NCBI GenBank assembly: GCA_043818675.1
Contig: JBDRFR010000069.1
Coordinates: 14,877 to 78,876, forward strand
DNA: 64,000 nucleotides
Direction of reading: 5' to 3'
Origin: Nanobdellota archaeon
GTDB lineage: Archaea; Nanobdellota; Nanobdellia; Woesearchaeales; DATDXC01
Shown here: positions 1 through 64,000 of the stretch, piece after piece
Layout of the letters: each line of letters opens with the position of its first letter
How positions within the stretch are numbered: position 1 is the stretch's first letter
The notes under the pieces: generated by a model
What the model was told of the DNA's origin: nothing
What the model saw: only the letters and a program-made list of their open reading frames with translations
Database searches by the model: none
Position numbers and translations under genes: made by a program

Positions 1-1679
1 AAATAGGATAAAGCTACTCTGGACATGAATTTATCTAAGTAGTTGTAAGCAAAAGAGGGGGCAAAAGTCTCACAGATTCCGTAAGTTATCGCTCCCATAA
101 AAAAACCTGCAAATCCAAGACCAGCTCCACCTAGTATTGTAGCCACATATGCAGACTCTTCAACCTTTTCTTTATCAAAATCTTTAAGTTTTGGGATTTT
201 GCTAAATATTGTAGATATTAATTTCCCATAACACTTATCGACCGCGCTGTAGACTGCTCTAATCCTTAATATAGGTTCAAATGACCTGAACCTTTGACTG
301 CTGAACTGGTCTATTTTTGTAAAATTATTTGCTATCCATGTTTCGTTCAATGAACCATCTTTATTGAATAACGTTGACTTGATAAATTCCCTATAATCTG
401 TAATTCTTGATTCAAGCGAGAAGGTTTTAAGGTCAGGTGATCTGCCTTGTGAAAGTAACCTGCTTTTATGCTCTGCATACATCAACACATATTTTAAAAC
501 TGGATCGTCAGTTACAATGTCCCTGCTAAGAATTGTATCAAGTTCATTGCAGTTTATTGCACCTTTATAACCAATACTCTTAACAGACTTTAGCCGGATC
601 CGGTGAGAAAGCAAATCAAGCCTGCCGTAATCCGCCTTTGTCAGATAACCTTCAACTTTTTCTTCCTTAAAACACACTGTATCAGGGATTTCAGGGTTCA
701 ATGGCTTGTTGATTTTTTCTGTCCGGGCGCCGTCCAAATGCAGATAGATTGGTGTTTCAACATAACAACAGTCCTCTTTTAAAATTCTTACAACCCTGTC
801 AAAATCCACTTCAGAATCAGCTGAAAGGTTAATCTCGGTTGTAGTACCTGGTACGGTTCTCTGCGAGGCTGTAAAACCCTCTCTGTAAAGGTTTTTGTCG
901 ACGCTTGTCCTACCACCCAACCCATCTTCAGTCAGGCTGTCAAGTGTGACTGATTCATGGCCTAATGCGTAGCAGCTGCCTACACCTGCTCCGAATTTAC
1001 CTGCTGCATGAGCCAAAAACCGATTTAGCGACTCACCAAAATTAAAATATACCTTTTCCATCACTTCCGGAGTCATACCGCATCCGTTATCGGCAACTCT
1101 AATGATCCTATTTTCTCTGTCCAGGTAAACATCAATCCTATGCTTAGCAGGGTCTGATGCAGCTGCTGCAGAATTTTGTATCAATTCCCGTATGAAGTAT
1201 TCAATATGTTCAAATTGACCGGTTATTATCCTTTTAATGAATTCCAAAAGCTGAACTGTATCTGAAACACCATCTGCATTAAATGTTTCAGCCAGTTGAG
1301 AAAGTCTTGACTGATTATCAAACCTTCTTACTGATTCCTGCTCAATTGCTGCTTCTAAGTTTCTTAGTTGTGTTTCATATCTGCTCTTAAAACCATTGCT
1401 TGCATAAATATGAGCCAGTGCGTTTCCAAGTTTTTTCCCAGGTAAAATATATCCTTCAATTTGTTCTCCATCAATCTGAAACTTACCATAAGAATAATAT
1501 CTTTTAAGAACATCCGGAAGATGGGCCACTAATAATTGCGTTTGCGGATATCTTTCTTTTAAATCTTCAGCAACTTCAAGATTCTTAACTACAGCTAAAG
1601 AAGGAAGGTCAATATTATGAAGTACTTCTTTTCCTCTAAATTCATTCTTCAAAATAGTATACAGCCTTGAAAGTACCAT
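1..1679 (-). CDS. GHKL/Hsp90-like ATPase domain protein, partial (C-terminus runs off the left window edge)
   Basis: Own translation of the minus strand from the ATG at 1679 gives an uninterrupted frame to position 1. Motifs 'FIRELIQNSAAAASD', 'DNGCGMT' and 'GKFGAGVGSCYALG' correspond to the N-, G1- and G2-boxes of the Bergerat fold (HSP90/HtpG-like). A hydrophobic Gly-rich stretch lies near the window edge. No competing ORF in the six-frame track over this span. Confidence 0.55.
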   Translation of the reverse strand, partial: MVLSRLYTILKNEFRGKEVLHNIDLPSLAVVKNLEVAEDLKERYPQTQLLVAHLPDVLKRYYSYGKFQIDGEQIEGYILPGKKLGNALAHIYASNGFKSRYETQLRNLEAAIEQESVRRFDNQSRLSQLAETFNADGVSDTVQLLEFIKRIITGQFEHIEYFIRELIQNSAAAASDPAKHRIDVYLDRENRIIRVADNGCGMTPEVMEKVYFNFGESLNRFLAHAAGKFGAGVGSCYALGHESVTLDSLTEDGLGGRTSVDKNLYREGFTASQRTVPGTTTEINLSADSEVDFDRVVRILKEDCCYVETPIYLHLDGARTEKINKPLNPEIPDTVCFKEEKVEGYLTKADYGRLDLLSHRIRLKSVKSIGYKGAINCNELDTILSRDIVTDDPVLKYVLMYAEHKSRLLSQGRSPDLKTFSLESRITDYREFIKSTLFNKDGSLNETWIANNFTKIDQFSSQRFRSFEPILRIRAVYSAVDKCYGKLISTIFSKIPKLKDFDKEKVEESAYVATILGGAGLGFAGFFMGAITYGICETFAPSFAYNYLDKFMSRVALSY

Positions 1680-1808
1680 ATTATGTTAAGATAAAAGGTA
1701 CTATTTATAAATCTTTCGATTTTGTTACCACCTCATAATGATTACAAAATAGGACATTATCAGACAAACTAATCTAATTTAAATATGATAAATTAATTCC
1801 TGATTATA

Positions 1809-2078
1809 ATGAGCCAATGGTATAGAATAACCTCAAATTATAGCGGGCCAGTAAATGGCGATGCAGGATTTAGACTAATCTATGAACAAAATCCGCTTGA
1901 AGCAATAGCTAAAGCTAGAAAGCTGCATATTGTACATCAGCATGAAAATAGAAAGGTAGGTGCACATCCGTTGACTGCATCAGAAGCAGCCAGTTTAGAG
2001 TGCCTGATCAAAATATCTGGCTATTCTATCAGAAAAGCACGACAAAGTGGATATACCATTAATCCGATTAAAAGATAA
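1809..2078 (+). CDS. hypothetical small protein (89 aa)
   Basis: ORF in the six-frame track with no recognisable motif. It lies in an otherwise non-coding AT-rich spacer. Confidence 0.25.
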   Translation: MSQWYRITSNYSGPVNGDAGFRLIYEQNPLEAIAKARKLHIVHQHENRKVGAHPLTASEAASLECLIKISGYSIRKARQSGYTINPIKR

Positions 2079-2481
2079 TAATTGATTATTTTTACAATAA
2101 CTTTGAACCAGGGATTATTTTAAGTCTCAAGCTCAAGTTAGGGGTTAAAAATTCGATTGATTAACATTCGTTCTGAAATATTGATAATTCCATTAAAGAT
2201 ACAAGAGTGTTTGTTTGCCTAAAGATAACTCAGGAATTGAAAGTTTCTAGTGAAATTTCCAATAAAAAAGATTCCATACTATCCCTTAAAAAATTTCCAA
2301 CTAAGTGAGGATGAATTAACCCACTAAATTTCTTTTAAGATATGCAATAACCAAATACTATCCATTTCTCAGAATTACCTTTAAAAAACCAAAAACTTTA
2401 TAAATAAGTAGAATAATTTATACTAGTAATAATAACAATATAAATAATATTAACAATATAAGTTATTTAGGTTATATTTAT

Positions 2482-2700
2482 ATGTTAACAGAAAAGGAAA
2501 TAGAAGTATTAAAACTTAGAAAAAAGGGTTTAAAGCAGACAGATATAGCCAAAAGCCTCTCGATTTCTCAGCCTGCTGTCTCTGCTTTTGAGCGCAGTAT
2601 TTCACGCAAGATAAAGTCTTCAATAAGAATCATCTATTTTCTAAAAGAGGAAAAAATCGATCCGGTAAAATATTCTAAACGAGTCAAAAATGTTTACTGA
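2482..2700 (+). CDS. Tfx-type / sigma-70 region-4-like HTH DNA-binding protein (72 aa)
   Basis: 'LTEKEIEVLKLRKKGLKQTDIAKSLSISQPAVSAFERSISRKI' matches the archaeal Tfx N-terminal HTH pattern (LTE.Q..VL.LR..GL.Q.EIA..L..S..NVS..E). It overlaps the next paralog by 11 nt. Confidence 0.5.
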   Translation: MLTEKEIEVLKLRKKGLKQTDIAKSLSISQPAVSAFERSISRKIKSSIRIIYFLKEEKIDPVKYSKRVKNVY

Positions 2701-2881
2701 TAAAGAGATACAAGTGCTAAAGCTAAGAAAAAAAGGGTTAAAACAGATAGAGATAGCAAAAGCGCTGAATATTTCCCAGCCTGCTATATCATCTTTTGAA
2801 CAAAACATTGCCCGCAAGATAAGATCTTCAGTTGAGGTATTAGGATTAGTCAAAGAGCTGGGCATTGATATTGAAAAATGA
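2690..2881 (+). CDS. Tfx-type HTH DNA-binding protein, tandem paralog (63 aa)
   Basis: 'FTDKEIQVLKLRKKGLKQIEIAKALNISQPAISSFEQNIARKI' is clearly paralogous to 2482..2700. Its stop overlaps the start of the 751-aa gene by 4 nt (ATGA), indicating an operon. Confidence 0.5.
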   Translation: MFTDKEIQVLKLRKKGLKQIEIAKALNISQPAISSFEQNIARKIRSSVEVLGLVKELGIDIEK

Positions 2882-5133
2882 ATAAACCTAGAAAACACAA
2901 AAGCGATGTAATATTTCTGCTAATTGCACTAATAGCTTTGATTGTCATAGGCCTGTATATAGGCCCTGCTTATACAGGCTATGTTACATCAGTCAAGACT
3001 TTCACTTATACAGACTCGCTTGGTATTGAAACAAACAAAAGCATTGACAGGTTATGGATCGTCAATAACGCAACTGAAATGAATTCAGTTAGTCTAAGCG
3101 GCAGTGTTTCACTAGAAGGCACTGCTAAAGTATATATTGAATCAGACAGCATATCTTATCTGATTTTTGACTCTGAACTGGTAAAAGAAACCCAGGGCTT
3201 ATCAGCTATTACAACCATTATACCTTTTGAATCAAGCAATGTAAATCTAGAGTACTGTCCTGGCTCTGTATACGATTCAGACAATGACGGTGTTGAAAAT
3301 ACAAACGCGATTATTGACTTCACAGTAAACCAAAGCGGCTTTTCACTAAATAGAAATAATCTATGCACCAGATGGTCTGTCTTAAGCTTAGACAACGGCA
3401 CAAAAACAACTGTTTGTTACGGCGACAGGCTGTGCTGCAATTTCATCGGTCTTGTTCCTTCTGCAGCATCATGGGATAATGTATTCTACCTGAATTATGG
3501 CGCATATAGTTCAACTTACAATAATATTGTAAGTGCCCAGATAATCTCTGTCGACTACAATTTAAGTTTAGATAACCCTTATACAAACATTAGTTATTCA
3601 GATTCTGAAAATTTGTCAGCATCATTTATCCCTGCCAGCGTATCTTTTAACGATATTTGCATAGAAACCTGCTCAGTGAATTTCAACGGATCTATGTATA
3701 ATCTGATTATTGAAGCAGACGGAGCCAGTATAAATCTTGATACAATAAGTTATACCTCCTTAAAAGAGATACCCAACACTGCCCCTGTCTTTGACCATAT
3801 CCCATCATTTAAGATTGATAAAGAGCTAAAGATCAATTTATCCGATTACGCGTCTGACCTGGACAACGACACATTAGATTTTATTGCCTCTCCTGCTGAT
3901 AATCTGTCAATCCGCATTTCAGGGAGTATAGCATCCATTATGCCTGATACATCGTTTATCGGCAAGAGATATATCTACTTTGTAGCAAATGATACTATTG
4001 ATATTGCAGTTTCCAACACAATTGAGATTAACGTTGGAAGGGATGTAGTTGTCAACAAGTCAGAATCAATTAAGCAAGGTGTAGCTGTTATCGGTAAGCC
4101 AGTAAGATGGGTAAAAAGCATCAAGCTTAACGATTCAGTCTATAATATCAGCGTCAACATATCTGATGATGCTATTAATTTTTCTGTTAAGAACGTAAGG
4201 TATGGCTTATCTGAGAGTATTAACTCAAGCAGCATAAAAGTCATCGATAATGGAAAAGAAAAGAACGTAACAGAATACATTAACGATAAAAAAGTAGAGA
4301 TCCTTGAAAAAAAGATCCAGAAATTAGAAGACGCAAAAAAATACAAAACCAAAAAAGAACTTACAGAGATAAACCAAAGATTAACCGACTATAAAAATGA
4401 AAAGAATAAGATAACTGGATATGCAGTCAGTCAACAATATGAAGGTATATTAACCAGGTTATATGATTGGATTTTTAATGTTGGCATAACAGGCAATGTT
4501 GTATTCGAACAAAACCAATCTTCAGCAAACAATACCCAGCTGATCATTGGCGAAGTGGTTGAAGAGTTAGAGATCGAATACTATACAGAAGGTCCGATCG
4601 CAACAGAAATCAATATTTCGCCTGATAAGAAACAGATCATTGTAAGTTCTGATATACACTATGAAAATATCCTGACTTATACCTACCTGCAGCCAGAAGC
4701 AGAAAGAAACGCATTAAAACTCTTCTGGCTTGTAAATGACACTAAAAAACAGGTTAACTTTTCAGCATTTGATACAGACTCAGACGGCTTAATTGACTAT
4801 ATACAATGGATAACGCCAAGCCTTTCTAACCAGACTTATGAATTAGAGATAACAGTATTAAACGTTCAGTCGTATCCGACAGTCGGCGGGAACTGGACTG
4901 TAGAGTTTGAAACTTCTGGCAGCGCAAATCTGACCATTAGTGCTTATTCACAAACAACATTTGCAGAAATTTATGATAATTCATCAACAGAAGATGACCT
5001 GGAATTTTTAGAAGTGAAATGTAATTCTACAATTTTGAATGCTTCTGTTGTTCTAGAAGATGGTACTGTTGTTCCATATGAAGTTTATCTGAAAATTAAA
5101 AGGATCAAAGAGATTGATGAGGTGCTTAGATGA
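2878..5133 (+). CDS. membrane-anchored surface protein (751 aa)
   Basis: N-terminal TM/signal anchor 'VIFLLIALIALIVIGLYIG'. Cys-rich N-domain 'CTRWSVLSLDNGTKTTVCYGDRLCCNFIGL...FYLNYGAYS', shared with the 1342-aa protein at 58418..62446. Cadherin-like segment 'APVFDHIPSFKIDKELKINLSDYASDLDNDTLDF'. Coiled-coil stretch. Many NxS/T sequons. Confidence 0.75.
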   Translation: MNKPRKHKSDVIFLLIALIALIVIGLYIGPAYTGYVTSVKTFTYTDSLGIETNKSIDRLWIVNNATEMNSVSLSGSVSLEGTAKVYIESDSISYLIFDSELVKETQGLSAITTIIPFESSNVNLEYCPGSVYDSDNDGVENTNAIIDFTVNQSGFSLNRNNLCTRWSVLSLDNGTKTTVCYGDRLCCNFIGLVPSAASWDNVFYLNYGAYSSTYNNIVSAQIISVDYNLSLDNPYTNISYSDSENLSASFIPASVSFNDICIETCSVNFNGSMYNLIIEADGASINLDTISYTSLKEIPNTAPVFDHIPSFKIDKELKINLSDYASDLDNDTLDFIASPADNLSIRISGSIASIMPDTSFIGKRYIYFVANDTIDIAVSNTIEINVGRDVVVNKSESIKQGVAVIGKPVRWVKSIKLNDSVYNISVNISDDAINFSVKNVRYGLSESINSSSIKVIDNGKEKNVTEYINDKKVEILEKKIQKLEDAKKYKTKKELTEINQRLTDYKNEKNKITGYAVSQQYEGILTRLYDWIFNVGITGNVVFEQNQSSANNTQLIIGEVVEELEIEYYTEGPIATEINISPDKKQIIVSSDIHYENILTYTYLQPEAERNALKLFWLVNDTKKQVNFSAFDTDSDGLIDYIQWITPSLSNQTYELEITVLNVQSYPTVGGNWTVEFETSGSANLTISAYSQTTFAEIYDNSSTEDDLEFLEVKCNSTILNASVVLEDGTVVPYEVYLKIKRIKEIDEVLR

Positions 5134-5200
5134 GGCAAATACATATAAATTACAATATACAACTTAGTATGTACATATATACAACTATAGGTGAGAGGAT

Positions 5201-5704
5201 ATGATACCCAAAGGAAAAGATGCTCTTGAAAAGGAATATAGCAGGTGTTTAAATAAAAAAACATTTGTAAAAATCAGTAATGCAAGTTATATAGATTATC
5301 TAGATGAAGCATACTTTGATTTAAATTCTGCAGAGAAGGATACAGATGAAAAATGGGCTATAACTAAAGCATATCAAGCTTTGTTTTTGACTTGTAACGC
5401 ATTATTAGTCCGAAAGCTTGGATACTATTCAAAGGATCATAGTTGCGTTATTATTTCTTTAATGAGAAATAATATTATTTCTGAAAATACCCTTGAAAAA
5501 ATTAAGGATATGCTAAATGAAAAAAGAAAATTATTTTCAGAACTGCAAAGTAAAAATAATTTATTTGATGAAATATCAAATATTAGGATTACAAGGAATA
5601 AATATCTGTACCTTCCAAAGACTCAGAGAAGGTTAAAGAGTTCTGTAAAAGGAATAATTGAGGAAGTAAAGGAATTGATCAAAATTCTGGGTGATATAGA
5701 ATGA
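5201..5704 (+). CDS. hypothetical alpha-helical protein, possible HEPN-like partner of the downstream nucleotidyltransferase (tentative)
   Basis: 167-aa ORF whose stop overlaps the start of the MNT gene (ATGA at 5701..5704), a typical TA-pair arrangement. No canonical Rx4-6H motif was found, so the HEPN call is weak. Confidence 0.3.
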   Translation: MIPKGKDALEKEYSRCLNKKTFVKISNASYIDYLDEAYFDLNSAEKDTDEKWAITKAYQALFLTCNALLVRKLGYYSKDHSCVIISLMRNNIISENTLEKIKDMLNEKRKLFSELQSKNNLFDEISNIRITRNKYLYLPKTQRRLKSSVKGIIEEVKELIKILGDIE

Positions 5705-6303
5705 TCAGTGAAATACTGCCGCTTACCAAAAATAAACTTGAGATTTTTAAATATATTTACGAGAAAAAAGGGTCTCATCTTTTGGATATATCAAAAAATC
5801 TAAAAATACACCCTTATAGTGTTCAAAAGACCTTAAAGTCTATTAAGAAATTGTTTGTCGAGAAAAAAGCAGGAAGGACAATTATTTTGTCACTTGATAA
5901 GAACCTTCCAGGTTATTTTGAACTTCTTTATCTAATTGAGGACTATAAGCTTACAATTGATAGTAAAGATTTGAAAATACTGATAAGAAATCTGAAAGAA
6001 TTCTTCTCCAAAGATAAAAATGTGCTAAGTTGTGTTTTGTTTGGGTCATTTGCGCGGAATGTTTCTGGTGAAGATATTGATTTACTATTTTTGGTTAAGA
6101 AGAGATCAGATTATGTTATTGAAAAATGTTCCCAGCTTTCAACATTATTTGGAAAAGAAGTATCTCCTTTAGTCATGTTAGAAAAGGAGTTCAAGTCTGC
6201 TTTACAAAGTAAAGAGCCAACTATTATATCGATATTGGAGCCTTCTCAGCGGCTTTTGGTTGTCGGAAAAGAATACTTTTTGAGGTTTAGTTATGATGGA
6301 TAA
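5701..6303 (+). CDS. winged-HTH + minimal nucleotidyltransferase (MNT, Pol-beta superfamily) protein
   Basis: 'VLFGSFARNVSGEDIDLLFLV' gives the GS...DxD nucleotidyltransferase signature. N-terminal HTH-like region 'LEIFKYIYEKKGSHLLDISKNLKIHPYSVQKTL'. Confidence 0.65.
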   Translation: MISEILPLTKNKLEIFKYIYEKKGSHLLDISKNLKIHPYSVQKTLKSIKKLFVEKKAGRTIILSLDKNLPGYFELLYLIEDYKLTIDSKDLKILIRNLKEFFSKDKNVLSCVLFGSFARNVSGEDIDLLFLVKKRSDYVIEKCSQLSTLFGKEVSPLVMLEKEFKSALQSKEPTIISILEPSQRLLVVGKEYFLRFSYDG

Positions 6304-7225
6304 GATAAACTGTAAATGTTGTGCAGGCGAAAATATTGTAAAGAGAGGATTAAGAAGGTTAAAAAAGAGTACTAAGCAGGTTTATTTCTGCAAAGATTGT
6401 AATCATAGATTCTCCTTAGGGCTAAGTAAGAAAAAATTTGATATTAAGGTAATTTTGACTGCAGTTTCTGCTTATGCTCAAGGATATAACTATTCTGAAG
6501 TTTATGACTTGATATCAAGAAAAAGTAAAGTTATTGTTTCAAAAAGTTCTGTTGAGAGGTGGGTCAAAGAGTTTGATCTGGGTTATTTTGCTATTAGAGA
6601 GAGGATTGTTAAAAAGTATGGTTCAGATTTATTTATCCAAAAGATGTTTAAGCATTCTGGTTTAGTTTATAATTTCAAATTTCATAAAGGAAAATTAAAT
6701 GAGTTTGGCAAATTTGATGGGCTGAAAAAGTTTATTGTTTCTGTTGGGAAAGGAATTGATGATAAATTGTTTAATTCTTCTGCCAATAGATGTTCTCAGA
6801 CTAAAACAGATGTTTCTGTTGATGTTAAGGTTTATGTGAGTAAATTGAATAAAGTTGTTGGAGATGCTTTAAAAGTTGTTAGAAGTAATAAACAAAGGCA
6901 TTCTGTTGTTGAAAAGCTGATGCTGCATTGTGATAGAGATACTGTTGCAGTTGAAGTTCCTGTTTGGTACTGGGATAAGAAAAAAAATATTTCTGTTTGT
7001 GGACATATTGATATTTTACAGGTTAAGTTTGGGAAGGTTTGGATTTTTGATTATAAGCCAAATGCTGGATCTGAGAATTATGATTCTGTTGTTTCGCAGT
7101 TGTTTAATTATGCTCTTGGAATTTCGTTTAGGTCAGGTGTTAAGTTATCGGAAATCAAATGCGGTTGGTTTGATGAAGTTAAGATGTACGTTTTTGATTC
7201 AGATAAGGTGAGGATTCATGGTTAA
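6293..7225 (+). CDS. zinc-ribbon / HTH / PD-(D/E)xK nuclease-like protein
   Basis: N-terminal 'CKCC...CKDCNH' zinc ribbon. Central HTH-like segment 'VIVSKSSVERWVKEF' resembling a transposase N-terminus. C-terminal 'GHIDILQV...WIFDYKP' is compatible with a D...(D/E)xK restriction-endonuclease-fold motif. Overlaps the MNT gene by 11 nt. Confidence 0.45.
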   Translation: MMDKINCKCCAGENIVKRGLRRLKKSTKQVYFCKDCNHRFSLGLSKKKFDIKVILTAVSAYAQGYNYSEVYDLISRKSKVIVSKSSVERWVKEFDLGYFAIRERIVKKYGSDLFIQKMFKHSGLVYNFKFHKGKLNEFGKFDGLKKFIVSVGKGIDDKLFNSSANRCSQTKTDVSVDVKVYVSKLNKVVGDALKVVRSNKQRHSVVEKLMLHCDRDTVAVEVPVWYWDKKKNISVCGHIDILQVKFGKVWIFDYKPNAGSENYDSVVSQLFNYALGISFRSGVKLSEIKCGWFDEVKMYVFDSDKVRIHG

Positions 7226-7535
7226 GGAAATTAAAATGAGTAGTAGGCCCGTCTATCCTACTGACCGTATCAAAGGCACGGGGTTCGTCAGGACCTGTTC
7301 CTCAATGAGTAATAAGATTATGGGGCATATAAAATTTTTGGAAAAAATGGATGGATTTAATGTAAACTGTTTAAAGAAAATTATGCCACGATTCTGGGAA
7401 AAAAATGTCTCTATGATGGGAACTAAAATAGGTCTCGATATTGGGAAAAGTTTTGGATTTTTTGAATTGGTTTTAGAGTTTATTAAGGTTGGATTAAGTT
7501 TATTTTGCATAAAAGAGGTTGATTATGGCTGCTAG
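7218..7535 (+). CDS. hypothetical small protein (105 aa) overlapping the start of the giant gene
   Basis: ORF with a GGTGAGG Shine-Dalgarno-like motif upstream. No motifs. It overlaps the giant ORF start by 17 nt. Confidence 0.2.
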   Translation: MVKEIKMSSRPVYPTDRIKGTGFVRTCSSMSNKIMGHIKFLEKMDGFNVNCLKKIMPRFWEKNVSMMGTKIGLDIGKSFGFFELVLEFIKVGLSLFCIKEVDYGC

Positions 7536-10500
7536 TTGGTTGAATAAAGCAGGGAAAAGTAAGGTTTTGGTAGCTTTAGCTTTGTTTTGCTTACTGTTAG
7601 GGATGTTTGGCGTAGGGTTATATAATGTAGGAGCCAGTCAAGACGAACTACTAATTGAAAGAGAGAACTTGATTAATGAGTTAGGGAATTATTCATATTT
7701 ACTAAACACATCACTTAAGATTGATCATATATTTGTTGAGAATTATTCTTGTTCTTCAGTTGGATATCATACTGTTAAGGTTTTGACAGAAGGAGTGCAT
7801 GATCAATTATTTAAGTTTGGTGATGTTAATGCGTCAGCGCATAATCTGGCAACGTATTCATCCAGTATAACCAATAACACGATAATATGGTATCATTTCA
7901 ATAATGATTCTTCTGTATATGAGAATTATGGAACTGAAGAGTTAACTGCAGAAGATAGTATGGTTTTATTATTCCACTTTAACAATGATTCTAGTGTTGG
8001 TGAGAATGATACGCATGTTTATGATTTTTCAGGGAATGGGAATAATGGAACTGTGACAGGTGCTGTTTATAATTCTAGTGGGAAGTTGAATGGAGCGTTT
8101 GAGTTTGATGGTGATGGGGATTATGTTGGAACAAATTTTAATACAGATATCCAGAACTTTACTGTTTCTGTTTGGGCTAAAAGTCTGTCTGCTCCAACAA
8201 CAGGGGGTGTATATACAGCGGTTCTAGGAAGGGAGGAGAATTTTATTATTTACTGGGATGCTACAAGTGGCACATTTGATGCTACTGTTGCTTATAGGAA
8301 TTCAGCGGTTGGATGGACAGCTTCTGATTTTGGTCCTGTAAGTGCGAATGTATGGTATCATATTGTTGGGACTTACAATGGAACTACTTTGATTACTTAT
8401 AGAGATGGTGTTGAAATAGACACTTCTACATTTGGAGTTCCTCAGAGTACTTCTGATATGTTAGCAATAGGGGATTCTAGGGTTGGAGCAGGAAATTATT
8501 TCAACGGCTCAATAGACGAAGTAGCAATCTGGAACAGAAGCTTATCCGCAGCAGAAATAAAAGGCATTTACATGAGAGGGCTACCTGCACATGTTTATGA
8601 TTACTCACAATATAATAATCATATAAAAGCCAACAAAACTGATCCGTTTGAGCCAACCTTTACAGCAGCAGGTAAATATAATGGAGCGTTGGAGTTCTCA
8701 AAAGATGATTATCTAATTAAGGACAATTTCACATTAGTCGGCGGAAACGGAACAATATCATTCTGGTTCAAGCTCAAAAATAATTATGATTCAGCCAAAG
8801 ATAAACATATGATACCTTGGGAATACAGGGAAGATGATACCCCAAATAAAATGGTCATCAGGTTTGACGCAGGGACTGGCCAGTTAAGGCTTATAACATA
8901 TCCAGGTTCAGATGTACTGACAGATTCAGATGCAACTTCTTGGACAGCAGGTGTCTGGCATCATGTTGCATGGGTACATAACACTACCCATACTGTGATG
9001 TATGTAGATAATGTGTTACAGTCTGATGTTGACACAGCAACAGTTTGGTGGAATGACTTTGCAACAGAAAATAGTACGCTGTATATTGGAGCCGAATATT
9101 ATAGTGGAAAAATACAAAGTTACTTCAACGGAACAATAGACGAATTTATGTTATTTAACAGAAGCTTATCAGCAGCTGAAATATCAGACCTTTATGGTGG
9201 AAAAGCAATAACAGGATTGACTATATGGGATGATTCTGATAACAAGAAAGTATACGCAAATTACACTAAATTCTATGCAGACTATAATGACTCAAGCGCT
9301 AAGACAGCCATATACGGCGGCGGAAGATGGTGCGAGTTTGCGTTTAATAAGACAAACCTAGACTGGAGCATATATACCTACATCAATATGACCTTTAACC
9401 CCAACACATTAAGATATGAATTGATAGCCGATGGCGGTTATTTCAATAACCAGACAGAAAAACACATAGATGGTATGCCAGCTGGACAGTATTATTATAA
9501 TATATCCTGCTATGATGAGACTGGAGTTTATCAGAATGTTTCAGTTGTTGATTTTGTTAATGTTTCTGAATATGATACAGGTTTAGGTATTACGACAAGT
9601 GTTACTGCGCCTGATGTTAACCAAAATGTTATTTTTTATGCAAACTATTCAAGAAATGATGTTTGGGATGTTGATAATTGGGTTTACGGTAATGAGATTG
9701 GGAGGGTTGTGTGGAATAGTAGTTCTATAGGTAATGAAAGATATTATGATGCTATCCCGGCAGTGTTTGTTGATTTTGACAACGATGGTAAAAAAGATGA
9801 ATTTGTTATCTCTGATGGTAACTCAGGGACAATATATCCTTTTTATTCAAACGGTTCACAAATGGAATGGACAAACACACAACAAGGATATGACTCTGCA
9901 GAAATATCTGTTGGAGATTTGGATAGGGATGGTTATGAAAATGAGATAGCAGTTGGAGATTGGCTGAGCGGAACAAGTGATGTGATAATAATTAATGAGA
10001 CAGGTGCAACAGTCTGGTCAGCTGTGAGTAATGGACAGCCAATATATGCTATTGAAATTGATGATTTAGAAAATGACGGATCTCCAGAAGTTGTATTCGC
10101 TAAGACTACAGTCTTAAGCGTCTATAATATGACTGGCTCAGAAATTTGGAATTATACTCTGCCAAATTATGCTTTGGAAATAAGAATGGCGGATGTTGTG
10201 GGGAATGAAAATAAAGAGATTATTGTAGCTACTGCTTATGGGGATAAATTGATGGTATTTAATTCCTCCGGTACTAATTTATGGAACTATACTAATGGAA
10301 ATGATCCGATTTCGATTGCATTCGCAGATATTGACCATGATGGTGTTGATAACATTATTACAGGGATGAGGACCGGAAACCAAGTATATGCAATGAATGG
10401 TTCAGGATCTATGCTTTGGGGAGGGAGTAGTCTTAGCGGAGTTGCCGGACAGATAAATGAGCTTGCCACTATGGATTTGGATGGGGATGGGTATGAAGAT

Positions 10501-13500
10501 GACATTGTGGTCGGAGACCAAGCTGCTGTTAAAGGATATGATAACGATTCAACCAATCTATGGAATTTTAATTTACCCTCGGATGATATATCCTCAATCT
10601 CCGTAGGAGACATCGATAGCGATGGTGATAAGGAGATTATTGCAGGGGGCCTTACAGACGGTACAGTATGGGTACTTAATAGAACTGGCAGCTTAGAATT
10701 TAGCTATAAAATTGGAACCGGCCATATTGGAAATACCTTCTATGCAAGCTCTCCATCAACTGATATTTCTGATGTTAATAATGATGGAATAAATGATATA
10801 GGTGTTGGTATCTATCTAACTAGTGATGATAGTTATGGATATATCTTCCAGGACGTCTCCTGCACAATAAAATTCAACGATTCTGCAACTATTTATAACA
10901 TGACATGGGATTACGTTACTGACAAATGGAATTACTCAAGAACGTTTTCGAATAATGTTGTCTATGCATATAATGTAACCTGCAGTAAAGGTGGCTATGT
11001 AACTCAAATCCAGGAATCAACAGTTGATTTAACACAGACCTTAATAATATGGGACGACTCTAACTCAAAAGTAACATATGCAAATTACACCAAATTTTAT
11101 GCAAATTACACCAAATCAAACGGAACCCCATTGACAGGCAGCGGTGAATGGTGCGAGTTTGCATTCAATAAAACAGGCCTTAACTGGAGCTTTTATACCG
11201 CCTATAACATGAGCTATAATCCAACTACAAAATTATACGAGATAATTGCTGATGGCGGCTATATTAAAAATAACACAGAATCGCATATTGGCGGGATGCC
11301 TGTTGGCAATTATAGCTTTAATATTTCCTGCTATGGCGGCAAAAACTTAACAGCAACAGACACAGTAAATGTTGCTAAGTATGATACAGGTTTATCTTTA
11401 ACACAGTCAAATGTTCATGCTGATATTAACACAGATGTTGAGTTCTTTGCTAATTACACAAGAGATACTGTATGGAATGTGGACAACTGGTTCAGAGATT
11501 CAGGAGAAATTGGCAGAGTTATATGGAATAGCAGTGATGTTGGAAACAGTCTTGTTGCACTAAGACCAGCTGACTTATCTAATGACGGATATCTGTCTGA
11601 TATAGTTACAGTAAATGACTACAAGATTATTGCACACTATCAAAACGGATCAGTAAGGTGGACTTTTTCAACTGGAGTTATCCAACAGGCAGGATCCTTA
11701 AACATTGTCAATCTGGATAACGACGGATTTAAAGATGATATAATTACAAAATTCTCTTATAACATATTTGTCCTTAATAAGACTGGTGATCAACTAAACA
11801 AAACAACTGTTGCAGACGGCGGTTGGGGAATTGGAGTTGCTGGTGATGCAAATAATGACGGAATAGAAGATGAGTTAGTAGTATCAGGCGTAAATTCTAA
11901 TCCGGCAATATTATACAATATATCTAACAGCGGACTTTCTGTTGTTAAACAATGGAATTTTTCAGTACCAGATGATATGAGGGAAGTAATATTCGGAGAT
12001 TTTGACTCAGACGGTTTGGATGATGATTTTGCAATTAGTGGAGTTGATTCAGGAAAAGGAACTTATGTTTATAAATGGAACGGGACAAATTTATTTAATG
12101 TAACTTATGGTGGACTTGCTATTGCCAAAGCTGATATTGACCATGATGGTTTTGAAGATGATATAGTGATTGCAGAAAACGGCAATTATCTTGTTTATTC
12201 TTTTAATGGAAGCTATAATACAAAATACACAAGCACAGATGAAGCAATGGTATACAATACAGATCCAATATCAGTATCCGCAGAGATGATTGTACTGGAT
12301 TTGGATTCAGACGGATTTAATGATGACATCATACTGGGAGATAGAGGCGGAGCAGCTGGACCTGGAATTGTCTGGGCATTTGACAACAATAGTATTGGAT
12401 TGTGGAATATCACATTACCTGCAAACGGAGATGATGATTACATCTATTCCATGGTCGTTGATGATTTTAATAACGATGGTAAACAAGAATTGATCTTTTC
12501 CAGTGAAGAGTTTGATAAAGTTTATGTTGCCAATCTGTCAGGATATGTACTTTGGGACCAGATCATTGGACAAGGAGATATCTCAGTGATTAAAGGAAAA
12601 TCTCCTGGCATCATAAGTATTGACATAAATAAAGATGGAATTTCTGATTTTGCGACCGCTTCCGCAAATGGTTTTGTCCATGTTCTGCAGGACGTATCCT
12701 GCACAATCCAATATGAATCAGAAGGTGGAGAGATTAACAGGACTGGTCAGAATTGGGAAAATGGTTTAGTTGCTCTATATCATTTTAATAATGAGTCTGC
12801 ATATGGCGAAACAACTGTTGGAGTTAATAATGTAACGTATGACTTTGCACCAGGTCACTGTTATGATAACGAAACAGAAATACTAACTAATGAAGGCTGG
12901 AAATTATTTTCAAAATTAAATAAAACTGAGCAAGTAGCAACATTAAATCAGGAAACAAAAGAATTGGAATGGCAGCATCCAATGGAATATCAAGAGTTTG
13001 ATTATGACAATGATATGTATAAGATTATATTGGAGGATGGATCAGATTTACTTGTTTCAGAAAAACATAGGGTTTATGGAAAATCAGTAAGCATCATCGT
13101 GATGAGTGAAATCTTCAAAGATGATCTTATTTTCTCTGACCTGGAAAGTCAGGACAAAATGCCCCACATGAACTCTTTTGAGATGGCTCAAATCCCCTTT
13201 GAGGTTCTTAAGGTGATTGATGGTGACAATATCCATTTCAGAAATTTGGATAATTTTTCTACTCAAAGCTTTGAAGAGAACAGGGTCTTTTCTCTTAATC
13301 TTGATCAGAGCCTTATCAATCTTGGAAATGTCAATATTCATAATTCATCCAGCCACTTTTTTAGTTCTTCGGGAGTCATTGCCTTGCCTTTAGCTGGGTC
13401 TTTAGATATTTTCTTTAACTTTTCTATGAACTCAGGCTTCATAGGAAATTCATCTAATGGATGCCAGTCAATAGATTCACAAAACTGCTCATCTTCCCTA

Positions 13501-16500
13501 GTTAGTTTCCTTGATACACGAAATTCTTCAAATATTCTTCGCTTGTTCAATTCCTCTCTAGCTGCTTCAGACCAGTTTATCCATGGAAATGCTTCAATTC
13601 TTGCCTTAAAGGATTTGTCTACAGGATATATTATACTAGCCATTTATAATTCACCCCTTGCCCTTAATTTTTCTAATGCTTCTAATTTCTTAAGCACACC
13701 CTGTTTTGCAACTTCAGACCAATTAATGTCAGGATGCTTGTCTAACTTTGCCTTAAAATCATCAGGTACTGATATAGTAAACCTTTCCATTTTTGATGCC
13801 TCCTGGATGATACAAGATAATAAAATTTTGGGTTCATCCAACAATTGTATTACTAAACACAATTGTGTTTATAAATCTTTTGATAATTTCAAGTTGATGC
13901 CTATAACTGATGCGTATGGGCTAATCAATTCAGGAAAACAGGTTTATTTCCTGGATGGTTTTAATAATGAGGTTAAAGTTAAGTCGATTGTTAAAGAAAA
14001 GTACAATGGCAGAATATATGATGTCGATGTAAAAAATGATGTTGTTTTGGTAAGAAGGATTGATAGGAATAATCGCACAAATAATTATGATAAAAAAGCC
14101 ACGCAAGCAGGAAAAAATTCATGCCACAATTCTGGGAAATATTGTTATGATAAAAGGACTAAGGAAAACTTCTTTTCTGAAAATGAGGATGGTTTGGGTA
14201 TATTGAGTGAGAGGGGTTATGAAACTAATTATTATGGTATATGGTCTGGGAATAGCAATAACGGAACTATTTATGGTGCTACAGTTGATATGACTGGTGG
14301 GAAGTGGAATGGGAGTTTGGAGTTTGATGGGGCGGGGGATTATGTTGATGCTGGAGATACATTTGATATGGGAACAAATGATCTGTCATTATCTGTATGG
14401 TTTAAAACATCTGATAGTGGTTCAAAAATTAAAACAATTATTTCAAAATCTTATGCATGGGATACAGGTGCATATAATTTGATTATTACTGCTGGTAATA
14501 ATCTAAGACTTCATGCTGAGAATAATACTGGTCAGGGTGAAGTAGATATAATAAGTCCTCTAACTTATACTGATGGACAATGGCATCATGCAGTAGGTAT
14601 TTTTGATAGAGATAAAAATGCAATATTATATGTTGATGGATCTGAAGTTGGTTCAACAACAATGGCAAATATTCTTAATCAGGATCTGGATACTACCTAT
14701 TCATTTAGAATTGGAATGTCACATTGGAATAGTTGGCCCAGACCTTTCAACGGCTCAATAGACGAAGTTGCAATTTGGAACAGAAGTCTTTCTGAATCTG
14801 AAGTCTGGGACTTGTACATGTCGTCAGCACCAAAATATAACATGACATGGGACTATACAAGAAAGAAATGGAACCATACAAAACAGTTCACTTCATACGG
14901 TAATTATACTTACGGAATAACATGCGAAAAAGGCGGCTACACAACCCAAAGAAGCTCAAGTTATGTTGATCTAACCCAATCATTAACAATATGGGATGAT
15001 TCTGATTCAAAAACAGCCTATGCAAATTACACCAAATTTTATGCAAATTACATAAGATCAAACGGAACAGCAATGAACGGAAACTATTGGTGCGAGTTTA
15101 AGTTCAATAAGACAGGCAGATGGACAAAACCAGTCAATATGAGCTTTAATCCAGTAAGCTTACAATATGAAATAATTGCTGATGGCGGATATATTCAGAA
15201 TTCAACTGAAACGCATATTGACGGGATGCCTACTGGAAATTACAGTTACAATATCTCCTGTTATGGTGGTGAATATAAATCACTAACAGATACTGTAAAT
15301 ATAGCAAAATATGATACTGCACTTGCTTTAACCCAAACAAACATCCATCCAAATACCTATTCAGATGTTGAGTTCTTTGCTAATTACACAAGGGCTACTG
15401 TATGGGATGTAGACAACTGGTGGTGGGATACAACTGAGATTGGGAGGGTGGTTTGGAATACAAGTGCTCTTGGAGGGAGTTCACATACTGTTGATTTCTT
15501 TGATTGTTTGAATAGTGGAAAGAAAAATTGCCTTGCGACCACAGAATATTCTGATATCTGGATGTTTTATCCAAATGGAACACAGATTACAGCATCTGGA
15601 ACTGCCTCAAATCCAGGAGGAGATTTATTAGATGCTAATGTTTTTGACGGAGATGGAGATGGTTATGAAAATGAGGTTCTTATTGTTGGAGATAATAATC
15701 AGGTTTTAGTTGTTAACGAGACAAGAAATACTGTGTATACCTATACTGCTGGAGGAGATATTTTTTCTGTTGTTGGAGCTGATTTAGATAACGATGGAGT
15801 CAAAGATGATTTTGTTATTGGTGCTTATACTGGGTCTGTTTATCAGGTCATGGCATTTAATACTTCTGATGGAGTTAATTGGGTGAATTTTTGGAACGGA
15901 ACTGTTGGAGGAGTTATTCAGGAAATGGTTATTGGTGACTTTGATAGAGATGGAAGGGAGATTGATGTTGCTGCTACAGGGACTTCGAATGGAAATGTTA
16001 CTGTTTTTGTTGGGGATAATGGAACATTGATATTTAGTACTGTTGACCTTGGGGCATTATCTTCACTTACAGTGTCTGATTTGAATCATGATAATTACAA
16101 TGATGAGATAATCGTGGGGGAGACGGGTGCCACTAGGGTTCTTGCGTTTAGGTGGAATGGGACATGGGGAGCAGAAATGCAAGATACAGACAATGATACT
16201 AATGGTTGGCTTTGGTCAAACACTCTTCCAACATACAGTATTACTGAAATTGATACTTTTGATGCAGATTTAGATGGTTACAAAGATGAGATTATTTTTG
16301 AAGATGGAGGCAGTTCATCAAACTCAAAAATTTGGGCAGTGGATGAAGAGGGCAACTACTTGTGGAATTTTACATGGGGGAACACAATTGATGTTTCATA
16401 TAGTCTTAATGTTGCTGATGTGAATAACGATGGAAAGGATGAGATAATTTTTGGACCTAGGAATGCTGCTACATTGTATGTTTTGAATATCTCTGGAGAT

Positions 16501-19500
16501 TTATTGTGGAGTTATCCTCTTAATCAGGGTTGGATTGGTAATGCTTATGGAACTTCTCCAGGGATAGATATTTCAGATTTGAATAATGATGGTATAAATG
16601 ATATTGTAGTTTCAACTAATACTGTGGGTTATAAATATATTTTCCAAGACGCTAAATGCTCAATCCAATACGAATCAGAAGGCGGGGAGATTAACAGAAC
16701 AGGTCAGAATTGGGAAAATGGTTTAGTTGCTTTATTTCATTTTAATAATGAAAGTGCATATGGCGAAAACAGCAGCTATATTTATGATTTCTCAGGTAAT
16801 GATAACAATGGAAGTTGTACAGGTACAACATGCCCAACCTTTGATACAACTAGTGGAAAGTGGAATGGTAGTTTTGAGTTTGATGGCGTGGATGATTATG
16901 TTGCAATGTCTCAGGATGATAGTCTAAATTTTTCAGGAGATAGTGAGATTACCATTTCCTTTTGGGCTAAACTTGTATCAGCAGATAATAGGCATGCTGT
17001 TATTGGGGCGTGGGATGGTGAGTCTGGTTCTACTTCTGCTTATCTCTATATGGACAATTCTGGAGCTAATGGAATTATTATCAAGAATACAATAGGAGGT
17101 GATACTGGAATTAGAACATCAAGCACATCTTTTAATTTAAACACTTGGTACCACATAGTTTATACTTTTAATGGTGTCTTAGAGACAGTCTATCAAGATG
17201 GCACTCAAATTGATACAAATGATATAAGTGGAACCATGCGTAATAATGGTGAGACAGGTCCTTGGGTAGGTCATGCAATGAATGATGGAACAACTCCAGT
17301 ATATTTCAACGGCTCAATCGATGAAATCGCAATCTGGAACAGATCATTATCCGCATCAGAAGTTTGGGATTTGTATATGTCATCAGCACCAAAATATAAC
17401 ATGACATGGGACTATACAAGAAAGAAATGGAACCATACAAAACAGTTCACTTCATACGGTAATTATACTTACGGAATAACTTGCGAGAAAGGCGGATATA
17501 CAACTCAAAGAAGCTCAAGCTATGTTGATCTGACTCAGTCATTAACTATATGGGATGATTCCGATTCAAAAACAGTCTACGCAAATTACACCAAATTTTA
17601 TGCAAATTACAAAAGATCAAACGGAACCGCATTGAACGGTAATTATTGGTGCGAGTTTAAGTTCAATAAAACAGGTATATGGACAAAACCAATCAACATG
17701 AGCTTTAATCCGGTTTCCCTACAGTATGAGGTAATAGCAGATGGTGGATATATCCAAAACTCAACTGAATATCACATTGACGGTATGCCAAACGGTTATT
17801 ATGGGTATAATATAACATGTTACGGTGGTGATTATAAATCATTAACAGATATGGTCAATGTTTCTTTATATAATACAACTTTGGGAGTCAGCAGGAATAA
17901 TCTTGCGCCAGAGGTGAACGTTGTTACAACATTTTATGCAAACTATACAAGAAATGATGTATGGGATGTTGATAACTGGAAATTGGGACATGAGATTGGG
18001 AGGGTTGTTTGGAATACTAGTTGTCCAACATGCGGCAGTGTTTCTGCTATACCTGAATTTGTAGACTTCAATGAAGACGGTAAGAAAAGTGAATTATTCA
18101 TTCTTGCTGATGGTTTCCCTTATGCTATTTCAAGTAATGGTTCTAAGATCTGGACAAGTTCAACAGAGAGATATGTTCCTAGCCAAGCAGTAGCTTTTGA
18201 TGGAAATGGAGATGGATATGATAATTATGTTGTTGCAGTTGAGGATGTAAATTCTGGTTCAGGTATACGTGTGTATAACAGTACAGGGAATATCATTTGG
18301 GAATGCGGCTTTCCCGGAGACTTTATGTCTGTTGTTGCAACTGACTTAGATAATGATGGAAAGAAAGATGATTTTGTTGTAATTGATACATATACTCCTG
18401 TGGGTAATGTTTCCGCATATACTACTACTAACGGGCAAACATGGGTGATTAATTGGAGCCATATATTTCCAGCGACTAATACCGCAGATGGATCTATTAA
18501 GATAGGAGATTTAGACAACGATGGAAAAAAAGATGATTTTGCAATTGCAGGTGTGGAATATACGATTGCCCTAAATGAAACTGGAGGCGTTATATGGAAC
18601 ACAACTGACTTAGTTGATAGAGTAAATGGTGTTGGAATTGGAGATTTTGACCATGATGGTTATGAAGATGATGTGATTGTAGGGAATAGGGGATATTTAT
18701 ACATCTTCACTTTTAATGGAACTTATGGAGTTACATATACTACAAATGATGCAATTGCATCTTCTTCCTACCCTAACAGTGGAACACAATCAACTGTTAC
18801 TAGTATAGTTGTATTTGATTTGAATAATAATGGATTTAAAGATTCATTTGCTTTATCAGACATAACATATGATTCCATAGGTGTTTTTGACAACAATACT
18901 AATAATGTTTGGTTCCACAATACAAATGATTTTGGTGATGGAAGCATAGATGTAAATACTGTACGGGCAAGTGATTTTAATAATGATGGCAAAGATGAAC
19001 TGATGTTTGGTGCAGATAACGGGCTTATATATATTTTTAACAGCACAGGTTCTCTTTTGTGGAAATATGTTTTGATAGATCACGTGGGGGAGTCTTCTAG
19101 AGAGGATGCCGTTAAATCAGGCGACATCAATAATGATGGAATCTCTGATTTTGTAGCTGTCACTGTGAATTCTTACACTTACATATTCCAAGACGTATCC
19201 TGTTTCATAAGATTCAACGATTCAACATCAGTCTACAACATGACCTGGAACATAACTTTAGACAAATGGCAGTACCAAAGGACATTTCCTGACGTATCAA
19301 GATATAAATACAACATCACCTGCTCAAAAGGCGGATACATTACACAGTTTACAAACACTTCTTTTGCAACAGAAGACGGAAACCCAAGATGGAGTTCAAA
19401 TAAGACTAACCTAACAAGAAATTCACCATATTTAGCAGATGTCCATTTCAACATTACATTAAATGACATCAATCCAGCATCATACATATTCAGCTGGTAT

Positions 19501-22500
19501 AATGGGACTGCATGGGAGAATAATTCCCCTGTAAGTTATGATGATAATACAGAAATCTCTGTTACAAAAACATTAAACATAAGAAACGAATCTGCTGCTA
19601 TCAGCTGGACATTCTACTTTAATGATACTGTTGGAAATAATAATCAAACAGATGTATGGAGCATTACAGTTGATAATATACTGCCAAGGATAGATTATTC
19701 AGGTGGAACTAACGCAGATGGCGAAAACATAGCTAAAAATTATATTTATGTCAATGTATCAGTTACAGAAGAAAATGTTGATAAGGTATGGTTTAACCTG
19801 TACAATGATGATTATTCTTTGAACAAAAGCATGATACATGGTGAGTTACCAAATTATAGACCTGAGACTTATATTAATATGACCGGCAATGTACTTTTAA
19901 TGCATTTTAATAATGACAGTTCTGTTAGAGAGAATTCAACACATGTTTATGATTGGTCAGGTATGGGGAATAACGGGACTGTTTATTTTAATTCATATCC
20001 AAACCTAACAAACCCTAAGCTTGGTTTAGGAGCATTTTCATTTGACGGAACTGATGACTTTATCAATATATCTGACGTTCCATCATTAAGGTTAACTTCG
20101 ACAGGTACAATATCTATGTGGATCAAACAAAGCGGTGCAGACCAAGATCCATACGCTACATATGTAGGAAAAACCAGGGGTGGTGTGACAGCTACAATTG
20201 CATATATTCTTTACCATAGAGATTCAGAAGGTACAATTAGGGGAACTATCTGTAATGATGCTAACTGTGACTTGATCCAAACACAGGAATTTGCTCAATC
20301 AGATGTTGATTGGCATCATCTGGCATTTACATGGGACAGCGTAAACTTATCTTTATATAAAGACGGCATTTTGTTTAATAAGACCCCTCAAACCCGAAGC
20401 GTAGATAATGATGCAGGAGATCATCTCAAGATTGGCGGATATGGTTTCAATGATGTGGGAAGTGATGATTTCAGCGGTTTAATGGATGAGGTTGCAATCT
20501 GGAACAGAAGCTTAAGCGCAGATGAAATAAGAGACATATACGAGATCCAGAAATCTGCATATTACCATAACTTTACAGTATCAGACGGAACATATCATTA
20601 CAATGTTACAGTCAATGATACTTCTGGTAATCAAAATGTTACAGCAACAAGAAGTGTTTCACTGGATCCAACTTATCCTAAAGTTTCATTTGTCTCTCCA
20701 ACTTATAGTGATGGTAAGTTTACTAAGAATACTTCTATTCCAATAAATGTAACAATAACAGAAGCTAATCTTGACAGGATAATATATGAATGGGATGGTG
20801 TTAATGAAACAGACTTCAAGCTGGATGCGCCAATAACTGAAGTAAACTTTACAGTCTCAAGCTTAGAAACTTTAACTGTAAGTAACGGTTCCCATAAGAT
20901 TGATCTGTTTAATGATAGTTCTCTTGTGTTGGCTATGAGTTTTGATAATTTGTCTGCTCTTGGAGAGAATGATACTCATGTGTTTGATTGGAGTGGGGGT
21001 GGGAATAATGGGGCTGTTTATGGAGGAACTGACGCTGATTCTGGTTTCACAACGAGCGGGAAATATTCAGGAGGACAGATGTTTGATGGGGAGTGGGATT
21101 ATGTTTTTGTTAATGATTCAGATGTATTCAGTGGAAATTTGGCGATATCTTTATGGATAAATGCAAAACAATGGAGTACAGATGGAACACTGGTAAGAAA
21201 ACTAGATGAGTGGCAATTAGATATTAATGATGGTACTGTGGTTAGATTTTGTGATACTGCGGCATGTAGCGATATTGCTACTTCTGAATTGAGTTTAGGT
21301 AAATGGTATCATGTTGTGGGAATTAGAAATAGTTCTGGAGTAGAGTTATTTGTAGATGGGATAAGTCAAGGATATGTTGCAGACCCAATTGCTTCAAGAA
21401 CAACTAGTCATGTTTATATTGGTGCAGAGGAAGGAGCGTTTGACTTTTTCAACGGCTCAATAGACGAAGTAAGAATCTACAATCGTTCTCTTTCTGCCTC
21501 AGAAGTTGCAATGCTTTACAAATCTAATCTAAGAAAATACGACGTAAACAAATATAATTTATTTTTCAACCAATCAGGAAATTTCAGTTTAACCTACAAC
21601 ATTAATCAAAACACAACAATCAACCTAAGAAAAAACAGCACCAGAAACTACTGGCTGGATATCAATAAGCAAAGTTTAGCTGATGATTCCTACGCTTACA
21701 GAGTATTTACAAAAGACGACATGCAAAACTGGAACAGCACAGAGCAAAGAACAGTAAATGTTGACCTGGAAAGCAGGATTGTATTAGGCGATGACTCAAA
21801 CAACAAAAAAGTTTATGCTAACTACACAAGATTCTATGCAAACTTTACAGATGTTGAAAACAATACAATAAACGGTTCAGGGTATTATTGTGAGTTTGCT
21901 TATAATAAAACAAACCTGGCATGGAACAGATATACAGTAACAAACATGAGCTATAATCCAATTACAACACAGTATGAAATCATAGCAGATGGTGGATATA
22001 TACAAAATGCAACAGAGAGTCACATTGATGGAATACCTGTAGGACTTTATTATTATAATATAACATGCAAAGACTCAAGCGGGGGCTACACAGCAATCTC
22101 AACTGTTGACCTTGTTAATGTTTCTGAATATGACACAAACATAGCAGTAACCCAATCAAACATCCATCCAGATACAAACGCAAATATCGAATTCTTTGCA
22201 AACTATACAAGGGATACTATGTGGGATGTGGATAACTGGTGGTGGGATACTAAAGAAATCGGAAGGATTGTGTGGAATAGTAGTGAATATGGTGCGCTTT
22301 CAGATACTGTGTATTTTGTTAAGGCTATGGACTTAGATAATGATGGAGAAATGGATGAAATTGTTATAGGGGGTATACCCACCATGGAAGCTTTTAGTTC
22401 AAATGGAAGCTGGATTTGGTCAAAAGCCGTTCATAATTATGATACACATTTTGAAGTATGGGATCTAGATAACGATGGCTATAAAAATGAAATCTTAACA

Positions 22501-25500
22501 GGAACAAATGGGGGCGATGTAAAAATTATTAATGAATCTAGTGCAAATGTTGCAGTATGGAATAGTTATAGTTATGGGAGTAATGGGGGGACTATGATAT
22601 TAGGAGATCTAGATAATGATGGATTTAAAGATGATTTTGTAGCTGTAATAGATACAGGCAGCGTTAGAAAAATTCTTGCTTGGAATACCTCAGATTATGT
22701 AACCTGGGTCAATTTTTGGAATTATAGCCTTCCTCATGACATTTATATAGATCAATTAATAGTATCTGACTTGGATGGTGATGGGGATGATGATATCGCA
22801 GGCTCGGTCACTGCAAATGATCCAAGATCGTATACGTTTGCCTTAGTAGGACACAATGGATCCGTACTTTGGAATACCACATCCAATTATGACCAACTTT
22901 GTTATTCATTGATTGCTTTAGATATGGATCATGATGGACTTAAAGATGATATAATTACCGGTTGCACAGGAGATATACATAATTTTAGTTTAAATGGAAC
23001 TTATGGAGCAACATATACTCCTTCGTTATTTAATAATTCACCAACTGGAAATATTTTAGAAATAGCAGCGATTGATTTGGACAATGATGGATATGAAGAT
23101 GAGATTATTGTAGGTGATACAGGAGTTTATAACACTGGTCCAGGATATGTAAGAGCTTTTAATAAAAATGGAATTGAAGAATGGAATTTTGAATTGCCTC
23201 CCACAGGTATTGCTGATGGGGACGATATTGCATCGCTGGTTGTGGGAGATGTGAATAGTGATGGGAAAAAAGAAATAGTGTTTGGTAATGAACAGCTTGA
23301 TACAATTTATGTTTTAAACAAATCAGGATCATTATTGTGGGAATATAAAATTGGATTAGGTAATATCGGATCATCAAGCGATGAATCACCAGGTATTGAT
23401 CTGACTGATATCAACAACGATGGTATTCTTGATATTGTAGCTAGTTCACTAACAGGTTATGCACACGTTCTTCAAGATACAACATGTACAATTCAATACG
23501 AATCAGAAGGCGGAGAGATAAATAAAACAGGAACTAATTGGGATGATGGACTTGTAATGTTAATGCACTTTAATAATGAATCAGCATACGGTGAAACAAC
23601 AGCCGGAATTAATAATGTAACATATGACTTTTCAGGTAATGGCAATAACGGAACAATATATGGTGCAACGTTTAATGCAACCGGTGGTAAATGGAACGGA
23701 AGCTTTGAGTTTGATGGGATTGATGATTATATTGAATTAACAGATATGAACATTAATGATGAATTCACAGTTTCAATGTGGTTCAAAGCTAAAAAGTTAC
23801 AAGACGGCGCTACTTTAATTGGTGATTTGGACAATATTGGAGGTAATGAGGGTTGGTCCATAAGATACTTAACTTCACTAGGTAATGAATTGCACTTCAG
23901 TTTTGATGGAACTACATGTGGATGGACCAATTACGACCTTACTGGGATTAATCCGGATAATGACAACACTTGGCATTTTATTTCTGTTGTCTTTACAAAC
24001 AATACTGTCTCTTGGTTTTATGATGGAACTACTGAAGTTGATAGTCACAGTCAGCAATGTGTAGTTGAAGATTCTAATGAGAATATCAAAATTGGCGTCG
24101 CTTCCAGAGATACTTTCCCAATAAGTGCAAGCGGACACTTCAACGGCACAATCGATGAAGTAGCAATCTGGAACAGATCATTATCAGCTGCAGAAGTTTG
24201 GGACTTATACATGTCATCAGCACCCAAATACAACATGACATGGGACTATACAAGAAAGAAATGGAACCAAACAAAACAGATAACGACATACGGCAACTGG
24301 ACTTATGGCATAACATGCGAGAAAGGTGGATATGTAACCCAAAGAAGCTCAGGTTATATTGACATGACTCAATATTTGACAATATGGGATGATTCTGATT
24401 CAAAAACAGTTTATGCTAATTACACTAAGTTTTATGCTAACTACACAAGATCGAATGGAACTGCATTGAACGGTAACTATTGGTGTGAATTTAACTTTAA
24501 TAAAACTGGAATTTGGACAAATCCAGTCAATATGAGCTTTAATCCAACAACAACACAGTATGAAATAATCGCTGACGGCGGATACATACAGAATTCAACA
24601 AAAACGCATATTGACGGGATGCCGGTTGGAAATTACAGTTATAATATAACATGTTATGGTGGGGATTATAAGTCTCTAACTGACACAGTTAATATTGCTG
24701 AGTATGACACAGTTTTATCAATACTTAATGATACAGATAAAACTGTTGGAGAAAAGATAAAATTCTATGCTAACTATTCAAGAGTTGACCCATACAAAGT
24801 AACTAACTGGAAATTAGGTAAAGAGATTGGGAGGATTGTTTGGACTGATAATTTAACAACTGACACAGAATTGATATCTATTACGTCTTATGATATGGAT
24901 AAAGATGGAAAAAGAGATGAACTTGCAGCTGCGGTAAGGGATCAAAATACCGGAGAATTAGCCTATTTTTATCCAAACGGTACATATAAATGGATCTATT
25001 CAGTTTCCTGGGATTTTACAGAGAGCATATTTGCAGGAGATTTAAACGATGATGGTTACTATAACGAGATATATTATCCAATGGTGGGTGAACCCGCAAT
25101 ATTTAATGAATCAGGAGACCAGGTGTGGACAGGCAGCATCACTTACCCGGCAATGCAGTTTGAGGGAGCCTTACTTCTGGATATTGACGGAGACGGACAA
25201 AAAGATGATCTGGTTGTGGTAAATGCTACTGGTGTGTTTGCATATAATACATCTGATGGGATTACCTGGCATAATTTATGGAACTATTCTCACCCAATCA
25301 GTCTTGGCTTAAACAATCTGTGGGATGCTGCTTCAGGAGATCTGGATAATGATGGTAGAGATGATATTCTGTTGGGAACATATCTCCCTCCCAATTTATA
25401 TGTGATCAATTCCACCGGTAGTCAAATGTGGAATTATTCCTACATACAATACGGACTGGCAGTTGAATTGATAGATCTTGACAGTGACGGCAAAAAAGAT

Positions 25501-28500
25501 GAAGTTATCCTGGGTAGTCTATATCAAATTATCCATGGTATAAATGGGTCTGGCGGACATCTGTGGAACATATCTGGCGGAAATCTCAGGCATTATGAAC
25601 TTAATGTTCTTGACCTGGATGATGACGGATTTGAAAATGATTTTGTTGTAGGTGATGCCAATGGAAATGTCACAGCATATAATGCTTCTCTGACAAACCA
25701 TGACATGATGTGGTCAATTGATCTAAACGGGGTAGGGGCTAATGATATCTATTCAGTTTCAAATGCAGATATAAATAATGATGGAATAAAAGAAATTCTA
25801 GTGGGTGGAGAAGATGCAATTTTATGGGTTTTAGATAAGTCAGACGGAAGTGTCCTGTGGGATTATACTGTCGGAACAGGAGACATTGGATCAGGGGCTG
25901 GAAAATCCAGAATAACAACCACAGATATAAACAATGATGGAATAAACGAGATTATTGTGGCATCACGAACAAACGCACAAATCCACACCTTCCAGGATGT
26001 AAACTGCATCATAGAAATCAGCGACGGAACATCAGCTGACATGAATTATAACTCAACCTCCAGAAAATGGGAATACAATAAAACATTCATTATTGCAGCT
26101 GACTACGAATATAATGTAACCTGCACAAAGGGAGGATATACTGAACAGGTACAAAGCTCTACTTTATCAGTTGCAAGCTTAAGGACATATCATCAGCCGT
26201 CAGCTGTTTATTCAAACTATACAAGGTTTGTCGCTAATTTCACTGAAGGCACTGGCAAATGCAGGATGAAATACAATAAGACAGGCATATGGAGCAGCTG
26301 GCATAACATGAGCTGGAATGGGACGATAAACGCGTTTGAGCTTGAAGCTGACAATGGGTATAGAAGAGGGCATATGCGCTCAATGCCGGCCGGAACTTAT
26401 GACTATTATATTGACTGCAATAACTCTTTAGGCCAGGCTGTAAATGCAACAGATTCGATAACTGTAAATGATTATGATACAAACCTATCAATATCAAACA
26501 CTAATAATAATCCAGTTATCGACCAACCTATCATTTTCTATGCTAACTATTCAAGAGTTGATCCATACAAAGTAGATAACTGGAAATTAGGAAATGAGAT
26601 TGGACAGGTTGTATGGAATACAAGTGATATTGGCACAAATGCAAATGCGATCGCAGCCATTGACCTGAACAATGATGGAAAGAAAAATGAGTTAATAATA
26701 GTAATGGACAGTGATATTACTGGCTTGTATGCAAATGGCAGTGAGAAGTTCAGCCAGACTTCTGGCATAGGTAATTCAATCTTAGATATAGCTGTTGGTG
26801 ATTTTGACAATGATGGTTATGAAAATGATTTTGCAATTGTAAGAGGCGCAAGCACCCTCGAGGTGTTTAATGAAACAGGCCAGGAAGTATGGGAAAGCGG
26901 CGATTACGGATCTACGCCTGCAATACCGGCTATAGGAGACTTTGATGGAGATGGCATCAAGAATGATTTCTTTATGATGGATGGCGGAAGTGTTTTTGTT
27001 TTTAACTCAACAGAAGGAAAGGTTTGGAGCGAGAGATGCAGCATTACGCATGGTGCCAACGTTTATGCTGGATATGATGCTATAACAACTAGAATTTATG
27101 ATTCATCTAAAGATGATATAGTTTTTGTTTCCAGTGAGAATAGTGCAACACCTGGCATTTGGGCGATTAATACATCATCTATTGGAACATGCAAACAATA
27201 TTATAATGGTTCAGGGAATTTATTTAGATCACTTGATGTTCTGGATATTGACCATGATGGAATTGAAAATGAATTTGTTGTAGGTGAAAATGGAGATGTA
27301 CTTGTATTTAATTTAAGCTTAGATATAATCCTTAGTGATTCTACACCTGATGATAATATTTGGGAGATCAGAAAAATTGACCTGGATAATGATGGATTTA
27401 AGGATGATTTTGTCGCTTCAGAAGATAATCCTCCAAGAATCAGGGCGTATGATAATAATTCTGATTTGAACTGGACATTTAATACTGGCGAATCTGCAGG
27501 AGTGTCTATCTTTTCGATGGAAATAGCTGATGTTAATAATGATGGAATAGAGGATATTTTATTTGGAACAAGCACTGGTATTGTTTATGCTGTTAATATT
27601 AGTGGAAACTTAATGTATAAATATGATATTCAATTAGGAACAATCGGAAATGACAACTCAAGAGCTTCATCAACAGACATCTCAGACATAAACAACGACG
27701 GAATAAATGATGTAGCAGTTGCATCCTTTGATGGCTACGCACACATCCTTCAGGATTCATCCTGCACTATAAAATTCACAGACGGATCATCATACAACAT
27801 GACCTGGAACATAAGTAAAGACAAATGGCAGGCAAACAAATCATTCAGATTAGCAGGGACATACAGCTACAATATTACATGTAATAAAGGCGGATACATA
27901 TCACAAAACCTAACTGCAAGCATTACAGCTGCAAAACAAGGTTCATTCTGCGATTGGGGAAGCTTAGCTACAACATGCCATATTAATACAAGCATAACTG
28001 TAAAGAATAACTACCAATTAAACGCATCCAACATAATAATCCATGAGCTTGGAAACCTATACAATAATTCAGGCATAAGCTTCATAATAAATCTAACCGG
28101 AAACCTAACAATAAAAAGCAGCGGAACAATCAATTTATCCGCAGCAAACTGCGCAAGCGGAACTTGCACAAACGGCGGAAACCTGACAATTATTGCATCC
28201 ACATTCAACCTAAGCAGGGGTTCATTTATTTATTCCAATGGCGGCTCTTTAACATCTGATGGAACCAAGGGTGGTAGTGGAGGAATAATAAATATCACAG
28301 CCAGATCATTCTATTTTGACGGAAATATAACATTAGATGGTGGAGATAATGCAGGAACATACAGTACTGGAGATGGAGGCATAGGTGGCACCATGGTTAT
28401 AGATGTTAATACCAACCTTAACATAGGTGGTAATCTGCTTGGAAAAGGCGGAACCGGAAGATCAAACATCTGCGCTGCAAATAGCGGCAGCAGGGGTAAT

Positions 28501-31500
28501 GGTGGTAAACTGATAATTAATGAAAACAATCTTAACCTGACAGTAAACGGAATTATTGACTTGCCTCCTGGAGAAAGAGGATATTGTGCAAATGGCACAT
28601 TTGGTGCAACTGACCTAAACATAAATACCTTAACTGTAAGCCAAAATGGGCAGCTTAAGATTGGAGGAACAATCAACTCATCAACTATAACCATAAGCGG
28701 TATTTTAGGACCAAAAGAAAGTTTGGGCGGAGACGGCAGGGTAAGCAGAAATAACGCTAGTGAACTGACAATCCTAAGCAATGTTTTAAATTTAACTTCA
28801 GGTGGAATAATTACAGGCAAAGGCCAAAGTGAAACAAACAACCTTGACTATTATTCAGGAACAGGTGCCACAATAAACATTTCAGTTGCAACCTTCTATT
28901 TTGATGGAAATATATCGATCGAAGGCGGAGAAGACTCAAGCGGAAATACTAACGGCGGAGGAGATGCAGGAATTTTGTATTTGGATGTGAATAGTAATTT
29001 GATTGTTAATGGAAACATTTTAGCAGATGGCGGAGTTGGAAGACCAAATGTCTGCGACAGTACAACTACAGGACATAGGGGGAGTGGTGGAACAGTCATC
29101 ATTAATGAGCCAAACCATAACATTAGTTTAGTAGGTCAGATTATTTCAAATAGGGGCACTACTGGACTTTGCGATGACGGCTCCGGCGGAACAATAAATA
29201 TCACAGCATCAGTATTAAACATAACAAACAACATTGAAGCAAAAGGAAACATCTCAGGAAATATTAACCTAAAAGCAGTCAGATTATACATTAACTCAAC
29301 ATTAAACGTAACCTCGGAAACAAATGACCAAAACGGAACAATAAGGATAACTTTCAAAGACAACTTCAACGCAACATATTCAAAGATTGAACCGGTTACA
29401 TACTTAGAAAGAAACACAACAGATGGAATGGTTTCTTTCTTACAATCATTTAACAGAAGATTAAACTCTACAATCCCGTATGAAAACGCAATAACTATAG
29501 CTTACAACAAAATAAACATTAACTCCACGAAATACAAAGACTTAAACAAGTCTGCCGATATAAAACTCTACAGCGCATTCGTCGGCGATATCAGGTTATT
29601 AAAAGACGGATTATTATGCACCTCCTGCAATCTAAAGGATTACTCGTTAGGCACTGCATACTTCAACGTAACATCGTTTACCAACTATTCGATAATCGGC
29701 AACACTACTTTAGTCTTATTTGATTCAGAGTATGATGTTCACCCGTTAAGCAATAACCCGATTATTTTCCAAAATGAAGTGGCCATATTCTACGCAAACT
29801 ATACAAGAAACAACGATAGTATTATTCTAACCGATGCAACTTGCGTTATTTACTTTAACGACACACAATCATGGACAGCTATGAGTTATAAGCCTGATAA
29901 ACAGTTGTTCTCGTATAACAGGACCTTTACAGCTGGCGGCAACTACACATGGAACACCAGCTGCGGCAGATCAGACTATTTAACCCAGTCAACAGAAGAT
30001 AACATATCAATCTCCGCTAACACCCCTCCTGTAATAAACTCTGTAAATATTACTATCAACAACAGTCTTTCAACTTTAGCCTATACTAACTCAACCTTAA
30101 ACTGCATGTTTAATATTACCGATATGGACGAAGGAGAACTTGTAAGAGCGAATATCACCTGGTTTCGGAATTTAGGTGATGGTTATATCCCCTGGACAAT
30201 GGACAACGAAGACGAGATTACCATAACACACAATATCTCGATGAACACAACATCAGGCGACATTGAGCCAGGCAAAACCAACCACAGCGACAGCTGGATC
30301 TGCCAGGTTACAGCATACGACTTATATAACGGCACCTCAATAACAAACTCCTCACCGTTGACAATCCAAAACTACAGCACTGTTTTAGTAATCTTTGACG
30401 AAGAAACAGACATTGAACAGCACAGGCGCTCAAACACAAGCACAATCTACAAGTTCCAGAACACCTCATTTTATGCTAATTACACCTTAAACCATCAGAT
30501 CATAAATCCTGCAATCTGCAGTATCTATTTCAACGATTCAGTAAGCATCAACATGACATACAAAGACACCCTATATTATTATAACAGAACTTTTACAAAA
30601 GGCGGCAATTTCACATTCAATATTACGTGTAAACGGTTCAATTACACAACAAAGACCAACTTTAGCTGGCTATGGATAACCTACAACTCATCACTAAGCA
30701 TCTTTGACCAGGAATCAGACGAAGAGACCAACCTATTAAGCAATAATGAGATCTACCAAAACGAAAACAGCTTTTTCTACGCAAATTATACAAGGGACGA
30801 TGATAACGCAACGATTACACAAGGCAATTGCACTATCTCTTTTGATGACAAAAAAGCCAACATGAGCTACAACACAAGTTTGCAGCTATTCACATACAAT
30901 AGGAGTTTTGCAGTCAGGGGCACTTATACTTGGTCAATAAATTGCACGACTAAAGGCTACGAGCAGGAGAACAAAACTTCCAGTATAACGGTTCTCTCTG
31001 CCGAGTTTGAGCATATTTATATTACACCCGAGATAGCATACAGCTCTGACAATCTGACTTGCATAAACACTACTGTAACGAATCAGGGCTCGGAAAATTA
31101 TACATTGGTCTATGAGTGGTTTAATGACGACGTTAGGATTGCAATTCTGGATTTAGCTTCCGATGGATCGGTAACACGTAACAACCAGGGCCAGGGAGCT
31201 GCATCTAATGCAATCGACAACAACCTGGCAACAGTTTGGCAGACAGACGAATTATCACTTGGCTGGATAAAGTTCACATTAGATAATACAAGAACCATCG
31301 GCAAATTAGACTATACGTTTAACGGTTCTGGCAATAGGGATAATTTCAACATATCATATTCAACTGACGATTCCACCTACATTACATTATACAGTTCACT
31401 GTCCGACCCAGGAAACGAGGTTACAATAACAAAAACCTTCGACCCTGTAAACATGAGGTATATCAGAATTGATTTCAGGAGCGGCTCGACCCAGGAATTT

Positions 31501-34500
31501 GGCGGATTGGCAGAATTCAATGTCTACCCGACAAACATACTATACAGCTCTTACACAACAAAAGGCGACAGTATCCATTGTACGATAACAGCCATGTTAG
31601 ACGATATTAATGCAACCACGTACACAACAAAATCCAGGTACAGGATTTTTACTAATCAAAGCGATTTCATAGGCGGAACATTAGTTAACACCTCTATTAC
31701 TCACCAGCCCGGCAATATCACGCTATACCCTAACTCAACAGGCAACTATTCAAACACAACAGGATACTACATTTCACCTTCCATTGATTTCCAAAGATTA
31801 TCACCCTCCATCTCGACGATAAGCTGGAACGGTTCAGATACAGGCATCAGTATCCAGACAAGGGTTTCAGCTGACAACAGCACCTGGTCAGAATGGCAAG
31901 GGCCGCAATTGACAAACAGCCCAAATATTTTGGCGCTTATGCATTTCAATGACGCTAACACCACAGTGAACAACGACCTGCCATTGTCAGGCAATTTCAG
32001 TTATAAACAGGCCAAATGGAACAATGGATTATTGATAAATCACACAAGCTATATTAGTTACAATACAAGCTTGTTGAACTATTCAACAGGCACGATCGCT
32101 TTCTGGCTAAAGCCTCTTGCCAATTTACAAGAAGGTTACCTGTTCGACACAGCATACAATGTAAGCATCAACCGAATCTCCTTATACCTTGAAAACTCTG
32201 TTTTATTCTTTAGGATCAGGGACAGTAATGACCGCGACCATATTGTTAACACTACGGTTGACTTCCAGGAAAATGTATGGCAGCATTTAGCAGTAACCTG
32301 GAACTTAACTAACATGTCAATTTACGTAAACAATACTTTGTTCACATCAAACATCAGGTCAAATGAGATCAAAAATGATAGTAACACTCTTCTTTTAGAA
32401 AGATTTGAAGCAGGATCAAAAATACAGAATAATGGCGGCATTTTACAGGGCAGCCTGGTTGATGGTAAATACAGTAATGGGTTTTTATCAGCAAATACAG
32501 GAGACGTTATCAATTATTCCACAACAAACCTTAACATCACAAAAGGCACTATTGAATTCTGGCTGAAACTTCAAAACTCTTTAGACTCAAAAACTTACTA
32601 TTTGTTTGACACTGCGTATAATGACAGTATTGACAGGTTATCAATCTATTTAGAAAATTCAAAACTTAATTTCCTGATAAGGGATAAAGATGACCGCGAC
32701 CATTTGATTAACGCAAGCGTTAATTTCCAGGATGACATTTGGTATTCAATAGCTGCTGCATGGAACCAAACTAATATGAGCTTATACATCAATAATAGTT
32801 ATCAGGCAGGTGATTATAGAAGCACTGAAGTAGCTAACGATTCTGATACCTTACTGATAGAAAGGTTTGAATCAATCAATAAGATAGACACTAACGGCGG
32901 CAGTTTTAAAGGCAGCCTTACCGATGGCAAACATGATAAAGGCTTCTTATCAGCTATAAGCGGAGACGTAATCAATTATTCCACAACAAACCTTAACATC
33001 ACAAAAGGCACTATTGAGTTCTGGCTAAAACTTCAAAACACCTTAGATTCAAAAACTTACTATTTATTTGATACTGCTTATAATGACAGTATTGAAAGGC
33101 TGTCAATCTACCTGGAAAACTCAAAACTTAATTTCCTGATAAGGGACAAGGACGACCGTGACCATTTGATCAACGTAAGTGCAGATTTCCAGGCAGGTGT
33201 TTGGTATTCAATAGCTGCTGCATGGAACCAGACAAACATGAGCTTATACATAAATAACAGCTATCAGGCAGGCGATTATAAAAGTACTGAGATAAAAAAT
33301 GACACAAGCACATTGCTCTTAGAAAGGTTTGAATCAATAGCTAAAATAACAGCTAATAACGGTTATGTTTCAAGCGGCGTAAATCTCACCCAGGGCAGGC
33401 ACAGTAAAGGAATGATCACCGACAGACCAGGCGAATTTGTAAATTATTCTAGTGATTATTTCAACCGCACCAAAGGCACTATCGAATTCTGGATTAAACC
33501 TGTTTGGCCAGGAACTGCTGATAAAACTGATTATTTCTTTGACCAGGGCAGCGGTTCACAAGCAAACAGGATGTTTATTTCAAAAGGCAGTGATCCGGCA
33601 AGCGAATTAAGCATATCAAACTCAAGCATAGTATTTGCCATTTTTGACGGTGCAGGAACATCTCATTATGTAAGTTCTGATATTAGTTCATGGCAATCTT
33701 CGGAATGGCACTCAGTTGCAGCAGTTTACAATTTCACTGGATCATCTTCCTACATGGCTTTATATGTTGACAACGTTTTGCAGGACAACACCCCGACAAA
33801 TCCAGGCGCCTTCACACTCAGCGCAAAATCCATTTTATACATTGGTTCAAACAGGCTAAAGGATCATTATTCAAATGCCACAATTGACTCTTTAAGGATT
33901 TCAAACAACCCAAGGTCAAACTTCAGCTATATTTACGCTGACGATACTATTCCGATTAGTAATAAAGCAGCCTTACAGCATATTGGCAATAGTTATAATT
34001 TAAGTTATCCAGCTAATGCAACAATTGACTCCTTTAGAATATCAAACATACAAAGAACAGGCTTTAGCTATATCTACGCAGATACAATACCATTGCTTAA
34101 CAAAGCAGCCTTATTGCATATTGGCAATAGTTACAATCTAAGTTATCCAGCTAATGCAACTATTGACTCTTTAAGGATATCAAACACACAAAGAACAGAC
34201 TTTAGCTATATTTACCCAGGTGACACACTTCCGATGTCTTCCAAAGCAAAAGAGTTTTTCATAGGCACAAACTACACAAAACACCAGCAGATAAACTCCA
34301 CTATTGATGAGTTTGTAATATACAACAGTATTCAAGATATAGGCGACATTTATCAGACATCGCATACAGCTTTCCAGGGCACTGTTCCCACGCCGCACCT
34401 TAGGTTTTTACAGTACAAGATTAACTTCCAAACAAACTTCACTAACCAAACACCAATCCTTGAAAAGCTGACTATTCAGCAGGATGATTTCCCTATCATT

Positions 34501-37500
34501 ATCAAAAACAAGGCTCCGACAGCCCCTTCCTTATTAACCCCTGCTGATAATAATTGGCTTACGACAGCCACACCTCTGCTAAACTGGACAGAAAGTATCG
34601 ACGTTGACAACGATATTGTTTATTATAATTTATTGATTGACGATGATAGTGATTTCTTAACACCCTATATTGAAAAGGCCAATCCCGGCTTTAATTTAAC
34701 TGACAGTAATTATACAATTAACAGCTCAGAAGCACTCGAGCAATCAACCTATTATTGGAAAGTTAGGGCATTTGATTTGGACAACGCTGATCAGCCCGGC
34801 GAATCAAACGCATCGTCGTTTTCCCAGACTTTCACACTAAGCGTTGATTCTGTTTATCCTAAGATATTCAATGAATCCAAAAGTCCTGATGGCTTTATCT
34901 ATGAGATTTACAACGTAACATTTTTCGTTAACGTATCAGAGTCAAACATTTTGAACGTGACATTAGAAGCTAACTGGTCAAGTGCAATGGTTAATTATAC
35001 AGTCAATAATTATACTGGCACAGGTTCTAACAGGAGGTATAATTATACTGTAAGTAGCACAGAGCTTAGTGCACTTGAGCTTGTCATGTGGCGGTTCTAT
35101 GTAACAGACTCTTCCGGCTCGGTCAATAGAACCCCTCAGCATAACTTCACTGTCCAGCCGGCTGTTGATCTGAACTTATCAGGCATAACACCGCCTGATA
35201 TTATCTATTCCAATCTGACCAGGTTTAATGTTACAATTTTTAACCAAGGCGACGGTGCCGCATCGAATATTAATGTAAGCTGCTATGTTAATGATACGTT
35301 CATTGACAGTTACATTATATCAACAATTGACGGCTTATCCCAAAACAGTTCATATTGCAGCTATACAGCTGTTTTTGGCACAAGTTTCATTCTCGATGCA
35401 ACTGTTGACCCAGCTAACACTATCCCTGAATCAAACGAACTTAATAATGATGGCAACATATCATTTAGTGTCCTGCAAAAAACAGGCATGTCTGCTTATG
35501 ACCAGGAAGACGACGATGAAGATAACGCAGGATGGTTATCTGAGCACGAGACTGCCCCGCTGCAGATGACCTACTACTTTGTAAATTATACAAGCGATCT
35601 GGACAACTCTGCCATTTCTGACGGCATTTGCACAATCTACCTGAACAATTCCGCGATACAGATGACTTATAATTCCAGCGCAGGGTTATATTATTACAAC
35701 CGTTCCTGGGCATTTGCCGGAAGCAACGACTGGAACATAACCTGCAAAAAACCCTTGTATGAAAACAAGACCTATATTTCAGAGACCTATGTCAGGATCT
35801 TATTAAGAAACGCATCAGCTATCGGTTTAACTACACTAACAAGGCACCTAAACCCAGCCGATCCTGTTAATATAACAGTTACTGTCCCAAATCAGAACAT
35901 TCTCTTAAACCTTAGCAGTGTCTGGACAGAGATCATAAAGCCTGACGGGTATAAAGAAAACCTATCGATGAGTGGCGAGCCTTCTGGTGGAATTTACAAT
36001 TTAACATTCAGGAACACTTCCCTGGTCGGAACATACACTGCTAAGTTCTTTGCCAATTTAACTGACGGGTTCAAAGGTGTTGAAACAGCTCGGACTAATT
36101 TCTCTGTTGAAAATATAAGTATGCCGATCTATCTGAACAAATCCAGGATTAATGTTAGCGAACATGTAAAGATATACGGAAAAGCAAGAAGATTTAACAA
36201 CAGCAACTATTTCAATATAACAGGCACAAACCTGTCAATCTGGCAGGATGGTATATTTAACGCAACTGTTATAACTAATTCCACTGCTGATTTTAATAAG
36301 ACAATCATATTTAAGATAGCAGGCACAAGGACTATCAAAGTTAACATTACATCAGCTGAAGGCATATACGGCAATAACCAAACTTCATTAATTGTCAATA
36401 TTCCCCTGCGAAACATTTCAGCAAGAGGTATTACAACAAACACCCGATATGTTAATTATAATGAGACTGTAAATTTATCTATCACTATTCCCACTGAAAA
36501 CATTGGCTCTGCAGATCTTAGCAGTGTTTGGGCAGAAATTACAAAACCCGATTCAAGAAAAGTCAACATAAGCTTATCAGGATCTAGTCAAGGTGGTGTT
36601 TGGAATACCACATTTACTAATAATACATTGCTTGGTACATATACTGTCAGGTATTATGCAAACTTATCAGACGGATTCCGGTACGTAGAACAGGCTATAA
36701 CAAACTATTCGGTGGAGAATATCTCGTTATCGATATATCTTAACAAATCCGTAATCAACAACACTGAAACTATAAAAGTTTACGGAAAAGCCAGACGGCA
36801 CAACGGTTCCAGCTACTTCAATATAACCGGAACAACAATATATATTTGGCAGGATAATGTTTCAAACGGTTCCATAATTACGAATACATCTGGAGATTAT
36901 AACACCACAATTTCCTCATATGTTGCAGGCATAAGGCACCTAAAAGTCAATATTACAACACAAGAAGGATTATACAGTTACAATCTAACAACTTTAAATA
37001 TTAGCATACCGCTTCGTAATAAACAGGCATTAGGTCTTACTACTGATACTAACATGATCCATTACGATGAAGAAGTCAACATCTCAATCAATATACCCTT
37101 GGAATACATAGGAAACGATGAATTAGATAGTATCTGGGCAGAAATTACAAAACCTGACTCCAGAAAAATTAACATAAGCTTTTCAGGATTGAGCACTGGC
37201 GGTATTTGGAACGCATCATTTGATAACACCACGGTTTTAGGCAGATATACTATAAGATATTATGCTAATTTATCGAGTGGTTTTTCTATAACTGAAACAT
37301 CGATTACAAATTTCACCGCAGCTAACATTTCTATTTCGCTTGTGCTAAGCAGGTCAATCCTAAACACAACAAACAACTTAACAGTCAGTGGTAAAGCAAT
37401 AATCTTCAATGGGTCAGTGGCTCAAAATGTAACAGACAGAAACGTTACAGTATTTTTGGGAGGTATACTAGTATCTAACGCAACAACTGACTCTTATGGC

Positions 37501-40500
37501 AATTATAATACAACTTTTTCAGTGCCTACGACAAACCTGGGTGCTGTAATTATAAAAGTTAACATCACTTCAGCTGACAACCTCTATGCATCAAACCAGT
37601 CCGCAGTCACTTTATGGGCTGAAACCATTTTAAATTACACAGCGTCTGCTGATTATTCTGGCACTGTAACAAACTTCACTGTTACAGCCAATTTTGTGCG
37701 TACAGATACAAACACATCTGTCCCCGGAACCTTCAATATTACTATACACAATAACAGCCTAAGATATTACAGGGACTGTAACGGAACTTTATGTATTAAT
37801 TCATTCCTTGTGCCTGGCAGCGTTATCTGGGGTAATTACAGCTTTAATATAACAGCGACTAACATATCTGGTTATTATCATAATGCTTCTGTAAATTTTA
37901 CAGCAATGTTAGAATATAAGAGCACCACTGCTTCGGTCCTTAACTCTAAAAACAAGACTATCATTGATTTTGCAACAGGTTCAACTTATGTATACTATCA
38001 TAACATTACAATTGTCAATTTAGGCAATGCAACAATGAACAATGCTTACGCTCTTGCTGACTTATCCGATCTGGATTTTGATTCTATTGTTAACACCTCA
38101 AGCTGCGGCAATATTCCCCCTAAAAGCAGCTGCAACCAGTCGTTTGCCTTAACTCTTAATTCAAACTCCGAACCTGACGTAAAACTTATCATTTGGAGGG
38201 TAAACCACACCAATAACGACGGCTCGTACTCAAAATCTTCAAATTCTGTCAGGATGACCACCACAATTGTTGGCGCAGTCATAATGGACACATCCACTGG
38301 TTTGATTGACCAGGACATAGAACATGGCCAGTCAGTTAGTTCAGGTTTTGCAATTCAAAGTAATGGTAATCTGGTCCTAAGCAGTGTTGCTGTAGAGCTT
38401 ATAAACGACACTATGCCAAGCTCTTGGTTTAGCTTCACCGGTTCTACGAGTTTTGGCACGATCCCGGCAGGCCAGACAGGCACGGTTACATACTCAATTA
38501 CTATCCCAGAACATTACGCTCCTGGCACATATAATGCAACCATAAACGTAACTGCATCAAACCATAATGAAACATACATTAAGGTCAACATTACCGTTCC
38601 TCTAAATGGCACATGGATTATCAGCGGGGATATCGGTAAGACCACAAATTTCACCCAGAATCTTAATGGCACTGTTGGCAATCTTACGCTCAGCAATCTG
38701 GGCAATATTGAGATGAATTTCAGCATATCCTACTTGCCTGGCGGAAGCAGGCTATACACTGATTTTGGCAGTGATTTATTCCAGGAAAACCAAGCTGGGT
38801 ACAATCCCACCTGGCTGAATATACCAAAAAATACAAGCAGGAATCTCAGCATTTTCCAGAAAAGCTGGTCAAGCAGCTTATCAGATGTTGGCATTAACAT
38901 TTCCATCATTAATTTAAGCGGCACCCCTACAAACAGGAGCATCTATATGGTGTTTAATATTAAAGATGATCCACCTGTTGTTGAAGCCATGTTTTACCTT
39001 GTAAACAATTCCGTCCAGAATTACACTGAATTTAACAAGTCTATTACCATAAAAGCAACTGTAACTGACGACATTGATATTGAACATACCACAAGCAACT
39101 CATATTTCAATGTTAGCTACTATGGAGATTATACAGTTATCAACGCTTCATTTACCGAGTACAGGTACGATAGCGGTTATAAGGAGATAAATTTCACAGC
39201 TAACTTCACACCCACAACGATAGGAGCCCACAATGTCACATTAACTGTCAAAGACAGCGCTTCCCAGATTACAAGATATTCAGGCTACAATTTCACCTCA
39301 ATCGGCAACACTTCCGTCAATATTACATTTAATCTATCAGTCGCCCAAATAACCCAAATAACCCAAAGATTAAGCAAGAATATTACAGTTAATATCACAA
39401 TCAAAAATACTGGATTTGTAAAAGCATATTATAACAATTTAACATGGATTTTACCTTCGGGGTGGTCGATTTATCCAACATTTGACTATTTATCAAGCAT
39501 ATCTTCCGGTGCATCAAAATCAAAGCTTTTCAACTTATCAATCCCTATAGCTACCAGTCCAGGATTATATACAATAACGGCAATCACTAACTGGACAAAT
39601 CCGATAAAAACAAGAAATAGCACTACTGAAACCTTCAGGATAAATGTAACATCCAATAAAATCCTGAATTTAACCATTAACAATAAGACAATAACAATAA
39701 ATCATAGCTCTCAGCGGTCGTATGTGTTTGGTGTGAATGCTACAGGAAATGATAATTTGACCAATGTAAATATAAGTTGTATATCCGGTGAGGTATGCAA
39801 TTTCACAATATCCTATAATAATTCCTTATTTAACGTTAGTGCTGGTTCAGTTATTTATGTAAACACTACAATTACTGTCCCGGAATATCAGGCTCCGGCC
39901 AACTACACCGGAATCTTCAATGTTTCCACAAACAGCTCAAACTCAAAGACTATAAATTTAACAGTGGAAGTGCCTGCTGACGAAACATGGAATATTAGCA
40001 TAGCCACTATTTCAAAAAGTGTCGGCGCTTTAAACTCAGGTATTGTCAGCAAATTCAACATAACAAACAATGGCAACATTATGATAGGTTTCAAGCTTAA
40101 CACCACGAACAACACTATTATTAGTCTTAACGCAACCAGTATAACCGTCCAAAAAAACAGTACAAGTGAAGTATTGATAAGTTACAGCTCACCACAACAG
40201 GCAGCTGATTATATAATCGTTATTATGATCACTAATAATTCTCTGTCGCAAAGGCAGCGCAATTTAACAATTAATCTAACTGTACTTCAGTTCCAGGTAA
40301 ACATAACTTATCCATTAAATATATCTCCGTTAACTAACATTACAGCAAACCAAAACATAACAATAAACGCCACAGCCTATTATATCAATGAAAGCTTGTC
40401 TGAAAATGTGACATGGGCTGTTAAATTTAATGATAGTGTATGCAATGTTTACAATTATACGTACATTAACAGCGTATGGCAGGTCAGGTGCACAACCCCT

Positions 40501-43500
40501 GACATAGACGACGGCAAATACTATTATCTTAAGCTCACTGCTAATTATACAACCTTAAACAATGCATTGACTGACACTGAACCCAACGCTATTTTATACC
40601 GTGACGTCACCGCTCCAACCATCATTTCAAAGAATAAGAAGAACATTGCGCCAGGTAGTGACGTGAACCTAACATTAAACATTACTGACAATGTTAATGT
40701 TTCAACTGTCATTGCTCAGCTGACCTATCCAAATATCACAGGCAATATATCCACCATAATTAATTATACAGCCTCCTATACAAACGGATTATATATTATC
40801 AGCTTATATGATTTGGTCCATATAGGCGATTATGATATTACATACTATATTAATGATACAACAGGCAATTCCCTAACCGACACAGACAATTTCGAGGTTT
40901 ATTTGATAAAACCCAGATTTTCCGGAACCATATCTGACTATCAGGGTAATGGTGTGCCATCTTTTTGGGAATTTTATAGGTCAAACACCTCTACCCTTCT
41001 CACGAATATAACGACTAACTCAACAGGAAGATACAATAGCGGAGATATTCATAACCGGACTTATGACCTTAGAATTAGCGCTCTTGGCCATAAAATAATC
41101 ATTAAAAATCTGAACTTCACAACAATTAAAAATGACGCAATAGACCTTGATTTGATTATTGGCACTGACATTGACACAATTATTACTAACTACAGGCCGT
41201 TAAAAGGTATCGGTGTTAATACAACCTTTAATGTAAGCTATGTCAACTTCACGATTAATTATAGCGGCACAAGTCCTGTATCAGAAACAGGCATAAAGAT
41301 TTTTAGATGTTCAAACTGGTCTTATAAGGTCAGAATTTGCGATAACACCTGGACAGAATTAAACAGCACTGTTTATGTTAGCAGGGATATAGTAATCGCT
41401 TCTTCTTCAGGATTTTCTGCATATATAGCTGCCGAGCTAAAATGCGGCAACGGCATATGCGAAGAGATATACGGTGAAACTTCAGCAAACTGCGCAGCTG
41501 ACTGCATAACAGCCCAGGGTCCAGCTTCAATTTCTGTTAGCAGCGGTGGTGGCGGTGGTGGCGGTGGCGGAGGCAGCGGACTGTCAAAAGAAGACTTAAG
41601 AGCTGAATTAGAAGCATTAAACTTGCTAAACATTACTGATAAGATTGAAGATATTGTCAAAGCCACAAAAAAACTGGCAGGTGTAGAAATGGCGACCACC
41701 TCGATATATAAGGAGCTTTTCCCAAAAGAAGACGCCTCAGCAAGGATTAGGATGCGAAACACTCTCGATACCAACATCAGATTAAACACCAAAGTTGAAG
41801 GCGCTGTAAAAGATTTTGTATTCTTTGAAAATTATGCAGTAACTCTTTCAGGCGGTGAAGAAAAAGACATTATAGTAAGAATAACCATCCCGCAGTTTAC
41901 AAAACCTGGATCATACGATGGTGACATTATTTTAATGCGTGACAATGAAGAGGTCAGGATCCCGACGACCATTAGAGTTTTACAGGAAGAAGGAAAACTT
42001 TTAGACGTCAAAATCCAGCCGTTAGTAGACTCAATCTCGCCTGGCGAAACTCTGCTTCTTCGAACAGACTTGATAAACCTTGGTAAGACTAAACGTGTGG
42101 ATGTCCAGTTTAAGCTGCAATTAACCGACCCCAGGACAGGTGAAATACTAAAAGAAACAGAAGAGGCATTTGCAATCGAGACATCACTAACAACAACAAA
42201 AGAACTTGAGATTCCAAAAGAGATCAAATTAGGCAAATATTTAGTTCAGGGCACTGCATATTATAGCAGTCTTGAAGACCGTAATCAGGAAGCAGTATCT
42301 ATTGCAACCATAAACATCCAGCAGCCATTTTTAGAAAGGGAATTTTTAGGCATTAAGAATGAAAGTTATATGTTCGGATTTATTATAGCTTTAGCATTGA
42401 TTGCACTGTTTATTTTCTACACATATAAGCAGAAAAAGAAGAAACGGTACATTAAGGTAATAGATCTTAAAACTTTGCCAAAACCCGGAAAGAATTCTGG
42501 ATTTATCGGTAAGATAGCAGAAACAGGCATTAGGACTTTCATTGACATTAACAAGCTTCAGACACATACACTTATAGCTGGCGCAACAGGCAGCGGTAAA
42601 ACAATAGCTATCCAGGACATTATCGAAGAGTCTCTTTTAAAAGGCATCAGTGTGATAGTCTTTGATCCTACTGCTCAATGGACCGGCTTTTTAAGAAAGT
42701 GTAAACAGCCGTCTATGTTAAAACGCTACAGTTATTTTGACATGAAGCCAAAAGACGCAAAAGCTTTCAAAGGCAACATCAGGACCATTACAAATCCGCG
42801 TGAGATTATTGAAATTAAGCAATTCATGGCTTCAGGTGAGATCACAATCTTTAACACAAGCAATCTCGAGCCAAAAGAGATGGACATTGTAGTAGCATCG
42901 ACTGTCCAGCAAATATTCAAGGCAAACCTAGAGGAAAGCCCTGACCTAAAAACTCTGATAGTCTATGACGAAGTTCACCGGCTGCTTCCAAAATTCGGCG
43001 GCAGCGGCAAAGGCTTTATACAGGTTGAAAGAGGCGTTAGAGAATTCAGGAAATGGGGTGTTGGCATTGTATTGATAAGCCAGGTGCTCAGCGACTTCAT
43101 CGGTGAGATCAAAGCTAATATAGGCACAGAGATCCAGTTAAGGACCCGTTACGAAAACGATCTCGAAAGGATCAGCATGAAATACGGTGAAGATATTCAA
43201 AAATCTATTGTAAAGGCCGCTGTAGGAACAGGTATGATCGTCAATGCTGAATATAACCATGGCCGCCCATATTTCGTCAGTTTCCGGCCAATACTTCATT
43301 CAATAACAAAAATAAATGACAAAGACCTTGCTAGTTATACACAATACGCAAAACGCACAGAGGATATTACTTACCAGCTTGAACAATTAAAACTTTTAAA
43401 TGTTGACATATTTGATTTAGAATTAGAGCTGAAGTTGTCCGATAGTAAAATTCGTTCCGGCCAGTTTGAAATGGTCGAGATTTACCTAAAATCTCTTGAG

Positions 43501-43815: not shown

Positions 43816-43857
43816 TTTTCATAAAATATTTAAAGAGCAAAAACCCATTAATGTCAA

Positions 43858-44919
43858 ATGAAACAAAACATGGTCCCGCCGGATATTGAACAGTCCTCAG
43901 ATGAGGAAGTAATTGAAGAAGAGTCTGTTGAAGAAAGGGCCGATATATCAAAAGAAGTAGCATTTGAAAAATTAAAAACCCAGCTTGAATCATTAAACCA
44001 GGTAAGGGAAACCAATAATGAGCGATTTTCAAGGATTAGTGAGCAAATAGGTGAAATTCGCAGCATGGTTATTGAAAACGAGAAGAATATGCGTGATGTT
44101 AGTATTAAAGCCACAATGGCCTCTGATTCTGTTAAAGAAGTAAAACCAGAAATTTTAGGGACCCAGGTAAGAAAAATCGACATGAAGGTTGAAACATTAA
44201 AACAAAAAATTGAGGCTAAAAACGTAATGGACAATATGATCATGCAGGAGCTTAAAGAACTGAGAGCAAAAATTAACCTTTTCAAAGGAACTGACGCAGT
44301 TTTAAGCCTTAACGAAGAAGTAAAAAATGAACTAATCAATATCTCCAAAATTAAAAATTCTGTTGAGATTCATGCAGACAAGGTTGAACAGGTTTTCGTC
44401 CATATTCAAAAGAACTTTGTAGAATTCGAAAAATTAAAAAGCCAGAATGAAAATATGCTGGCTGTAAGTTCAGCATTGCAAAAACAAGTAAATGGCCTTC
44501 AGACTCAATTAAAAACCATATCTACAAAAGATGATTTAAGCAGGTTTCGCAAAACCATAAACGATAACCTTAGCTCTATTAATAAATTCTCAAAAAATTT
44601 AAGAAAAAATAAGCAGCTGATAACTTTGCTAAAAAAGATAGAATTTCGTCTTCAAAGCATGGTTTTTGATAATAAAAAAAAGATCGGCGAATTAAAAGAG
44701 GAAGACGGAACAATAAAAAGCAGCATAGCAGAAATTGACTGTCATCTTAGCACTTTGTCAAAAAAAATAAAAAGCGCTACTCCAAAAAATCATATTAAGC
44801 ATGTCAAAAAACACTTCATGCTCCATAAGAAAAAATCAGGGATCATATTAAAAACTCTTGAAAAAATTGAAAATAAATTTTTTAGATGGTCAAAAAAATG
44901 TCAAAAGAAGAAGTTATAA
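43858..44919 (+). CDS. coiled-coil protein (353 aa)
   Basis: Acidic N-terminus, then heptad-rich K/E/L/Q sequence throughout. Starts 43 nt after the giant ORF stop. Confidence 0.5.
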   Translation: MKQNMVPPDIEQSSDEEVIEEESVEERADISKEVAFEKLKTQLESLNQVRETNNERFSRISEQIGEIRSMVIENEKNMRDVSIKATMASDSVKEVKPEILGTQVRKIDMKVETLKQKIEAKNVMDNMIMQELKELRAKINLFKGTDAVLSLNEEVKNELINISKIKNSVEIHADKVEQVFVHIQKNFVEFEKLKSQNENMLAVSSALQKQVNGLQTQLKTISTKDDLSRFRKTINDNLSSINKFSKNLRKNKQLITLLKKIEFRLQSMVFDNKKKIGELKEEDGTIKSSIAEIDCHLSTLSKKIKSATPKNHIKHVKKHFMLHKKKSGIILKTLEKIENKFFRWSKKCQKKKL

Positions 44920-45770
44920 AAAACGCTGTTGAGAAGTTAAACAAAGACTACGAAAAAGCCAGAATAGAAGAAAATAAGGCACAAGCCATGCTTGCAAACT
45001 ACAAAAAACTGCACGATGCAGAAAAAGCTATATTAAAAAGCAAAAATGACCAGCTTCAGGCTGTAAAGCTTAAAGCTGACAAAATCAGAGAAGAGCTGAA
45101 AATCGCAGAAGAAGACTTCGAAGAAGAAAAACTGCGCTTAATAGATATTGAAAATGCAGAGCAAAAAGCAGGCCAGGATATTAAAACAAAAAATAAGCAG
45201 ACACTGGAGATTGCAGAGCATATAAAAGACATTATTGAGGAAGAAAATAGCGTTAAGGCTGCAAAAAATAAATATAATAAGATCCGGCAATTATATGACA
45301 ATGCAAAAATGGAGCTTGAAAACGCAAAAAATAAAGCAGAAGCAGAGATTAAGAAAACACTTAAAAGCGAAGGCGTGCAAAGGGTTACTAAAGCTCATTT
45401 AGAAAAAGCCAAAACATTTATTGACCAAAATTATATATCTAAAGATTTAGAACAGGAAATAAAAACTGACGAAATGATCAGAAAAGACCTTGAAAAAGAA
45501 GAGCTTCTCGATAAAGAGATCCAGGTTGACGAAAAAATAATTGAAGAAGATACCAATTTAGAAGACCTTCAAAAACTGAACAAGGATTTAGAGCAGGAAA
45601 TAAAAGAAAAAAAGAAAGAAGAGAAGGTTATCGACAAAGACCTGAACCAAAAAAAGGAAGAAGGATCTTTAGCCAAAAAATTTCTTGGCAAGCTAAAACA
45701 AAAAGTCCTGCCCAGTAAAGAAGACGATTTAGAAGATCTTGAAAAAAGGTTTAAGGATTTGGATGATTAA
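44886..45770 (+). CDS. Lys/Glu-rich coiled-coil protein (294 aa)
   Basis: Low-complexity K/E-rich helical sequence. Overlaps the previous gene by 34 nt. Confidence 0.45.
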   Translation: MVKKMSKEEVIKNAVEKLNKDYEKARIEENKAQAMLANYKKLHDAEKAILKSKNDQLQAVKLKADKIREELKIAEEDFEEEKLRLIDIENAEQKAGQDIKTKNKQTLEIAEHIKDIIEEENSVKAAKNKYNKIRQLYDNAKMELENAKNKAEAEIKKTLKSEGVQRVTKAHLEKAKTFIDQNYISKDLEQEIKTDEMIRKDLEKEELLDKEIQVDEKIIEEDTNLEDLQKLNKDLEQEIKEKKKEEKVIDKDLNQKKEEGSLAKKFLGKLKQKVLPSKEDDLEDLEKRFKDLDD

Positions 45771-46971
45771 ATTTCATAAGCCATGCTACTTCTTCCTTAT
45801 CAAGGTCTGCATATCGGGTTATTGCATCTCGCATATTTTTGTTTTTAAACATTATTTTATAAAATTCGATATCTTTAACTATATCTTTGCTTGAACAATG
45901 AGTTTTAGCAGCTATTTTTTGTGCAATGGCTTTTTTTTTCATGCTTTTTTGCTTTGCCCACCATAATTTTAGCAGCCTGCCAGTAGGTTTATATGATACA
46001 AATTTTTTATATTTTTCATCTTTGGATACAGCAATACCTGCAGTTAATAATGCATTAACATAGACTAAAAACCGCCAATACTGCCATCTTTTGATTCTTC
46101 TTTTGAAGATATCTGCCTTTGAAAGCTTATCATACGCCCTATAAAGATCATTTGGTTTGATATATTCCAATGGAAGATTTTTATCAATCCAAAGGAACTG
46201 CTGGTCAATATCTTCTTTAACATTATCAAACGCTGTGATTGCAAGTTTTGGGTCTGTGGATTTAAACACTTTCAAAAGCGCATTCAGTATAGACTCTTCT
46301 TTATTTCTATCAGCAAGTTGGTCTAAATTTTTTTTTGTCAGCTGATGGGTAGTTTCGGATAATGTCTGCAGATCGTTTATTGCAGCTCTCGCATCGCCTC
46401 CGGCTCTTCTTGCAAGCATTTTCAGCGCACCTGTATCGTAGCATATTTTTTCTGTTTCGCAGATAAACCTAAGAATAGTGGCAATTTCAATATAGTTTAA
46501 CGGCTTAAGTTCCACTGTTATGCTCCTTTTTCTTAGGCTGTTAAATTTTAAATCCCATGGATTTTGTGCTGTAAGGATTATTGGAAAAGTAGTTTTATCT
46601 ATTAGCTTAGCAATCGTAGCAATCCCACCCCTATCTTTATTGCCGGAAAGGCCTTCAATTTCATCAACAAGGATAATTTTGCTTTTTGAAAAAAGGCTGT
46701 ACTGGTTTATTGCAGACCCCACTTTTTGCAGTATCTGATCTTTATTTCGGTAATCACTTGCATTGACTTCAATTATCTCAGTTTCAAAGTCGCTTGCAAG
46801 CGCATGCACAAGACTGGTTTTGCCTGTCCCGGAAAATCCATGCAATAACAGCGCCTTCTTTTTCTGTATTGAAAAATTCTTGACAAAATCTGAGACTTGC
46901 GATACTGCTTCTGGTTGGCCAATAACTTCTGCAAGCTTTGTTGGACAGTATTTTTTTGTAAACGGTGTCAT
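45751..46971 (-). CDS. rfcL: replication factor C subunit (AAA+ clamp loader; length suggests large subunit)
   Basis: 'KYCPTKLAEVIGQ' (RFC box II). Walker A 'LLHGFSGTGKTS'. 'EVNASDYRNKD' (NASD-RG box). 'ILVDEIEGL' (Walker B). 'ILTAQNPW' (sensor). Confidence 0.75.
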   Translation of the reverse strand: MTPFTKKYCPTKLAEVIGQPEAVSQVSDFVKNFSIQKKKALLLHGFSGTGKTSLVHALASDFETEIIEVNASDYRNKDQILQKVGSAINQYSLFSKSKIILVDEIEGLSGNKDRGGIATIAKLIDKTTFPIILTAQNPWDLKFNSLRKRSITVELKPLNYIEIATILRFICETEKICYDTGALKMLARRAGGDARAAINDLQTLSETTHQLTKKNLDQLADRNKEESILNALLKVFKSTDPKLAITAFDNVKEDIDQQFLWIDKNLPLEYIKPNDLYRAYDKLSKADIFKRRIKRWQYWRFLVYVNALLTAGIAVSKDEKYKKFVSYKPTGRLLKLWWAKQKSMKKKAIAQKIAAKTHCSSKDIVKDIEFYKIMFKNKNMRDAITRYADLDKEEVAWLMKFNHPNP

Positions 46972-47044
46972 ACATTTGCAAAGCCATATTTATTTAATAA
47001 TTTTATGGTAAGGTTTATAAAAGGGTTTATACTCAGATGTTATC

Positions 47045-48142
47045 ATGTCACTAACAAGCATCCAAAAGATGAAAATAAAGAAGTTCATCAAAGAATTAGG
47101 TGGTTATAAAGGCAGGCATACAGAACTTGTTTCTGTTTATATTCCAAAAGGCTACGATATTATCAAAATTATCCAGCACCTTGATCAGGAAAAAGGCACA
47201 GCAACTAACATTAAATCCACTGCTACAAGAAAAAACGTTATTGCTTCTTTGGAAAAGATGACCCAGCATCTAAGATTATACAAAAAAACACCTGAAAATG
47301 GCCTTGCTGTTTTCTCGGGCAATGTATCAGAAAGAATAGGCCAGGAAGATTACAAGGTATGGAGCATTGAGCCTCCGCTTCCGATTAACACAAGAATCTA
47401 TAGATGTGACAAGGATTTTGTAATAGATATATTAGAAGACATGCTGGAAACAAAAGAAGTTTACGGCCTTGTAGTAATGGACAGAAGAGACGCAAACGTT
47501 GCCTACCTTAAAGGAAAAACTATCGTGCCTCTGTTAAAAACTCATTCTGAAGTTCCAGGCAAGTTTAAAGCAGGCGGCCAGAGTGCGGCCCGTTTTGCGC
47601 GGCTAAGGGAAGGCGCAGCAAAGGATCATTACAAAAAAGTGGCAGAACATGTAAAAAATAAATTTCTTGGAAATGAAAACCTTAAAGGTATAATTGTTGG
47701 CGGCCCGGGCCCTACTAAGTATGACTTTGTGGAAGGCAATTATATAACTTCTGAAGTAAAAAAAAAAATTATAGGTATAAAGGATTTAAGCTACACAGGC
47801 GATTTTGGTCTGCAGGAACTTGTCGATAAAAGCCAGGACATTCTGGCTCAGGAAGAAATTGCAGGCGAAAAAGCTATTATGGCTAAATTTTTTAATATGC
47901 TCGCAAAAAAGCCTGGGATGGTAAGTTACGGTGAAAAAGAAGTAATGACAAATTTAAAATCCGGCACTGTTAATATTCTGCTTCTTTCAGAGGATTTAGA
48001 TGATGAGACAATTGAAAATTTTGAAAAAGAAGCTGAAGTTGTTGGGTCGTCTGTTAACATAATTTCCACTGAAACCCGTGAAGGGGTTCAGTTAAAAGAT
48101 ATTGGCAAAGTCGCAGCAATTTTAAGGTATGAAGTTCAATAA
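47045..48142 (+). CDS. prf1: peptide chain release factor aRF1
   Basis: 'NIKS' codon-recognition motif ('TATNIKSTATRKNV'). 'GGQ' peptidyl-hydrolase motif ('KFKAGGQSAARFARLRE'). Confidence 0.9.
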   Translation: MSLTSIQKMKIKKFIKELGGYKGRHTELVSVYIPKGYDIIKIIQHLDQEKGTATNIKSTATRKNVIASLEKMTQHLRLYKKTPENGLAVFSGNVSERIGQEDYKVWSIEPPLPINTRIYRCDKDFVIDILEDMLETKEVYGLVVMDRRDANVAYLKGKTIVPLLKTHSEVPGKFKAGGQSAARFARLREGAAKDHYKKVAEHVKNKFLGNENLKGIIVGGPGPTKYDFVEGNYITSEVKKKIIGIKDLSYTGDFGLQELVDKSQDILAQEEIAGEKAIMAKFFNMLAKKPGMVSYGEKEVMTNLKSGTVNILLLSEDLDDETIENFEKEAEVVGSSVNIISTETREGVQLKDIGKVAAILRYEVQ

Positions 48143-48174
48143 ACTTTATTAACAAGGTATTAATTTCTTTTCTC

Positions 48175-48831
48175 ATGTTAAATGAAGCGACCACTGAACT
48201 ATACAATGATTTCCCATACGACATTGCTATAAAATATTCAGGGAAATTTAAGCCATACCGTGCAAATGTAAGGTTATCTAGTGACATAATCCAGTTTAAC
48301 CTGTCAAAATCCTGGAAATCCATATCAAAAGAAATTCAGATAGGTTTAATCCAGGAATTATTATTAAAAATCTTAAAAAAGAGACTAACACCTTTAAAAA
48401 CAACCAGCCAAAACATTGAACTTTATAATATTTTTATCAAAAAGCTTCATTTGGGCATACCAAAAACCAAAATTGATCCTATATTAGAAAAAAGTTTTGA
48501 ACGCATCAATGATAAATATTTCCACGGGTTAATAGAAAAAACCAATTTCACATGGTCAGATTCAGTTAATAAGTTAGGAAGCTACGAATATGGTACTGAT
48601 ACTATAACTATTAGTAAAATCCTGATGGAAGATACAGATTTGCTGGACTATGTAATGTACCATGAAATGCTCCATAAAAAGCATAAGTACCATTCAAAAA
48701 AAGGCAGGCACTACCACCATACTACAGAATTTCGTAATAAAGAAAGTGAATTTAAGGACAGCAAAATGCTTGAAAGAAAGATTAATTCACTTGTAAGAAA
48801 GAAAAGAAAACATTTTTTCAGCCTTTTCTAA
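48175..48831 (+). CDS. putative SprT/DUF45-like HExxH zinc metallopeptidase
   Basis: 'LLDYVMYHEMLHKKH' places an HExxH motif in a position typical of SprT-like/YgjP-like proteins. Basic C-terminal tail. Confidence 0.45.
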   Translation: MLNEATTELYNDFPYDIAIKYSGKFKPYRANVRLSSDIIQFNLSKSWKSISKEIQIGLIQELLLKILKKRLTPLKTTSQNIELYNIFIKKLHLGIPKTKIDPILEKSFERINDKYFHGLIEKTNFTWSDSVNKLGSYEYGTDTITISKILMEDTDLLDYVMYHEMLHKKHKYHSKKGRHYHHTTEFRNKESEFKDSKMLERKINSLVRKKRKHFFSLF

Positions 48832-48876
48832 ACAATAACTTTAAATACCCCCTCTTTTTCCAAAATAACCAAAAGG

Positions 48877-49095
48877 GTGGTTTACATGAATGATAGACTA
48901 TTACCATTAGCCGCTATGGAAAAAATAATGAAAAATTGCGGCGGCGAACGCATATCTGACAAAGCAAAAGTTGCTTTAAAAGAAGTTATTGAAGAACGGG
49001 CAGGCGAAATTGCTGCAAGGGCGGTAAAGCTTGCTATTCATGCCGGCAGAAAAACTGTAAAAGCTAGAGACATCAAACTGGCATCTAAAGAATAA
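48877..49095 (+). CDS. archaeal histone (HMf-like histone-fold protein); second ATG at 48886 is the likelier start
   Basis: 'LPLAAMEKIMKNCGGERISDKAKVALKEVIEERAGEIAARAVKLAIHAGRKTVKARDIKLA' matches the archaeal histone consensus (LPiAp..RIiK.aGaeRvSddA..aL...lEe.geeIa..Av.lA.HAGRKTvk.eDi.lA). GGGTGG Shine-Dalgarno-like motif upstream. Confidence 0.85.
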   Translation: MVYMNDRLLPLAAMEKIMKNCGGERISDKAKVALKEVIEERAGEIAARAVKLAIHAGRKTVKARDIKLASKE

Positions 49096-49120
49096 TAATC
49101 ATTAATAAAGAGGGATAACA

Positions 49121-49516
49121 ATGAGTACAAAACCAGTATCAATAGGGACATTGCAAAAAGGCAATTATGTAGTAATTGAAGGTGTCGCCTGCAAAGTCAC
49201 AAACACTCAAACCTCGCGGCCAGGAAAACACGGCCATGCAAAAGTCCGCATGGAAGCAGTAGGCCTGATTGACGATAAAAAGCGTGTTATTGTAGGCCCC
49301 GGCCATGATAATATAGACACACCGATTGTCGGCAAAAAAAATGCGCAGGTTTTATCAATCAGTGGCGATTCTGCAAATGTTATGGACTCTGAGACTTTTG
49401 AAACTTTTGACTTAAAAATTCCTGATGAATTAAAAAATGACGTTGTCGAAGGATGCAATATTGTTTATTGGACAATCCTAAAAGACAAAGTCTTAAAACA
49501 GATTAAGAGTGGTTAA
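49121..49516 (+). CDS. eif5a: translation initiation factor 5A (aIF-5A)
   Basis: Hypusination loop 'TSRPGKHGHAKV'. OB-fold length and layout fit aIF5A. Confidence 0.85.
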   Translation: MSTKPVSIGTLQKGNYVVIEGVACKVTNTQTSRPGKHGHAKVRMEAVGLIDDKKRVIVGPGHDNIDTPIVGKKNAQVLSISGDSANVMDSETFETFDLKIPDELKNDVVEGCNIVYWTILKDKVLKQIKSG

Positions 49517-49518
49517 TA

Positions 49519-49680
49519 ATGGCAAAATTTCCAGAAGCAGAAGCAAGACTTTTTAAGCGTGTTTTTGTGTGCAAAAAGTGCAAAACAAAAATCAGGGCTC
49601 CAAATCTTAAGATTTTGGCCGGTAAGATTAACTGCAAAAAATGCAGCAGCAGTGCTTTTCGACCGGTAAGAAAGAAATAG
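49519..49680 (+). CDS. rpl40e: ribosomal protein L40e (53 aa; below the ORF-track length cutoff)
   Basis: Own translation: 'MAKFPEAEARLFKRVFVCKKCKTKIRAPNLKILAGKINCKKCSSSAFRPVRKK'. It has the L40e pattern 'FPEAEAR...RVF..KKC...', a C4 zinc ribbon and a C-terminal 'RP.RKK'. Starts 3 nt after the aIF5A stop. Confidence 0.6.
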   Translation: MAKFPEAEARLFKRVFVCKKCKTKIRAPNLKILAGKINCKKCSSSAFRPVRKK

Positions 49681-49729
49681 TTCTGTATTTCCAAAAGTTT
49701 TAAAAACAATTGATTTTAGTTAATTAAAA

Positions 49730-50911
49730 ATGGATTTACAATTAATATCAGCAATAATTTTTTCAGTATGTTTGGCTTTTTTTCTTGTATGGAAAAGAAA
49801 AAATTTAGCTGTTCAAAAAATTTTTTTCCCGGTTTTATATTTTGTCATGTATCGCACAAAAATCGGCCTTAAATTAATGGATACTATCTCTAAAAAGTAT
49901 GGAAAATTACTAAAATATTTAGGATATATTGGCATTTTTATTGGATTTTGTGGAATGGTCTTCTTATGTTTTACTTTATCAAAAAATCTGGTGATTTTAT
50001 TAACAAAACCAGAGGCAGCATCTGCTGTTGGCTTGGTTCTTCCTTTCAAGGTCAAAGGAGCATTCTTTGTGCCTTTTTTTTACTGGATAATCTCAATTTT
50101 TGTGCTTGCCGTAGTGCACGAATTTTCACATGGTGTCGTAGCCAGGTATTACGGCTTAAAAATCAAATCAAGCGGTCTTGCATTTTTATGCTTAGTCCTT
50201 CCTGTAATTCCGGCGGCGTTTGTTGAGCCCGACGAAAAAAAAATGGCAAAGCTTTCCACAAAAAAGCAGTTAAGCATTTTTGCAGCTGGCCCATTTTCAA
50301 ACATTATTCTTGCATTTATTGTATTACTATTGTTTAACTTCACACTAGCGCCATTTCTTCAGTCAATGATGTACGAAGACGGTATCAAAATTACCGGTTA
50401 TATTGAAGACAAAACTTATCCTGCGCAGGAAGCAGGCATTGAAATTGGTGAAGTAATAAAAGAAATTAATGGAGCAGAATTCAAAACACTAGACGATTTT
50501 TCAGCATTAATCCAAAATGAAAAGCCAGGTGATCAAATCCAGTTAACAACCAATATCAAAACTTATGATATTACTCTAACAGAAAATCCTGAAGATGAAA
50601 AAAAGGCATATTTGGGTGTTTATTTAATACAAAACTATGAAAAAAAAGACTGGGCAAGAAAAGGTATAGCGTTTTATATTAGTGTATTGACTACCTGGCT
50701 GGGCGGGCTTTTTTATTGGCTTTTTGTTTTAAACCTTGGAATCGGGTTATTCAATCTTATCCCTATTGGTCCGATTGACGGAGGCAGGATGCTGCATGCT
50801 GTATTGTTAAAATATTTCTCTAAGGACAGGGCCCAAAAAATCTGGAAATATACAGGGACTTTCTTTTTCCTTTTAGTTCTTACAAATGTTATGTTTGGTT
50901 TTATTCGATAA
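49730..50911 (+). CDS. site-2 protease family (M50) intramembrane metalloprotease with PDZ domain
   Basis: Multiple TM segments. 'VVHEFSHGVVARYYG' (HExxH). Second Zn-ligand region 'NLIPIGPIDGGRMLH'. PDZ-like segment 'GIKITGYIEDKTYPAQEAGIEIGEVIKEING'. Confidence 0.8.
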   Translation: MDLQLISAIIFSVCLAFFLVWKRKNLAVQKIFFPVLYFVMYRTKIGLKLMDTISKKYGKLLKYLGYIGIFIGFCGMVFLCFTLSKNLVILLTKPEAASAVGLVLPFKVKGAFFVPFFYWIISIFVLAVVHEFSHGVVARYYGLKIKSSGLAFLCLVLPVIPAAFVEPDEKKMAKLSTKKQLSIFAAGPFSNIILAFIVLLLFNFTLAPFLQSMMYEDGIKITGYIEDKTYPAQEAGIEIGEVIKEINGAEFKTLDDFSALIQNEKPGDQIQLTTNIKTYDITLTENPEDEKKAYLGVYLIQNYEKKDWARKGIAFYISVLTTWLGGLFYWLFVLNLGIGLFNLIPIGPIDGGRMLHAVLLKYFSKDRAQKIWKYTGTFFFLLVLTNVMFGFIR

Positions 50912-50922
50912 GGTTTTAGGAT

Positions 50923-51762
50923 ATGCAAAACATCAAGTCCGAATCAAAAATTGCATGGAAATTATTTAAAGACATTTTGATGCTTCCCGTTAATCTTCTT
51001 CTTCTGGTGTTTGGTAAAAAAAGCATATCAGATGTTTTAAGGCCAGTATCCGACATTTTCAGATTTATATTTGAAGCAAAGGTTACCATTTGGCTGGTCA
51101 TATTAAATATTATTATATATTTTGGAGTTACTTTCCTGTTAATCACTGGCATTATTGAAGAGTCTTTTATCGATTTGTATTTTATTGGGACAACCAGGGG
51201 TTTTTTGAACCTGGATTTCCCGCCTTTAATTGGTTCTTGGTTTTTCCACGCATCAGTCTTTCATTTGTTTGGAAATATGTTATTTTTGTTTATATTAGGA
51301 AGGGTTGTTGAAAAAGAGCTGGGCGGGCCTAAAACTCTGCTTATTTATTTTGGTGCGGCTATTATTTCCACGGTTGCAGACAATTTGGTCCATATTTTCA
51401 TCATACCTATTAAAGATTATGCAGTAGTCGGCGCATCTGGCGCTATTTCAGGTTTAGGCGGTGCAGCATTACTGCTTAGCCCTTTTTACTTAACTTATCT
51501 TGTTGTTGGAATACCATTGCCTATTATTTTTGTGGTTTTGCTTCAGATATACACTGATATTACAGGTGTTTTAAATCCAACATCAAACATTGGCCATATT
51601 GCACATCTAACAGGCTATTTATCTGTTGCAATTACTATGTTTCTTCTTAGCAAAAATGATAGAAATAAAATGAAAAAAGGACTGTTTATATGTATAATTA
51701 CTGTTATAGCGTCTATCTTAGTATTTATATTTGCAAATAGATTTATTGGCCTGCAGATTTAA
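50923..51762 (+). CDS. rhomboid-family intramembrane serine protease
   Basis: Catalytic 'GASGAISGL' (GxSG) and 'HIAHLTGY' (catalytic His) lie in TM helices. 6-7 predicted TM segments. Confidence 0.8.
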   Translation: MQNIKSESKIAWKLFKDILMLPVNLLLLVFGKKSISDVLRPVSDIFRFIFEAKVTIWLVILNIIIYFGVTFLLITGIIEESFIDLYFIGTTRGFLNLDFPPLIGSWFFHASVFHLFGNMLFLFILGRVVEKELGGPKTLLIYFGAAIISTVADNLVHIFIIPIKDYAVVGASGAISGLGGAALLLSPFYLTYLVVGIPLPIIFVVLLQIYTDITGVLNPTSNIGHIAHLTGYLSVAITMFLLSKNDRNKMKKGLFICIITVIASILVFIFANRFIGLQI

Positions 51763-51785
51763 TCCTTAATAAATCATGCAATTTT

Positions 51786-52526
51786 CTACGTTAATTCTAC
51801 ATAAAAGTAATAAACAGTTGACGCATCATCATCTCCGTTATCTGCAACCAGCATCTGAAAATCCCATATATTTCCGTCAAACCCTACTGTATTTTGGCTG
51901 ACTTCTGTTGCATATATCACTGTATTCTGATTATATTCTGTAAGTATTGTTTCATTAAAATAACTGGTCTGCGCCCCATTATTATCATACGTATTTGTTG
52001 AACGGCAGTTTAGGAGCTCCCTTGTACCGATTGTAATATTGCTGTATCCTCTGAAAGTCTCATCTATTCCGTCACTATCAGAGCTCGCCATGCCGTACAT
52101 TGACTCAAGCGTTGTATGATTGATTCCCTGTGTTCCAATAGAGCCATTGCCGCTAAAGTTTACACAATTAACATTGCCCCAATCTACTACCGTATTGTTT
52201 GCAGCATATATTTCACCGACCGGAGAAAAGCTTGAACCACCTGTCCAATCAAACATTGTATTGCCGCTTGCATCACCAAGGACAACTTTTCCGGAGATAT
52301 TACCATAGTATCCCTGCCATCTTTTTGTAACAATTGTAGTATTAATTGTAAGTTGCGTTACATTGCCTGCCTGTGCTCCAAGAGCCTGCGGATCCCCTGT
52401 TATATTAGTTCTGCTCGTAGTAACATTTTCAATAGAAGTAGGGCCATATGGATTGGCTAGAGTGATAGGTATTAAAATCGCTGCCACTAATAAAATTATT
52501 GCAATTCTTTTCATTGTTGTTTTCAT
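51786..52526 (-). CDS. secreted ~245-aa protein, paralog 4 of a tandem array
   Basis: Signal peptide 'MKTTMKRIAIILLVAAILIPITLA'. Conserved core 'RWQGYYGNISGKVVLGDASGNTMFDWTGGSSFSPVGEIYAANNTVVDWG.V.CVNFSGNGS.GTQGINHTTLESMYGM...DGIDETF...NCRSTNTYDNNGAQTSYFNETILTE...TVIYATEV.Q...GFDGN.WDFQMLVADNGDD.ASTVYYFYVEL'. Confidence 0.75.
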   Translation of the reverse strand: MKTTMKRIAIILLVAAILIPITLANPYGPTSIENVTTSRTNITGDPQALGAQAGNVTQLTINTTIVTKRWQGYYGNISGKVVLGDASGNTMFDWTGGSSFSPVGEIYAANNTVVDWGNVNCVNFSGNGSIGTQGINHTTLESMYGMASSDSDGIDETFRGYSNITIGTRELLNCRSTNTYDNNGAQTSYFNETILTEYNQNTVIYATEVSQNTVGFDGNIWDFQMLVADNGDDDASTVYYFYVELT

Positions 52527-52722
52527 TATAGCAAAGGACGTATTTTTACGAATAGCTGCATATCCTCAACAAAAGTGCATTATGTCCGCTATCATATCTG
52601 AAAACAATCACGCTTTCGTTTACATTCACATTTAATTACGTTTACGTTCACAATCCAAAGTAAGCATGAAGGATCTAAGGCAGTTGCCAAAATGTTTTAG
52701 ACACACCCTTAGTCCGTTGAAT

Positions 52723-53460
52723 TTATGCAAGTTCAACATAAAAGTAATATGCTGTCGCAAGTCCGTCACTGCCGTCATCAGCGACGATCATTTGAAAATC
52801 ATAGCTATTGCCATCAAAACCAGTTGCATCCTGGTCAACTTCTGTTGCAAAAATTACAGTCCCTTGAGATCTTTCTGTTAAAAGAGTCTCATTAAAGTAA
52901 GTGCTTTGAGCGCCATTATTATCGTATGTATTTGTTGCATGGCAATTCTGAAGCAGTGTTCCGGCTATTGTAATGTTATTCAAAGTACTAAACGTTTCAT
53001 CAATACCATCATTATCAGAACTTACCATACCAAACATAGATTCAAGTGCTGTTTGATTGATTCCTTGTGTTCCCACAGAACCGTTTCCGCTAAAATTAAC
53101 ACAGATAACATCACCCCAGTCCACAATTGTGTTGTTTGCAGCATAAATTTCTCCAATTGGTGAAAAGCTTGAATCAGCAGTCCAATCATACATTGTATTG
53201 CCGCTTGCATCACCTAAGACCACTCTTCCAGAAATATTACCAAAATAACCTTGCCAATTGCCGGTTGCTTGTGAGATATTAATCTCAAGTTTAGTATTAT
53301 TCCCTCCGTACGCGCCCAGACCCTGCGGAGCTCCCGCACTCGTATTGGTTTTATAAGTAGTTACATTTTCAATGGTTGTTGGCCCCCACGGTGCTGCTGT
53401 TACAACTGAACATAATACACTAATCACTAATAATCCTATGAGTAATATTCTCGTTGTCAT
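52723..53460 (-). CDS. secreted ~245-aa protein, paralog 3
   Basis: Signal peptide. Same conserved core, ending 'AYYFYVELA'. GGAGGAAT Shine-Dalgarno-like motif upstream. T-rich run after the stop. Confidence 0.75.
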   Translation of the reverse strand: MTTRILLIGLLVISVLCSVVTAAPWGPTTIENVTTYKTNTSAGAPQGLGAYGGNNTKLEINISQATGNWQGYFGNISGRVVLGDASGNTMYDWTADSSFSPIGEIYAANNTIVDWGDVICVNFSGNGSVGTQGINQTALESMFGMVSSDNDGIDETFSTLNNITIAGTLLQNCHATNTYDNNGAQSTYFNETLLTERSQGTVIFATEVDQDATGFDGNSYDFQMIVADDGSDGLATAYYFYVELA

Positions 53461-53588
53461 TTTATTCCTCCATAATTACGCTTTCATTTACATTTGCGCA
53501 TAACAAAAATTATGCATGTTCAGCATAAAACTATATTCTTGTCTTCGTTTTTACCCTCATCAATTAAGTTGTGTAGGCATAACAAAAA

Positions 53589-54332
53589 TTATGCAAGCTC
53601 AACATAAAAGTAATAAGCTGTCGCAACTCCATCGCTGCCATCATCAGCAACAATCATCTGAAAGTCCCACTTGTTACCATCATATCCGGTAGCATCCTGG
53701 TCAACTTCTGTTGCAAAAATCACAGTCCCCTGCGATCTTTCTGTCAAAAGTGTTTCATTAAAATAAGTGCTCTGAATGCCGTTATTATCATACGTATTTG
53801 TGGCCCGGCAGTTCTCAACCATTGTTCCGGCTATTGTAATATTATTTATGCCAGTAAACGTTTCATCAATTCCATCTGTGTCTGTCGCACCCATACCATA
53901 CATAGATTCAAGTGTTGTATGATTAATTCCTTGCGATCCAATAGAGCCATTACCGCTAAAATTGACACAGATAACATCACTCCAGTCCACAATTGTTGCA
54001 TTAGCTGCATAAATTTCACCTATTGGTGAAAAGCTTGAACCAGCTGTCCAGTCATACATAGTATTGCCGTTTACATCACCCAAGACAACTTTTCCGGAAA
54101 TGTTACCAAAATAACCCTGCCAATTGCCCGTTGCTTGTGAGATATTAATTTCAAGCTGAGTATTATTCCCTCCATGTGCGCCAAGCGCCTGTGGAGTGCC
54201 GATACTCGTATTAGTTTTATAAGTAGTTACATTTTCAATGGATGTTGGCCCCCATGGTGCAGCCATCACAACCGAACATAATACAGTTATTACAAACAAC
54301 CCCAAAATCATTATTCTGATCTTCATTTTCAT
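53589..54332 (-). CDS. secreted ~245-aa protein, paralog 2
   Basis: Near-identical at nucleotide level to paralog 1 over long stretches. Signal peptide 'MKMKIRIMILGLFVITVLCSVVMAAP'. GGAGGAAATG upstream. Confidence 0.8.
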   Translation of the reverse strand: MKMKIRIMILGLFVITVLCSVVMAAPWGPTSIENVTTYKTNTSIGTPQALGAHGGNNTQLEINISQATGNWQGYFGNISGKVVLGDVNGNTMYDWTAGSSFSPIGEIYAANATIVDWSDVICVNFSGNGSIGSQGINHTTLESMYGMGATDTDGIDETFTGINNITIAGTMVENCRATNTYDNNGIQSTYFNETLLTERSQGTVIFATEVDQDATGYDGNKWDFQMIVADDGSDGVATAYYFYVELA

Positions 54333-54367
54333 TTCCTCCTTTTTATAATTTCAATTCATAACAAAAA

Positions 54368-55120
54368 TTATGCAAGCTCAACATAAAAGTAATAAGCTGT
54401 CGCAACTCCATCGCTGCCATCATCAGCAACAATCATCTGAAAGTCCCACCTGTTACCATCATAACCAACAGTATCCTGGTCAACTTGCGTTGCATAAATT
54501 ACTGTGCCTTGCGTCTTTTCTGTCAAAAGTGTCTCATTAAATTTGGTGGTTTGAACACCATTACTATCATATGTATTGGTCGCCCAACAGTTATCAATCA
54601 ATGTTCCAGCTATTGTAATGTTATTAATGCTGTTAAACGTTTCATCAATTCCATCAGTATCTGCTGCAAGCATACCATACATGGATTCAAGTATTGAATT
54701 GTTAATACCTGGAGGATTTGATCCATCAATAGAGCCGTTTCCAGTCAAGTTAAGACAAATAACGTCACCCCAGTCCACAATTGTTGCATTAGCTGCATAA
54801 ATTTCACCTATTGGTGAAAAGCTTGAACCAGCTGTCCAGTCATACATAGTATTGCCGTTTACATCACCCAGGACAACTTTTCCAGAAATGTTACCAAAAT
54901 AACCCTGCCAGTTACCCGTTGCTTGTGAGATATTGATTTCAAGCTGTGTATTATTTCCCCCGTGTGCGCCCAGCGCCTGTGGAGTGCCGACACTCGTATT
55001 AGTTTTATACGTAGTTACATTTTCAATGGATGTTGGCCCATACGGCGCAGCCATCACAACCGAACATAATACAGTTATTACAAACAACCCCAAAATCATC
55101 ATTCTTATCTTCATTTTCAT
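54368..55120 (-). CDS. secreted ~250-aa protein, paralog 1 (start trimmed from the track ORF 54368..55228 to the Met aligned with the other paralogs)
   Basis: 'MKMKIRMMILGLFVITVLCSVVMAAPYGPTSIENVTT' aligns with the paralog 2 start. AAGGAGGAA lies immediately upstream of 55120. The upstream 36 codons of the track ORF lack a signal peptide. Confidence 0.75.
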   Translation of the reverse strand: MKMKIRMMILGLFVITVLCSVVMAAPYGPTSIENVTTYKTNTSVGTPQALGAHGGNNTQLEINISQATGNWQGYFGNISGKVVLGDVNGNTMYDWTAGSSFSPIGEIYAANATIVDWGDVICLNLTGNGSIDGSNPPGINNSILESMYGMLAADTDGIDETFNSINNITIAGTLIDNCWATNTYDSNGVQTTKFNETLLTEKTQGTVIYATQVDQDTVGYDGNRWDFQMIVADDGSDGVATAYYFYVELA

Positions 55121-55248
55121 TTCCTCCTTTTTTAAATTTTTAATAATGTGTAAGCAAAAAAAAAGGGATTCAAGGCAGAAATCAAAAAGACGTGCGAGGT
55201 GTTTTAGATGTTCCCCTTGTTCTCCCAATTAATATAATACTCTAAATT

Positions 55249-55881
55249 TTAGTTATCACCCCTATCCTGGAATATACCTTTAATATCATATAATATTTGA
55301 AAAGAAGACATCTGCCCTTTTTTGATACCTTTTTCAATTTCTTCCGGGGTTATAATTTCCACCCTAAAATTCTTCAATCCCTGGTTTTGTTTTTTTATTG
55401 ATACGTCTTTAATCTTTTTCTCCAGTTCTTTTGGGAATACTGTCCCAATCATAACATCTACGTTATCGCCGCCTGGTCTAATTGCTATTATTTCAATTTT
55501 GGATAAATAATCTTCAATGCCCCAGACAAATTTTTCAATGTAATATTGGAATTCTTGATCAGGCAGAAACATAATCTTAAACAAAATTTTATGCATACCA
55601 TCAACTTTTACTAGTTTTTTATCGGCAAACCCGTTCATTATAGAAATAACATAAGCATAATCCTCAGGGATATAAAATAGTGTTCTTGGCTTTCCTTTAT
55701 CTCTGTTTGGTATTTTCTTTTTTTTGACCATGTTTGAAAATTCCAGAAGTCTTAATTGTTGGCTGATATTTGCCATTGTAGTGCTTGACTTTTCTGCAAG
55801 CTGCAAAGGAGAAAATTTACCTTTTGCAAGTTCTCTTAGAATATTCCACTTCTGTTCTGTGAATAATGTTACAAGGTCCAT
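55249..55881 (-). CDS. winged-HTH (ArsR/MarR-like) transcriptional regulator with C-terminal sensor-like domain
   Basis: 'WNILRELAKGKFSPLQLAEKSSTTMANISQQLRLLEFSNMV' is an HTH segment. It is the first gene of the minus-strand block that precedes the 4-paralog array. Confidence 0.6.
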   Translation of the reverse strand: MDLVTLFTEQKWNILRELAKGKFSPLQLAEKSSTTMANISQQLRLLEFSNMVKKKKIPNRDKGKPRTLFYIPEDYAYVISIMNGFADKKLVKVDGMHKILFKIMFLPDQEFQYYIEKFVWGIEDYLSKIEIIAIRPGGDNVDVMIGTVFPKELEKKIKDVSIKKQNQGLKNFRVEIITPEEIEKGIKKGQMSSFQILYDIKGIFQDRGDN

Positions 55882-56096
55882 CTTTTATCCCACTAATAGC
55901 CAAATAGCTGAATTGGTATACTAGTCTATATCTAAGACAACTTATATATAAATGTTTCGATTATTAGTTAAGTAGTGTATTATTGTACTTTTTATAAAAA
56001 AAGAATTAAAGTAATTATGTAATTAATTAAATACTAAATTAGTATACAATTTATAGTCGATAACCTACTAAAATAATAAAAAAAATAGAAGATTAA
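55882..56096 (-). promoter_or_regulatory. AT-rich intergenic region upstream of the wHTH regulator and 4-paralog array (probable BRE/TATA promoter region)
   Basis: 215 nt, about 85% A+T, with several TATA-like hexamers on the minus strand (e.g. revcomp of 'tttatataaat'). No ORF. Confidence 0.3.
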
Positions 56097-58421
56097 TTAT
56101 TTATACAGGCTATCTTCAATAACTGCGATTGTATCTTCTTTTGTTTTTGCTGCTCGGAGTTTTTCTGCTGTCTCTTTATCTGACCCCATGATCCAGTCTG
56201 CAAAAATATTTTCAGATTCAGATGCATGCGCTGCATACGTTCCTTCATCCATAGTATTGATTTCATCAATCAATTCCTGCGGCGATGATACGGTAACTCC
56301 GTTCTTAAGCTTCAATGGTGGCAGCTTTTTTTGTTCTTTTTTCTTTTCTTGTTTTGCAGCTGCTTTTTTTGCCTCTTCTGGATGTTCTTTTTCGAATTTT
56401 TCCCTTTCTTTTTTAGCCTTTTCAAATTCTTCCTGCAATTCTTTTTCAGAAACAAGCTTCAGTTTTCTCTTCTTAGCTTGTTTGCCAATTTTATCCCATG
56501 CAGTGTCAAGCCTAGGTTTTAAGCCTTCCAGATAAATATCAACCATGTTAAAACTGCCAGACTTAACTTTATCAAGCGCCATCTTAAGTTCCAGTTTTAG
56601 ATCAAAAATATCAACCTCTTCCTCTCTAAGCTGTTCAATCTGATCATCCAGATCGTCTATTATATCATTATACTTATTGTAATTATCAAGTTCTTCGTCT
56701 GTTAATCTTGCATGTTCATGTAAAAGAGGCCTAAAACTTACAAAATAAGGATTGCCTCTGTTATATGCAGAATTTGAAATCATCCCTGTGCCTGTTGCAG
56801 ACTTCAGTAGAGATTGCAGCATGTAAGACCCATATTTATCTTTTATCCTGTTCAAATCGCCTTCATCACGTGTACGCATTTGAATTTCTGTATTAATATT
56901 TGCTTTTGTTTCACCTATAAAATCTGTCAGAACCTGGCTGATCAACACAAGGCCGACCCCCCATTTTCTAAATTCTCTTGCGCCTCTTTCAATTTGGATA
57001 AAACCCTGTCCGGTTCCGCCGAATTTTGGCAGCAGTCTGTGAACCTCGTCAAAAATTACAATAAGCCTTAATTGCGGGCTTTCTGGCAGGTCGGCGTGAA
57101 ATACTTCTCTGATTGTATTGGCTACAAGTATATCACTGTCTTTGGGATCAAGTTTATTGATAGCAAAAACGTGAATTTCACCAGGAATTAAGTATTTTTT
57201 TATATCAATGATCTGGCGAGCATCCATAATCTGGTGCACATTCCCGTTAAATGCTCTTGCATCCGTTTTCTTGAGTCCGTAACTAGGATACAAAGCTATC
57301 ATTTTTTTATTCGTGCATTTTCTAAGAAAGCCTGTCCACTGCGCTGTTGGGTCAAACACTATAATCGCAACTCCTTTTAACAGCGCTTCTTCTACAAGAA
57401 CTTCCGCAGAAACTGTCTTTCCACCGCCTGTTGAACCGGCAATTAGGCTGTGAATTGTCAGCTGATCCATATCAAAATACGCTTTAACTTTTGATTCAGC
57501 AATTTTTCCGATAAGAATCGACCGCTCGCCAGGTTTTGGCAGCAATTTAAAGTCAATTTTACCTTTATATCTTTTCTTTTTAGCAAGCCTTTTGCGTATT
57601 ATTAAAAATACTAATGCAGCTATTGCAAGAAAAGATAGTGTTAATAACAGCCATCTCACAGGCATTATCCCAAAAATCAGATAATCCCATATCGGTTCAC
57701 TTACTAAGAATCTCGCGCTTGCAGTTGATGATATCCCCAGATAATCCACGCGAGCTGTAATTACATACTCACCCGGTCTGATAAATTCAGGTACTTCAAA
57801 AAATTTTATAAGAGTTGTTGACTTATTAAGTCTTAAGTTCTCAGTTTCTTCCAGAAAAGTTTTGTTGACCAGATAAGTTTTTTTATCTGCCATGCTGTCA
57901 ATCGAATAATGCAAAGTAATATTAAATCCATCTTTCAATAAAAGATTATGAATATTAATCTTATACCTTAAAGTATCCTTAAGATATACTCTTTCTGATA
58001 ATGGCTCAACTTTGATAGAAATTGCGCTAATAGGAACTCCGCTAATATCCCCTACTGTTAGCATTGCAGGTATTCTTTCATTGACATTTCCGGATAAGAC
58101 TAATGTTCCGTTAAAAAAACCCATGTTATCAGCAAAAAATAAAATTTTGGCATCTGCACTTGATTTTGCCTCAAGATTAATAGTCGTCACATCAGGCACC
58201 ATATAACTGCTGATGTTGCCCTCTGATGAAAACATTACCGTTATTGGATTATCGCCTTTATTTTCAATGGTAAGCACATGCTCTTCGAATTTGCCTATTT
58301 TAACATTTTTAATTATTATATCATCCGATATTCGATAATTGCTATTTTCAATTTGTGCAGCAACATTTATAGACATTAATATTACTATTATTACTATCGC
58401 AAAACCTCTATTTTTTATCAT
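56097..58421 (-). CDS. membrane protein: extracellular beta-sandwich domains, one TM helix and a cytoplasmic HerA/FtsK-superfamily ATPase (standalone paralog of the giant protein's C-terminal module)
   Basis: Signal peptide 'MIKNRGFAIVIIVILMSINVAA'. Two Ig-like domains. TM 'VRWLLLTLSFLAIAALVFLII' followed by 'RKRLAKKKRYK'. Walker A 'LIAGSTGGGKT', 'IIVFDPTAQWTGFLRKC', Walker B 'LIVIFDEVHRLLPKFGG' and 'REFRKWGVGLVLISQVLTDF' are collinear with giant aa ~11330-12098. K/E-rich tail. Start overlaps the stop of the 1342-aa gene by 4 nt. Confidence 0.8.
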   Translation of the reverse strand: MIKNRGFAIVIIVILMSINVAAQIENSNYRISDDIIIKNVKIGKFEEHVLTIENKGDNPITVMFSSEGNISSYMVPDVTTINLEAKSSADAKILFFADNMGFFNGTLVLSGNVNERIPAMLTVGDISGVPISAISIKVEPLSERVYLKDTLRYKINIHNLLLKDGFNITLHYSIDSMADKKTYLVNKTFLEETENLRLNKSTTLIKFFEVPEFIRPGEYVITARVDYLGISSTASARFLVSEPIWDYLIFGIMPVRWLLLTLSFLAIAALVFLIIRKRLAKKKRYKGKIDFKLLPKPGERSILIGKIAESKVKAYFDMDQLTIHSLIAGSTGGGKTVSAEVLVEEALLKGVAIIVFDPTAQWTGFLRKCTNKKMIALYPSYGLKKTDARAFNGNVHQIMDARQIIDIKKYLIPGEIHVFAINKLDPKDSDILVANTIREVFHADLPESPQLRLIVIFDEVHRLLPKFGGTGQGFIQIERGAREFRKWGVGLVLISQVLTDFIGETKANINTEIQMRTRDEGDLNRIKDKYGSYMLQSLLKSATGTGMISNSAYNRGNPYFVSFRPLLHEHARLTDEELDNYNKYNDIIDDLDDQIEQLREEEVDIFDLKLELKMALDKVKSGSFNMVDIYLEGLKPRLDTAWDKIGKQAKKRKLKLVSEKELQEEFEKAKKEREKFEKEHPEEAKKAAAKQEKKKEQKKLPPLKLKNGVTVSSPQELIDEINTMDEGTYAAHASESENIFADWIMGSDKETAEKLRAAKTKEDTIAVIEDSLYK

Positions 58422-61400
58422 TTTGACAGTTTCTCTCTCAACTCACCGCATTTCTTAATAACTTCTGATTTATACTCCGGAACAATTTTTTTGTAAATCT
58501 CATTGACTTTGTGATAAATTTCAACTGCTTCAGTTCGCTTATTATTTTCCAATTTGGATATGGCTTTGTCAATAAGGCTCTTGATATGAAACACATCCAG
58601 TTTATATGATAATGCCACAACACTTTGATAGACTTCTTTTCTCATCTCCTTTGGAAGTTTAGAATATGAACTCTGTGAATCCAGATATAGCGATTTGGCC
58701 CGATCATATTTCCCGTCATTAAGCTCTTTTTTAGCATTTTCAATGTTATTTTTTATACTGTCAACATTCTTTAAAGATGCCCGATCCAGAATATGATATT
58801 TAATATTAGTTCCTTTTAGAGTATAACCAAGGTACAAAAGTACAAGAATAATTATAACAAAAACCTCAATAACAATCCGTCTATCGCTTGTCGTAACGAA
58901 TTTTGACTTAAGATTATCGATTACTGCAAACCCGGTAATTGGCGAGAGTTCTGGTTTTTGGCCAGGATCCATAATCACAGAAACTGTAGTTTGTATTTTT
59001 TCCAGCTCAATTTCATCTTGAACGTAATAAGCAATACTTTCCGCTTCTTCTAAGCTAAGCTCAATAATGGGATCTTCTTCAATTACACTGTATTCAAACA
59101 TAAATTCAATATCATTAACGCTTTCTGCTATTTCTTTTGGGATATATTCAATCATAATATATCCATTCGAATCCAAGTCCAGGCTAAAAGCTTTTTCAAC
59201 CAGTGTATATCTCTCTTTATCATTGGATAAATATTCCAACTCAACCACAAAAGCTTTGGTTGTGACTGTCAGAAGTGATTGAAGTTTAGAATTTTGCTCA
59301 ACTACATTATTAATTTCCCTTTTTGTATATTTCTTATTTTTTTTATTCAAATACGCTAATGTTAGATTCCTGATCTCTTCTGCCTTAGGATACACAACAA
59401 ACTCCTTTGAGTCCAGAACTTTCAGGTCGGTGGGTATTGCATCCCGGATATTTGCGATTTCTGCATATATTGCATTTTCTTCCTTTTCATACTCAGTATC
59501 ATTCAGTTTTCTCCATATTAGATTGTTTAAGTCTCTTTTATATCGTGTAAGTTTAACTTTTGATTTGTCAAGTTTGACAAAAATCCCAAGAATATCCATA
59601 ACCTCTTTTTCAGTTTTGCCCTTTTTTTGAAATTCCTGATAAATTTGGTCAATTTTTGAGATCAGCGGATCAATCTCTGTGTTATCCTTATTTAACGTTT
59701 TCCCGAATAAATAAACAATAAATGTCCTTGTAGAGCTTATCTCAGAATTTCCGTGTTCATCTGTGCATTTAATTCTATACTCATAGCTTCCATTCTGAAG
59801 AGAAGTTATGCTAAATTTGTTCTCAGAGCCTTTTAAAACATTGCTTTGGCTCTCCTTTTCTATCCACCAGCTGCTATGTTCATTGATATTAAGCGCGCAA
59901 TCCACATTAGACTGATCTTCCACTCGATACAATATTTCAACACTGGTTCCTTCAATTCGCTGTTGGTCTGGTGGATTTAACAATGTTACAACAGGCCCTT
60001 TTTTGTCATTTGTATCAATTGACAAATTCACATAAAGAGTTGTATCCGCAAAAACTCTTACACTATCGTTTATATAAGTATTATAGCCGTCATGTTTCAC
60101 TTTTAATTTATACGTGCCGTAATACACCAAAAAACTGGTTTTGCCTTCCGATGTTGTATTCTTGATAACAGTATCAAACTCTACATCAGCATTTCCCACA
60201 TTTTGTTTAGAGACATTATTAACAATGATTGTAACATTGAACCTTTTTTTGACAATGATTGTTTCAATATCTGATGCCTTTTGCGCGCTGTCTGTTACAG
60301 TTAGGTTTACTTTATAAGTTCCATTTGTTGCATATGTTTTTACAAGTTCAGATGAATAGCTGTCAATAGACTTATCATTTGAAATATCCCATTGATAGGT
60401 AAGTGATCCTGTATGCCCGCTTACTATCGGAACAAATTTAACAGTTTCCCCTTCATTTATTGTGGTTTTATTGGCGCTGATCTGCACGCTGAGCGTTGAT
60501 GTGGGTGGATAAACAATAAAGCTTACTATTTTACTTTCACTATTTCCTTTGTAATACGATGTTGCATTCAGGGTATATGTGCTAGGCGAATTAATATTAT
60601 CAAGAATAGTTGTTACGTATATTGGATAATCCGAAGAATAGCCGGTTATTGACTTCCTGCTTACAACAGATCCGCCTGTTTTAACAGTCATATTGACTAT
60701 AGAATTCGCTCTTGATATGATTGTTGCTGCGATATCTTCACCTAATTCATAATTACTTTTATCCAGACTAATTGAAAAGCCTACACAATTGCCGCATTGT
60801 CCGCCGCAATCAATGCCTGTTTCACCACCGTTTTTAATACCGTCTAAACACGTTGCAGAATAACTAAAACTAAAAGAATAGCTGTATAGTTGATTATTGC
60901 CCTGCATATCAGTAGCATTTATTAAAAGAATATTTGCACCTGTCTTTAATTCCAATGTGATTGATTTTTCTTTGCCAAAATATGCCTCAGTGCTGTACTG
61001 TCCATTATTCAACTTATATGAGATAAACGCATATTCATTTGGCCGCAGCTTTAGATTGGTAATATTGCTGGAATTAGTTACTACACTATTATTCACAGGA
61101 ATGCTATTATAAGTTAGGTTTATTTTAGGAGCCGCATCATCATTAACGCTAAAACTATAATTGTATGTCAATATATTGGAATTATTATCATTAAGGCTGA
61201 TTGTTACAATATGTGCACCATTTTCAATCACGCCATTAGAAAAGCTGCCATTAAGTAGCACTGAAAAAGTTTTTGACTCAGGCAATGCTGCATATCTCTG
61301 ATTTTTAAACGATATATTTGCATATACAGGGATATCAGTTGAAAAGTTCAGATAAACATTTTCCCCGCATTTCAAAGGGCTGACGGGTGAATTGATTGTC

Positions 61401-62446
61401 AAATTTAGTTCAGACATATTAAGCGCCACAATTATTGATGAAAAGTGTGAAACATATACTTCCAGCTTATCTCCATTTTTGTGATAGCATCCTTGCGCTC
61501 CAAAATCACATTCAGGCAGTTTAACACATTCAAACGAGTCTGAACAATGCAGAACTTGGTTATAGATAATTCCCGTTATATTAAATTCCACGCGTCCCTG
61601 GTATCCTTCCTCAAGTATAACTTTCTCGATACCGCTAACTTCTATCGACTTTCGGACTATTGATCCCAAATTTTCAATATGATTTCTTAAATTCTCATCT
61701 TCTTTACTGATAGTTATTTTATCCAACTCTTCAAATTGAATATTATTGCTCTTAAAATTTTCAATACTGACAATATCACCTCCGTGGTACATATCCAGCC
61801 TCAGGTTTTGATTATGAAAATCTGATACAGCCGAACCCCCCTTTAAGTCTGTAAGTGAGATTTTACTAAGCTTATTATTTTTCTTCAGCCTCTCCAGTTT
61901 TTCAATCACAGAAAATTCTTTACTCGAAGGCTGCTTTCCATTAAAATAATCTTCATCAAGAAATACCGCATATAGATAATCATAATTACTGTAATATATT
62001 TCTGAATAGGGGTTTTCTGAGCTTACCGAATAATCAACATATAATACTCGCGCGCTCACCTTATTATTAACCGACGCATCATATTGCCCGTAATTAAGAT
62101 AAAAAATATCATTCCATTTATTCTTAGTTGCAGTAAGTCCAATAAAATTACAGCAAACATTGTTCCCATAACAAACTGTTGTCATTTTGTTTGTATCAAC
62201 GGACAATATTTCCCATCTTGTGCACAGCTTATTTTTGTTAAGATCCCAGTTGAACTCTGTATCTTCAACAGTAAAGTCAATTACACTTTTATCACCTTCA
62301 ACCCCGTCAGAATTATTGTCATAATATTTATCATTCTGATATTTAAGATTAATCTGAATTTTTTCAGATTCTGCGCAAATTACAGAAAGATTAAGCGCTA
62401 TCATTAGTAAGATTAGACAGCCCAAAATCTTAGAGTATTTCTTCAT
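58418..62446 (-). CDS. large surface protein (1342 aa): Cys-rich N-domain, Ig-like/PKD domains, C-terminal TM and cytoplasmic helical tail
   Basis: Signal peptide 'MKKYSKILGCLILLMIALNLSVICA'. 'NKLCTRWEILSVDTNKMTTVCYGNNVCCNFIGL...FYLNYGQYDASVNNKVSARVLYVDYSVSSENPYSEIYYS' is paralogous to the 751-aa protein's N-domain. PKD motif 'SLTYQWDISNDKS...TYATNGTYKVNLTVTDSAQ'. Cys cluster 'CLDGIKNGGETGIDCGGQCGNC'. TM 'VIEVFVIIILVLLYLGYTL'. Confidence 0.8.
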   Translation of the reverse strand: MKKYSKILGCLILLMIALNLSVICAESEKIQINLKYQNDKYYDNNSDGVEGDKSVIDFTVEDTEFNWDLNKNKLCTRWEILSVDTNKMTTVCYGNNVCCNFIGLTATKNKWNDIFYLNYGQYDASVNNKVSARVLYVDYSVSSENPYSEIYYSNYDYLYAVFLDEDYFNGKQPSSKEFSVIEKLERLKKNNKLSKISLTDLKGGSAVSDFHNQNLRLDMYHGGDIVSIENFKSNNIQFEELDKITISKEDENLRNHIENLGSIVRKSIEVSGIEKVILEEGYQGRVEFNITGIIYNQVLHCSDSFECVKLPECDFGAQGCYHKNGDKLEVYVSHFSSIIVALNMSELNLTINSPVSPLKCGENVYLNFSTDIPVYANISFKNQRYAALPESKTFSVLLNGSFSNGVIENGAHIVTISLNDNNSNILTYNYSFSVNDDAAPKINLTYNSIPVNNSVVTNSSNITNLKLRPNEYAFISYKLNNGQYSTEAYFGKEKSITLELKTGANILLINATDMQGNNQLYSYSFSFSYSATCLDGIKNGGETGIDCGGQCGNCVGFSISLDKSNYELGEDIAATIISRANSIVNMTVKTGGSVVSRKSITGYSSDYPIYVTTILDNINSPSTYTLNATSYYKGNSESKIVSFIVYPPTSTLSVQISANKTTINEGETVKFVPIVSGHTGSLTYQWDISNDKSIDSYSSELVKTYATNGTYKVNLTVTDSAQKASDIETIIVKKRFNVTIIVNNVSKQNVGNADVEFDTVIKNTTSEGKTSFLVYYGTYKLKVKHDGYNTYINDSVRVFADTTLYVNLSIDTNDKKGPVVTLLNPPDQQRIEGTSVEILYRVEDQSNVDCALNINEHSSWWIEKESQSNVLKGSENKFSITSLQNGSYEYRIKCTDEHGNSEISSTRTFIVYLFGKTLNKDNTEIDPLISKIDQIYQEFQKKGKTEKEVMDILGIFVKLDKSKVKLTRYKRDLNNLIWRKLNDTEYEKEENAIYAEIANIRDAIPTDLKVLDSKEFVVYPKAEEIRNLTLAYLNKKNKKYTKREINNVVEQNSKLQSLLTVTTKAFVVELEYLSNDKERYTLVEKAFSLDLDSNGYIMIEYIPKEIAESVNDIEFMFEYSVIEEDPIIELSLEEAESIAYYVQDEIELEKIQTTVSVIMDPGQKPELSPITGFAVIDNLKSKFVTTSDRRIVIEVFVIIILVLLYLGYTLKGTNIKYHILDRASLKNVDSIKNNIENAKKELNDGKYDRAKSLYLDSQSSYSKLPKEMRKEVYQSVVALSYKLDVFHIKSLIDKAISKLENNKRTEAVEIYHKVNEIYKKIVPEYKSEVIKKCGELREKLSK

Positions 62447-62748
62447 TTACTAGCCTCAATCTTAAGTTGATTTTTGATCTCATTTAATTCACTGACCACT
62501 TTCTTAGTGACTTCTTTTTCACTCTTTTTTCTAATTTCATCCATGATATCCTTTCTTAATCTTGCAACCTCTGCAAGTTCTGGATACATCGATTTTAGCC
62601 AATTTTTTCTGGTAATGCTCCTAATCTTTTCACTAACGTCCATATAGTGCTCTTTTTCAGCGAGCTCTTTAAGTTTAGACAATAATGATTCAGGCATCCT
62701 TACAGAAACCAGGACATCACTCAAACAAATCACCCTTATCACAAACAC
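62443..62748 (-). CDS. small RHH/CopG-like DNA-binding protein (possible operon regulator; true start may be the internal Met)
   Basis: 'VRMPESLLSKLKELAEKEHYMDVSEKIRSITRKNW' shows a beta-strand plus two-helix RHH pattern. Its stop overlaps the start of the 1342-aa gene by 4 nt. Confidence 0.4.
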   Translation of the reverse strand: MFVIRVICLSDVLVSVRMPESLLSKLKELAEKEHYMDVSEKIRSITRKNWLKSMYPELAEVARLRKDIMDEIRKKSEKEVTKKVVSELNEIKNQLKIEASK

Positions 62749-63196
62749 TGTCTCTGGAAAATTCCCTGATAGCTTCAGCTCTGCTTTTATATACCCCTTT
62801 AGAAACCATATAATCCAGCCATTCCACTATTTCTTTTGACAATCTTATGTTAAAAATAGCCACTTTCATTTTGTATTCACAATGATATTTATTGTATGCC
62901 CCTTGTATTTTAATTAATCATTTAAATATTTTTCGGTATTATTACAAACGATTAGTTAAATTAAGAGATAATTTGTAATTGAAATAATACTTATATGTAT
63001 GTTATATGTAATTCAAATAAAGATTATATAAACCTTTTGATTTTAGATAAATTCCAACATATTAATCAAATTATTAATCAAATAAATAAATTAAGTAATT
63101 AATAAATCAGTTAATTATAATAAAAATTTTTCATATGAATATTGAAATTCATCAAATATACATAATTTTAAATATTAGATAACCCTAACAAGCTTA
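62749..63196. promoter_or_regulatory. divergent AT-rich intergenic region between the minus-strand surface-protein operon and the plus-strand genes
   Basis: About 450 nt, extremely AT-rich, with repeated 'aattaat/attaatcaaat' motifs. No ORF and no tRNA-like GC stems. Confidence 0.3.
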
Positions 63197-63532
63197 ATGA
63201 GCTTATCAACACGCGAACTGGAAGAAGACGAAACCAGGATTGATAATTTACTGCATAAAGTATTAAGCGCATCCCAGGCAATCGAAGATATAAATAGGCA
63301 GATAATCTCTTCAGAAGATTCCGGCAATTTTGATAAAGATTATGTCCTGGAACGAGCCAAAAAAACTGACATTTTAATTAAGACTGTAATTAACATCGTA
63401 ACTCTGGCAGATGATATTGACATAACCGATGAAACTCTAACTGAAGGGCTAAGAACAGAAACAAAAGAAAAGCTTAATCAGGCAATTAGGCTTATTTTAG
63501 ATGCAAAAAAATTTTTAGGCAAAGAGGAATAA
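63197..63532 (+). CDS. hypothetical acidic alpha-helical protein (111 aa)
   Basis: ORF with no recognisable motif. Diverges from the minus-strand operon across a ~450-nt AT-rich spacer. Confidence 0.3.
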   Translation: MSLSTRELEEDETRIDNLLHKVLSASQAIEDINRQIISSEDSGNFDKDYVLERAKKTDILIKTVINIVTLADDIDITDETLTEGLRTETKEKLNQAIRLILDAKKFLGKEE

Positions 63533-63584
63533 AAACATTTATATAGTACTATATCCAAAATAATTTTAAAGGGGGTGAAATAAT

Positions 63585-64000
63585 TTGAAGAAATTACAGT
63601 TAATTTTTGTTATGATTATTATTATGACAGCTGCAGTTCTTGCGCAGCCTGCAAAAATTAAAATTACTTCAAATCTGCATCCCAAATACATTATTGAAGA
63701 GATATGGAAAAAGCCCTACATTCTTTATTTTAACGTTGGCAAATTCTATTATAATGCTCAAGATTGGAACAAAGCCGAATGGATGTTTAAAAAAGCTATA
63801 GAACATAATCCGGATTTTGTTCCAGCATATCACAATTTAGGTACTGTTTATTATGAAAAAGGCAATTATGAACAGGCAGCTATTCAATTCAAGAAGGCAA
63901 CAGAAATTGACCCGGAATATTTAAAAGCATACTACTCAGCCGGCATTTTACATTTTAAAAATGGCAATTTTGATAAAGCAATCGATAATTTTCTGACTGT
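63585..64000 (+). CDS. secreted TPR-repeat protein, partial (runs off the right edge; putative TTG start)
   Basis: GGGGGTG at 63571..63577, then TTG at 63585. Signal peptide 'LIFVMIIIMTAAVLAQPA'. TPR-like 34-aa repeats 'AEWMFKKAIEHNPDFVPAYHNLGTVYYEKGNYEQAAIQFKKATEIDPEYLKAYYSAGILHFKNGNFDKA'. Confidence 0.5.
   Translation, partial: MKKLQLIFVMIIIMTAAVLAQPAKIKITSNLHPKYIIEEIWKKPYILYFNVGKFYYNAQDWNKAEWMFKKAIEHNPDFVPAYHNLGTVYYEKGNYEQAAIQFKKATEIDPEYLKAYYSAGILHFKNGNFDKAIDNFLT

What the first reader, a model, noticed from the sequence alone, without database searches (positions are those of the whole stretch)
2878..5133. Shared Cys-rich N-terminal domain in the two membrane proteins that flank the giant gene (751 aa and 1342 aa)
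The 751-aa protein has the N-domain '...NLCTRWSVLSLDNGTKTTVCYGDRLCCNFIGLVPSAASWDNVFYLNYGAYSSTYNNIVSAQIISVDYNLSLDNPYTNISYSD'. The 1342-aa protein has '...NKLCTRWEILSVDTNKMTTVCYGNNVCCNFIGLTATKNKWNDIFYLNYGQYDASVNNKVSARVLYVDYSVSSENPYSEIYYS'.

Five Cys positions and most hydrophobics are conserved. This is a distinct ~110-aa disulfide-type domain that I do not recognise as a named family.

Its presence at both ends of the locus is on proteins of opposite orientation. One is preceded by tandem Tfx-like HTH genes and the other by an RHH gene. This suggests a shared extracellular partner or ligand, possibly the giant protein itself.
Basis: seen in the sequence. Interest (0 to 1): 0.6.

Follow-up and report, generated by a model that had tools for sequence, protein, structure and literature searches.

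The report
Head domain of archaeal giant proteins
The two proteins do share a ~135-residue extracellular domain with two inferred disulfide bonds that matches no named family; it is the conserved N-terminal 'head' of large and giant surface proteins of tiny DPANN archaea, and one carrier is the split-off front end of the neighbouring 12,098-residue giant protein.

Summary
The shared domain is real: 49% identity over 136 aa, E=3e-39. It has four conserved Cys, not five, and spans about 135-140 aa, not 110.

It defines a large unnamed family. There are 552 cluster representatives, with no Pfam, NCBIfam or PDB match. A confident AlphaFold model (pLDDT 90) is a beta-sandwich with no close solved or viral neighbour. 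Records carrying it are labelled almost entirely Woesearchaeota/Nanoarchaeota.

The domain occurs once per protein, after a signal peptide or membrane anchor. It heads proteins of up to more than 7,000 aa. The only four sequences lacking a full Cys set all lose Cys1 and Cys3 together, which implies disulfides C1-C3 and C2-C4. A conserved DxDxDG-type motif suggests Ca2+ binding.

The 751-aa protein is not a separate partner of the giant. It is collinear with the N-terminus of single-chain homologues that continue directly into the giant's residue 57. This is a split gene, interrupted by a HEPN/MNT/IS-like cassette.

The 1342-aa protein belongs to a separate conserved cassette: RHH, RHH, surface protein, membrane HerA-type ATPase. 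The giant's C-terminus is a paralogue of that ATPase.

The most likely role is a distal recognition or adhesion head. Function is inferred, not shown.

The parts
2482..2881 (+). Two tandem small HTH genes (72 aa at 2482..2700; 63 aa at 2690..2881) directly upstream of, and overlapping, the 751-aa gene
   Evidence: Pfam GerE E=8e-9 and 4e-9, and HTH_3
2878..5133 (+). 751-aa 'head' protein, the split-off N-terminal part of the giant protein: N-terminal membrane anchor (aa 6-34), a ~90-aa domain, the Cys domain, then ~480 aa
   Evidence: Collinear with aa 48-790 of single-chain homologue P0084 (E=3e-247), which continues into giant aa 57 onward. Hydrophobic segment. Identical to NCBI MFH1642031.1.
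3232..3654 (+). Cys-domain copy 1 (aa 119-259), with C163, C180, C186, C187 and the motif YDSDNDGVE
   Evidence: AlphaFold model of aa 115-272 has pLDDT 90.4.
5201..7225 (+). Intervening cassette between head and body: HEPN (5201..5704), MNT-type nucleotidyltransferase (5701..6303), and a 310-aa protein with a weak, below-cut-off match to an IS1/IS1595-type Zn-finger (6293..7225)
   Evidence: Pfam HEPN, Polbeta and NTP_transf_2 above cut-off. NCBIfam IS1 transposase and IS1_IS1595_Zn matches are below cut-off (22.8 bits against 100; 21.1 against 28).
7519..43815 (+). Giant 'body' protein of 12,098 aa. It has its own 56-aa leader with a hydrophobic segment (aa 11-39); the likely start is ATG at 7525, after AGAGGT. 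LamG, FG-GAP, CARDB and NPCBM-associated repeats follow.
   Evidence: Giant aa 57-229 align to P0084 aa 786-979.
41908..43815 (+). C-terminal module of the giant (aa 11464-12098): juxtamembrane Ig-like part, TM segment (aa 11614-11637), cytoplasmic HerA/DUF87 ATPase. Paralogue of the 774-aa protein.
   Evidence: 44% identity over 566 aa, E=7e-164. Pfam DUF87 43.7 bits. TM segment.
58418..62446 (-). 1342-aa surface protein: signal peptide, Cys domain, PKD and Ig-like region, TM segment (aa 1186-1213), ~130-aa cytoplasmic tail
   Evidence: Full-length homologues P0006, P0008, P0017 and P0027.
61934..62365 (-). Cys-domain copy 2 (aa 28-171), with C75, C92, C98, C99 and the motif YDNNSDGVE
56097..58421 (-). 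774-aa membrane HerA-type ATPase (signal peptide, ~225-aa ectodomain, TM segment aa 247-280, ATPase). Its start overlaps the stop of the 1342-aa gene.
   Evidence: Pfam DUF87 46.2 bits, HerA_C. HerA structures are the best PDB sequence matches. The same gene follows the 1342-type gene in six other distinct loci.
62443..62869 (-). Two small RHH-like genes (50 aa at 62717..62869; 101 aa at 62443..62748) heading the cassette
   Evidence: Pfam RHH_1, just below cut-off. Homologues sit in the same position in L001-L003, L005, L007, L010, L013/L014 and L016.

Best explanation
The shared segment is a lineage-specific extracellular beta-sandwich domain of about 135 aa. It has so far been seen almost only in records labelled Woesearchaeota/Nanoarchaeota, which are DPANN archaea.

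Structural features (inferred from sequence):
- Two disulfides, C1-C3 and C2-C4, staple a short helix (..CCNF..) onto a beta-hairpin.
- An N-terminal [YFW]-D-x-[DN]-x-[DN]-G-[IV]-E loop is of the DxDxDG calcium-binding type.

Placement: the domain is used once per protein, directly or about 100 aa after the export signal. It forms the N-terminal head of a multigene family of large and giant cell-surface proteins whose bodies vary (LamG/FG-GAP, PKD/Ig-like, CBM96-type).

In this window it heads two systems:
(a) A giant protein whose gene has been split by a HEPN/MNT/IS-like cassette into a 751-aa head and a 12,098-aa body. The body ends in a membrane span and a cytoplasmic HerA-type ATPase.
(b) A 1342-aa C-terminally anchored protein, encoded in a conserved cassette (RHH, RHH, surface protein, membrane HerA-type ATPase).

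Inferred function: these proteins are anchored by a C-terminal membrane span, and in the 1342 type the head follows a signal peptide that looks cleavable. The head is therefore most likely the membrane-distal end and acts as a Ca2+-dependent recognition or adhesion module for a conserved target on a partner (host) cell or on another head.

Shown here: homology, family size, architecture, split-gene collinearity, cassette conservation, and the Cys pairing pattern.
Inferred: extracellular location, Ca2+ binding, distal position, and the binding function.
For: Pairwise similarity:
- 49% identity over 136 aa, E=3e-39.

Family size:
- 552 representatives at E<=1e-3 and 515 at E<=1e-10 among 1.84 billion representative proteins.

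No named family:
- Pfam and NCBIfam find nothing on the domain.
- A Pfam scan of 57 members finds nothing consistent.
- A PDB sequence-profile search finds nothing even at E<=10.

Structure:
- The AlphaFold model has pLDDT 90.4 and pTM 0.82, and is all-beta with one short helix.
- Foldseek gives no hit at E<1e-3 and TM<=0.46 against PDB and BFVD. The best resemblances are Ig-V, FN3 and C2-type sandwiches.

Position in the protein:
- The domain occurs once per protein, with a median start at aa 149.
- 115 of 138 complete N-termini have a hydrophobic segment before it.
- The few late copies still lie 110-230 aa after a TM segment.

Disulfide pairing:
- 149 of 153 sequences have all four Cys.
- All four exceptions lose Cys1 and Cys3 together (GCTC twice, SCAC, FCGC).

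Calcium-type motif:
- D43 99%, position 45 D/N 94%, position 47 D/N 99%, G48 100%, E50 93%, D57 99%.

Split gene:
- P0084 aligns to 751-aa residues 3-725 and then to giant residues 57-229 with no gap. P0102, P0040, P0140, P0020, P0135 and P0146 behave the same way.
- In the fused homologues, two conserved Cys flank the split point.

Giant carriers:
- P0060 6837 aa, P0108 7172 aa, P0072 6010 aa and P0140 5598 aa.
- ORFs of more than 3,200 aa run off the end of L012, L020, L023, L025 and L031.

Cassette:
- RHH, RHH, 1342-type gene, ATPase is found in L001/L002, L003, L005, L007, L010 and L013/L014, and in L035, L040, L043 and L049.

Modularity of the head:
- Homologous cassettes exist whose partner protein shares only residues ~545-1342 of the 1342-aa protein and lacks the head.

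Conservation:
- The head is among the best-conserved segments of both protein types.
- The 1342-type signal peptides end in small residues at positions -1 and -3 (sequences).
Against: - No experiment or structure shows binding, Ca2+ occupancy or disulfides.
- In the 751/giant type the N-terminal hydrophobic segment lacks an obvious signal-peptidase site. It may stay as an anchor, which would place the head next to the cell's own membrane rather than at the tip.
- High conservation (about 45-50% identity across old paralogues) is unusual for host-specific adhesin tips. It fits a conserved self partner equally well.
- The link to HerA-type ATPases is not a property of the head. P0140 (5598 aa, complete) has no ATPase fused or adjacent, and many ATPase cassettes lack the head.
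- The taxonomic restriction rests on record titles and on a pattern search that reaches only close relatives. Nine of the 27 genome loci are titled 'uncultured Methanosarcinales archaeon' and P0072 is labelled 'bacterium'. These labels were not verified.
Confidence: 0.6

Rival explanations
1. Cell-proximal anchoring or assembly module. The head stays next to the producer's own membrane or envelope, held by an uncleaved N-terminal anchor. It binds a conserved self component (S-layer, export or processing machinery, or another envelope protein) and so retains or organises the giant protein. This would be functionally analogous to the N-terminal retention modules of bacterial giant adhesins.
For: - The domain always lies close to an N-terminal hydrophobic segment, at 0-25 aa or about 75-175 aa.
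- The 751-type anchor has no clear signal-peptidase motif (sequences).
- The head is one of the most conserved parts of otherwise variable proteins.
- At least five different head-bearing proteins appear to coexist in one genome. Both points fit a common self partner.
- The giant body has hydrophobic segments at both ends.
Against: - In the 1342 type, and in giants such as P0060 and P0108, the head follows what looks like a standard cleavable signal peptide while the anchor is C-terminal. This puts the head at the free end.
- Homologous 1342-type/ATPase cassettes work without the head. It is therefore not needed for anchoring or for coupling to the ATPase.
Confidence: 0.22
2. One reading: the 751-aa and 1342-aa proteins are two independent membrane proteins bracketing one giant-protein locus, and their shared domain binds a common partner, possibly the giant protein itself.
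For: - Both carry the same domain and lie on either side of the giant gene.
- In L005 and L013/L014, a giant-type and a 1342-type head gene are adjacent and divergent.
- The giant's C-terminal module is a paralogue of the ATPase encoded next to the 1342-aa gene.
Against: - The 751-aa protein is collinear with the N-terminus of single-chain giants and is therefore part of the giant, not a partner.
- About 12 kb of unrelated genes, including housekeeping genes, separate the giant gene from the 1342 cassette.
- The 1342 cassette occurs without any nearby giant-type head gene in L001/L002, L003, L007 and L010.
Confidence: 0.08
3. The four Cys bind a metal (Zn or an Fe-S cluster), so the domain is a metal-dependent or redox module rather than a disulfide-stabilised one.
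For: Four invariant Cys in a C-x16-C-x5-CC arrangement, in organisms from largely anoxic habitats (sample sources).
Against: - All four natural variants lose exactly Cys1 and Cys3 and keep Cys2 and Cys4. This is expected for two independent disulfides and would destroy a four-ligand site.
- The domain follows export signals.
- No Pfam metal-binding family matches.
Confidence: 0.03

Closest known systems
N-terminal ligand-binding domains of C-terminally anchored adhesins (cadherin EC1; A-domains of Gram-positive MSCRAMM adhesins). From general knowledge, not tested by homology here.
   Same: A single beta-sandwich domain at the N-terminal, presumably distal, end of a long repetitive surface protein that is anchored at its C-terminus. 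An acidic Ca2+-type motif is present.
   Different: There is no detectable sequence or significant structural similarity (Foldseek TM<=0.46, E>0.02). The head has two disulfides with a vicinal CC. It is archaeal and lineage-restricted. Some carriers end in a cytoplasmic HerA-type ATPase.
DxDxDG calcium-binding loops (EF-hand-like, dockerin, thrombospondin type 3 and FG-GAP contexts). Motif class recalled from the literature.
   Same: A conserved D-x-[DN]-x-[DN]-G followed by an acidic residue. One member gives a weak EF-hand Pfam hit, E=0.03.
   Different: The motif sits in a beta-sandwich of a new family. Ca2+ binding is not demonstrated, and the spacing of the distal acidic ligands (E at +7, D at +14) is not the EF-hand pattern.
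N-terminal retention modules of bacterial giant RTX adhesins (LapA and MpIBP type). From general knowledge.
   Same: A conserved N-terminal module on giant, repeat-rich adhesin-like proteins with variable bodies.
   Different: Those are type 1 secretion substrates held in a Gram-negative outer membrane. Here the proteins have Sec-type N-terminal signals and a C-terminal membrane span in an archaeon. There is no homology.
SPEARE giant proteins of Nanohaloarchaeota (DPANN). Recalled from the literature, not read here.
   Same: Giant surface proteins of DPANN archaea that are thought to mediate host interaction.
   Different: As recalled, SPEARE proteins combine serine-protease, adhesion and restriction-endonuclease domains. 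Pfam scans of the whole giant show LamG, FG-GAP, CARDB, NPCBM-associated and DUF87 domains and none of those enzymes. Whether SPEARE proteins carry this head was not tested.
HerA/FtsK-superfamily membrane ATPases (conjugative coupling proteins, Ced-type DNA import ATPases). Relevant to the partner genes, not to the head.
   Same: The 774-aa protein and the giant's C-terminus combine a membrane span with a DUF87/HerA P-loop domain above the Pfam cut-off. They give weak matches to TrwB, TraD and CedD models.
   Different: Scores are far below the NCBIfam cut-offs (for example CedD 34.6 bits against 600). These proteins have a large N-terminal ectodomain, up to about 11,600 aa, which those families lack.

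Membership tests
Any Pfam-A or NCBIfam family (for the Cys domain) | Score at or above the family's curated cut-off | tested here: not met
   No family at E<=0.1 covers the domain in either protein. A scan of 57 family members at E<=1 gives only scattered noise: at most 5 members for any family, best E=0.0067.
Any protein of known structure (by sequence) | Profile match to a PDB chain | tested here: not met
   hmmsearch of the family profile against 177,635 PDB sequences gives 0 hits at E<=10.
Ig-like / FN3 / C2-type beta-sandwich folds | Significant structural superposition (Foldseek E<1e-3 or TM>=0.5) | tested here: inconclusive
DxDxDG calcium-binding motif class | Conserved D-x-[DN]-x-[DN]-G sequence motif | tested here: met
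   D43 99%, position 45 D/N 94%, position 47 D/N 99% and G48 100% of 153 sequences, followed by E50 93% and D57 99%.
DxDxDG calcium-binding motif class | Ca2+ coordinated by the motif | not testable with these tools
   Needs ITC, a structure with ion, or at least model coordinates, which the tool does not return.
Disulfide-stabilised extracellular domain | Even number of invariant Cys that are lost only in pairs | tested here: met
   149 of 153 sequences have all four Cys. All four exceptions lack Cys1 and Cys3 and keep Cys2 and Cys4.
Disulfide-stabilised extracellular domain | Exported: signal peptide or membrane anchor upstream | tested here: met
   115 of 138 complete N-termini have a hydrophobic segment before the domain. 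Late copies lie 110-230 aa after a TM segment. This is a hydropathy-based prediction only.
Giant-protein N-terminal region (751-aa protein as part of the giant) | Collinearity of the 751-aa ORF plus the giant ORF with single polypeptides elsewhere | tested here: met
   P0084 aligns 751-aa residues 3-725 to its aa 48-790, then giant residues 57-229 to its aa 786-979. Six further proteins show the same order. Both Cys flanking the junction are conserved in 8 of 8 alignable fused homologues.
Split intein bridging the 751-aa protein and the giant | Hint/intein blocks at the C-terminus of the head and the N-terminus of the body | tested here: not met
   No Hint or intein Pfam match in the 751-aa protein. 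The body's leader is a hydrophobic export-type segment and has no terminal His-Asn.
HerA/FtsK-superfamily ATPase (774-aa protein and giant C-terminus) | DUF87/HerA P-loop domain above the Pfam cut-off | tested here: met
   DUF87 scores 46.2 bits (cut-off 23.2) in the 774-aa protein and 43.7 bits in the giant. The Walker A sequences GSTGGGKT and GATGSGKT are visible. HerA structures are the best PDB sequence matches.
CedD, TraD or HerA equivalogs (NCBIfam) | Score at or above the equivalog cut-off | tested here: not met
   CedD 34.6 bits against 600, HerA_Thermprot 31.4 against 800, TraD 27.6 against 366.
PKD-domain surface protein (1342-aa protein) | PKD domain above the Pfam cut-off | tested here: met
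   PF00801 scores 44.1 bits (cut-off 23.5) at aa 654-731.
SPEARE giant proteins (definition recalled from memory) | Serine protease and restriction endonuclease domains within the giant protein | tested here: not met
   Pfam scans of giant aa 1-8000 and 8001-12098 list LamG, FG-GAP, CARDB, NPCBM-associated and DUF87 domains, with no protease or endonuclease.

The most novel reading that the evidence does not exclude
Head-bearing surface proteins, together with the membrane-embedded HerA/FtsK-type ATPases (fused in the giant, operon-encoded for the 1342-aa protein), would form a previously undescribed contact-dependent apparatus of Woesearchaeota/Nanoarchaeota. The Cys head would dock onto a conserved structure of the host cell. 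The ATPase would power translocation of DNA or another macromolecule across the symbiont membrane at the contact site. The split head and body of the giant would re-associate outside the cell through strand complementation and an intermolecular disulfide (751-aa C715 with giant C78).
Probability: 0.15. Interest if true: 0.85.

Novelty: new member of a known kind. Interest (0 to 1): 0.55.

Why it matters
DPANN archaea live attached to other cells, and how they recognise and hold their hosts is largely unknown, especially for the uncultured Woesearchaeota/Nanoarchaeota.

- **A marker for candidate attachment proteins.** This domain is a simple sequence marker for a whole multigene family of their largest surface proteins. 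In the source genome, at least five carriers are inferred. They total more than 26,000 residues of mostly partial ORFs.
- **A small experimental target.** The domain is about 135 aa, can be modelled confidently, and could be expressed. It could be tested for Ca2+ binding, for glycan or protein ligands, and as an antigen for localisation.
- **Annotation.** The split-gene result shows that the neighbouring 751-aa 'hypothetical protein' and the 12,098-aa ORF should be annotated as one functional unit.
- **A possible energised surface machine.** The recurring pairing of such surface proteins with membrane HerA-type ATPases points to an energised machine that has not been described in the literature I could search.

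Tried and rejected
- **Word-index protein searches** with the 2-sequence and 57-sequence domain alignments returned only 5 and 4 short fragments. The exhaustive profile search was needed.
- **The search for related loci** with the 31-sequence alignment failed because no stretch was conserved enough. The 6-sequence alignment worked but reaches only close relatives.
- **Signs of transposition.** I looked for target-site duplications or terminal inverted repeats around the 5134-7518 cassette. Only short imperfect repeats turned up, for example 17 nt at 82% identity at 5102 and 7507, so nothing is convincing.
- **Split intein.** I considered a split intein joining the 751-aa protein and the giant. 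It was rejected because there are no Hint blocks and the body's leader is a hydrophobic export segment.
- **Head binding the ATPase ectodomain.** This is made unlikely by homologous cassettes that lack the head and by head-bearing giants that lack an ATPase.
- **Recent duplication or gene conversion within this genome.** Rejected. Copies inferred to come from the same genome are 45-56% identical, and the 1342-type head is closest to 1342-type heads of other genomes.
- **Source contig look-up.** Exact-sequence look-ups of P0007, P0084 and P0060 found no contig on record.
- **Literature.** Searches for DPANN giant proteins combined with HerA/DUF87 found nothing that describes this domain or these cassettes.
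Full report
**1. Observation**

The window is a low-GC (~35%) archaeal contig. It carries aRF1 at 47045-48142 and an RFC-like AAA gene. Its main feature is a 12,098-aa ORF at 7519..43815.

The 751-aa ORF (2878..5133, +) and the 1342-aa ORF (58418..62446, -) share one strong local similarity. It covers aa 118-251 and aa 28-163, with 49% identity over 136 aa and E=3e-39. tblastn finds no third copy in the window.

Four Cys are conserved, not five. The domain is about 135-140 aa long, not about 110.

The 1342-aa gene is not adjacent to the giant gene. About 14.6 kb lie between them, including aRF1, an RFC-like ATPase, an M50 protease and a rhomboid gene.

**2. A real, unnamed family**

A profile of six domain sequences, searched exhaustively against 1.84 billion representative proteins, finds 552 proteins at E<=1e-3 and 515 at E<=1e-10.

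- Neither Pfam nor NCBIfam covers the domain.
- A Pfam scan of 57 members gives only noise.
- A profile search of PDB sequences gives nothing at E<=10.
- With a 57-sequence alignment, AlphaFold2 gives a confident model (pLDDT 90.4, pTM 0.82). It is an all-beta sandwich with one short helix that carries the CC pair.
- Foldseek against PDB and BFVD returns no hit below E=1e-3, and TM stays at or below 0.46-0.48. The nearest shapes are generic Ig-V, FN3 and C2 sandwiches.

**3. Anatomy of the domain**

I aligned 153 sequences to the profile.

- The four Cys are 97-100% conserved, in the contexts LCTRW, CYG and CCNF.
- 149 of 153 sequences have all four. The four exceptions show three different substitution patterns, and all lack Cys1 and Cys3 while keeping Cys2 and Cys4.
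- This paired loss implies disulfides C1-C3 and C2-C4. In the 751-aa protein these are C163-C186 and C180-C187. In the 1342-aa protein they are C75-C98 and C92-C99. It argues against a four-Cys metal site.
- Near the N-terminus there is a conserved [YFW]-D-x-[DN]-[ND]-[DN]-G-[IV]-E-x3-G-x-[IV]-D motif of the DxDxDG calcium-binding type.
- The domain occurs once per protein, with a median start at aa 149.
- 115 of 138 complete N-termini have a hydrophobic export segment before it. The segment lies either immediately before the domain or about 75-175 aa upstream.
- The few late copies still lie 110-230 aa after a TM segment.

**4. The 751-aa protein is the front end of the giant**

Homologues elsewhere are single polypeptides that align first to the 751-aa protein and then, without a gap, to the giant from residue ~55.

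- P0084 matches 751-aa residues 3-725 at its aa 48-790 (E=3e-247). It then matches giant residues 57-229 at its aa 786-979.
- P0102, P0040, P0140 (5598 aa), P0020, P0135 and P0146 show the same order.
- So do genome loci L004, L018, L019, L022, L023, L025, L030 and L031.

The junction is exact. The 751-aa protein reaches '...VKCNSTILN' and the giant resumes at 'NYSYLLNTS...'.

In 8 of 8 fused homologues in which both flanks align, the Cys equivalent to 751-aa C715 and the Cys equivalent to giant C78 are both conserved. Only a variable loop lies between them. The split therefore falls inside what looks like one small domain.

The 30-aa tail of the head and the 56-aa leader of the body are unique to this genome. 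The leader contains a hydrophobic export-type segment and is preceded by AGAGGT-n7-ATG.

Between the two ORFs lie a HEPN gene, an MNT nucleotidyltransferase gene, and a 310-aa protein with a weak, below-cut-off match to an IS1/IS1595-type zinc finger. I found no clear target-site duplication.

The 751-aa protein is NCBI MFH1642031.1 (locus tag ABIC04_03975, 'Nanoarchaeota archaeon' MAG). P0060 (6837 aa, ABIC04_01440), P0084 and P0103 (4514 aa) have accession numbers in the same run. From this numbering I infer that one genome holds at least five head-bearing genes. Their heads are 45-56% identical apart from one 86% pair, so they are old paralogues.

**5. The 1342-aa protein belongs to a separate conserved cassette**

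In every other locus where the neighbourhood is visible, the order is the same: a ~50-aa RHH gene, a ~95-100-aa RHH-like gene, the 1342-type gene, and a 700-790-aa protein.

- These loci are L001/L002, L003, L005, L007, L010 and L013/L014 from genomes, and L035, L040, L043 and L049 from metagenomes.
- The 700-790-aa protein has a signal peptide, an ectodomain, one membrane span and a DUF87/HerA ATPase.

In the window this ATPase is the 774-aa ORF at 56097..58421. The giant's C-terminal ~635 aa are a paralogue of it, with 44% identity over 566 aa and E=7e-164. That region includes the membrane span at aa 11614-11637 and the DUF87 domain.

In L005 and L013/L014, a giant-type head gene lies next to the cassette and diverges from it.

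**6. Reciprocal test from the ATPase side**

The ATPase family is much broader than the head, with at least 458 metagenome matches.

In the 79 best loci the upstream gene is usually homologous to residues ~545-1342 of the 1342-aa protein. Only the closest relatives carry the Cys head. Others start with a Ser/Asp-rich region, a different N-terminus, or no extension at all.

Conversely, P0140 is a complete 5598-aa head-bearing giant with no ATPase fused or adjacent.

The head is therefore a modular N-terminal unit placed on different bodies:
- LamG/FG-GAP bodies;
- PKD/Ig-like bodies;
- CBM96-type bodies in P0108.

It is not the element that couples to the ATPase.

**7. Distribution**

All 27 loci found in the species-representative genome collection are titled Woesearchaeota, Nanoarchaeota or Nanoarchaeia, or, for nine third-party MAGs, 'uncultured Methanosarcinales archaeon'. 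I could not verify that last label. Named NCBI members are Woesearchaeota or Nanoarchaeota, apart from one labelled 'bacterium'. Because the pattern search reaches only close relatives, the restriction is provisional.

**8. Mechanism**

Shown:
- a conserved, exported, single-copy N-terminal domain with a paired-Cys signature and a Ca2+-type motif;
- its use as the head of large and giant surface proteins;
- the split-gene relation;
- the cassette with a membrane HerA-type ATPase.

Inferred: the 1342 type and several giants have signal peptides that look cleavable, directly before the head, and a C-terminal membrane span. The head should therefore be the membrane-distal end. By analogy with other C-terminally anchored adhesins, it would be a recognition or adhesion module, probably Ca2+-dependent.

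The main rival is a cell-proximal anchoring or assembly role. That rival is favoured by the domain's strong conservation and by the uncleaved-looking anchor of the 751 type.

No paper in the searchable library describes this domain or these cassettes.

**9. Verdict**

I rate it as a new member of a known kind, namely extracellular beta-sandwich head domains of adhesin-like proteins. The pairing of these surface proteins with HerA-type ATPases, which I did not find described in the searched literature, gives a more novel system-level possibility.

Noticed in passing
window 12847-14244 (giant aa 1777-2242); minus-strand ORFs 13644..13862, 13338..13643, 13084..13341: A ~466-aa insertion interrupts one LamG repeat of the giant exactly between 'VTYDF' and 'SGNSNNGTIYGA' (an intact repeat reads 'VTYDFSGNGNNGTIYGA'). 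It begins 'CYDNETEIL' and gives weak Intein_splicing (E=0.003) and Hint_2 (E=0.0075) matches. Inside it, on the opposite strand, are three tandem small ORFs with weak RHH, DUF2683 and ParE-toxin matches, while the giant's frame stays open. This may be an intein-like element carrying an antisense toxin-antitoxin cassette.
   Followed up: partly
window 5201-7225: A HEPN/MNT toxin-antitoxin pair and a 310-aa protein with a weak (below cut-off) IS1/IS1595-type zinc-finger match sit exactly at the split between the giant's head and body. A HEPN-size gene and an MNT gene also lie just upstream of the head-bearing giant gene in L004. No target-site duplication was found.
   Followed up: partly
window 51786-55881 (minus strand): Downstream of the ATPase lie a 210-aa wHTH-like protein and four tandem paralogous secreted proteins of about 245-286 aa ('...AAPWGPTSIENVTTY...YYFYVELA'). 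None has a Pfam match. Homologues lie next to the cassette in L001/L002 and L007. They may be subunits of a surface structure belonging to the same system.
   Followed up: partly
window 41908-43815 and 56097-58421; loci L002 (523-5340), L043, L044, L049 and L051-L070: The same TM plus HerA-type ATPase module carries ectodomains of very different size: about 225 aa in the 774-aa protein, about 1,000 aa in a 1605-aa protein, and about 11,600 aa in the giant. ATPase proteins of 1,200-1,350 aa are common in metagenomes, and the family has at least 458 metagenome matches.
   Followed up: partly
window 60785-60850 (1342-aa protein aa 533-554): The Cys-rich motif C-L-D-G-I-K-N-G-G-E-T-G-I-D-C-G-G-Q-C-G-N-C is conserved in 1342-type homologues (P0006, P0008, P0017, P0027, L048). 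It is one of the best-conserved stretches of the protein and has no Pfam match.
   Followed up: no
window 2968-2985, 4411-4428 (751-aa protein aa 31-36, 512-517); 58925-58942 (1342-aa protein aa 1169-1174): A short motif resembling I/Y-T-G-Y/F-A/V-V/T recurs right next to hydrophobic membrane segments in the head protein, the 1342-aa protein and their homologues (sequences). It may be a processing or sorting signal.
   Followed up: no
window 43858-45770: Two Lys/Glu-rich proteins of coiled-coil-like composition (353 and 294 aa, no Pfam match) follow the giant gene. A homologue of the 353-aa protein also follows the ATPase-fusion gene in L001/L002.
   Followed up: no
loci L012, L017, L020 (about 6 kb upstream of giant-type genes): The first ~117 aa of the 751-aa protein (membrane anchor plus a small domain) also occur as stand-alone proteins of 190-316 aa, in tandem pairs.
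   Followed up: no

Follow-up and report, generated by a model that had tools for sequence, protein, structure and literature searches.

By its sequence, the 36.3-kb open reading frame (ORF) in the window (the whole 64,000-nt stretch of DNA analysed here) is a new, unusually large member of the known SPEARE family of DPANN archaea. The C-terminal 615 aa of its product share 41% identity (BLASTP, E 2e-151) with the C-terminus of NAR1_1133, the founding SPEARE protein, from Ca. Nanohaloarchaeum antarcticus, whose sequence was read from SI Fig. S18 of Hamm 2019. The ORF is probably one real gene of a DPANN cell, and its product would join a host-reaching ectodomain to a ring-forming membrane ATPase. 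The C-terminal transmembrane (TM) helix and HerA/FtsK-like ATPase, which were missed in the preliminary description of this DNA, make the giant protein more than an adhesin.

The ORF listing confirmed a single stop-free frame from 7519 to 43815, comprising 12,098 codons from TTG 7519; like all features of the giant gene it lies on the + strand unless stated otherwise. The probable start is ATG 7525, which is preceded by GAGGT and gives a protein of 12,096 aa (1.34 MDa, pI 4.5). Neither the ORF listing nor a sequence check revealed any N within the window. Because the stop frequency is ~0.07 per codon in DNA of 37% GC, an open run of this length cannot be due to chance. The gene had been described as one of the largest in prokaryotes, which is overstated: bacterial genes are far larger, the 'giant' class of the West-Roberts et al. 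2023 preprint being defined by genes of at least 30,000 aa, though archaeal proteins of more than 10,000 aa are rare (West-Roberts et al. 2023). Collapsed repeats are an unlikely source of the ORF, because its internal repeats are too diverged. They share 35-65% protein identity; at the DNA level, identity peaks at 90% in a 300-nt repeat, and no exact repeat is longer than 98 nt (14824 / 17383).

A hydropathy scan of the whole protein found two hydrophobic segments only, an N-terminal signal peptide or signal anchor (MAASWLNKAGKSKVLVALALFCLLLGMFGVGLYNVGA/S, 7525..7632) and the C-terminal TM helix. Two N-terminal LamG domains (Laminin_G_3, lectin-fold; 8122..9183, aa 202-347 and 398-555; Pfam E 1.4e-46, local HMM) are followed by seven mega-repeats (9223..27954). 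The units start at nt 9223, 11047, 14989, 17548, 21784, 24382 and about 26182-26200, and their IWDD motifs (aa 569, 1177, 2491, 3344, ~4756, 5622 and ~6230) fall within a few bases of the positions first claimed for the seven repeats. In every unit, a beta-sandwich is followed by a short 'FYANY...EIGRVVWN' segment, an FG-GAP propeller of 7-8 blades and then another beta-sandwich; units 2-5 contain one or two LamG domains in addition. The AlphaFold model of unit 6 (pLDDT 75) displays an 8-blade propeller with a beta-sandwich on both flanks. Each repeat had previously been divided into four parts, of which the propellers and the EIGRVVWN segment were recovered, as were the LamG domains linked to some units; the 'Cys domain' and the 'IFQD domain' are not separate domains, since a window-built HMM unites them in one beta-sandwich family of 19 copies. 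Pfam and window-built HMMs together give 12 LamG domains and seven propellers with 52 blades in total, and all 49 integrin-type DxDxDG Ca2+ loops lie inside the propellers. The propellers, with their 7-8 FG-GAP blades, DxDxDG Ca2+ loops and flanking beta-sandwiches, resemble the head of the integrin alpha-subunit, in which an FG-GAP propeller precedes an Ig-like 'thigh'. However, the giant protein carries seven tandem propellers per chain and has no beta-subunit and no I-domain; the resemblance is at the domain level only.

Beyond the mega-repeats lies a Gly/Asn-rich repetitive region (28006..29718), probably a beta-helix, with no Pfam match. Homology of this region to the N-terminal Gly-rich region of NAR1_1133 was rejected, the match being at the motif level only (E 0.016). 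A minus-strand ORF (28311-28841, 176 aa) is found within it, and codon counts show antisense open runs of 99-178 codons in the giant gene. The distal ectodomain (29749..37521) includes three more copies of the beta-sandwich, an F5/8 type C (discoidin) domain (31183-31515, aa 7889-7999), four tandem LamG domains (32050-33927, aa 8178-8803), a CARDB domain (35167-35448, aa 9217-9310) and three repeats of ~200 aa with a Gmad2-like Ig (35734-37521). Ig-like, NEW3 (NPCBM_assoc), CarboxypepD_reg-like and DUF4625-like modules, detected by Pfam scan, occupy 37522..41760, at the distal end of which a Cys-rich motif (CGNGICEE...) precedes a Gly10 run (41545-41574). Pfam and window-built HMMs agree on the discoidin, fourfold LamG, CARDB and Ig-like modules that the preliminary description had placed downstream of the repeats. 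N-x-S/T sequons number 580 in the ectodomain (5.0 per 100 aa) versus two in the tail (0.44 per 100 aa). By its sequence, the ~11,600-aa ectodomain is an array of lectin-fold, integrin-like Ca2+-binding propeller and Ig-like domains rich in N-glycosylation sequons, and domain searches support the earlier reading of it as such an array.

The SPEARE C-terminal module (41761..43812) consists of two juxtamembrane beta-sandwich domains, the TM helix (42373-42429, followed by the positive-inside sequence KQKKKKRY), an ATPase and a coiled-coil tail. The HerA/FtsK-type Walker A (GATGSGKT, 42580-42603) and Walker B (LIVYDEVH, 42955-42978) motifs are invariant, together with an Arg-rich motif, across 34 sequences. 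The Pfam matches are DUF87, HerA_C, ResIII, TrwB and FtsK. The model of the module (pLDDT 83) has Sulfolobus HerA (4d2i) as its best fold match, and the nearest solved relatives by PDB sequence and fold are HerA first, then TcpA, FtsK, VirB4 and EccC. These features identify a putative cytoplasmic P-loop ATPase of the FtsK/HerA superfamily, predicted to be catalytically intact. It shares the RecA-like P-loop core, the Walker A/B motifs and the Arg-rich motif with the HerA, FtsK, VirB4 and VirD4 translocases. Unlike them, it has neither a HAS-barrel N-domain nor a NurA partner, and a single TM helix connects it with a giant ectodomain. Only ~48 aa separate the TM helix from Walker A, and this stretch was modelled as one beta-hairpin.

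All curated NCBIfam models score far below their cut-offs on this ATPase. HerA sensu stricto was rejected, as there is no HAS-barrel and no NurA in the window; the HerA models reach 27-29 bits versus cut-offs of 800-970. A type IV secretion system (T4SS) ATPase of the VirB4/VirD4 type was also rejected, the VirB4, TraC and TraD models scoring 18-30 bits versus cut-offs of 366-1,177 and VirB4 being a weaker fold match than HerA. T4SS, other secretion-system or DNA-transfer components were absent from the window ORFs of at least 150 aa that were scanned. We therefore did not retain the idea (Reva 2023) that such a protein is part of a T4SS, since the window ORFs scanned include no other T4SS genes and HerA is closer than VirB4; the T4SS is kept as a superfamily-level analogy only.

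A partner gene (43858..44919, +; NCBI MFH1642037.1) encodes a 353-aa cytoplasmic coiled-coil protein with no TM helix. Among 20 related DPANN loci, tblastn finds a homologue in 13, co-oriented with the ATPase gene and 40-1,400 nt downstream from it. The window also contains a second, short paralogous system on the minus strand (56097-62446); like the partner gene and the Hint-like insertion treated below, it is absent from the preliminary description. Its 774-aa short paralogue (56097..58421, minus strand) has a ~240-aa ectodomain, a TM helix and the same ATPase and coiled coil, and over 420 aa it shares 52% identity with the C-terminus of the giant protein. The gene for a secreted PKD/Ig protein of 1,342 aa (58418..62446, minus strand) overlaps the start of this paralogue by 4 nt, and homologues of the PKD/Ig protein are found upstream of mid-size family members at loci L004, L005, L007 and L013.

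As in other SPEARE proteins, most of the chain is extracytoplasmic and is followed by one C-terminal TM helix and a cytoplasmic tail (hydropathy, sequon density), and laminin-G is combined with other adhesion domains (12 LamG, seven propellers, discoidin, CARDB and NEW3). No Pfam scan of the giant protein detected a peptidase or nuclease family. This is not disqualifying for SPEARE membership, because neither domain was found in the SPEARE type proteins (Reva 2023, PMC10266531). The 'restriction endonuclease' and 'serine protease' readings of SPEAREs were rejected, the ResIII match being the P-loop core that overlaps HerA/DUF87. The domain matches agree with those of Hamm 2019 (ResIII / P-loop) and Reva 2023 (VirB4/TraG-like ATPase and coiled coil), whereas by profile and fold the ATPase is nearest HerA rather than 'VirB4/TraG-like'. 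An alignment-based scan of genome contigs found ATPase relatives in Woesearchaeota, Micrarchaeota, Aenigmatarchaeota and Altiarchaeales, in agreement with an earlier report (Hamm 2019, PMC6642349). The ATPase-bearing ORFs of the genome loci measure from 551 to at least 3,772 aa, and the longest of the 150 best representatives has 6,253 aa. The assignment of the organism to DPANN archaea held: aRF1 is archaeal, the closest relatives are Woesearchaeota, and aRF1 and neighbouring proteins are 100% identical to those of an NCBI 'Nanoarchaeota archaeon' MAG. No tRNA genes or Rfam families were detected within the window.

The described SPEAREs include NAR1_1133 (5,998 aa) and proteins of up to 8,553 aa in Ca. 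Nanopetramus SG9 (Hamm et al. 2019, PMC6642349). Like NAR1_1133, the giant protein belongs to a DPANN organism. Both have an N-terminal export signal and a huge ectodomain with LamG domains; a Gly run then leads to a pair of juxtamembrane beta domains, a single TM helix and, in the cytoplasm, a P-loop domain and a coiled coil. The giant protein is however about twice as long, and no serine-protease or BC-toxin-like region was detected. It further differs from SPEAREs in its seven FG-GAP propeller mega-repeats, unreported there, and in a Hint and antisense toxin-antitoxin (TA) insertion; the Hint domain occurs in none of 259 family proteins. Unlike the nanohaloarchaeal SPEARE hosts, the organism is of a non-halophile-type, Woesearchaeota-like lineage, though the pI is acidic. 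The giants of cultured nanohaloarchaea, SVXNc_0300 (9,409 aa) and BNXNv_0298 (8,880 aa), were proposed to bind the host and power secretion (Reva et al. 2023, PMC10266531). They share the signal peptide, giant ectodomain, TM helix, ATPase and coiled coil, but their ectodomains consist of ~75 tandem Ig-like domains in place of propellers, LamG, discoidin and Ig-like modules, and the gene downstream encodes a second VirB4-like ATPase rather than the coiled-coil protein found here and in the 13 related loci. The Omnitrophota 'Archaeovorins' (West-Roberts et al. 2023) and halomucin are likewise very large surface proteins of small or specialised prokaryotes, and no homology of the giant protein to them was detected. 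Archaeovorins are bacterial, with lengths of at least 30,000 aa, and their domains include glycosyltransferases, hydrolases and peptidases, none of which was detected in the giant protein.

In the proposed working of the giant protein, a Sec-type N-terminal signal would export the chain and the stop-transfer TM helix would anchor its C-terminus. The ectodomain would reach out from the small cell and bind host-cell glycans or surface proteins. The ATPase, like its relatives, would oligomerise into a membrane ring that could bundle several giant chains. Its ATP use might then drive the movement of a polymer, either DNA or protein; alternatively, it might remodel the anchor at the contact site or pull it back. 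Host attachment is a plausible function: SPEARE expression was shown by proteomics in Ca. Nanohaloarchaeum antarcticus, and attachment to the host was proposed (Hamm 2019, PMC6642349). The DPANN origin, the lectin array and SPEARE membership support the preliminary claim of a host-surface binding repertoire, within which attachment itself and any carbohydrate ligand are inferred, here as in the published work.

The giant protein could also be a non-symbiotic coat or matrix protein (halomucin- or S-layer-glycoprotein-like) whose ectodomain forms a protective or nutrient-capturing glycocalyx. The ATPase would then act only in exporting, assembling or turning over the protein itself, and in no exchange with a host. 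Among archaeal proteins of more than 5,000 aa, huge LamG-rich ones represent the most frequent architecture, and their function is not understood; Pfam scans of the giant protein detected no host-specific or effector domain; and members of ~775 aa are nearly devoid of an ectodomain, so that the ATPase module can work without an adhesin. Nevertheless, a coat function is unlikely. SPEARE proteins occur essentially only in DPANN lineages whose genomes are reduced, and their ectodomains are hypervariable between relatives, as expected of host-interaction surfaces (the propeller unit is shared by one of 259 family members, P0287). Moreover, ATPases of the FtsK/HerA superfamily are polymer translocases rather than Sec-type export motors.

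The LamG of unit 2 is split between 'VTYDF' and 'SGNSNNGT' by a 467-aa insertion (12847..14247), the junction being set by comparison with unit 5. Within the insertion, a Hint/intein-like N-lobe is followed by the antisense TA stretch; a Hint C-lobe (...IYDVDVKNDVVLVRRIDRNN/R) comes next and a ~50-aa tail last. The N-lobe starts with Cys1 (Cys1781, nt 12859; CYDNETEILT...VSEKH). The Hint matches (NCBIfam intein_Nterm, E 2e-4, 21-22 bits versus a cut-off of 24.5; Pfam Intein_splicing and Hint_2, E ~1e-3) all fall below the curated cut-offs. Cys1781 and 'VSEKH' align in register with a real mini-intein, that of aRF1. The C-terminal end (...IDRNN/R) retains the terminal Asn, has a further Asn in place of the penultimate His and carries Arg at +1. 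Compared with intact LamG paralogues, there are four extra residues before Cys1 and ~50 after the Hint domain. Canonical intein splicing was rejected, as the +1 nucleophile is missing and excision would not restore LamG precisely; without this nucleophile, the split LamG is probably not re-ligated. PDB sequence searches with a mini-Hint construct and with the toxin returned nothing useful.

Inteins, intein-like and pretoxin-HINT (PT-HINT) domains place a Hint fold inside a host domain and have an insertion-tolerant slot between the lobes, and selfish DNA such as the Rickettsia palindromic elements persists in coding sequence by keeping the frame open. The insertion has these features in common with them. 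It differs from inteins in that the slot holds a full TA operon on the opposite strand and no in-frame homing endonuclease. A full-text literature search found no report combining an intein, a TA system and an antisense arrangement.

The Hint domain might cleave the chain at aa ~1780, in which case the protein would be an adhesin that is shed, autoprocessed or polymorphic-toxin-like. Cleavage would release, or leave separately anchored, the N-terminal 1,780 aa (two LamG and two propeller units), and the junk peptide encoded opposite the TA genes would be discarded. The register of the N-terminal motifs with a true mini-intein and the presence of Cys1 and the terminal Asn are consistent with such cleavage, as the +1 Arg excludes canonical splicing only. 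In a large surface protein at locus L060, a bona fide Hint/PT-HINT domain with Val at +1 scores above the Pfam cut-offs, and SPEARE ectodomain and cytoplasmic parts were recovered in different gel fractions (Hamm 2019, PMC6642349). However, with every Hint match in the window below its curated threshold, a degenerate C-terminal block and no toxin domain found, we regard cleavage as very improbable; it would be compatible with a host-reaching ectodomain on a membrane ATPase, not exclusive of it.

The stretch between the Hint lobes (13084-13881, 798 nt, 266 codons) carries three genes on the minus strand. The YafQ/RelE-family toxin gene (13084..13341, 85 aa) matches TIGR00053 over nearly its full length (E 3.4e-9) and has homologues at loci L059 and L060 (58-61% identity). 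Its start is overlapped by 4 nt by an antitoxin-like gene (13338..13643, 101 aa; DUF2683, E 2.5e-4) whose L060 homologue is 70% identical. The third gene encodes an RHH/VapB-like antitoxin (13647..13790, 48 aa from ATG 13790; NCBIfam VapB_Sulfo, E 2e-5), also with a homologue in L060; its ORF extends to 13862. The control region (13799..13881), conserved in L060, contains a TATA-like TTTATA (13870-13875), the perfect palindrome AACACAATTGTGTT (13856-13869) and a GGAGG SD (13799-13803). The YafQ toxin, RHH antitoxin, tight gene coupling (4-nt overlap, abutment) and palindromic operator are those of type II systems, and mark the cassette as a three-gene TA operon with a RelE/YafQ toxin and an RHH antitoxin, of predicted activity. 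A scan of viral contigs did not find the toxin family.

The giant frame crosses the cassette without a stop. The toxin codons are exactly in phase with, and reverse-complementary to, those of the giant ORF, and TTA, CTA and TCA are absent from the toxin gene (codon counts). The TA frames are under purifying selection, as the substitutions by codon position (62/47/114) indicate. When the TA proteins are kept unchanged, ~5 antisense stops are expected, and for each copy none of 3,000 codon simulations was stop-free. The homologous cassette of L060, diverged by 31% at the nucleotide level, is likewise nested in a different large surface-protein ORF: it is antisense to it, in frame, free of stops in the same element frame and bordered by coding sequence on both sides, whereas the free-standing relative L059 has 11-14 stops in every antisense frame. 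Tentatively, and with somewhat less than even confidence, we suggest that both nested copies may belong to a lineage of TA cassettes (~770-800 nt, a multiple of 3), equipped with a TATA box and palindromic operator of their own and adapted to antisense, in-frame life in long DPANN-type surface genes, stop-free and translated through by the host gene. Part of this reading is that synonymous sites may be constrained so that one antisense frame never has a stop. In the window the cassette occupies the homing-endonuclease slot of the Hint domain, which may let the junk peptide be excised once exported. As addiction modules, nested cassettes of this kind could protect genes that are giant, rich in repeats and otherwise prone to deletion in genomes under strong reductive pressure, and antisense transcription from the cassette could modulate giant-gene expression.

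Because the sole export signal is N-terminal and the sole anchor and motor are C-terminal, the giant frame must stay open from end to end, which would explain why the inserted Hint domain and the nested TA operon are both in frame and stop-free. The window derives from a short-read-type MAG contig and the giant gene is known from one assembly; look-ups of contigs encoding window proteins found no independent one, and aRF1 and two flanking proteins each belong to a single-member cluster. Between the flanking genes there are exactly two NCBI protein accessions, which fit either a 105-aa ORF and one giant CDS or a giant gene annotated as two pieces. Although this MAG origin, the possible annotation as two CDSs and the mobile-looking cassette could suggest that the ORF is not a single functional gene, but either a chimeric assembly or a gene that the Hint/TA insertion has inactivated, with the cassette stop-free by accident, this is most improbable given that LamG resumes in the same frame directly after the insert, that insert and cassette lengths are both multiples of 3, that the simulations and the L060 and L059 copies argue against accidental openness, that the ~9,850 aa beyond the insert lack a separate signal peptide, and that the repeats are too diverged for assembly collapse.

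As a single SPEARE gene, the ORF encodes the largest SPEARE-type protein that we could document (12,096 aa, compared with a literature maximum found of 9,409 aa and with 6,253 aa among the 150 best representatives). With it, a Woesearchaeota-type lineage is firmly added to the bearers of the SPEARE architecture, whose giant forms were described from nanohaloarchaea. The core of the family is a ~700-aa module (Gly run, two beta domains, TM helix, HerA-like ATPase and coiled coil) with a coiled-coil partner gene, on which the ectodomain is freely exchangeable, from ~240 aa to ~11,600 aa. The nested antisense TA operon, found twice independently, is a clean, testable case of selection on both DNA strands and points to a possible mechanism by which selfish modules survive in giant genes or stabilise them. 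Finally, the giant protein offers a concrete target for testing how surface attachment is coupled, in DPANN cells, to cytoplasmic machinery driven by ATP.

Hydrophobic segments occur at only two places in the giant protein, the N-terminal signal and a transmembrane helix at aa 11619-11637. This helix is followed by KQKKKKRY and then by a P-loop domain matched by the Pfam DUF87/HerA, HerA_C, ResIII, TrwB and FtsK models, with intact Walker A (GATGSGKT) and Walker B (LIVYDEVH) motifs and a long coiled coil C-terminal to it. The preliminary description, which pictured a surface-binding protein, overlooked this C-terminal helix and ATPase. The density of N-x-S/T sequons in the predicted ectodomain is 11 times that of the tail, in agreement with the predicted topology. 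With a profile built from 34 homologues, HerA was the closest solved relative of the ATPase, and the best fold match of the ATPase model (pLDDT 83) was Sulfolobus HerA (4d2i, E 3e-8), followed by TcpA, FtsK, VirB4 and EccC. A HAS barrel is absent from the giant-protein ATPase, and curated HerA, VirB4 and TraD models all score it far under cut-off.

SPEARE proteins, reported from Nanohaloarchaeota (Hamm 2019, PMC6642349), have the same architecture, which is also found in SVXNc_0300 and BNXNv_0298 (Reva 2023, PMC10266531). The giant C-terminal module was compared with the C-terminal 662 aa of NAR1_1133, the founding SPEARE protein, taken from the supplement of Hamm 2019 (PMC6642349). The two are 41% identical over 615 aa (E 2e-151), and the match spans two juxtamembrane beta domains, the TM helix, the ATPase and the coiled coil; in both proteins a poly-Gly run precedes the C-terminal module. 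A word-indexed search returned 562 matches to the ATPase family, which forms 493 representative clusters at E <= 1e-30. Its genome loci belong only to Woesearchaeota, Micrarchaeota, Aenigmatarchaeota, Altiarchaeales and Pacearchaeota, the lineages given by Hamm 2019 (PMC6642349). Members range from ~550 to 6,253 aa among the best 150 representatives; in the genome loci, whose ORFs are truncated by the fetched flank, the longest has at least 3,772 aa. The giant protein is the largest family member documented in this analysis, and its gene is an exceptionally large new addition to the known SPEARE-type giant surface-ATPase proteins. The DPANN origin proposed earlier is borne out by aRF1 and four other flanking proteins, which are identical to proteins of a 'Nanoarchaeota archaeon' MAG.

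The giant ORF (7519-43815, plus strand) is indeed a single frame, open throughout its 12,098 codons and free of ambiguous bases. Codon 3 is an ATG (7525) with GAGGT just before it; the product from this start has 12,096 aa, a mass of 1.34 MDa and a pI of 4.5. Self-comparison recovered all seven mega-repeats where they had previously been placed, with IWDD-type units starting at aa 569, 1177, 2491, 3344, ~4756, 5622 and ~6230. The same comparison gave 35-65% protein identity between units; in DNA the top pair reaches 90% identity across 300 nt, and exact repeats do not exceed 98 nt. Judged from the sequence, the mega-repeats are old duplications, unlike the near-identical copies prone to assembly collapse. 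ABIC04_03990 and ABIC04_04005, the genes on either side, have exactly two NCBI protein accessions between them. This number is consistent with a 105-aa ORF (7218-7535) and a single giant CDS; alternatively, the giant gene could have been annotated in two pieces.

Ectodomain domains were assigned using Pfam on overlapping 1,000-aa pieces and HMMs built from the giant protein itself. These detected 12 LamG domains and 52 FG-GAP blades forming seven propellers, within which all 49 DxDxDG integrin-type loops are located. The 'Cys domain' and 'IFQD domain' of the preliminary description are both present, not as separate domains but as one fold, a beta-sandwich family with 19 copies. The distal modules it listed were also detected, namely one F5/8 type C domain, four tandem LamG domains and CARDB, together with Gmad2-like, NEW3, CarboxypepD_reg-like and DUF4625-like Ig-type modules. 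The adhesin-like repertoire proposed earlier holds, with lectin, integrin-like and Ig-like modules. In the AlphaFold model of unit 6 (pLDDT 75), beta-sandwiches flank an 8-blade propeller on either side; the PDB neighbours of the model are generic propellers. The propeller unit is rare, with ~5 full-length relatives (32-41% identity) among 5.8 billion proteins, the named one being from a Pacearchaeota MAG. The ectodomain design is unusual. Domain profile scans gave no family match for the Gly/Asn-rich repetitive region at aa ~6830-7400. A minus-strand ORF of 176 aa (28311-28841) within the Gly-rich part of the gene is probably fortuitous, as antisense open runs reach 178 codons in the giant gene.

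A conserved cytoplasmic coiled-coil partner of 353 aa with no TM segment is encoded directly downstream (43858-44919, plus strand). Of 20 related loci, 13 have a homologue of it, encoded 40-1,400 nt past the ATPase gene and in the same orientation. A Lys/Glu-rich, highly charged coiled-coil ORF of 294 aa (44886-45770, plus strand) overlaps the end of the partner gene and has no homologue in the related loci. The second system of the window comprises a short paralogue of 774 aa (56097-58421, minus strand), 52% identical to the giant protein over 420 aa, and a translationally coupled PKD protein of 1,342 aa (58418-62446, minus strand) whose homologues elsewhere are upstream of mid-size family members. 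The family appears to be a conserved anchor-motor module whose ectodomains are exchangeable and either fused or encoded alongside.

Over 136 aa, a 751-aa protein with an N-terminal hydrophobic segment (2878-5133, plus strand) is 49% identical to the N-terminal part of the PKD protein, which suggests a module used by several surface proteins of the window. The minus strand at 51786-55228 encodes four tandem paralogues (245-286 aa, 62-86% identical), small secreted proteins that have a hydrophobic signal at the N-terminus and match no family; three related loci with short-form ATPase genes (L020, L012 and L010) contain homologues of them. The giant gene is preceded, at a distance of ~1.2 kb, by a HEPN and nucleotidyltransferase (MNT-type) gene pair with overlapping ends (5201-6303, plus strand), a putative second toxin-antitoxin (TA)-like module adjoining it. 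Directly upstream, a 310-aa protein (6293-7225, plus strand) with weak NCBIfam matches to an IS1/IS1595-type N-terminal zinc-ribbon is possibly a transposase remnant.

Comparison with unit 5 shows that an insert of 467 aa (nt 12847-14247) splits the LamG domain of unit 2, with 'VTYDF' on one side and 'SGNSNNGT' on the other. At its start the insert has intein-like blocks A and B (CYDNETEILT...VSEKH), and at its end a segment resembling block F/G; this gives two Hint/intein-like lobes (12859-13083 and 13930-14094, plus strand) within an extracellular LamG domain. Profile matches were weak and all below cut-off (intein_Nterm E 2e-4, Intein_splicing E 1.6e-3, Hint_2 E 1.5e-3), and, when aligned, the motifs are in register with an authentic mini-intein in the aRF1 of a related archaeon; the putative Hint assignment draws on both. 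Cys1 and the terminal Asn are present. Canonical intein splicing is ruled out, since Asn stands in place of the penultimate His and Arg occupies the +1 position; cleavage of the chain by the predicted Hint domain is possible. The aRF1 of the related archaeon (P0148) carries a canonical mini-intein (C...HN|S), which the window aRF1 (47045-48142) does not.

Between the lobes, in the endonuclease slot of the Hint domain, the plus-strand translation is Ser/Asn/Leu/Phe-rich junk. Here three abutting TA genes (13084-13881, minus strand) lie antisense inside the giant ORF, in frame and stop-free. They encode an RHH/VapB-like antitoxin (E 2e-5), a second protein of 101 aa and a YafQ/RelE-family toxin matched almost over its full length (TIGR00053, E 3.4e-9), and the cassette has its own TATA-like box, perfect palindrome and GGAGG. 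Scanning metagenomes with the toxin yielded two relatives. The first, at locus L059, is a free-standing two-gene version with 11-14 stops in each antisense frame. The second (L060, 2473-3240) is a three-gene cassette as in the window, 69% identical at the nucleotide and 60-70% at the protein level; antisense to it, one open frame spans the full 4,203-nt locus and crosses the cassette without a stop. L060 comes from a different metagenome and its host is another large surface-protein ORF, with an Ig-like Big_13 domain upstream of the cassette. At L060 1-2409 (minus strand), ~250 aa downstream of the nested cassette, the Ig-rich surface protein has a bona fide Hint/PT-HINT domain (Ser1, +1 Val; Intein_splicing 41.7 bits, PT-HINT 36.1 bits, above Pfam cut-offs). 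Surface proteins of this type may repeatedly carry Hint domains.

Both cassettes, of 798 nt in the window and 768 nt in L060, are multiples of 3 and share the same element frame. Synonymous codons were redrawn from window codon usage with the TA amino acids fixed, in 3,000 runs per copy. The expected antisense stops were 5.1 and 6.1, and none of the 3,000 simulations was stop-free for either copy, the two results being non-independent through common ancestry. Substitutions between the copies at TA codon positions 1/2/3 number 62/47/114, a pattern indicating that the TA genes are the frames under protein-level selection and that the only constraint on the host frame is to remain free of stops. 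At 31% nucleotide divergence, the lack of a stop in either copy argues for continuing selection in both hosts. The nested antisense TA element, a pattern based on two loci, is apparently undescribed and worth study in its own right.

By sequence, the export signal of the giant protein is at its N-terminus only, the anchor and intact ATPase are at its C-terminus only, and the frame is open across the nested operon. The TA cassette would be a selfish or stabilising passenger, and the Hint domain may cut the chain. The ectodomain would bind glycans or proteins of the host surface. By analogy with its HerA/FtsK relatives, the ATPase would assemble as a ring that gathers several chains and translocates a polymer or remodels the anchor at the contact site. 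We infer that the giant protein functions in host attachment.

Follow-up and report, generated by a model that had tools for sequence, protein, structure and literature searches.

How can a complete operon lie antisense within a protein-coding gene while the reading frame of that gene stays open? The question is raised by a 64,000-nucleotide stretch of a Nanobdellota archaeon contig, referred to here as the window, in which a plus-strand ORF of 12,098 aa (7519–43815) runs through an intein and a cassette of minus-strand genes. The original prediction described an intein carrying an antisense toxin–antitoxin cassette at this place, and all of the main features are present in the sequence. Its interpretation as a whole is supported, and only details were in error, namely where the C-terminal junction lies, where the first gene starts and how small a probability is.

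The host is a giant archaeal surface-protein gene with LamG repeats, and the intein lies in the conserved motif of one repeat, DFSGN|GNNGT (the bar marks the insertion site). The N-extein side of the motif, NNVTYDFAPGH (12826–12858, plus strand), directly precedes the intein. Uninterrupted paralogues had been described and are confirmed: the closest intein-free site, NNVTYDFSGN|GNNGTIYGAT, occupies 23611–23670 on the plus strand of the same gene, where the paralogue NNVTYDFSGNGNNGTIYGAT is located, and further empty sites at 8023, 16786, 19951 and 20986 bring the intein-free paralogous repeats to five.

On the basis of the HINT fold and the family alignment, the intein comprises 465 aa encoded on the plus strand at 12859–14253, from Cys1 (TGT, 12859–12861) to a terminal Asn (14251–14253). 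In the alignment, C1, SxxH, IYDVDV and WSGN|S are conserved across related inteins, the first residue in the family being C1 or S1. The N-terminal splicing half (12859–13083) contains block A, CYDNETEILT, and block B, VSEKHRVY, at 13054–13077; LAGLIDADG-containing inteins have homologous N-halves. The C-terminal half as far as block F (NFKLMPITDAY...GRIYDVDVKNDVVLVRR, 13885–14058) carries the pattern IYDVDV..D.VLV.R, invariant in relatives. The Hint profiles suggested as a check fall short on the window alone (intein_Nterm 22.5 bits against a cut-off of 24.5; Hint_2 E=2e-4), and are matched in family relatives (Intein_splicing, E=8.8e-7). The predicted fold agrees with the latter: the two halves have pLDDT values of 74–87 (N-half) and 73–86 (C-half to block F) in the AF2 model, and all of the 50 PDB matches listed by Foldseek are inteins or HINT domains.

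The C-terminal junction had been placed at SCHN|S; it is instead YYGIWSGN|S. Block G, YYGIWSGN, with its +1 Ser (14254–14256) spans 14230–14256, putting the splice junction at 14253/14254 by sequence, and of 60 unique related inteins 55 have WSGN|S; the AF2 model has low confidence in block G of the window intein. SCHNS is a decoy; it belongs to a lineage-specific insertion (14059–14229, about 57 aa) that separates block F from block G and in which no minus-strand ORF, tRNA or Rfam match was found. P0029 and P0033, which do not have the insertion, read VVLVKRHNSSMIWSGN|SNN, and their F-to-G distance, like that at many loci, is 60–63 nt versus 228 nt in the window intein. The penultimate residue is Gly and not the His usual in inteins; the Chlamydomonas ClpP intein, which also has a penultimate Gly, splices poorly in Escherichia coli. 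We conclude that the element is a class-1-type mini-intein (Cys1 ... Asn|Ser) without a homing endonuclease, and the evidence supports its being split by the insert at the canonical homing-endonuclease position.

The insert, on the minus strand between blocks B and F, contains three genes, and the ORFs proposed for them (13084–13341, 13338–13643 and 13644–13862) are all present. The first gene most likely starts not at TTG 13862 but, as in homologues, at ATG 13790, which is preceded by GGAGG, a Shine–Dalgarno sequence read at 13799–13803, 8 nt upstream (GAGGTG in locus L001). From this start the gene (13644–13790) encodes a 48-aa ribbon-helix-helix (RHH) protein, MERFTISVPDDF..., matching VapB_Sulfo (E=5e-5) and RHH_1 (E=0.02), with an RHH_12 orthologue of 48 aa and 69% identity in L001. 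The second (13338–13643) encodes an antitoxin-like protein of 101 aa with an RHH-like N-terminus, paralogous to the 48-aa protein (E=5e-7), and a DUF2683-like C-terminus (E=2.5e-4); its homologues in L001 and L003 belong to Pfam RHH_12. It overlaps the toxin start in an ATGA. The third (13084–13341) encodes an 85-aa RelE/YafQ-type toxin, codon-aligned antisense with the plus frame, matching NCBIfam YafQ TIGR00053 (E=3.4e-9) and, through its family profile, Methanocaldococcus jannaschii RelE3 (3bpq, E=4e-5). Twenty toxin homologues of 47–71% identity are called as separate genes, and close homologues of the 48+101+85-aa operon occur at other loci.

Upstream of the first gene lie two palindromes, ACAATTGT (13841–13848) and CACAATTGTG (13858–13867), putative RHH operators that read NNCI..HNCV in the plus frame and are conserved in L001 and, as KHKC/HNCV, in P0023 and P0025–P0027. 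They adjoin a predicted minus-strand promoter at 13868–13882, with TATA TTTATAAA (13868–13875) and a purine-rich BRE-like AAAAGA (13876–13882), which the plus frame reads as V-Y-K-S-F; DNA similarity to L001 covers this promoter, and 39 of 51 related inteins have the same GAAAG-TTTAWATA element ahead of their first minus-strand gene. GC and AT skew reverse across 13100–13860. Differences at minus-strand codon positions 1, 2 and 3 number 10, 16 and 41, a third-position bias, and purifying selection acts on the minus-strand proteins. Taken together, the profile matches and predicted signals support the insert as a real RelE-type toxin–antitoxin operon on the opposite strand.

The 260 codons of the plus frame between 13084 and 13863 include no stop; the remaining plus frames have 20 and 28. 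The probability of such an open frame is 1.3e-7 from composition only, and the original figure of less than 1e-6 does not hold once the minus-strand proteins and the codon usage of the host are taken as given, when it becomes about 2e-5 to 3e-4; the estimate for this locus alone is about 1e-5 to 3e-4. Nearly all of this improbability is supplied by the toxin gene, which is codon-aligned antisense and contains no TTA, CTA or TCA, exactly the codons that give plus-strand stops; for this gene, the probability of no plus-strand stop is between under 2e-4 and 6e-3. There are two ways to openness here: a pair of genes occupies the antisense frame in which stops seldom arise, and the toxin gene, in the stop-prone codon-aligned frame, has lost TTA, CTA and TCA by purging. 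Genomic copies of the toxin provide a natural control, 45 of 86 bearing 1–12 antisense stops (these are presumed free-standing) and the remaining 41 having none and lying inside antisense ORFs of 135–2957 codons. Among related inteins, 90 of 101 minus-strand ORFs are in the permissive antisense frame, and the plus frame is open in 50 of 51 distinct cassette-bearing inteins, with a summed log10 P of −101 that overstates independence since related loci share phylogeny. The plus-strand translation of the insert is itself poorly conserved and has no confident structure (pLDDT 21–29), the absence of stops being its only detectable constraint. The codon avoidance in the toxin, the open frames of the relatives and the third-position bias on the minus strand support the view, put forward at the outset, that selection keeps the host frame open across the operon.

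The arrangement is found on more than 50 independent archaeal contigs (JGI, ENA, NCBI), comprising, by ascertainment on blocks B and F only, more than 50 related inteins with differing toxin–antitoxin families in three permissive loops. The related cassettes are of PIN_2, DUF5615/DUF433 or RelE type and antisense in every case; Pfam assigns the nested ORFs to PIN_2 (31), DUF433 (17), DUF5615 (14) and ParE/RelE (5), with PIN_2 matched at E=8e-29. About half of the related loci have their toxin stop codon within block B. Intein halves 75–89% identical bear different cassettes or none, showing that cassettes turn over between close intein relatives; the family includes cassette-free mini-inteins (L008, L009, L039 and L156) and cassette arrays (about five in L007/L102, three in L040). 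In at least three cases (L099, L136 and L090) a nested cassette lies in a giant ORF without a detectable intein, and splicing-out is therefore not strictly needed for tolerance. tRNA-like genes also sit in the same intein loops as cassettes.

We consider it probable that the locus is a splicing intein whose reading frame is kept open across the antisense operon, the intein acting as a safe harbour and the operon as an addiction module. The ribosome would read through the cassette on the host strand, the two HINT halves would fold around an unstructured cassette-derived loop, and protein splicing would take out all 465 residues, so that the insertion would be phenotypically silent for the host protein. 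The intein would thereby offer the operon a safe harbour in a compact genome; the toxin–antitoxin module in turn may penalise loss of the intein (the five intein-free paralogous repeats could cause such loss through gene conversion, for example), and addiction-based retention would take the place of endonuclease-driven homing. By analogy with the toxin–antitoxin modules that plasmids and chromosomal integrons carry, it is plausible that the operon, as an addiction module, stabilises the intein or hitch-hikes in it. For the window, splicing of the intein and expression of the cassette are predictions from sequence.

The operon might instead be a passenger, with the intein or a tolerant surface-protein loop as a landing place, nothing given in return, and selection simply removing stop-bearing inserts. 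We regard this as unlikely. In its favour, a typical PIN/antitoxin cassette in the permissive antisense frame is stop-free by chance in 5–40% of cases, nested cassettes occur without a detectable intein, and tRNA-like genes, incapable of addiction, share the loops. Against it, in this family free of endonucleases almost all members bear one or more toxin–antitoxin cassettes, 51 unique inteins having a large B-to-F insert and only a handful not; intein motifs lie near about 11–12 of 16 nested toxin copies in antisense ORFs of more than 400 codons, as judged from motif matches and reading of the flanks; and the protein cargo seen consists of toxin–antitoxin operons only, with no other small operons. 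That the HINT domain no longer splices, being inert or self-cleaving, seems to us improbable. The 465-residue segment or its two halves would then stay with the surface protein, the open frame serving only to let translation continue into the 9,800 residues downstream. The penultimate Gly, the additional F–G insertions of 57 to about 340 aa, the cassettes tolerated at non-intein positions and the sub-threshold Hint scores of the window would fit, but about 55 of 60 unique relatives, at loci ascertained on blocks B and F only, keep Cys1/Ser1, the block-B His, the block-F Asp, the terminal Asn and the +1 Ser, and the LamG domain, whose fold an unspliced insert of this size would probably break, has no better conserved motif than the one interrupted here.

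Compatible with the preferred reading, an addiction module in a splicing intein, is the idea that convergent, RHH-autoregulated transcription of the cassette tunes the giant gene by transcriptional interference or antisense RNA. The cassette promoter opposes host transcription, the palindromes overlap the TATA box and predicted transcription start, no terminator is evident inside the cassette, and the toxin stop so often lies in block B; many toxin–antitoxin families with differing regulators occupy the site, however, and are gained and lost between close relatives, which makes a tuned host function very improbable. Rare as such overlaps are a priori, we dismiss the notion that the minus-strand ORFs are spurious, shadowing a genuine S/N/L-rich extein domain, or that the arrangement is an assembly chimera, as refuted by the separately called toxin homologues with their RelE/YafQ matches, the relatives' PIN_2 matches, the minus-strand codon phase of substitutions, the number of independent contigs and the low pLDDT of the plus-strand insert.

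Full-text literature searches agree with the claim that the arrangement has no precedent: they found no described toxin–antitoxin operon nested antisense in an intein, and it appears to be undescribed so far. Full-length LAGLIDADG/HNH inteins share with the window intein the HINT fold, class-1 junction residues, a conserved host motif as the site, foreign DNA in the same B–F loop and a detectably homologous N-half. Unlike theirs, the cargo here is not an in-frame domain but an independent operon of three genes, which has its own promoter and runs on the opposite strand; its plus-strand product has no confident predicted structure, and it contains no nuclease, so there is no evident homing mechanism. 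Type II RelBE/YafQ–DinJ systems (e.g. M. jannaschii RelBE3, PDB 3bpq) resemble the operon in their promoter palindromes and in a small RelE-fold toxin that follows an RHH-type antitoxin gene with an ATGA overlap, and the same archaeal lineages also have the presumed free-standing toxin copies with antisense stop codons. The window operon differs in its additional 48-aa RHH gene, in lying wholly inside another gene's reading frame and in a codon usage shaped by avoiding opposite-strand stops.

In Szekeres et al. (2007) and the Vibrio superintegron literature, promoter-bearing toxin–antitoxin cassettes reportedly stabilise sedentary chromosomal integron arrays. Like the intein loci, these integrons hold small promoter-bearing cassettes of several toxin–antitoxin families in one orientation on a fixed platform, sometimes in arrays, and the cassettes are thought to prevent platform loss; at the intein loci no integrase or attC sites are seen, and the platform is a protein-coding intein that needs an open frame. 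Opposite-strand cargo in a segment that is later removed, sparing host function, also occurs in eukaryotic introns that contain nested genes and in some group I introns with an antisense homing-endonuclease gene. Removal in the window would be at the protein level. The host strand of the cargo DNA then has to be translated and to stay free of stops, a requirement from which introns removed as RNA are exempt. Finally, in the Rpn/RpnS genes-within-genes (PMC10327210) a toxin–antitoxin system also overlaps another coding sequence; there the antitoxins are translated in frame, and on the same strand, from within the toxin gene, whereas in the window complete genes lie antisense to an unrelated host ORF.

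The 12,098-aa forward-strand ORF of the giant gene (7519..43815) reads uninterrupted across 12859-14253. Its translation over this interval begins CYDNETEILTNEGW...VSEKHRVYGK, continues through an S/N/L/F-rich stretch of approximately 260 residues, resumes as NFKLMPITDAY...GRIYDVDVKNDVVLVRR and, after a further 57 residues, ends YYGIWSGN|SNNGTIYGAT. In an AF2 model of the full 465-residue segment, built with alignment A2, the HINT halves have pLDDT values of 74-87 (residues 1-76) and 73-86 (residues 342-404), and the antisense-read insert between them has values of 21-29. Every one of the 50 PDB matches that Foldseek listed is an intein or a BIL or Hedgehog HINT domain, the top match among those listed being gp41-1 (E=6e-4, prob 1.00), and a profile of the joined intein halves matches the solved inteins AceL NrdHF and MJ0781 KlbA. 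The original prediction of Hint motifs in the forward-strand flanks is sustained by this fold and profile and by the relatives of the element, which give a best Intein_splicing E-value of 8.8e-7 and among which proteins P0021 and P0029 carry a precomputed PF14890 annotation; the scores of the window alone fall below curated cut-offs for intein_Nterm (22.5 versus 24.5 bits, NCBIfam) and for Hint_2 (22.3 versus 28.4 bits) and Intein_splicing (19.1 versus 35.8 bits) in Pfam.

The predicted nucleophile at position 1 is Cys (12859-12861), which is kept in the relatives except at locus L022, where it is Ser. Block B, VSEKH (13054-13068), conforms to (T/S)xxH with Ser replacing Thr and is likewise retained. 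Equivalents of the terminal Asn (14251-14253) and of Ser+1 (14254-14256) are present in 55 of 60 relatives. The penultimate intein residue is Gly throughout the family rather than the usual His, and one rival explanation of the element is that its HINT domain does not splice. The C-terminal junction had been placed at SCHN|S, an assignment that we reject because the related proteins P0029 and P0033 lack this segment and read VVLVKRHNSSMIWSGN|SNN, so that the true junction in the window is WSGN|S (14253/14254). SCHN|S sits in a lineage-specific, K/N/E-rich insertion of 57 residues between blocks F and G (14059-14229), of which 'SCHNS' is a decoy; no minus-strand ORF, tRNA or Rfam match was found within 14059-14229, and variable linkers resembling this insertion occur in P0021 and P0024. 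Across the whole element, we found no tRNA, and Rfam returned sub-threshold snoRNA noise only.

A search with the whole forward-strand translation retrieved proteins of the same architecture (P0021, P0024, P0029, P0030, P0033, P0034 and others), together with many LAGLIDADG inteins that aligned over the N-terminal half only. Between blocks B and F, the forward-frame translation gave no family match to LAGLIDADG, HNH or other nuclease domains, and the domains of the close relatives are PF13385 and PF14890 only. The intein splits the LamG motif DFSGN|GNNGT at a point that is identical in P0021, P0024 and P0030. As anticipated, the same gene has intein-free paralogous repeats, five of them with the motif DxSGxGNNG unbroken (8023, 16786, 19951, 20986 and 23626). 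The final SGN of the intein (TCT GGG AAT, 14245-14253) resembles the SGN (TCA GGT AAT, 23632-23640) that precedes an intein-free insertion point, and its catalytic Asn may thus have come from the host motif or be a mimic of it. Towards its C-terminal end (42505-43000, within 41413-43812), the giant protein has a HerA/FtsK-like P-loop ATPase domain (DUF87 E=8e-12, HerA_C E=6e-10), which from the translation appears to be preceded by a hydrophobic segment; a second, separate HerA-like gene lies at 56097-58421, and the neighbouring genes in the window include aRF1, HerA and Cdc6-like genes, which together with the DPANN taxonomy of the relatives point to an archaeal source.

The minus strand carries the three abutting ORFs that had been described, at 13084-13341 (85 aa), 13338-13643 (101 aa) and 13644-13862, and model matches and homologues support their assignment to toxin and RHH families. 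GC and AT skew reverse exactly across 13100-13860. The 85-residue toxin matches TIGR00053 (YafQ) with E=3.4e-9, and as the score of 37 bits is below the subfamily cut-off of 87 bits, the match supports membership of the toxin superfamily and not a YafQ equivalog; the match to Pfam ParE_toxin is weak (E=0.03). A profile of the toxin and 20 homologues (47-71% identity, 84-91 aa) reaches RelE3 of M. jannaschii (PDB 3bpq, E=4.4e-5), and two homologues, P0013 and P0017, carry PF05016. The antitoxin orthologues are Pfam RHH_12, and the window's own antitoxin-like proteins give weak matches to VapB (5e-5), RHH_1 (0.02) and DUF2683 (2.5e-4). The 48-residue protein and the N-terminus of the 101-residue protein are paralogues (35% identity, E=5e-7), and the 101-aa gene overlaps the toxin start at ATGA. 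At L001 and L007, the operon consists of a 48-aa RHH_12 gene, an RHH_12-like gene of approximately 100 aa and an 85-aa toxin gene in the same abutting/ATGA layout, and L003-L006 have a two-gene version.

The first minus-strand gene had been assigned a TTG start at 13862. Orthologue length and a Shine-Dalgarno site, GGAGG (13799-13803, read from the sequence), upstream of the minus-strand ATG at 13790 argue against this start, and we prefer ATG 13790. Two conserved ACAATTGT-type palindromes (13841-13848 and 13858-13867) are putative operators, and TTTATAAA with the purine-rich, BRE-like stretch preceding it (13868-13882) is a conserved, putative BRE/TATA promoter. Of 51 related inteins, 39 have this GAAAG-TTTAWATA element ahead of the first nested gene, most often at -30, fitting leaderless transcripts, or near -55; the conserved forward-strand peptide [VI][YF]K[SGP]F is this cassette promoter read backwards. 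Substitutions between the window and homologous cassettes gather at third positions of minus-strand codons (10/16/41 at positions 1/2/3 for the toxin against L001), and conservation is 71% for the minus-strand proteins versus 45% for the forward-strand read-through. The forward-strand insert was considered as a domain in its own right and rejected, as it has no family match, is modelled at pLDDT 21-29 and is less conserved than the minus-strand proteins. Judged from these sequence comparisons, the minus-strand genes are real.

Scanning metagenomes with a mini-intein profile yielded 79 loci; once blocks A, B, F and G had been mapped in these, 67 B..F pairs were obtained, of which 60 are unique. 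Both blocks are in one frame, with a B-F insert of 650-2000 nt, in 51 unique inteins, and in 50 of these the forward frame has no stop, versus 11-99 stops in the other forward frames. A single stop interrupts the frame at one locus, and three further loci, which comprise two distinct sequences, are frameshifted; these frameshifted loci are not counted in the 51. Minus-strand ORFs number two to eight per insert. Among 122 unique nested ORFs of at least 60 aa, Pfam assigned 31 to PIN_2 (down to E=8e-29), 17 to DUF433, 14 to DUF5615 and 5 to ParE/RelE, with others in further PIN families. Mini-inteins at L008, L009 and L039/L041 have no cassette, and cassettes occupy the A-B or F-G loop at L039, L066 and L156. 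Intein halves that are 75-89% identical carry differing cassettes or none, from which it follows that cassettes turn over faster than the inteins diverge. The relatives are from DPANN archaea. Read on the opposite strand, the conserved block B Val-Tyr codons GTT TAT supply the TAA stop of the nested toxin ORF in roughly half of the related inteins (e.g. L010, 6211-6216), so that the toxin gene abuts and overlaps a catalytic intein block.

The claim that the forward frame is stop-free over the cassette is borne out: it has 0 stops in 260 codons (13084-13863), versus 20 and 28 in the other two forward frames. For 90 of 101 nested ORFs, the antisense phase is one in which a forward stop requires NNT|TAN, NNC|TAN or NNT|CAN, and a given protein has a chance of 5-100% of being stop-free in this permissive phase. 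Nine nested ORFs, all RelE-type toxins, are in the codon-aligned phase imposed by the ATGA overlap, where TTA, CTA and TCA become forward stops and each gene has a probability of no more than 2e-4 to 6e-3 of being stop-free. This estimate is based on host codon usage because a synonymous permutation test within the cassette is powerless for the codon-aligned toxin (P=1). The window toxin encodes Leu as CTC three times (host usage 2%) and never as TTA; of the 12 Leu residues in the adjacent 72-aa ORF (13644-13862), which lies in the other phase, 8 are encoded by TTA. The summed log10 P over the 51 inteins is -101, a figure that overstates significance since the loci are not independent. Selection acts on both strands, as purifying selection on the minus strand and stop avoidance on the forward strand.

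A genome scan for the toxin provided a natural control, with 80 loci mostly in MAGs of Woese-, Pace-, Nano-, Aenigmat-, Micr-, Iain- and Altiarchaeota. TTA/CTA/TCA-type codons are present in 45 of 86 genomic toxin copies (1-12 per copy) and absent from the remaining 41, which lie in antisense ORFs of 135-2957 codons. Sixteen copies are in antisense ORFs longer than 400 codons, and approximately 11-12 of them have intein motifs nearby, as counted from motif matches and from reading the flanks at eight loci. One of these copies, at L089, is housed in a canonical intein of a different kind (Intein_splicing E=9e-22). The first seven loci had suggested that the antisense frame is intrinsically open in all copies of the toxin family; the genome scan refutes this, and L001 and L003-L006, among the early open loci, carry relic intein flanks. 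The cassettes at L001 (455-1321) and L003 (4236-5372) are 'free-standing' to the gene caller with the antisense frame still open, and their flanks (DSKKHKVYAKV; ...GLSEAKTAKGLEILFL) indicate that they are probably remnants of decayed intein hosts.

No intein was detected around the nested toxin copies at L099, L136 and L090, where stop-free antisense RelE cassettes lie in giant ORFs (L136 ~2169-5468, minus strand; L099 3561-6260). Such copies outside inteins show that splicing helps tolerance of the cassette and is not strictly required. At L136, a host repeat some 25 aa long (FLSDFIPGATSKEKEYxSFxDITNKV) is present in three copies that flank the two cassettes, a pattern suggesting either that duplication accompanied insertion or that spread took place through tandem duplication. 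L007 (= L102; NCBI JAZDLQ010000062.1, 1101-6647, minus strand) has a 1,848-codon antisense ORF that spans some five toxin-antitoxin cassettes in tandem (RHH_12 with RelE or PIN_2); at its end this ORF encodes the C-half of an intein, ...RIYDVTVPNHIILVRRGNLTAWSGN|S, which is fused to a Laminin_G_3 protein, and the locus looks like a cassette array within one, possibly decaying, intein.

Sense-strand tRNA-like genes of 83-90 nt lie within extra A-B and F-G inserts of related inteins, at L064 (645-729 and 1944-2027), L009 (6849-6932), L084 (5041-5129 and 6916-7005), L062 (2393-2476), L076 (4936-5018), L026 (8842-8925) and L031 (2455-2538); the window has none. ARAGORN assigns them anticodons GAA, GAT, GAC and CAA, the Rfam tRNA model scores them at 38-58 bits (gathering score 29), and the intein frame reads through them without a stop, for example as AGMAEWxTQSxDT...GSIPxxS.

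The sequence comparisons show the anatomy of the element, selection on both strands, its recurrence in related inteins and the turnover of its cassettes. In the mechanism that we propose, the host ribosome would translate through the cassette, and the HINT halves would fold round the unstructured loop and splice the insert out, leaving a putative ligated junction ...VTYDFAPGH-SNNGTIYGATVDMTGGK. The operon would be transcribed convergently from its own promoter; regulatory interference by the cassette is a rival account of its presence. Were the intein lost, for instance through conversion from the repeats that lack it, the toxin would be freed; the competing explanation here is that the cassette is a passenger only. 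Overall, we consider it an even call that the endonuclease-free inteins of DPANN-type giant surface proteins are gene-capture platforms, whose three permissive loops (A-B, B-F and F-G) accumulate and exchange promoter-bearing cargo, stop-free as read from the host strand and comprising sense tRNA-like genes and antisense operons from three or more toxin-antitoxin families, with the cargo erased by splicing and the toxin-antitoxin genes making the intein effectively undeletable.

If this proposal is right, these inteins are composite selfish elements of a new class, and the best-supported instance in nature of entire operons kept fully antisense in a prokaryotic ORF, exemplifying complete, promoter-bearing operons in this position with a two-strand selection signature. 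Alliance with an addiction module suggests a second route by which endonuclease-free inteins persist, and offers an answer to the survival of mini-inteins. The predicted inteins tolerate 260 to more than 650 read-through residues at three loops, a property that intein engineering could exploit and that would help to conceal antisense cargo in synthetic constructs. Nested toxin-antitoxin genes can escape gene callers because the giant ORF wins, so that DPANN toxin-antitoxin inventories may be underestimated; the exact sequence of the window toxin is absent from a collection of 15 billion proteins. The proposal is directly testable by metatranscriptomes, metaproteomes and simple splicing and toxicity assays.

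A full-text literature search, in which subscription journals were thinly covered, brought up no report of genes, toxin-antitoxin or other, nested antisense within inteins, and we know of no precedent for antisense genes in inteins. Taken separately, the parts belong to known families, the element being a HINT intein and the nested operon a type II toxin-antitoxin system of RelE type. The composite is outside these families: its cargo is not an endonuclease domain fused to the intein, and it is not an intergenic cassette either.

Follow-up and report, generated by a model that had tools for sequence, protein, structure and literature searches.

Dispersed copies of a LamG-tail module in a giant DPANN surface-protein gene and their probable homogenisation by old gene conversion

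One giant gene in the window (the whole stretch of 64,000 nt analysed here) carries three direct copies, c1, c2 and c3, of a 190-residue composite module, all in one shared reading frame. The copies were probably homogenised by old intragenic gene conversion and the module then preserved by strong purifying selection. Three copies had been predicted from the sequence, and our alignments found them at 14745–15320, 17304–17880 and 24139–24715, within 1–2 nt of their predicted positions. Each begins with the final ~22 residues of a Laminin_G_3 domain, which are followed by a short linker, a small beta unit of ~45 residues (YA) and an Ig-like sandwich of ~110 residues (YB). The original prediction that the tract spans the junction between a LamG end and a "YANY" domain and has a history unlike that of its flanks is supported. 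The coordinates of all features are collected in Table 1.

Table 1. Positions of the giant gene, the module copies and related features in the window.
Feature	Position	Strand	Details
Giant ORF, SPEARE-like DPANN surface protein	7519..43815	+	36,297 nt, 12,098 aa
Paralogous unit, LamG tail followed directly by YB	9124..9579	+	aa 536-687; 59-62% aa identity to c1-c3
Diverged YA-YB paralogue	10882..11388	+	aa 1122-1290; 57-61% aa identity to c1-c3
LamG body upstream of c1	14326..14745	+	20% aa identity to the bodies upstream of c2 and c3
Copy c1	14746..15318	+	aa 2410-2600; LamG tail FNGSIDEVAIWNRSLSESEVWDLY, linker MSSAPKY, YA (aa 2440-2483), YB (aa 2489-2598)
5' sub-tract (LamG tail and linker), c2 and c3 closest	14746..14831	+	17305-17390 and 24139-24224; 83% nt identity, dS 0.67
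Middle sub-tract, c1 and c2 closest	14832..15132	+	c2 partner 17391-17691; 93% nt identity, dS 0.38
3' sub-tract, c1 and c3 closest	15133..15318	+	partner 24526-24711; 84% nt identity, dS 0.76
LamG body upstream of c2	16882..17304	+	20-24% identity to the other two
Copy c2	17305..17877	+	aa 3263-3453
Non-homogenised unit (LamG tail, diverged YA-like stretch, YB)	21448..22137	+	aa 4644-4873
LamG body upstream of c3	23713..24138	+	20-24% identity to the other two
Copy c3	24139..24711	+	aa 5541-5731
Tandem LamG-type pair (internal control)	32419..33342	+	462-nt period, dS ~1.0, dN 0.10, 83% protein identity

The encoded protein has a SPEARE-like layout of anchor, giant Ig/LamG ectodomain, transmembrane (TM) helix, and VirB4/HerA-like ATPase with coiled coil. 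Hydrophobic windows place the N-terminal anchor at aa 14–37 and the TM helix at aa ~11615–11637. The ectodomain of ~11,600 aa, in which all three copies lie, contains 11 LamG domains together with FG-GAP, CARDB and NPCBM_assoc domains. C-terminal to the TM helix lie a HerA/DUF87-type ATPase, matched by the Pfam families DUF87, HerA_C and TrwB at aa ~11,680–11,800, and then the coiled coil. The ATPase part has 571 homologues with E ≤ 1e-10, those with a named source being mostly from DPANN archaea, and the nearest relatives of the ATPase and of the module are in Woese-, Pace- and Nanoarchaeota MAGs. A Pelota-like protein is encoded in the neighbourhood of the giant gene. Searches for RNA genes and elements yielded no tRNAs and no Rfam match at the gathering threshold.

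Each copy opens with ~70 nt that encode the C-terminal end of Laminin_G_3 (PF13385); by an HMM of our own building, the LamG domains end at aa 2431, 3284 and 5562. The Laminin_G_3 match at aa 2270–2429 covers model positions 1–150 of 151, and the piece as a whole scores E = 6e-135. AlphaFold2 predicted an all-beta structure for YA-YB with a pLDDT of 90.8. We rejected the placing of YA-YB in a known family because it had no Pfam match and Foldseek against the PDB returned nothing at E ≤ 1e-3, only generic matches of Ig-like, macroglobulin, S-layer and CARDB type.

In a BLASTN comparison of the entire gene with itself, the copies gave the three best matches (E from 0 to 1e-153), and one 35-mer of the tract is found in the window exactly 3 times, versus 0 expected. 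They had been described as ~90% identical at the DNA level, which overstates their likeness: over ~574 nt, pairwise identity is 85.0% for c1-c2, 81.8% for c1-c3 and 80.3% for c2-c3. A value of ~90% is reached only as the mean column identity of the three-copy alignment (91%) or locally between c1 and c2 (93% in the middle sub-tract). The copies differ at 85–111 positions each, mostly synonymous. Shared runs of more than 60 identical nt had also been reported, and this is true of c1 and c2 but not of c3. The 98-mer quoted as an example starts at 14824 and 17383 only (14824–14921 = 17383–17480), and c3 shares no exact run longer than 38 nt with c1 or c2.

Both boundaries of the tract are sharp. 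Amino acid identity rises from 15–35% just upstream to 90–100% at FNGS (aa 2410), stays at 84–90% within the tract, and drops past YDT (aa 2600) to ~30%; for the two sides together the figure is 20–30%. The surrounding mega-repeats are thus much more diverged, as had been predicted. The three upstream LamG bodies are 20–24% identical, against 13–31% for other LamG pairs in the gene, and they are absent from each other's top BLAST matches. Their mutual likeness does not exceed their likeness to LamG domains of other species. The body before c1 best matches LamG domains of another species, encoded by L001 (a giant gene of the Candidatus Pacearchaeota MAG JAGLLG010000009), the body before c2 best matches the LamG at aa 197, and the best matches of the body before c3 are LamG domains of other proteins. 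Stretches of 42–77 nt in the gene's other LamG tails match the tails of c1-c3 at 81–95% nt identity.

Within the tract, the closest pair of copies changes twice. Site patterns put the partner switches at ~14832 and ~15133, which divides the alignment into the three sub-tracts of Table 1. In the 5' sub-tract c1 is the odd one out, the 98-nt exact run falls in the middle sub-tract, and in the 3' sub-tract c2 is at synonymous saturation against both c1 and c3. In each sub-tract the dS of the remaining pairs is higher or saturated. Applied to the three copies alone, a two-breakpoint maximum chi-square analysis gave a value that was reached in 0 of 500 permutations, and purely synonymous codons repeated the same mosaic (chi2 = 19.8, p = 5e-4). 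In principle, rate shifts specific to lineages and segments could give a mosaic of this kind, but such shifts are unlikely at synonymous sites. Seen over all sites and again over synonymous ones alone, the mosaic argues for repeated intragenic gene conversion. With sharp boundaries, discordant LamG relationships, a significant three-segment mosaic and synonymous identity in excess of protein constraint, the tract shows the marks by which gene conversion is recognised, and gene conversion remained the best explanation.

The original prediction took the homogenisation to be recent, and here the data disagree. Four methods gave dS values of 0.57–1.35 between copies; maximum likelihood values for c1-c3 and c2-c3 ran to ~6, were unstable and were set aside. 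Third codon positions hold 68–72% of the differences, and dN/dS of the tract is ~0.07–0.08. With dS this high the exchange was not recent, and the low dN/dS means that purifying selection acting on the products of an old event keeps much of the similarity. Strong selection that has since let through almost only synonymous change explains why DNA identity still stands at 80–85%. Same-codon use at identical residues is 0.58–0.68 versus 0.43 expected; outside the sub-tracts, the synonymous excess is modest.

Related units show what the module looks like when it has not been homogenised. In the giant protein, other module paralogues are 36–62% identical, and the un-homogenised units of like layout (aa 536 and aa 4644) are 50–62% identical. 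The unit at aa 4644 is 50–51% identical to c1-c3, with dS large or undefined (1.7–2.4 where calculable). The YA-YB paralogue at aa 1122 is preceded by a propeller end and not by LamG, and a local patch of it has 79–84% nt identity to c1/c2. The module is rare and DPANN-specific: in a set of 1.84 billion representative proteins we found only 190 with it, the best with 61–68% identity to the tract. A word-indexed protein search with c1 returned only 2 matches, the best at 61%. Searches of protein, genome, metagenome and viral collections found no close relatives; genome contigs gave only 3 distant DPANN loci, metagenome contigs only 2 distant loci, and the 35-mer had 0 matches in viral contigs. 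In relatives, module copies within one protein are 29–77% identical. The Pacearchaeota gene L001 has tandem units of LamG plus spacer with a ~1-kb period. Its LamG bodies are 12–27% identical, versus 81–85% for the LamG tail, the spacer and the lead-in of the next LamG, and two of its spacers share a 246-nt exact run.

Three old, otherwise diverged mega-repeats each carry one copy of the composite module, and we propose that non-reciprocal homologous recombination (intragenic gene conversion) homogenised it between them. Conversion tracts may have begun in the LamG C-terminal motif FNGxIDE..WNRSLS, common to all LamG tails even at the DNA level, and may have stopped where YB ends in the conserved "..YDT". 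The succession c2=c3, then c1=c2, then c1=c3 would have taken three exchanges or more, each between a different pair of copies, and with dS of ~0.4–1.3 these exchanges would be old.

We consider it unlikely that the copies descend from a single event at dS ~1 that duplicated LamG, YA and YB together, with no exchange afterwards and with LamG bodies that hyper-diverged under diversifying selection for new ligands. The low dN/dS of the tract would suit such a history, as would same-codon use at conserved residues of 0.58 (40/69) in the three LamG bodies versus 0.47 (281/597) in other LamG pairs, a small and non-significant excess (p = 0.098). However, a single duplication cannot yield a mosaic that switches partners at synonymous sites. 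Nor are the three LamG bodies mutual nearest relatives, better matches being found in other species. The tandem LamG-type pair in the same protein has an equal dS and keeps 83% identity, so LamG bodies as old as the tract should not sit at 20%. In L001 the LamG bodies next to the 246-nt exact repeat are only 12% identical, and equal age is therefore excluded there.

Pure protein-level constraint, whether convergent or from ancient conservation, with no younger shared DNA ancestry, is very unlikely. It would account for the preponderance of third-position differences and for the synonymous saturation of c2-c3 and c1-c2 in the 3' segment, but it is largely refuted by excess identity at synonymous sites: four-fold-site identity between copies is 0.62, 0.52 and 0.46, versus 0.32 at saturation. 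The exact run shared by c1 and c2 also speaks against it, as do the much lower identities among module paralogues in this protein and among copies within single proteins of relatives.

Assembly error, through repeat collapse, repeat duplication or chimeric joining across the repeat, had been named as a risk at these sites and is highly improbable as the source of the copies. The gene is highly repetitive, and the exact run could confuse a small-k assembly graph. However, duplication artefacts would be ~100% identical, and assembly error cannot create frame-keeping copies with 15–20% private differences, most of them synonymous, in a 36-kb frame that stays open and with unique flanks for all three. 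Only a mis-join across the 98-nt run remains to be considered, and 14.8–17.5 kb is the one place where the assembly merits a long-read check.

Programmed variation, by a diversity-generating retroelement or by frequent recombination that changes cassette phase or length, is scarcely credible. The setting is suggestive, since this is a surface protein of a host-dependent archaeon with in-frame repeats, and the expansion, contraction and phase variation originally envisaged are possible on paper with spacings of 2,559 and 6,834 nt (853 and 2278 codons). But we saw no evidence of length or phase variation, the copies are too dispersed and too low in identity for high-frequency slippage, the long exact run joins c1 and c2 only, and dS of 0.6–1.3 means long independent histories. 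Tandem-repeat slippage was rejected because TRF finds no array at the site of the copies. Targets of diversity-generating retroelements occur in DPANN archaea, and repeats ~80–90% identical tied to a DPANN surface protein resemble them. The retroelement was nevertheless rejected: a scan of window ORFs of at least 150 aa, a set to which the minus-strand ORFs 28311–28841 and 43854–44348 did not belong, revealed neither a reverse transcriptase nor a recombinase, and mismatches are not adenine-specific (24–33% at A, versus an A content of 39%). Each copy here also spans 570 nt and evolves under purifying selection instead of being hypervariable.

Together these results show how a 36-kb archaeal gene is built and maintained. 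The LamG domains in it are ancient and differ widely from one another, and the module is nearly constant at three places, apparently through exchange and strong purifying selection. This constancy suggests that the module is functionally important. The LamG bodies are likely the variable, ligand-specific parts of a host-attachment protein, and the tail, YA and YB may form a constant, heavily N-glycosylated scaffold or spacer. A broader and more doubtful possibility is that DPANN giant surface proteins are arrays of a variable LamG body in a constant frame, in which boundary-restricted gene conversion keeps the inter-LamG scaffold uniform. The conserved strands at the two ends of the LamG fold, the first and the last, would anchor the conversion, and the ligand-binding bodies would stay diverse or exchangeable. 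If true, this would be a recombination-based design for evolving host recognition. The pattern has been seen independently in this gene (YA-YB, dispersed) and in the Pacearchaeota gene (another spacer, tandem, with the 246-nt exact run).

No new mechanism emerges here; homogenisation of surface-protein repeats is well known and an ordinary evolutionary route. Intragenic concerted evolution is known in large microbial adhesins, including tandem Rib/alpha-C repeats, the G5-E repeats of SasG/Aap and other "periscope" repeats. As in those proteins, recombination seems to keep in-frame paralogous segments here more alike than their surroundings. Unlike them, the copies are dispersed (2.6 and 6.8 kb apart) and not tandem, their identity is 80–85% where >95% is typical of repeat adhesins, and the tract consists of part of one domain plus two others. 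Variable-length "periscope" adhesins are distinguished by head-to-tail, near-identical DNA, which dispersed copies at 80–85% are not. Our search of the literature found nothing specific on such intragenic exchange in giant proteins of DPANN archaea.

SPEARE-type giant surface proteins of Nanohaloarchaeota are described in PMC10266531, citing Hamm et al. 2019. The likeness to them is at the level of layout as described there: an N-terminal signal or anchor, a huge Ig-like/LamG ectodomain, one TM helix, a cytoplasmic VirB4/HerA-like P-loop ATPase and a coiled coil. The lineage here is other than Nanohaloarchaeota, the protein has 12,098 aa versus the 9,409 aa reported in PMC10266531, and the passages on these proteins in that paper describe no intragenic homogenisation. 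The nearer parallel in that last respect is the Pacearchaeota gene. It likewise sets diverged LamG bodies against homogenised spacers, with a 5' boundary within the LamG tail. It differs in that its units are tandem, its spacer is another domain and not YA-YB, and one or more of its exchanges are truly recent.

Three copies of a tract of about 190 residues (c1, c2 and c3) lie in the giant ORF, 7519-43815, which has 12,098 codons and 37% G+C. They are the top three BLASTN self-matches of the gene, and the window contains an invariant 35-mer of the tract exactly three times, where none would be expected. The three in-frame repeats of the original prediction are therefore real. Pairwise nucleotide identity is 85.0% for c1-c2, 81.8% for c1-c3 and 80.3% for c2-c3; the predicted value of about 90% was too high, and 91% is the mean column identity. 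Exact runs of more than 60 nt had also been predicted. This was correct for c1 and c2, which alone have a 98-nt run in common (at 14824 and 17383), and incorrect for c3, whose longest exact run with either of the others is 38 nt.

Features of the giant gene and its repeated tract (nucleotide positions in the window; aa, residues of the giant protein)
Feature	Position	Description
c1	14745-15320	Direct copy, reading frame common to all three
c2	17304-17880	Direct copy, reading frame common to all three
c3	24139-24715	Direct copy, reading frame common to all three
Layout of each copy, in order		Last ~22 LamG residues (FNGSIDEVAIWNRSLS.SEVWDLY); linker MSSAPKY; one YA; one YB
Mosaic, 5' segment	c1 14746 to about 14831	Closest pair c2 and c3; dS 0.67
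Mosaic, middle segment	c1 about 14832-15132	Closest pair c1 and c2, 93% nt; holds the 98-nt run; dS 0.38
Mosaic, 3' segment	c1 about 15133-15318	Closest pair c1 and c3; c2 saturated vs both; dS 0.76
N-terminal hydrophobic anchor	aa 14-37	
Ectodomain		~11,600 residues; 582 N-X-S/T sequons vs 224 expected
Single TM helix	aa ~11615-11637	
C-terminal DUF87/HerA-type P-loop ATPase with coiled coil	nt ~42496-43812	

The giant protein has many Pfam matches to Laminin_G_3 and FG-GAP. HMMs built from the protein itself yielded 11 LamG domains and full copies of two units that we call YA (11 copies, ~44 residues) and YB (7 copies, ~112 residues, bearing the motif YANYTKFYANY). The YA-YB pair, or module, has no match in Pfam. 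AlphaFold, run on 28 sequences, predicted an all-beta structure for the pair (pLDDT 90.8), and the PDB neighbours of this model are no more than generic sandwiches (Ig-like, macroglobulin, S-layer or CARDB), all with E > 1e-3. Every copy contains three conserved cysteines and 12-13 sequons for N-glycosylation. Of 1.84 billion representative proteins searched exhaustively by profile, only 190 contain the module. Those inspected are large, repeat-rich and of surface type, and the genome loci in which it is encoded are from MAGs of DPANN archaea. The gene has further internal repeats, namely a tandem LamG-type pair at 32419-33342 (462-nt period, 82% nt identity) and, within 33874-34219 and 36125-37274, a 138-nt unit present 2.5 times (82%) and a pair with a 606-nt period (65%). 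A 176-aa antisense ORF inside the gene (28311-28841, minus strand) is probably spurious.

A sliding comparison of the three units, including 350 residues upstream and 550 downstream, delimited a very sharp block. Amino acid identity was 15-35% through the LamG body (the part of the Laminin_G_3 domain upstream of each tract), rose to 90-100% at FNGS (aa 2410) and, past YDT (aa 2600), dropped to about 30%. The flanks are thus far more diverged than the tract, as originally predicted. At the protein level, the tracts are 84-90% identical among themselves, and their best outside matches reach 61-68%. The LamG bodies upstream of them have 20-24% mutual identity, no more than other LamG pairs of the gene (13-31%). 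BLAST against a set of 54 LamG domains of this and related proteins placed none of the three among the top five matches of another, and their best matches included LamG domains of other species. Two more units, at aa 536 and aa 4644, consist of a LamG tail, an optional YA-like stretch and YB, and are 50-62% identical to c1-c3; this is how un-homogenised paralogues look. With their LamG domains included, the five units are at aa 394, 2270, 3122, 4523 and 5399.

Within the tract, the closest pair of copies differs among three segments. The best two-breakpoint chi-square was 41.0, a value reached in 0 of 500 permutations. The mosaic was also present when only codons synonymous across all three copies were considered (chi-square 19.8, p = 5e-4), which speaks against selection as its explanation. 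Such partner switching is impossible from one duplication history, while several inter-copy exchanges can give it. The sharp borders, the discordance of the LamG bodies and the mosaic at synonymous codons all support the predicted gene conversion between copies.

Alternatively, whole units might have been duplicated and their LamG bodies then have diverged very fast. At conserved residues, the same codon was used in 40/69 cases (0.58) among the three LamG bodies and in 281/597 (0.47) among other LamG pairs (p = 0.098, not significant). The tandem LamG-type pair at 32419-33342 in the same gene, with a dS of about 1.0 and a dN of 0.10, still has 83% protein identity. Since this control is of equal synonymous age, LamG bodies of that age are not expected at 20%, and we consider fast divergence after whole-unit duplication unlikely. 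The original prediction also warned of assembly error. A mis-join across the 98-nt run apart, this was rejected because the copies carry 15-20% mostly synonymous private differences and the 36-kb frame is intact. A diversity-generating retroelement was rejected because no reverse transcriptase was found among the window ORFs of at least 150 aa (all but those at 28311-28841 and 43854-44348, minus strand) and the mismatches are not adenine-specific; tandem slippage was dismissed because TRF finds no array at the site.

Contrary to what had been predicted, the copies are not recent. Each pair differs at 85-111 nt, with 68-72% of the differences at third codon positions. Over the whole tract, dN was 0.06-0.09, dS 0.57-1.35 (NG86, LWL85 and YN00; maximum-likelihood dS, unstable for two pairs, was left out) and dN/dS about 0.07-0.08. 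Purifying selection accounts for much of the kept identity. Identity at four-fold sites was 0.62, 0.52 and 0.46 vs 0.32 at saturation, same-codon use at identical residues was 0.58-0.68 vs 0.43 expected, and dS between c1-c3 and other paralogues ranged from 1.3 to saturated. These synonymous-site measures indicate that c1-c3 share a younger DNA ancestry with each other than with other paralogues.

At its 5' end the tract begins within the LamG C-terminal motif, and its 3' limit is the conserved terminus of YB. Between the LamG tails of c1-c3 and those elsewhere in the gene (8495-8571 and 20465-20541), patches of 42-77 nt have 81-95% nucleotide identity. Kept at the DNA level across the gene, this motif could act as a recombination seed. 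We propose non-reciprocal homologous recombination between paralogous units, in which exchange would start and resolve in conserved stretches (the LamG C-terminal motif and the YB end) and would spare the unalignable LamG bodies. The gene is unusual; the evolutionary process is an ordinary one. The predicted length or phase variation of the protein, for instance through a 2,559-nt in-frame deletion that joins the left flank of c1 to the right flank of c2, is unsupported; no related strain was found in protein, genome, metagenome or viral collections.

A related giant gene in a Candidatus Pacearchaeota MAG (JAGLLG010000009.1; positions 10103-13100 of the locus compared) has tandem units of LamG plus spacer. 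Identity is 12-27% between its LamG bodies and 81-85% over the stretch of LamG tail, spacer and following LamG lead-in, and two spacers have a 246-nt exact run in common. Such an exact repeat beside unalignable LamG bodies implies unequal age, and exchange limited to the inter-LamG part, from the LamG tail, is thereby demonstrated in a relative. Within-protein identity is 29-77% in most of the other relatives that possess multiple module copies, and in one orthologous pair the positional orthologues are closer (81%) than the paralogues (54%), so homogenisation is lineage-specific rather than universal. Variable LamG bodies set in a constant frame are possibly a more general pattern.

The C-terminal ATPase has 571 homologues at E <= 1e-10. 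Among the matches listed, identity was 47-68% and those with a source name were mostly from Woese-, Pace-, Nano- and Aenigmarchaeota. A neighbouring Pelota/eRF1-like gene also points to an archaeon. On the minus strand, a 774-aa DUF87/HerA ATPase (56097-58421) and a 1,342-aa surface protein with PKD domain (58418-62446) overlap by 4 nt; this pair (56097-62446) resembles, in split form, the fusion of ectodomain and ATPase in the giant gene. Just upstream of the giant gene, a HEPN-domain protein (5201-5704) overlaps a nucleotidyltransferase (5701-6303) in a toxin-antitoxin-like module. Flanking ORFs of 751, 310, 353, 294 and 246-286 aa (2878-5133, 6293-7225, 43858-45770 and 51786-55228) are without any Pfam match. 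The giant protein resembles the 'SPEARE' giant proteins of nanohaloarchaea in layout, as described in PMC10266531. At 12,098 aa, the ORF here exceeds in length the 9,409-aa protein named in PMC10266531 as the largest in cultivated archaea.

Follow-up and report, generated by a model that had tools for sequence, protein, structure and literature searches.

A very large SPEARE-type surface protein with a predicted HerA-like ATPase at its base in a DPANN archaeon

The window (the whole 64,000-nucleotide stretch of DNA analysed here) encodes on its forward strand a giant surface protein with a mass of ~1.34 MDa and a pI of ~4.5, both computed from the translation. From the N- to the C-terminus, it consists of a signal or anchor segment, an ectodomain of ~11,300 residues composed of lectin, propeller and Ig domains, a CGNGICEE Cys module, a G10 hinge, two β-sandwich domains, a transmembrane (TM) helix, a polybasic stretch, a P-loop ATPase and a K/E-rich helical tail, directly 3' of which lies the stop codon (43813-43815). 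A sequence-only reading of this DNA had proposed that a surface giant is fused to an ATPase; the fusion is real and in frame, with no break in the open reading frame, and all of the motifs quoted in that reading were located within it. The features of the gene are as follows.

7519..43815 (+): giant SPEARE-type gene, one unbroken ORF with a TTG start, 12,098 aa
7519..7641 (+): N-terminal signal peptide or membrane anchor (hydropathy peak at aa 16-34, H=2.72)
7642..41442 (+): variable giant ectodomain (Pfam; sequon and Cys counts)
12847..14244 (+): Hint/intein-like insertion of 466 aa (comparison with an intact repeat of the same sequence)
13084..13341, 13338..13643 and 13644..13862 (-): three small TA-like ORFs, antisense to the middle of the Hint-like insertion
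41443..41505 (+): small Cys module CGNGICEE...CAADC at the end of the variable ectodomain (from the sequence; CGNGICEE is aa 11309-11316, nt 41443-41466)
41545..41574 (+): G10 hinge, aa 11343-11352, where the variable ectodomain gives way to the conserved base module
41575..42372 (+): base-module ectodomain, a short helical linker followed by two β-sandwich domains (AF2)
42373..42456 (+): TM helix and polybasic KQKKKKRYIK, a predicted inside-positive stop-transfer signal (hydropathy, charge counts)
42472..43284 (+): predicted HerA-type P-loop ATPase core (Pfam, PDB profile search, AF2 with Foldseek, invariant columns)
42580-42603 (+): Walker A GATGSGKT, within the ATPase core
42658-42681 (+): VFDPTAQW, within the ATPase core
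42961-42990 (+): Walker B VYDEVHRLLP, within the ATPase core
43039-43098 (+): arginine finger/sensor REFRKWG..ISQ, REFRKWGVGIVLISQVLSDF, within the ATPase core
43318..43812 (+): cytoplasmic K/E-rich helical or coiled-coil tail (AF2 helices 582-745 of the base-module model)

According to Pfam, the variable ectodomain is made up of Laminin_G_3 or ConA-like lectin repeats, FG-GAP β-propellers, and CARDB, NPCBM_assoc, Gmad2 and MG2-like Ig domains, and it has an N-X-S/T sequon density of 5.0 per 100 residues. Laminin_G_3 was matched in three chunks of the protein with E-values of 1.3e-113, 4.5e-81 and 1.4e-39, at four to five stretches per chunk, some of which were possibly counted twice because the chunks overlap by 500 residues. 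One of the LamG repeats is interrupted by the Hint-like insertion, a region whose Pfam matches all fall below the cut-offs (Hint_2 3.2e-4, ParE_toxin 0.031, RHH_1 0.02 and DUF2683 2.5e-4). The weak Hint_2 match was obtained only from the isolated N-terminal piece of the insertion, and a 500-residue chunk spanning the insertion gave no Pfam match.

A 19-residue hydropathy scan of the entire giant revealed only two hydrophobic peaks, at aa 16-34 and aa 11617-11636. The latter contains the TM helix FGFIIALALIALFIFYTY (aa 11619-11636, 42373-42426), which is immediately followed by KQKKKKRYIK (42427-42456). The 15 residues preceding the helix comprise two basic and three acidic ones, compared to eight basic and one acidic in the 15 that follow. 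Moreover, 580 sequons and 93 Cys residues lie on the outer side of the helix, versus two sequons and one Cys on the inner side. Altogether, the two hydrophobic segments, the basic charge behind the TM helix and the asymmetry of sequons and Cys residues place the ATPase on the cytoplasmic side, in agreement with the topology originally suggested. The two β-sandwich domains, which had also been anticipated, appear in the AF2 model as all-β blocks (model residues ~37-135 and ~143-248, mean pLDDT 83.5). The base-module ectodomain that contains them gives weak Pfam matches to DUF4625 and NPCBM_assoc, and is homologous to the ectodomain of standalone forms of ~775 residues. Ahead of it, a run of at least five Gly residues is found 239-291 residues before the TM helix in 29 of the 49 family members longer than 1500 residues, and the Gly hinge is a recurrent element of the SPEARE-type family.

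Pfam, PDB profile search and Foldseek concur in assigning the ATPase to the HerA/FtsK superfamily, as had been proposed. Above the Pfam cut-offs, it matches the central domain of DUF87/HerA (1e-11, 45.8 bits versus 23.2) and HerA_C (1.1e-9). Sulfolobus HerA (PDB 4d2i) ranks first in the PDB profile search and is also the first Foldseek match (3e-11) of the AF2 ATPase model (pLDDT 86.9), followed by anti-phage HerAs, STIV2 B204, TcpA, EccC and FtsK. PADLOC matched HerA models (2.5e-17) and mad8 (3.8e-17). Profiles that stay below their cut-offs are the NCBIfam HerA equivalogs (23-25 bits versus 800-970), AAA_10 (22.6 versus 27.5 bits), VirB4_plasma (27 versus 590), TraC (22 versus 567), CedD (33.8 versus 600) and FtsK_SpoIIIE (23.8 versus 24 bits, in the Walker A region only). 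Pfam gave no match to the VirB4 N-terminal domain (PF03135) in the giant, nor was an FtsK γ domain matched in it, and the protein has one TM helix instead of a multi-pass anchor. A HAS-barrel-type model is absent from the Pfam and NCBIfam match lists for the ATPase, and in the AF2 model only ~18 residues with one short β-hairpin connect the TM helix to the core. In addition, a ResIII (PF04851) match falls on the P-loop ATPase.

In Sulfolobus HerA, the residues K154, D176, E356 and R381 are essential (PMC4351679). The columns aligned to these residues, the last of which is the trans arginine finger, show no variation across 33 and across 30 family members, and the Walker motifs of the homologs are likewise invariant and not degenerate. 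The ATPase thus looks active, as far as its residues indicate, and from the profile matches and the AF2 model it is predicted to be HerA-like rather than VirB4-like. The intact arginine finger in a HerA-like motor argues indirectly for assembly into a ring.

SPEARE proteins of DPANN archaea were described by Hamm et al. 2019 (PMC6642349), and were re-annotated by Reva et al. 2023 (PMC10266531) as a giant ectodomain followed by a TM helix, a cytosolic VirB4/TraG-like ATPase and a coiled coil. The sequence-only reading had taken the architecture to be undescribed, which does not hold: it is already published in these two reports, and BLASTP aligned the giant to the C-terminal sequence of NAR1_1133 (SI Fig. 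S18, PMC6642349) with 41% identity over 615 aa (E=2e-151). Published members are Ca. Nanohaloarchaeum antarcticus NAR1_1133 (5,998 aa), proteins of Ca. Nanopetramus SG9 (up to 8,553 aa), SVXNc_0300 (9,409 aa) and BNXNv_0298 (8,880 aa) (PMC6642349, PMC10266531). The G10 hinge is common to a published SPEARE and the giant. Like the proteins so defined, the giant is very long and mostly extracytoplasmic, with one TM helix close to its end and, beyond this helix, a cytoplasmic C-terminal region, and it carries laminin-G and further adhesion domains outside. Pfam detected no peptidase family in the whole protein (E<=1e-4 for chunks 1-2, E<=1e-3 for chunk 3); because Reva et al. 2023 (PMC10266531) hold that the protease and restriction domains are not real even in the type proteins, this is not disqualifying. 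The giant is almost certainly a SPEARE-family protein of a DPANN archaeon, with an N-terminal signal, a heavily N-glycosylated ectodomain of ~11,600 residues outside, a poly-Gly hinge and a base module. It is a very large new member of an architecture that is itself already known and, at 12,098 aa, the longest SPEARE-type example among the published proteins and the homologs retrieved here. We found no literature uniting DPANN with DUF87, and the "dark matter" paper of Makarova et al. 2014 has no relevance as an earlier description of the system.

With the ATPase as query, 1,287 cluster representatives were retrieved at E<=1e-3; at E<=1e-30 their number was 371. Among the best 150 representatives (clusters at 50% identity), 103 are longer than 1,000 aa and 30 longer than 3,000 aa, the longest having 6,253 aa, and in nearly all of them the match lies near the C-terminus. 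MAGs labelled as Woese-, Pace-, Nano-, Aenigm-, Micr- and Altiarchaeota supply the best matches, and the Nanohaloarchaeota protein known from the literature is matched as well. The genome scan required an alignment query, as a single-protein query gave zero matches; long fusions in the genome loci are two complete proteins of 2,955 and 3,671 aa and two open-ended ones of at least 3,724 and at least 3,787 aa. Thus, the same TM-ATPase module fused to surface giants, which the sequence-only reading had suggested looking for in related archaea, recurs in many independent assemblies and is not a one-off frameshift artefact. When the homologs were grouped by similarity to the module of the giant versus that of a short paralog in the window, long ectodomains were present in both groups, so that no single-origin story can be claimed.

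The genes surrounding the giant include a conserved partner and a second locus related to it.

2878..5133 (+): upstream secreted or anchored protein of 751 aa with a Cys-rich domain CTRW..CYG..CCNFIG and one N-terminal hydrophobic peak
43858..44919 (+): conserved partner gene, 353 aa, a predicted cytoplasmic coiled-coil protein with no TM helix and no known family
56097..58421 (-): short standalone base-module paralog of 774 aa, 52% identical to the module of the giant over 421 aa
58418..62446 (-): PKD surface protein of 1,342 aa with a C-terminal TM helix and a cytoplasmic coiled coil
62443..62748 (-): small protein of 101 aa heading the split operon, which clusters with ORFs at the same position in loci L005, L008 and L013

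Homologs of the 353-aa partner lie immediately downstream on the same strand at 13 of 20 DPANN loci, with 22-40% identity over ~150-330 aa. Pfam on 12 homologs of the partner and the PDB profile search returned coiled-coil noise (hemagglutinin HA2, BLOC1_2, apolipoprotein), and PADLOC gave only weak LmuB coiled-coil matches. In ORF clustering of the 20 loci, the recurrent neighbours were limited to surface proteins and the coiled-coil partner; a conserved multi-pass membrane protein beside the gene was not among them. No nuclease, NurA or DNA-binding partner was present among the window ORFs scanned. Pfam searches covered 19 of the 21 window ORFs with 150 aa or more, a further, shorter ORF and, from five related loci, seven neighbouring ORFs; they detected neither CagE_TrbE_VirB (PF03135) nor any other type IV secretion family.

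The 774-aa paralog has its own signal peptide, two β-sandwiches, a TM helix, an ATPase and a tail, in addition to an extra C-terminal domain, and its start is overlapped by 4 nt by the gene of the PKD surface protein. Together, these two genes are a "split" version of the giant within the same window. The N-terminus of the PKD protein is paralogous to the Cys-rich domain of the upstream 751-aa protein (49% over 132 aa). The 101-aa protein gave no Pfam match and, read from sequence alone, seems RHH-like.

The standalone forms also bear on the continuity of the giant. The poly-Gly hinge is a possible processing site, and the giant might be cleaved at or near it after export, leaving the base module as a separate membrane protein of ~750 residues that associates with a shed or re-bound ectodomain. 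In the proteomics of Nha. antarcticus, ectodomain peptides occurred in gel fractions above 315 kDa, whereas TM and cytoplasmic peptides occurred only below 315 kDa, which suggests that the mature protein may be cleaved and the tether non-covalent, although the authors themselves allow for a preparation artefact (PMC6642349). The hinge recurs precisely at the start point of the standalone ~775-aa forms, and in the split locus two separate genes encode the surface protein and the base module, but neither a protease site nor an autoprocessing domain was recognised at the hinge. As cleavage would leave the base module properly inserted, the sequence does not decide on this process, which we consider a real though minor possibility. 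Cleavage would bear on the tether and could accompany any functional model. That an adhesin gene had been joined to a ~775-aa ATPase gene by an overlooked stop, by a frameshift or by chimeric assembly is hardly credible. Such standalone genes do often follow a large surface-protein gene with their ends overlapping or abutting, the contig was not found in other assemblies, no gene product identical to that of the locus is on record, and an exact-product look-up of the 353-aa partner gene retrieved no second assembly. However, the junction lacks the signal peptide carried by every standalone form, and the same in-frame poly-Gly junction is seen in dozens of independent long homologs and in a published SPEARE detected by proteomics (PMC6642349). 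Moreover, the internal DNA repeats of the gene have diverged to at most 90% identity, which makes gross assembly collapse unlikely.

DPANN archaea obtain lipids, nucleotides and amino acids by relying on host-cell contact. Among candidate machineries for moving material between the cells, SPEARE-type proteins stand out most. Their motor shows strong conservation, being 41% identical between a nanohaloarchaeon and the low-GC archaeon of this window. The present analysis adds the predicted HerA-like motor class, the recurrent Gly hinge, the conserved coiled-coil partner and the split paralogous locus, a natural two-gene version (surface gene and short ATPase gene) that shares the window with the fused gene.

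As a whole, the best explanation combines SPEARE identity with polymer translocation by a hexameric ring, to which we assign a probability of about 0.45. The base modules would assemble via the ATPase into a hexameric ring beneath the membrane, so that six TM helices with their six ectodomains would form a single complex where the cell touches its host; the downstream coiled-coil protein probably joins this complex. ATP hydrolysis would power the passage of a polymer through the ring to the other side of the symbiont membrane, and the giant lectin/Ig part would locate and grip the host surface. Nucleic acid would be the most likely polymer by analogy to HerA, FtsK, TraB/TcpA and viral packaging ATPases; a six-membered ring with one TM helix per subunit may be too narrow for dsDNA. 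HerA-type rings are also effector scaffolds in defence systems, and homology alone therefore does not fix the substrate. The mechanism in its entirety, from ring assembly and polymer drive to the lectin/Ig hold on the host, is inferred and stands somewhat short of an even chance. A broader proposal, that the base module and its partner form a trans-envelope machine that is DPANN-wide, has no relationship to type IV secretion or Ced and imports host nucleic acid or another polymer and whose exchangeable ectodomain of 0-11,600 aa sets host specificity, is doubtful. It had also been suggested that the ATPase exports the giant itself; this is unlikely and was rejected, as the ATPase is translated last, a Sec-type signal is present at the N-terminus, and the module exists with an ectodomain of only ~250 aa in the ~775-aa paralogs, one of which lies in the window.

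A different function was published by Reva et al. 2023 (PMC10266531), who proposed a T4SS-like "straw" in which a VirB4/TraG-type secretion ATPase uses the giant as a conduit to inject effectors into the host. In nanohaloarchaeal genomes, a VirB4 homolog with PF03135 is indeed the next gene (PMC10266531), and the ATPase of the window weakly matches TrwB_AAD_bind (2.3e-5), AAA_10, VirB4_plasma, TraC and TraD, as well as the structures of DotL and TcpA. We nevertheless consider the straw unlikely, as HerA models and structures outscore VirB4 and T4CP in every search, the AAA_10 match is below its cut-off, the Pfam-scanned window and neighbour ORFs are devoid of PF03135 and type IV secretion families, the 20 loci share only surface proteins and the coiled-coil partner, and no candidate effector was found. 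Similarly low weight is given to an organising or mechanical anchor, in which the ring and coiled coils would cluster adhesins into hexamers and tie them to a cytoplasmic coiled-coil lattice, with ATP hydrolysis remodelling, tensioning or signalling engagement. Such an anchor agrees with the coiled-coil tail of the ATPase, the conserved coiled-coil partner gene, the cytoplasmic coiled coil of the split-locus surface protein, the lack of a membrane channel partner in the 20 loci, and the role of HerA hexamers as assembly platforms in Sir2-HerA and DUF4297-HerA complexes; yet the characterised membrane-anchored FtsK/HerA members, namely FtsK, TraB, T4CPs and EssC, are translocases. That the catalytic site is so highly conserved is compatible with the anchor and the translocase role alike.

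The closest solved structures being HerAs, and PADLOC matching HerA and mad8, an anti-virus defence or DNA-repair HerA related to Sir2-HerA, DUF4297-HerA or HerA-NurA was also considered. It was rejected on account of missing partners, with no Sir2, DUF4297, NurA, Mre11 or Rad50 gene at the locus, and of the missing HAS barrel, for which no model was matched and only the ~18 residues between the TM helix and the core are available. In addition, the HerA equivalogs of NCBIfam score far below their cut-offs, and none of those systems is known to place its ATPase at the membrane behind a giant adhesin, which makes this assignment very improbable.

Compared to the published SPEAREs, the giant shares the signal, the laminin-G-bearing giant ectodomain, the poly-Gly hinge, the two β-sandwiches, the single TM helix, the P-loop ATPase and the coiled coil, and even the spurious ResIII (PF04851) match from which the SPEARE "restriction endonuclease" name arose. 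It differs in its greater length and in the Hint-like insertion, and no serine-protease or toxin domain, as in the SPEARE description, was detected in it. Its ectodomain consists of LamG/FG-GAP super-repeats, whereas the SPEARE of comparison has ~75 Ig domains. Unlike the SPEAREs of Nanohaloarchaeota, it comes from a low-GC archaeon, and its nearest ATPase relatives are found in Woesearchaeota/Nanoarchaeota-type MAGs. The downstream gene encodes a coiled-coil protein, in contrast to the VirB4 homolog in the nanohaloarchaeal SPEARE genomes.

The ATPase shares the RecA-like core fold with HerA of the HerA-NurA helicase (4d2i, 9x1l) and with the anti-phage HerAs, together with the conserved Walker A Lys, post-Walker-A Asp, Walker B Glu and trans arginine finger. 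By contrast, a TM helix takes the place of the HAS-barrel N-domain, the NurA, Sir2 or DUF4297 partner is missing, the C-terminal coiled coil differs, and the identity to solved HerAs is only ~13-18% in the Foldseek structural alignments. The arrangement with an N-terminal membrane anchor ahead of a ring ATPase in the cytoplasm, predicted here from sequence and monomer models, resembles that of FtsK/SpoIIIE, Streptomyces TraB, TrwB/VirD4/TcpA/DotL, EssC/EccC and the crenarchaeal Ced ATPases, among which TcpA, EccC and FtsK were matched by Foldseek and DotL by the PDB profile search, whereas the scores against the FtsK_SpoIIIE, CedD, TraD and TraC models are below the cut-offs, by a wide margin for TraD and TraC. 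These translocases serve as the working analogy for the proposed polymer movement. However, FtsK, TraB, T4CPs, EssC and Ced possess two to four TM helices with little or no ectodomain, whereas members of the giant's family have one TM helix and an ectodomain of 250-11,600 aa.

The ORF 7519..43815 (+) is a single, uninterrupted frame of 12,098 codons in the ORF listing of the window, corresponding to a protein of ~1.34 MDa, termed the giant. Its last 1,004 residues contain all elements that an earlier sequence-only reading had described as following one another without a stop, in the same order. Pfam search of the ectodomain revealed Laminin_G_3 lectin domains, with E-values as low as 1e-113, in addition to FG-GAP propellers, CARDB, NPCBM_assoc, Gmad2 and MG2-like Ig domains, in line with the lectin, propeller and Ig composition proposed by that reading. 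As the internal DNA repeats of the gene are at most 90% identical, an assembly artefact is an unlikely source of its length.

Elements of the giant and the gene directly downstream (motifs as read in the sequence)
12847-14244, + strand: 466-aa insertion splitting one LamG repeat
13084..13341, 13338..13643 and 13644..13862, − strand: three small ORFs inside the insertion
41443-41466, + strand: CGNGICEE Cys module
41545-41574, + strand: G10 run (hinge)
Between G10 and the TM helix, + strand: ~270-aa region, two all-β domains in the AlphaFold model
42373-42426, + strand: TM helix FGFIIALALIALFIFYTY, a single hydrophobic helix with KQKKKKRYIK directly after
42580-42603, + strand: Walker A GATGSGKT, with VFDPTAQW between Walker A and Walker B
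42961-42990, + strand: Walker B VYDEVHRLLP
43039-43098, + strand: REFRKWGVGIVLISQVLSDF motif
After the ATPase, at the C-terminal end, + strand: helical K/E-rich tail
43858..44919, + strand: 353-aa cytoplasmic coiled-coil protein (the partner)

A hydropathy scan of all 12,098 residues showed only two hydrophobic segments, at aa 16-34 (signal/anchor) and aa 11617-11636. The 15 residues preceding the C-terminal TM include 2 basic and 3 acidic residues, compared to 8 basic and 1 acidic in the 15 succeeding it. Between the two segments there are 580 N-X-S/T sequons (5.0 per 100 aa) and 93 Cys, compared to 2 sequons (0.43 per 100 aa) and 1 Cys past the C-terminal TM. Altogether, the hydropathy, charge bias and sequon and Cys counts predict that the ATPase is cytoplasmic, as already suggested, and that all of the giant ahead of the C-terminal TM is outside.

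The ATPase gave Pfam matches above cut-off to DUF87 (HerA central domain, 1e-11) and HerA_C (1.1e-9), and to TrwB_AAD_bind barely at its cut-off (23.9 vs 20.5 bits); FtsK_SpoIIIE and AAA_10 (VirB4-type) fell under theirs. The NCBIfam equivalogs CedD, HerA, VirB4, TraC and TraD gave superfamily-level matches only, of 20-34 bits against cut-offs of 366-1,177. A PDB profile search using 33 members of the ATPase family revealed Sulfolobus HerA (4d2i) as the closest solved relative, followed by anti-phage HerAs, YjgR and DotL. The AF2 model of the last 505 residues (pLDDT 86.9) returned a HerA-like fold in Foldseek, with 4d2i as best match (3e-11), followed by anti-phage HerAs, STIV2 packaging ATPase B204, TcpA, EccC and FtsK. 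Four residues are essential in Sulfolobus HerA (PMC4351679): K154, D176, E356 and R381, the last being the trans-acting arginine finger. The HMM alignment places them on the K of GATGSGKT, the D of VFDPTAQW, the E of VYDEVH and the second R of REFRKWG, and these four columns, which include the Walker A Lys and Walker B Glu, are invariant in both family alignments; the Walker motifs are thus not degenerate in homologs. From the Pfam, profile and Foldseek ranks together with the invariant columns, the domain is predicted to be a catalytically intact HerA-type ASCE ATPase, within the HerA/FtsK superfamily originally proposed and closest to HerA. The conserved finger is indirect evidence that the ATPase may work as a ring. 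In the AF2 model only ~18 residues, including one short β-hairpin, separate the TM helix from the ATPase core, and the HAS-barrel of true HerA is lacking.

The part of the giant past the G10 hinge, the base module, is a full copy of a widespread DPANN protein. Searching with the TM and ATPase part yielded 634 proteins, with 47-68% identity among the 120 matches listed; the named homologs are mostly from MAGs labelled Woese-, Pace-, Nano-, Aenigm- or Altiarchaeota. Many homologs are ~765-790 aa long, with a signal peptide of their own and, after it, a ~250-aa ectodomain of two domains, the TM, the ATPase and a tail. In 20 related genome loci, the ATPase-bearing ORFs measure ~690-840 aa, ~1,270-1,340 aa and up to a complete 2,955 aa (Aenigmatarchaeota) and 3,671 aa (Woesearchaeota), and two more, of at least 3,724 and 3,787 aa, are open at the edge of the 10-kb flank. 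When 1.84 billion cluster representatives were searched exhaustively, 1,287 proved to be relatives, 371 of them with E<=1e-30. Among the best 150 of these 1,287, 103 exceed 1,000 aa, 48 exceed 2,000, 30 exceed 3,000 and four exceed 5,000; almost all have the ATPase match close to the C-terminal end. A run of at least five Gly occurs 239-291 aa ahead of the TM in 29 of 49 family members >1,500 aa, exactly where the short (~775-aa) forms start. Base modules fused to long ectodomains recur across the 20 loci and the representatives, and base modules next to large surface-protein genes recur in the loci.

On its minus strand the window also carries the system in split form.

Split locus and related genes
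62443..62748, − strand: 101-aa small protein, first of the locus, possibly RHH-like by sequence, no Pfam match
58418..62446, − strand: 1,342-aa PKD surface protein that has a C-terminal TM and a cytoplasmic coiled coil of its own
56097..58421, − strand: 774-aa standalone base module, 52% identical to that of the giant
56097..56400, − strand: ~80-aa extra C-terminal domain of the 774-aa paralog
54368..55228, 53589..54332, 52723..53460 and 51786..52526, − strand: four tandem paralogs
2878..5133, + strand: 751-aa protein upstream of the giant, with a Cys-rich domain

The genes of the 1,342-aa and 774-aa proteins overlap by 4 nt, and related loci often have a large surface-protein gene that abuts or overlaps the ATPase gene at its start. 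The co-occurrence of fused and adjacent forms is the classic sign of a functional link, here between surface protein and ATPase module. The 751-aa and 1,342-aa proteins share a paralogous N-terminal Cys-rich domain (~135 aa, 49% identity, CTRW..CYG..CCNFIG..FYLNYG), and each protein is encoded upstream of a SPEARE-type ATPase gene; this domain has no Pfam match, and BLASTP detected it in none of the other 20 loci. The short forms carry an extra C-terminal domain (LKLKNG..V....EL.D....MD...F..HV....N.F.DW), whereas the giant lacks it. DUF5752 (PF19027) is named, without position, for two homologs in a precomputed Pfam list. At locus L004, a separate gene between ATPase and partner (5937-7193) encodes CBS domains and a weak DUF5752 match (1.2e-4, below cut-off); ORFs at this position in L005, L008 and L013 have no Pfam match. 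The four tandem paralogs (~246-286 aa), downstream of the short ATPase paralog, each have a Sec-type signal peptide, are sequon-rich and end in YYFYVEL(A/T); none has a Pfam match, and locus L020 has two further copies (667-1371 and 1456-2268). They may be a family of surface-fibre or coat subunits.

Homologs of the partner (22-40% identity across ~150-330 aa) occupy the same position and strand in 13 of the 20 loci, and the partner matched no known family. ORF clustering across the 20 loci found no recurrent neighbours besides surface proteins and this partner. A very K/E-rich 294-aa coiled-coil ORF (44886..45770, +) overlaps the last 34 nt of the partner gene; neither Pfam nor PADLOC gave a match, and ORF clustering revealed no counterpart in related loci. 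A HEPN and minimal nucleotidyltransferase (Polbeta/NTP_transf_2) pair (5201..5704 and 5701..6303, +), typically a toxin-antitoxin-like module, lies between the upstream surface-protein gene and the giant. It is followed by a 310-aa ORF (6293..7225, +) without Pfam match; judged by its sequence, its N-terminal part is Cys-rich and Zn-ribbon-like (CKCC...CKDC), and its C-terminal 'GHIDIL...IFDYKP' looks similar to a PD-(D/E)xK nuclease motif. Within the giant, the 466-aa insertion splits the LamG repeat exactly between 'NNVTYDF' and 'SGNSNNGT'. Its start, APGH-CYDNETEILT...LLVSEKH, resembles a Hint/intein N-terminus (Pfam Hint_2 3.2e-4, below cut-off), its end lacks the canonical HN, and on the + strand its middle is S/N/F/L-rich and looks like junk; the three ORFs inside are ParE/RelE-like toxin (E=0.031), DUF2683-like (2.5e-4) and RHH-like (0.02), all below Pfam cut-offs. 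It looks like a degenerate intein-like element with an antisense toxin-antitoxin cassette, the frame of the giant staying open throughout. Housekeeping neighbours at 45751..48142 and 49730..51762, namely an AAA ATPase (−), aRF1 (eRF1 domains 1-3), an M50 site-2 protease with PDZ and a rhomboid protease, point to an archaeal chromosome and not to a mobile element; the 64 kb yielded neither a tRNA nor an Rfam RNA.

Hamm et al. (2019) named very long Nanohaloarchaeota proteins, up to 8,553 aa, 'SPEARE'; most of their length lies outside the cytoplasm and includes laminin-G among other adhesion domains, a TM is situated close to the C-terminus, a conserved intracellular region was read as a type III restriction enzyme, and similar sequences occur in Woese-, Aenigm- and Micrarchaeota and Altiarchaeales (PMC6642349). 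Reva et al. (2023) described versions of 9,409 and 8,880 aa, showed the intracellular domain to be a cytosol-facing ATPase, in their terms VirB4/TraG-like, followed by a coiled coil, and proposed a T4SS-like 'straw' (PMC10266531). The last 662 residues of the Ca. Nha. antarcticus SPEARE, as printed in the SI of Hamm et al. (PMC6642349), can be aligned to window 41401-43812 over 615 aa with 41% identity (E=2e-151), and there is a G10 run at the matching place (DTGGGGGGGGGGIGD against SSGGGGGGGGGGSGL). The ResIII match (PF04851) behind the 'RE' recurs on the ATPase of the giant (8.8e-8). The alignment, shared G10, ResIII match and published architecture thus make the giant almost certainly a SPEARE-family member.

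The giant starts with a Sec-type signal and a huge ectodomain of lectin and Ig type that can be glycosylated. A hinge leads to a conserved stalk of two domains next to the membrane, after which come a single TM, the HerA-type ATPase on the cytoplasmic side, its active site and trans finger intact, and coiled coils; the coiled-coil partner gene is conserved too. We propose, with a probability of about 0.4, that an ATPase hexamer would bring together six TMs and six ectodomains where the symbiont contacts the host, and would drive a polymer across the symbiont membrane by ATP hydrolysis. The favoured polymer would be nucleic acid, since the nearest characterised relatives (HerA, FtsK, packaging ATPases and coupling proteins) mostly handle DNA and DPANN cells are thought to scavenge nucleotides. 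Against this model, no multi-pass membrane partner is conserved, a DNA-sized pore is perhaps beyond six single helices, and no nuclease or DNA-binding partner was found in the window.

Effector secretion, as put forward by Reva et al., appears unlikely, and Pfam found no type IV secretion families in 19 of the 21 window ORFs of at least 150 aa plus one smaller, nor in seven neighbour ORFs from related loci; an organising or tensioning role without transport is equally improbable. A HerA acting in defence or repair is very improbable, and export of the giant by its own ATPase, an option of the sequence-only reading, is also judged unlikely. An artefactual fusion is the least credible explanation: the sequence at the ectodomain/base-module junction has no signal peptide, so a hidden gene start there would probably give a base module that could not insert correctly, which argues that the fusion is genuine. 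Cutting across all functional models, the mature giant may be cleaved at the hinge; for the Ca. Nha. antarcticus SPEARE, ectodomain peptides occurred in gel fractions >315 kDa, and TM and cytoplasmic peptides only in those <315 kDa (Hamm et al., PMC6642349). The role of the SPEARE family matters for the question of how material is exchanged between DPANN symbionts and their hosts.

The architecture, ATPase class and topology of the sequence-only reading hold, but not its novelty, as the architecture was published in 2019 (PMC6642349) and re-annotated in 2023 (PMC10266531). The motor of the giant is HerA-like, not VirB4-like. What is new here is a very large member and some family-level details: the giant has 12,098 aa, compared to published SPEARE lengths of up to 9,409 aa (PMC10266531) and to 6,253 aa for the longest among the best 150 of the 1,287 representatives, and archaeal proteins >10,000 aa are reportedly rare (bioRxiv 10.1101/2023.11.21.568195).
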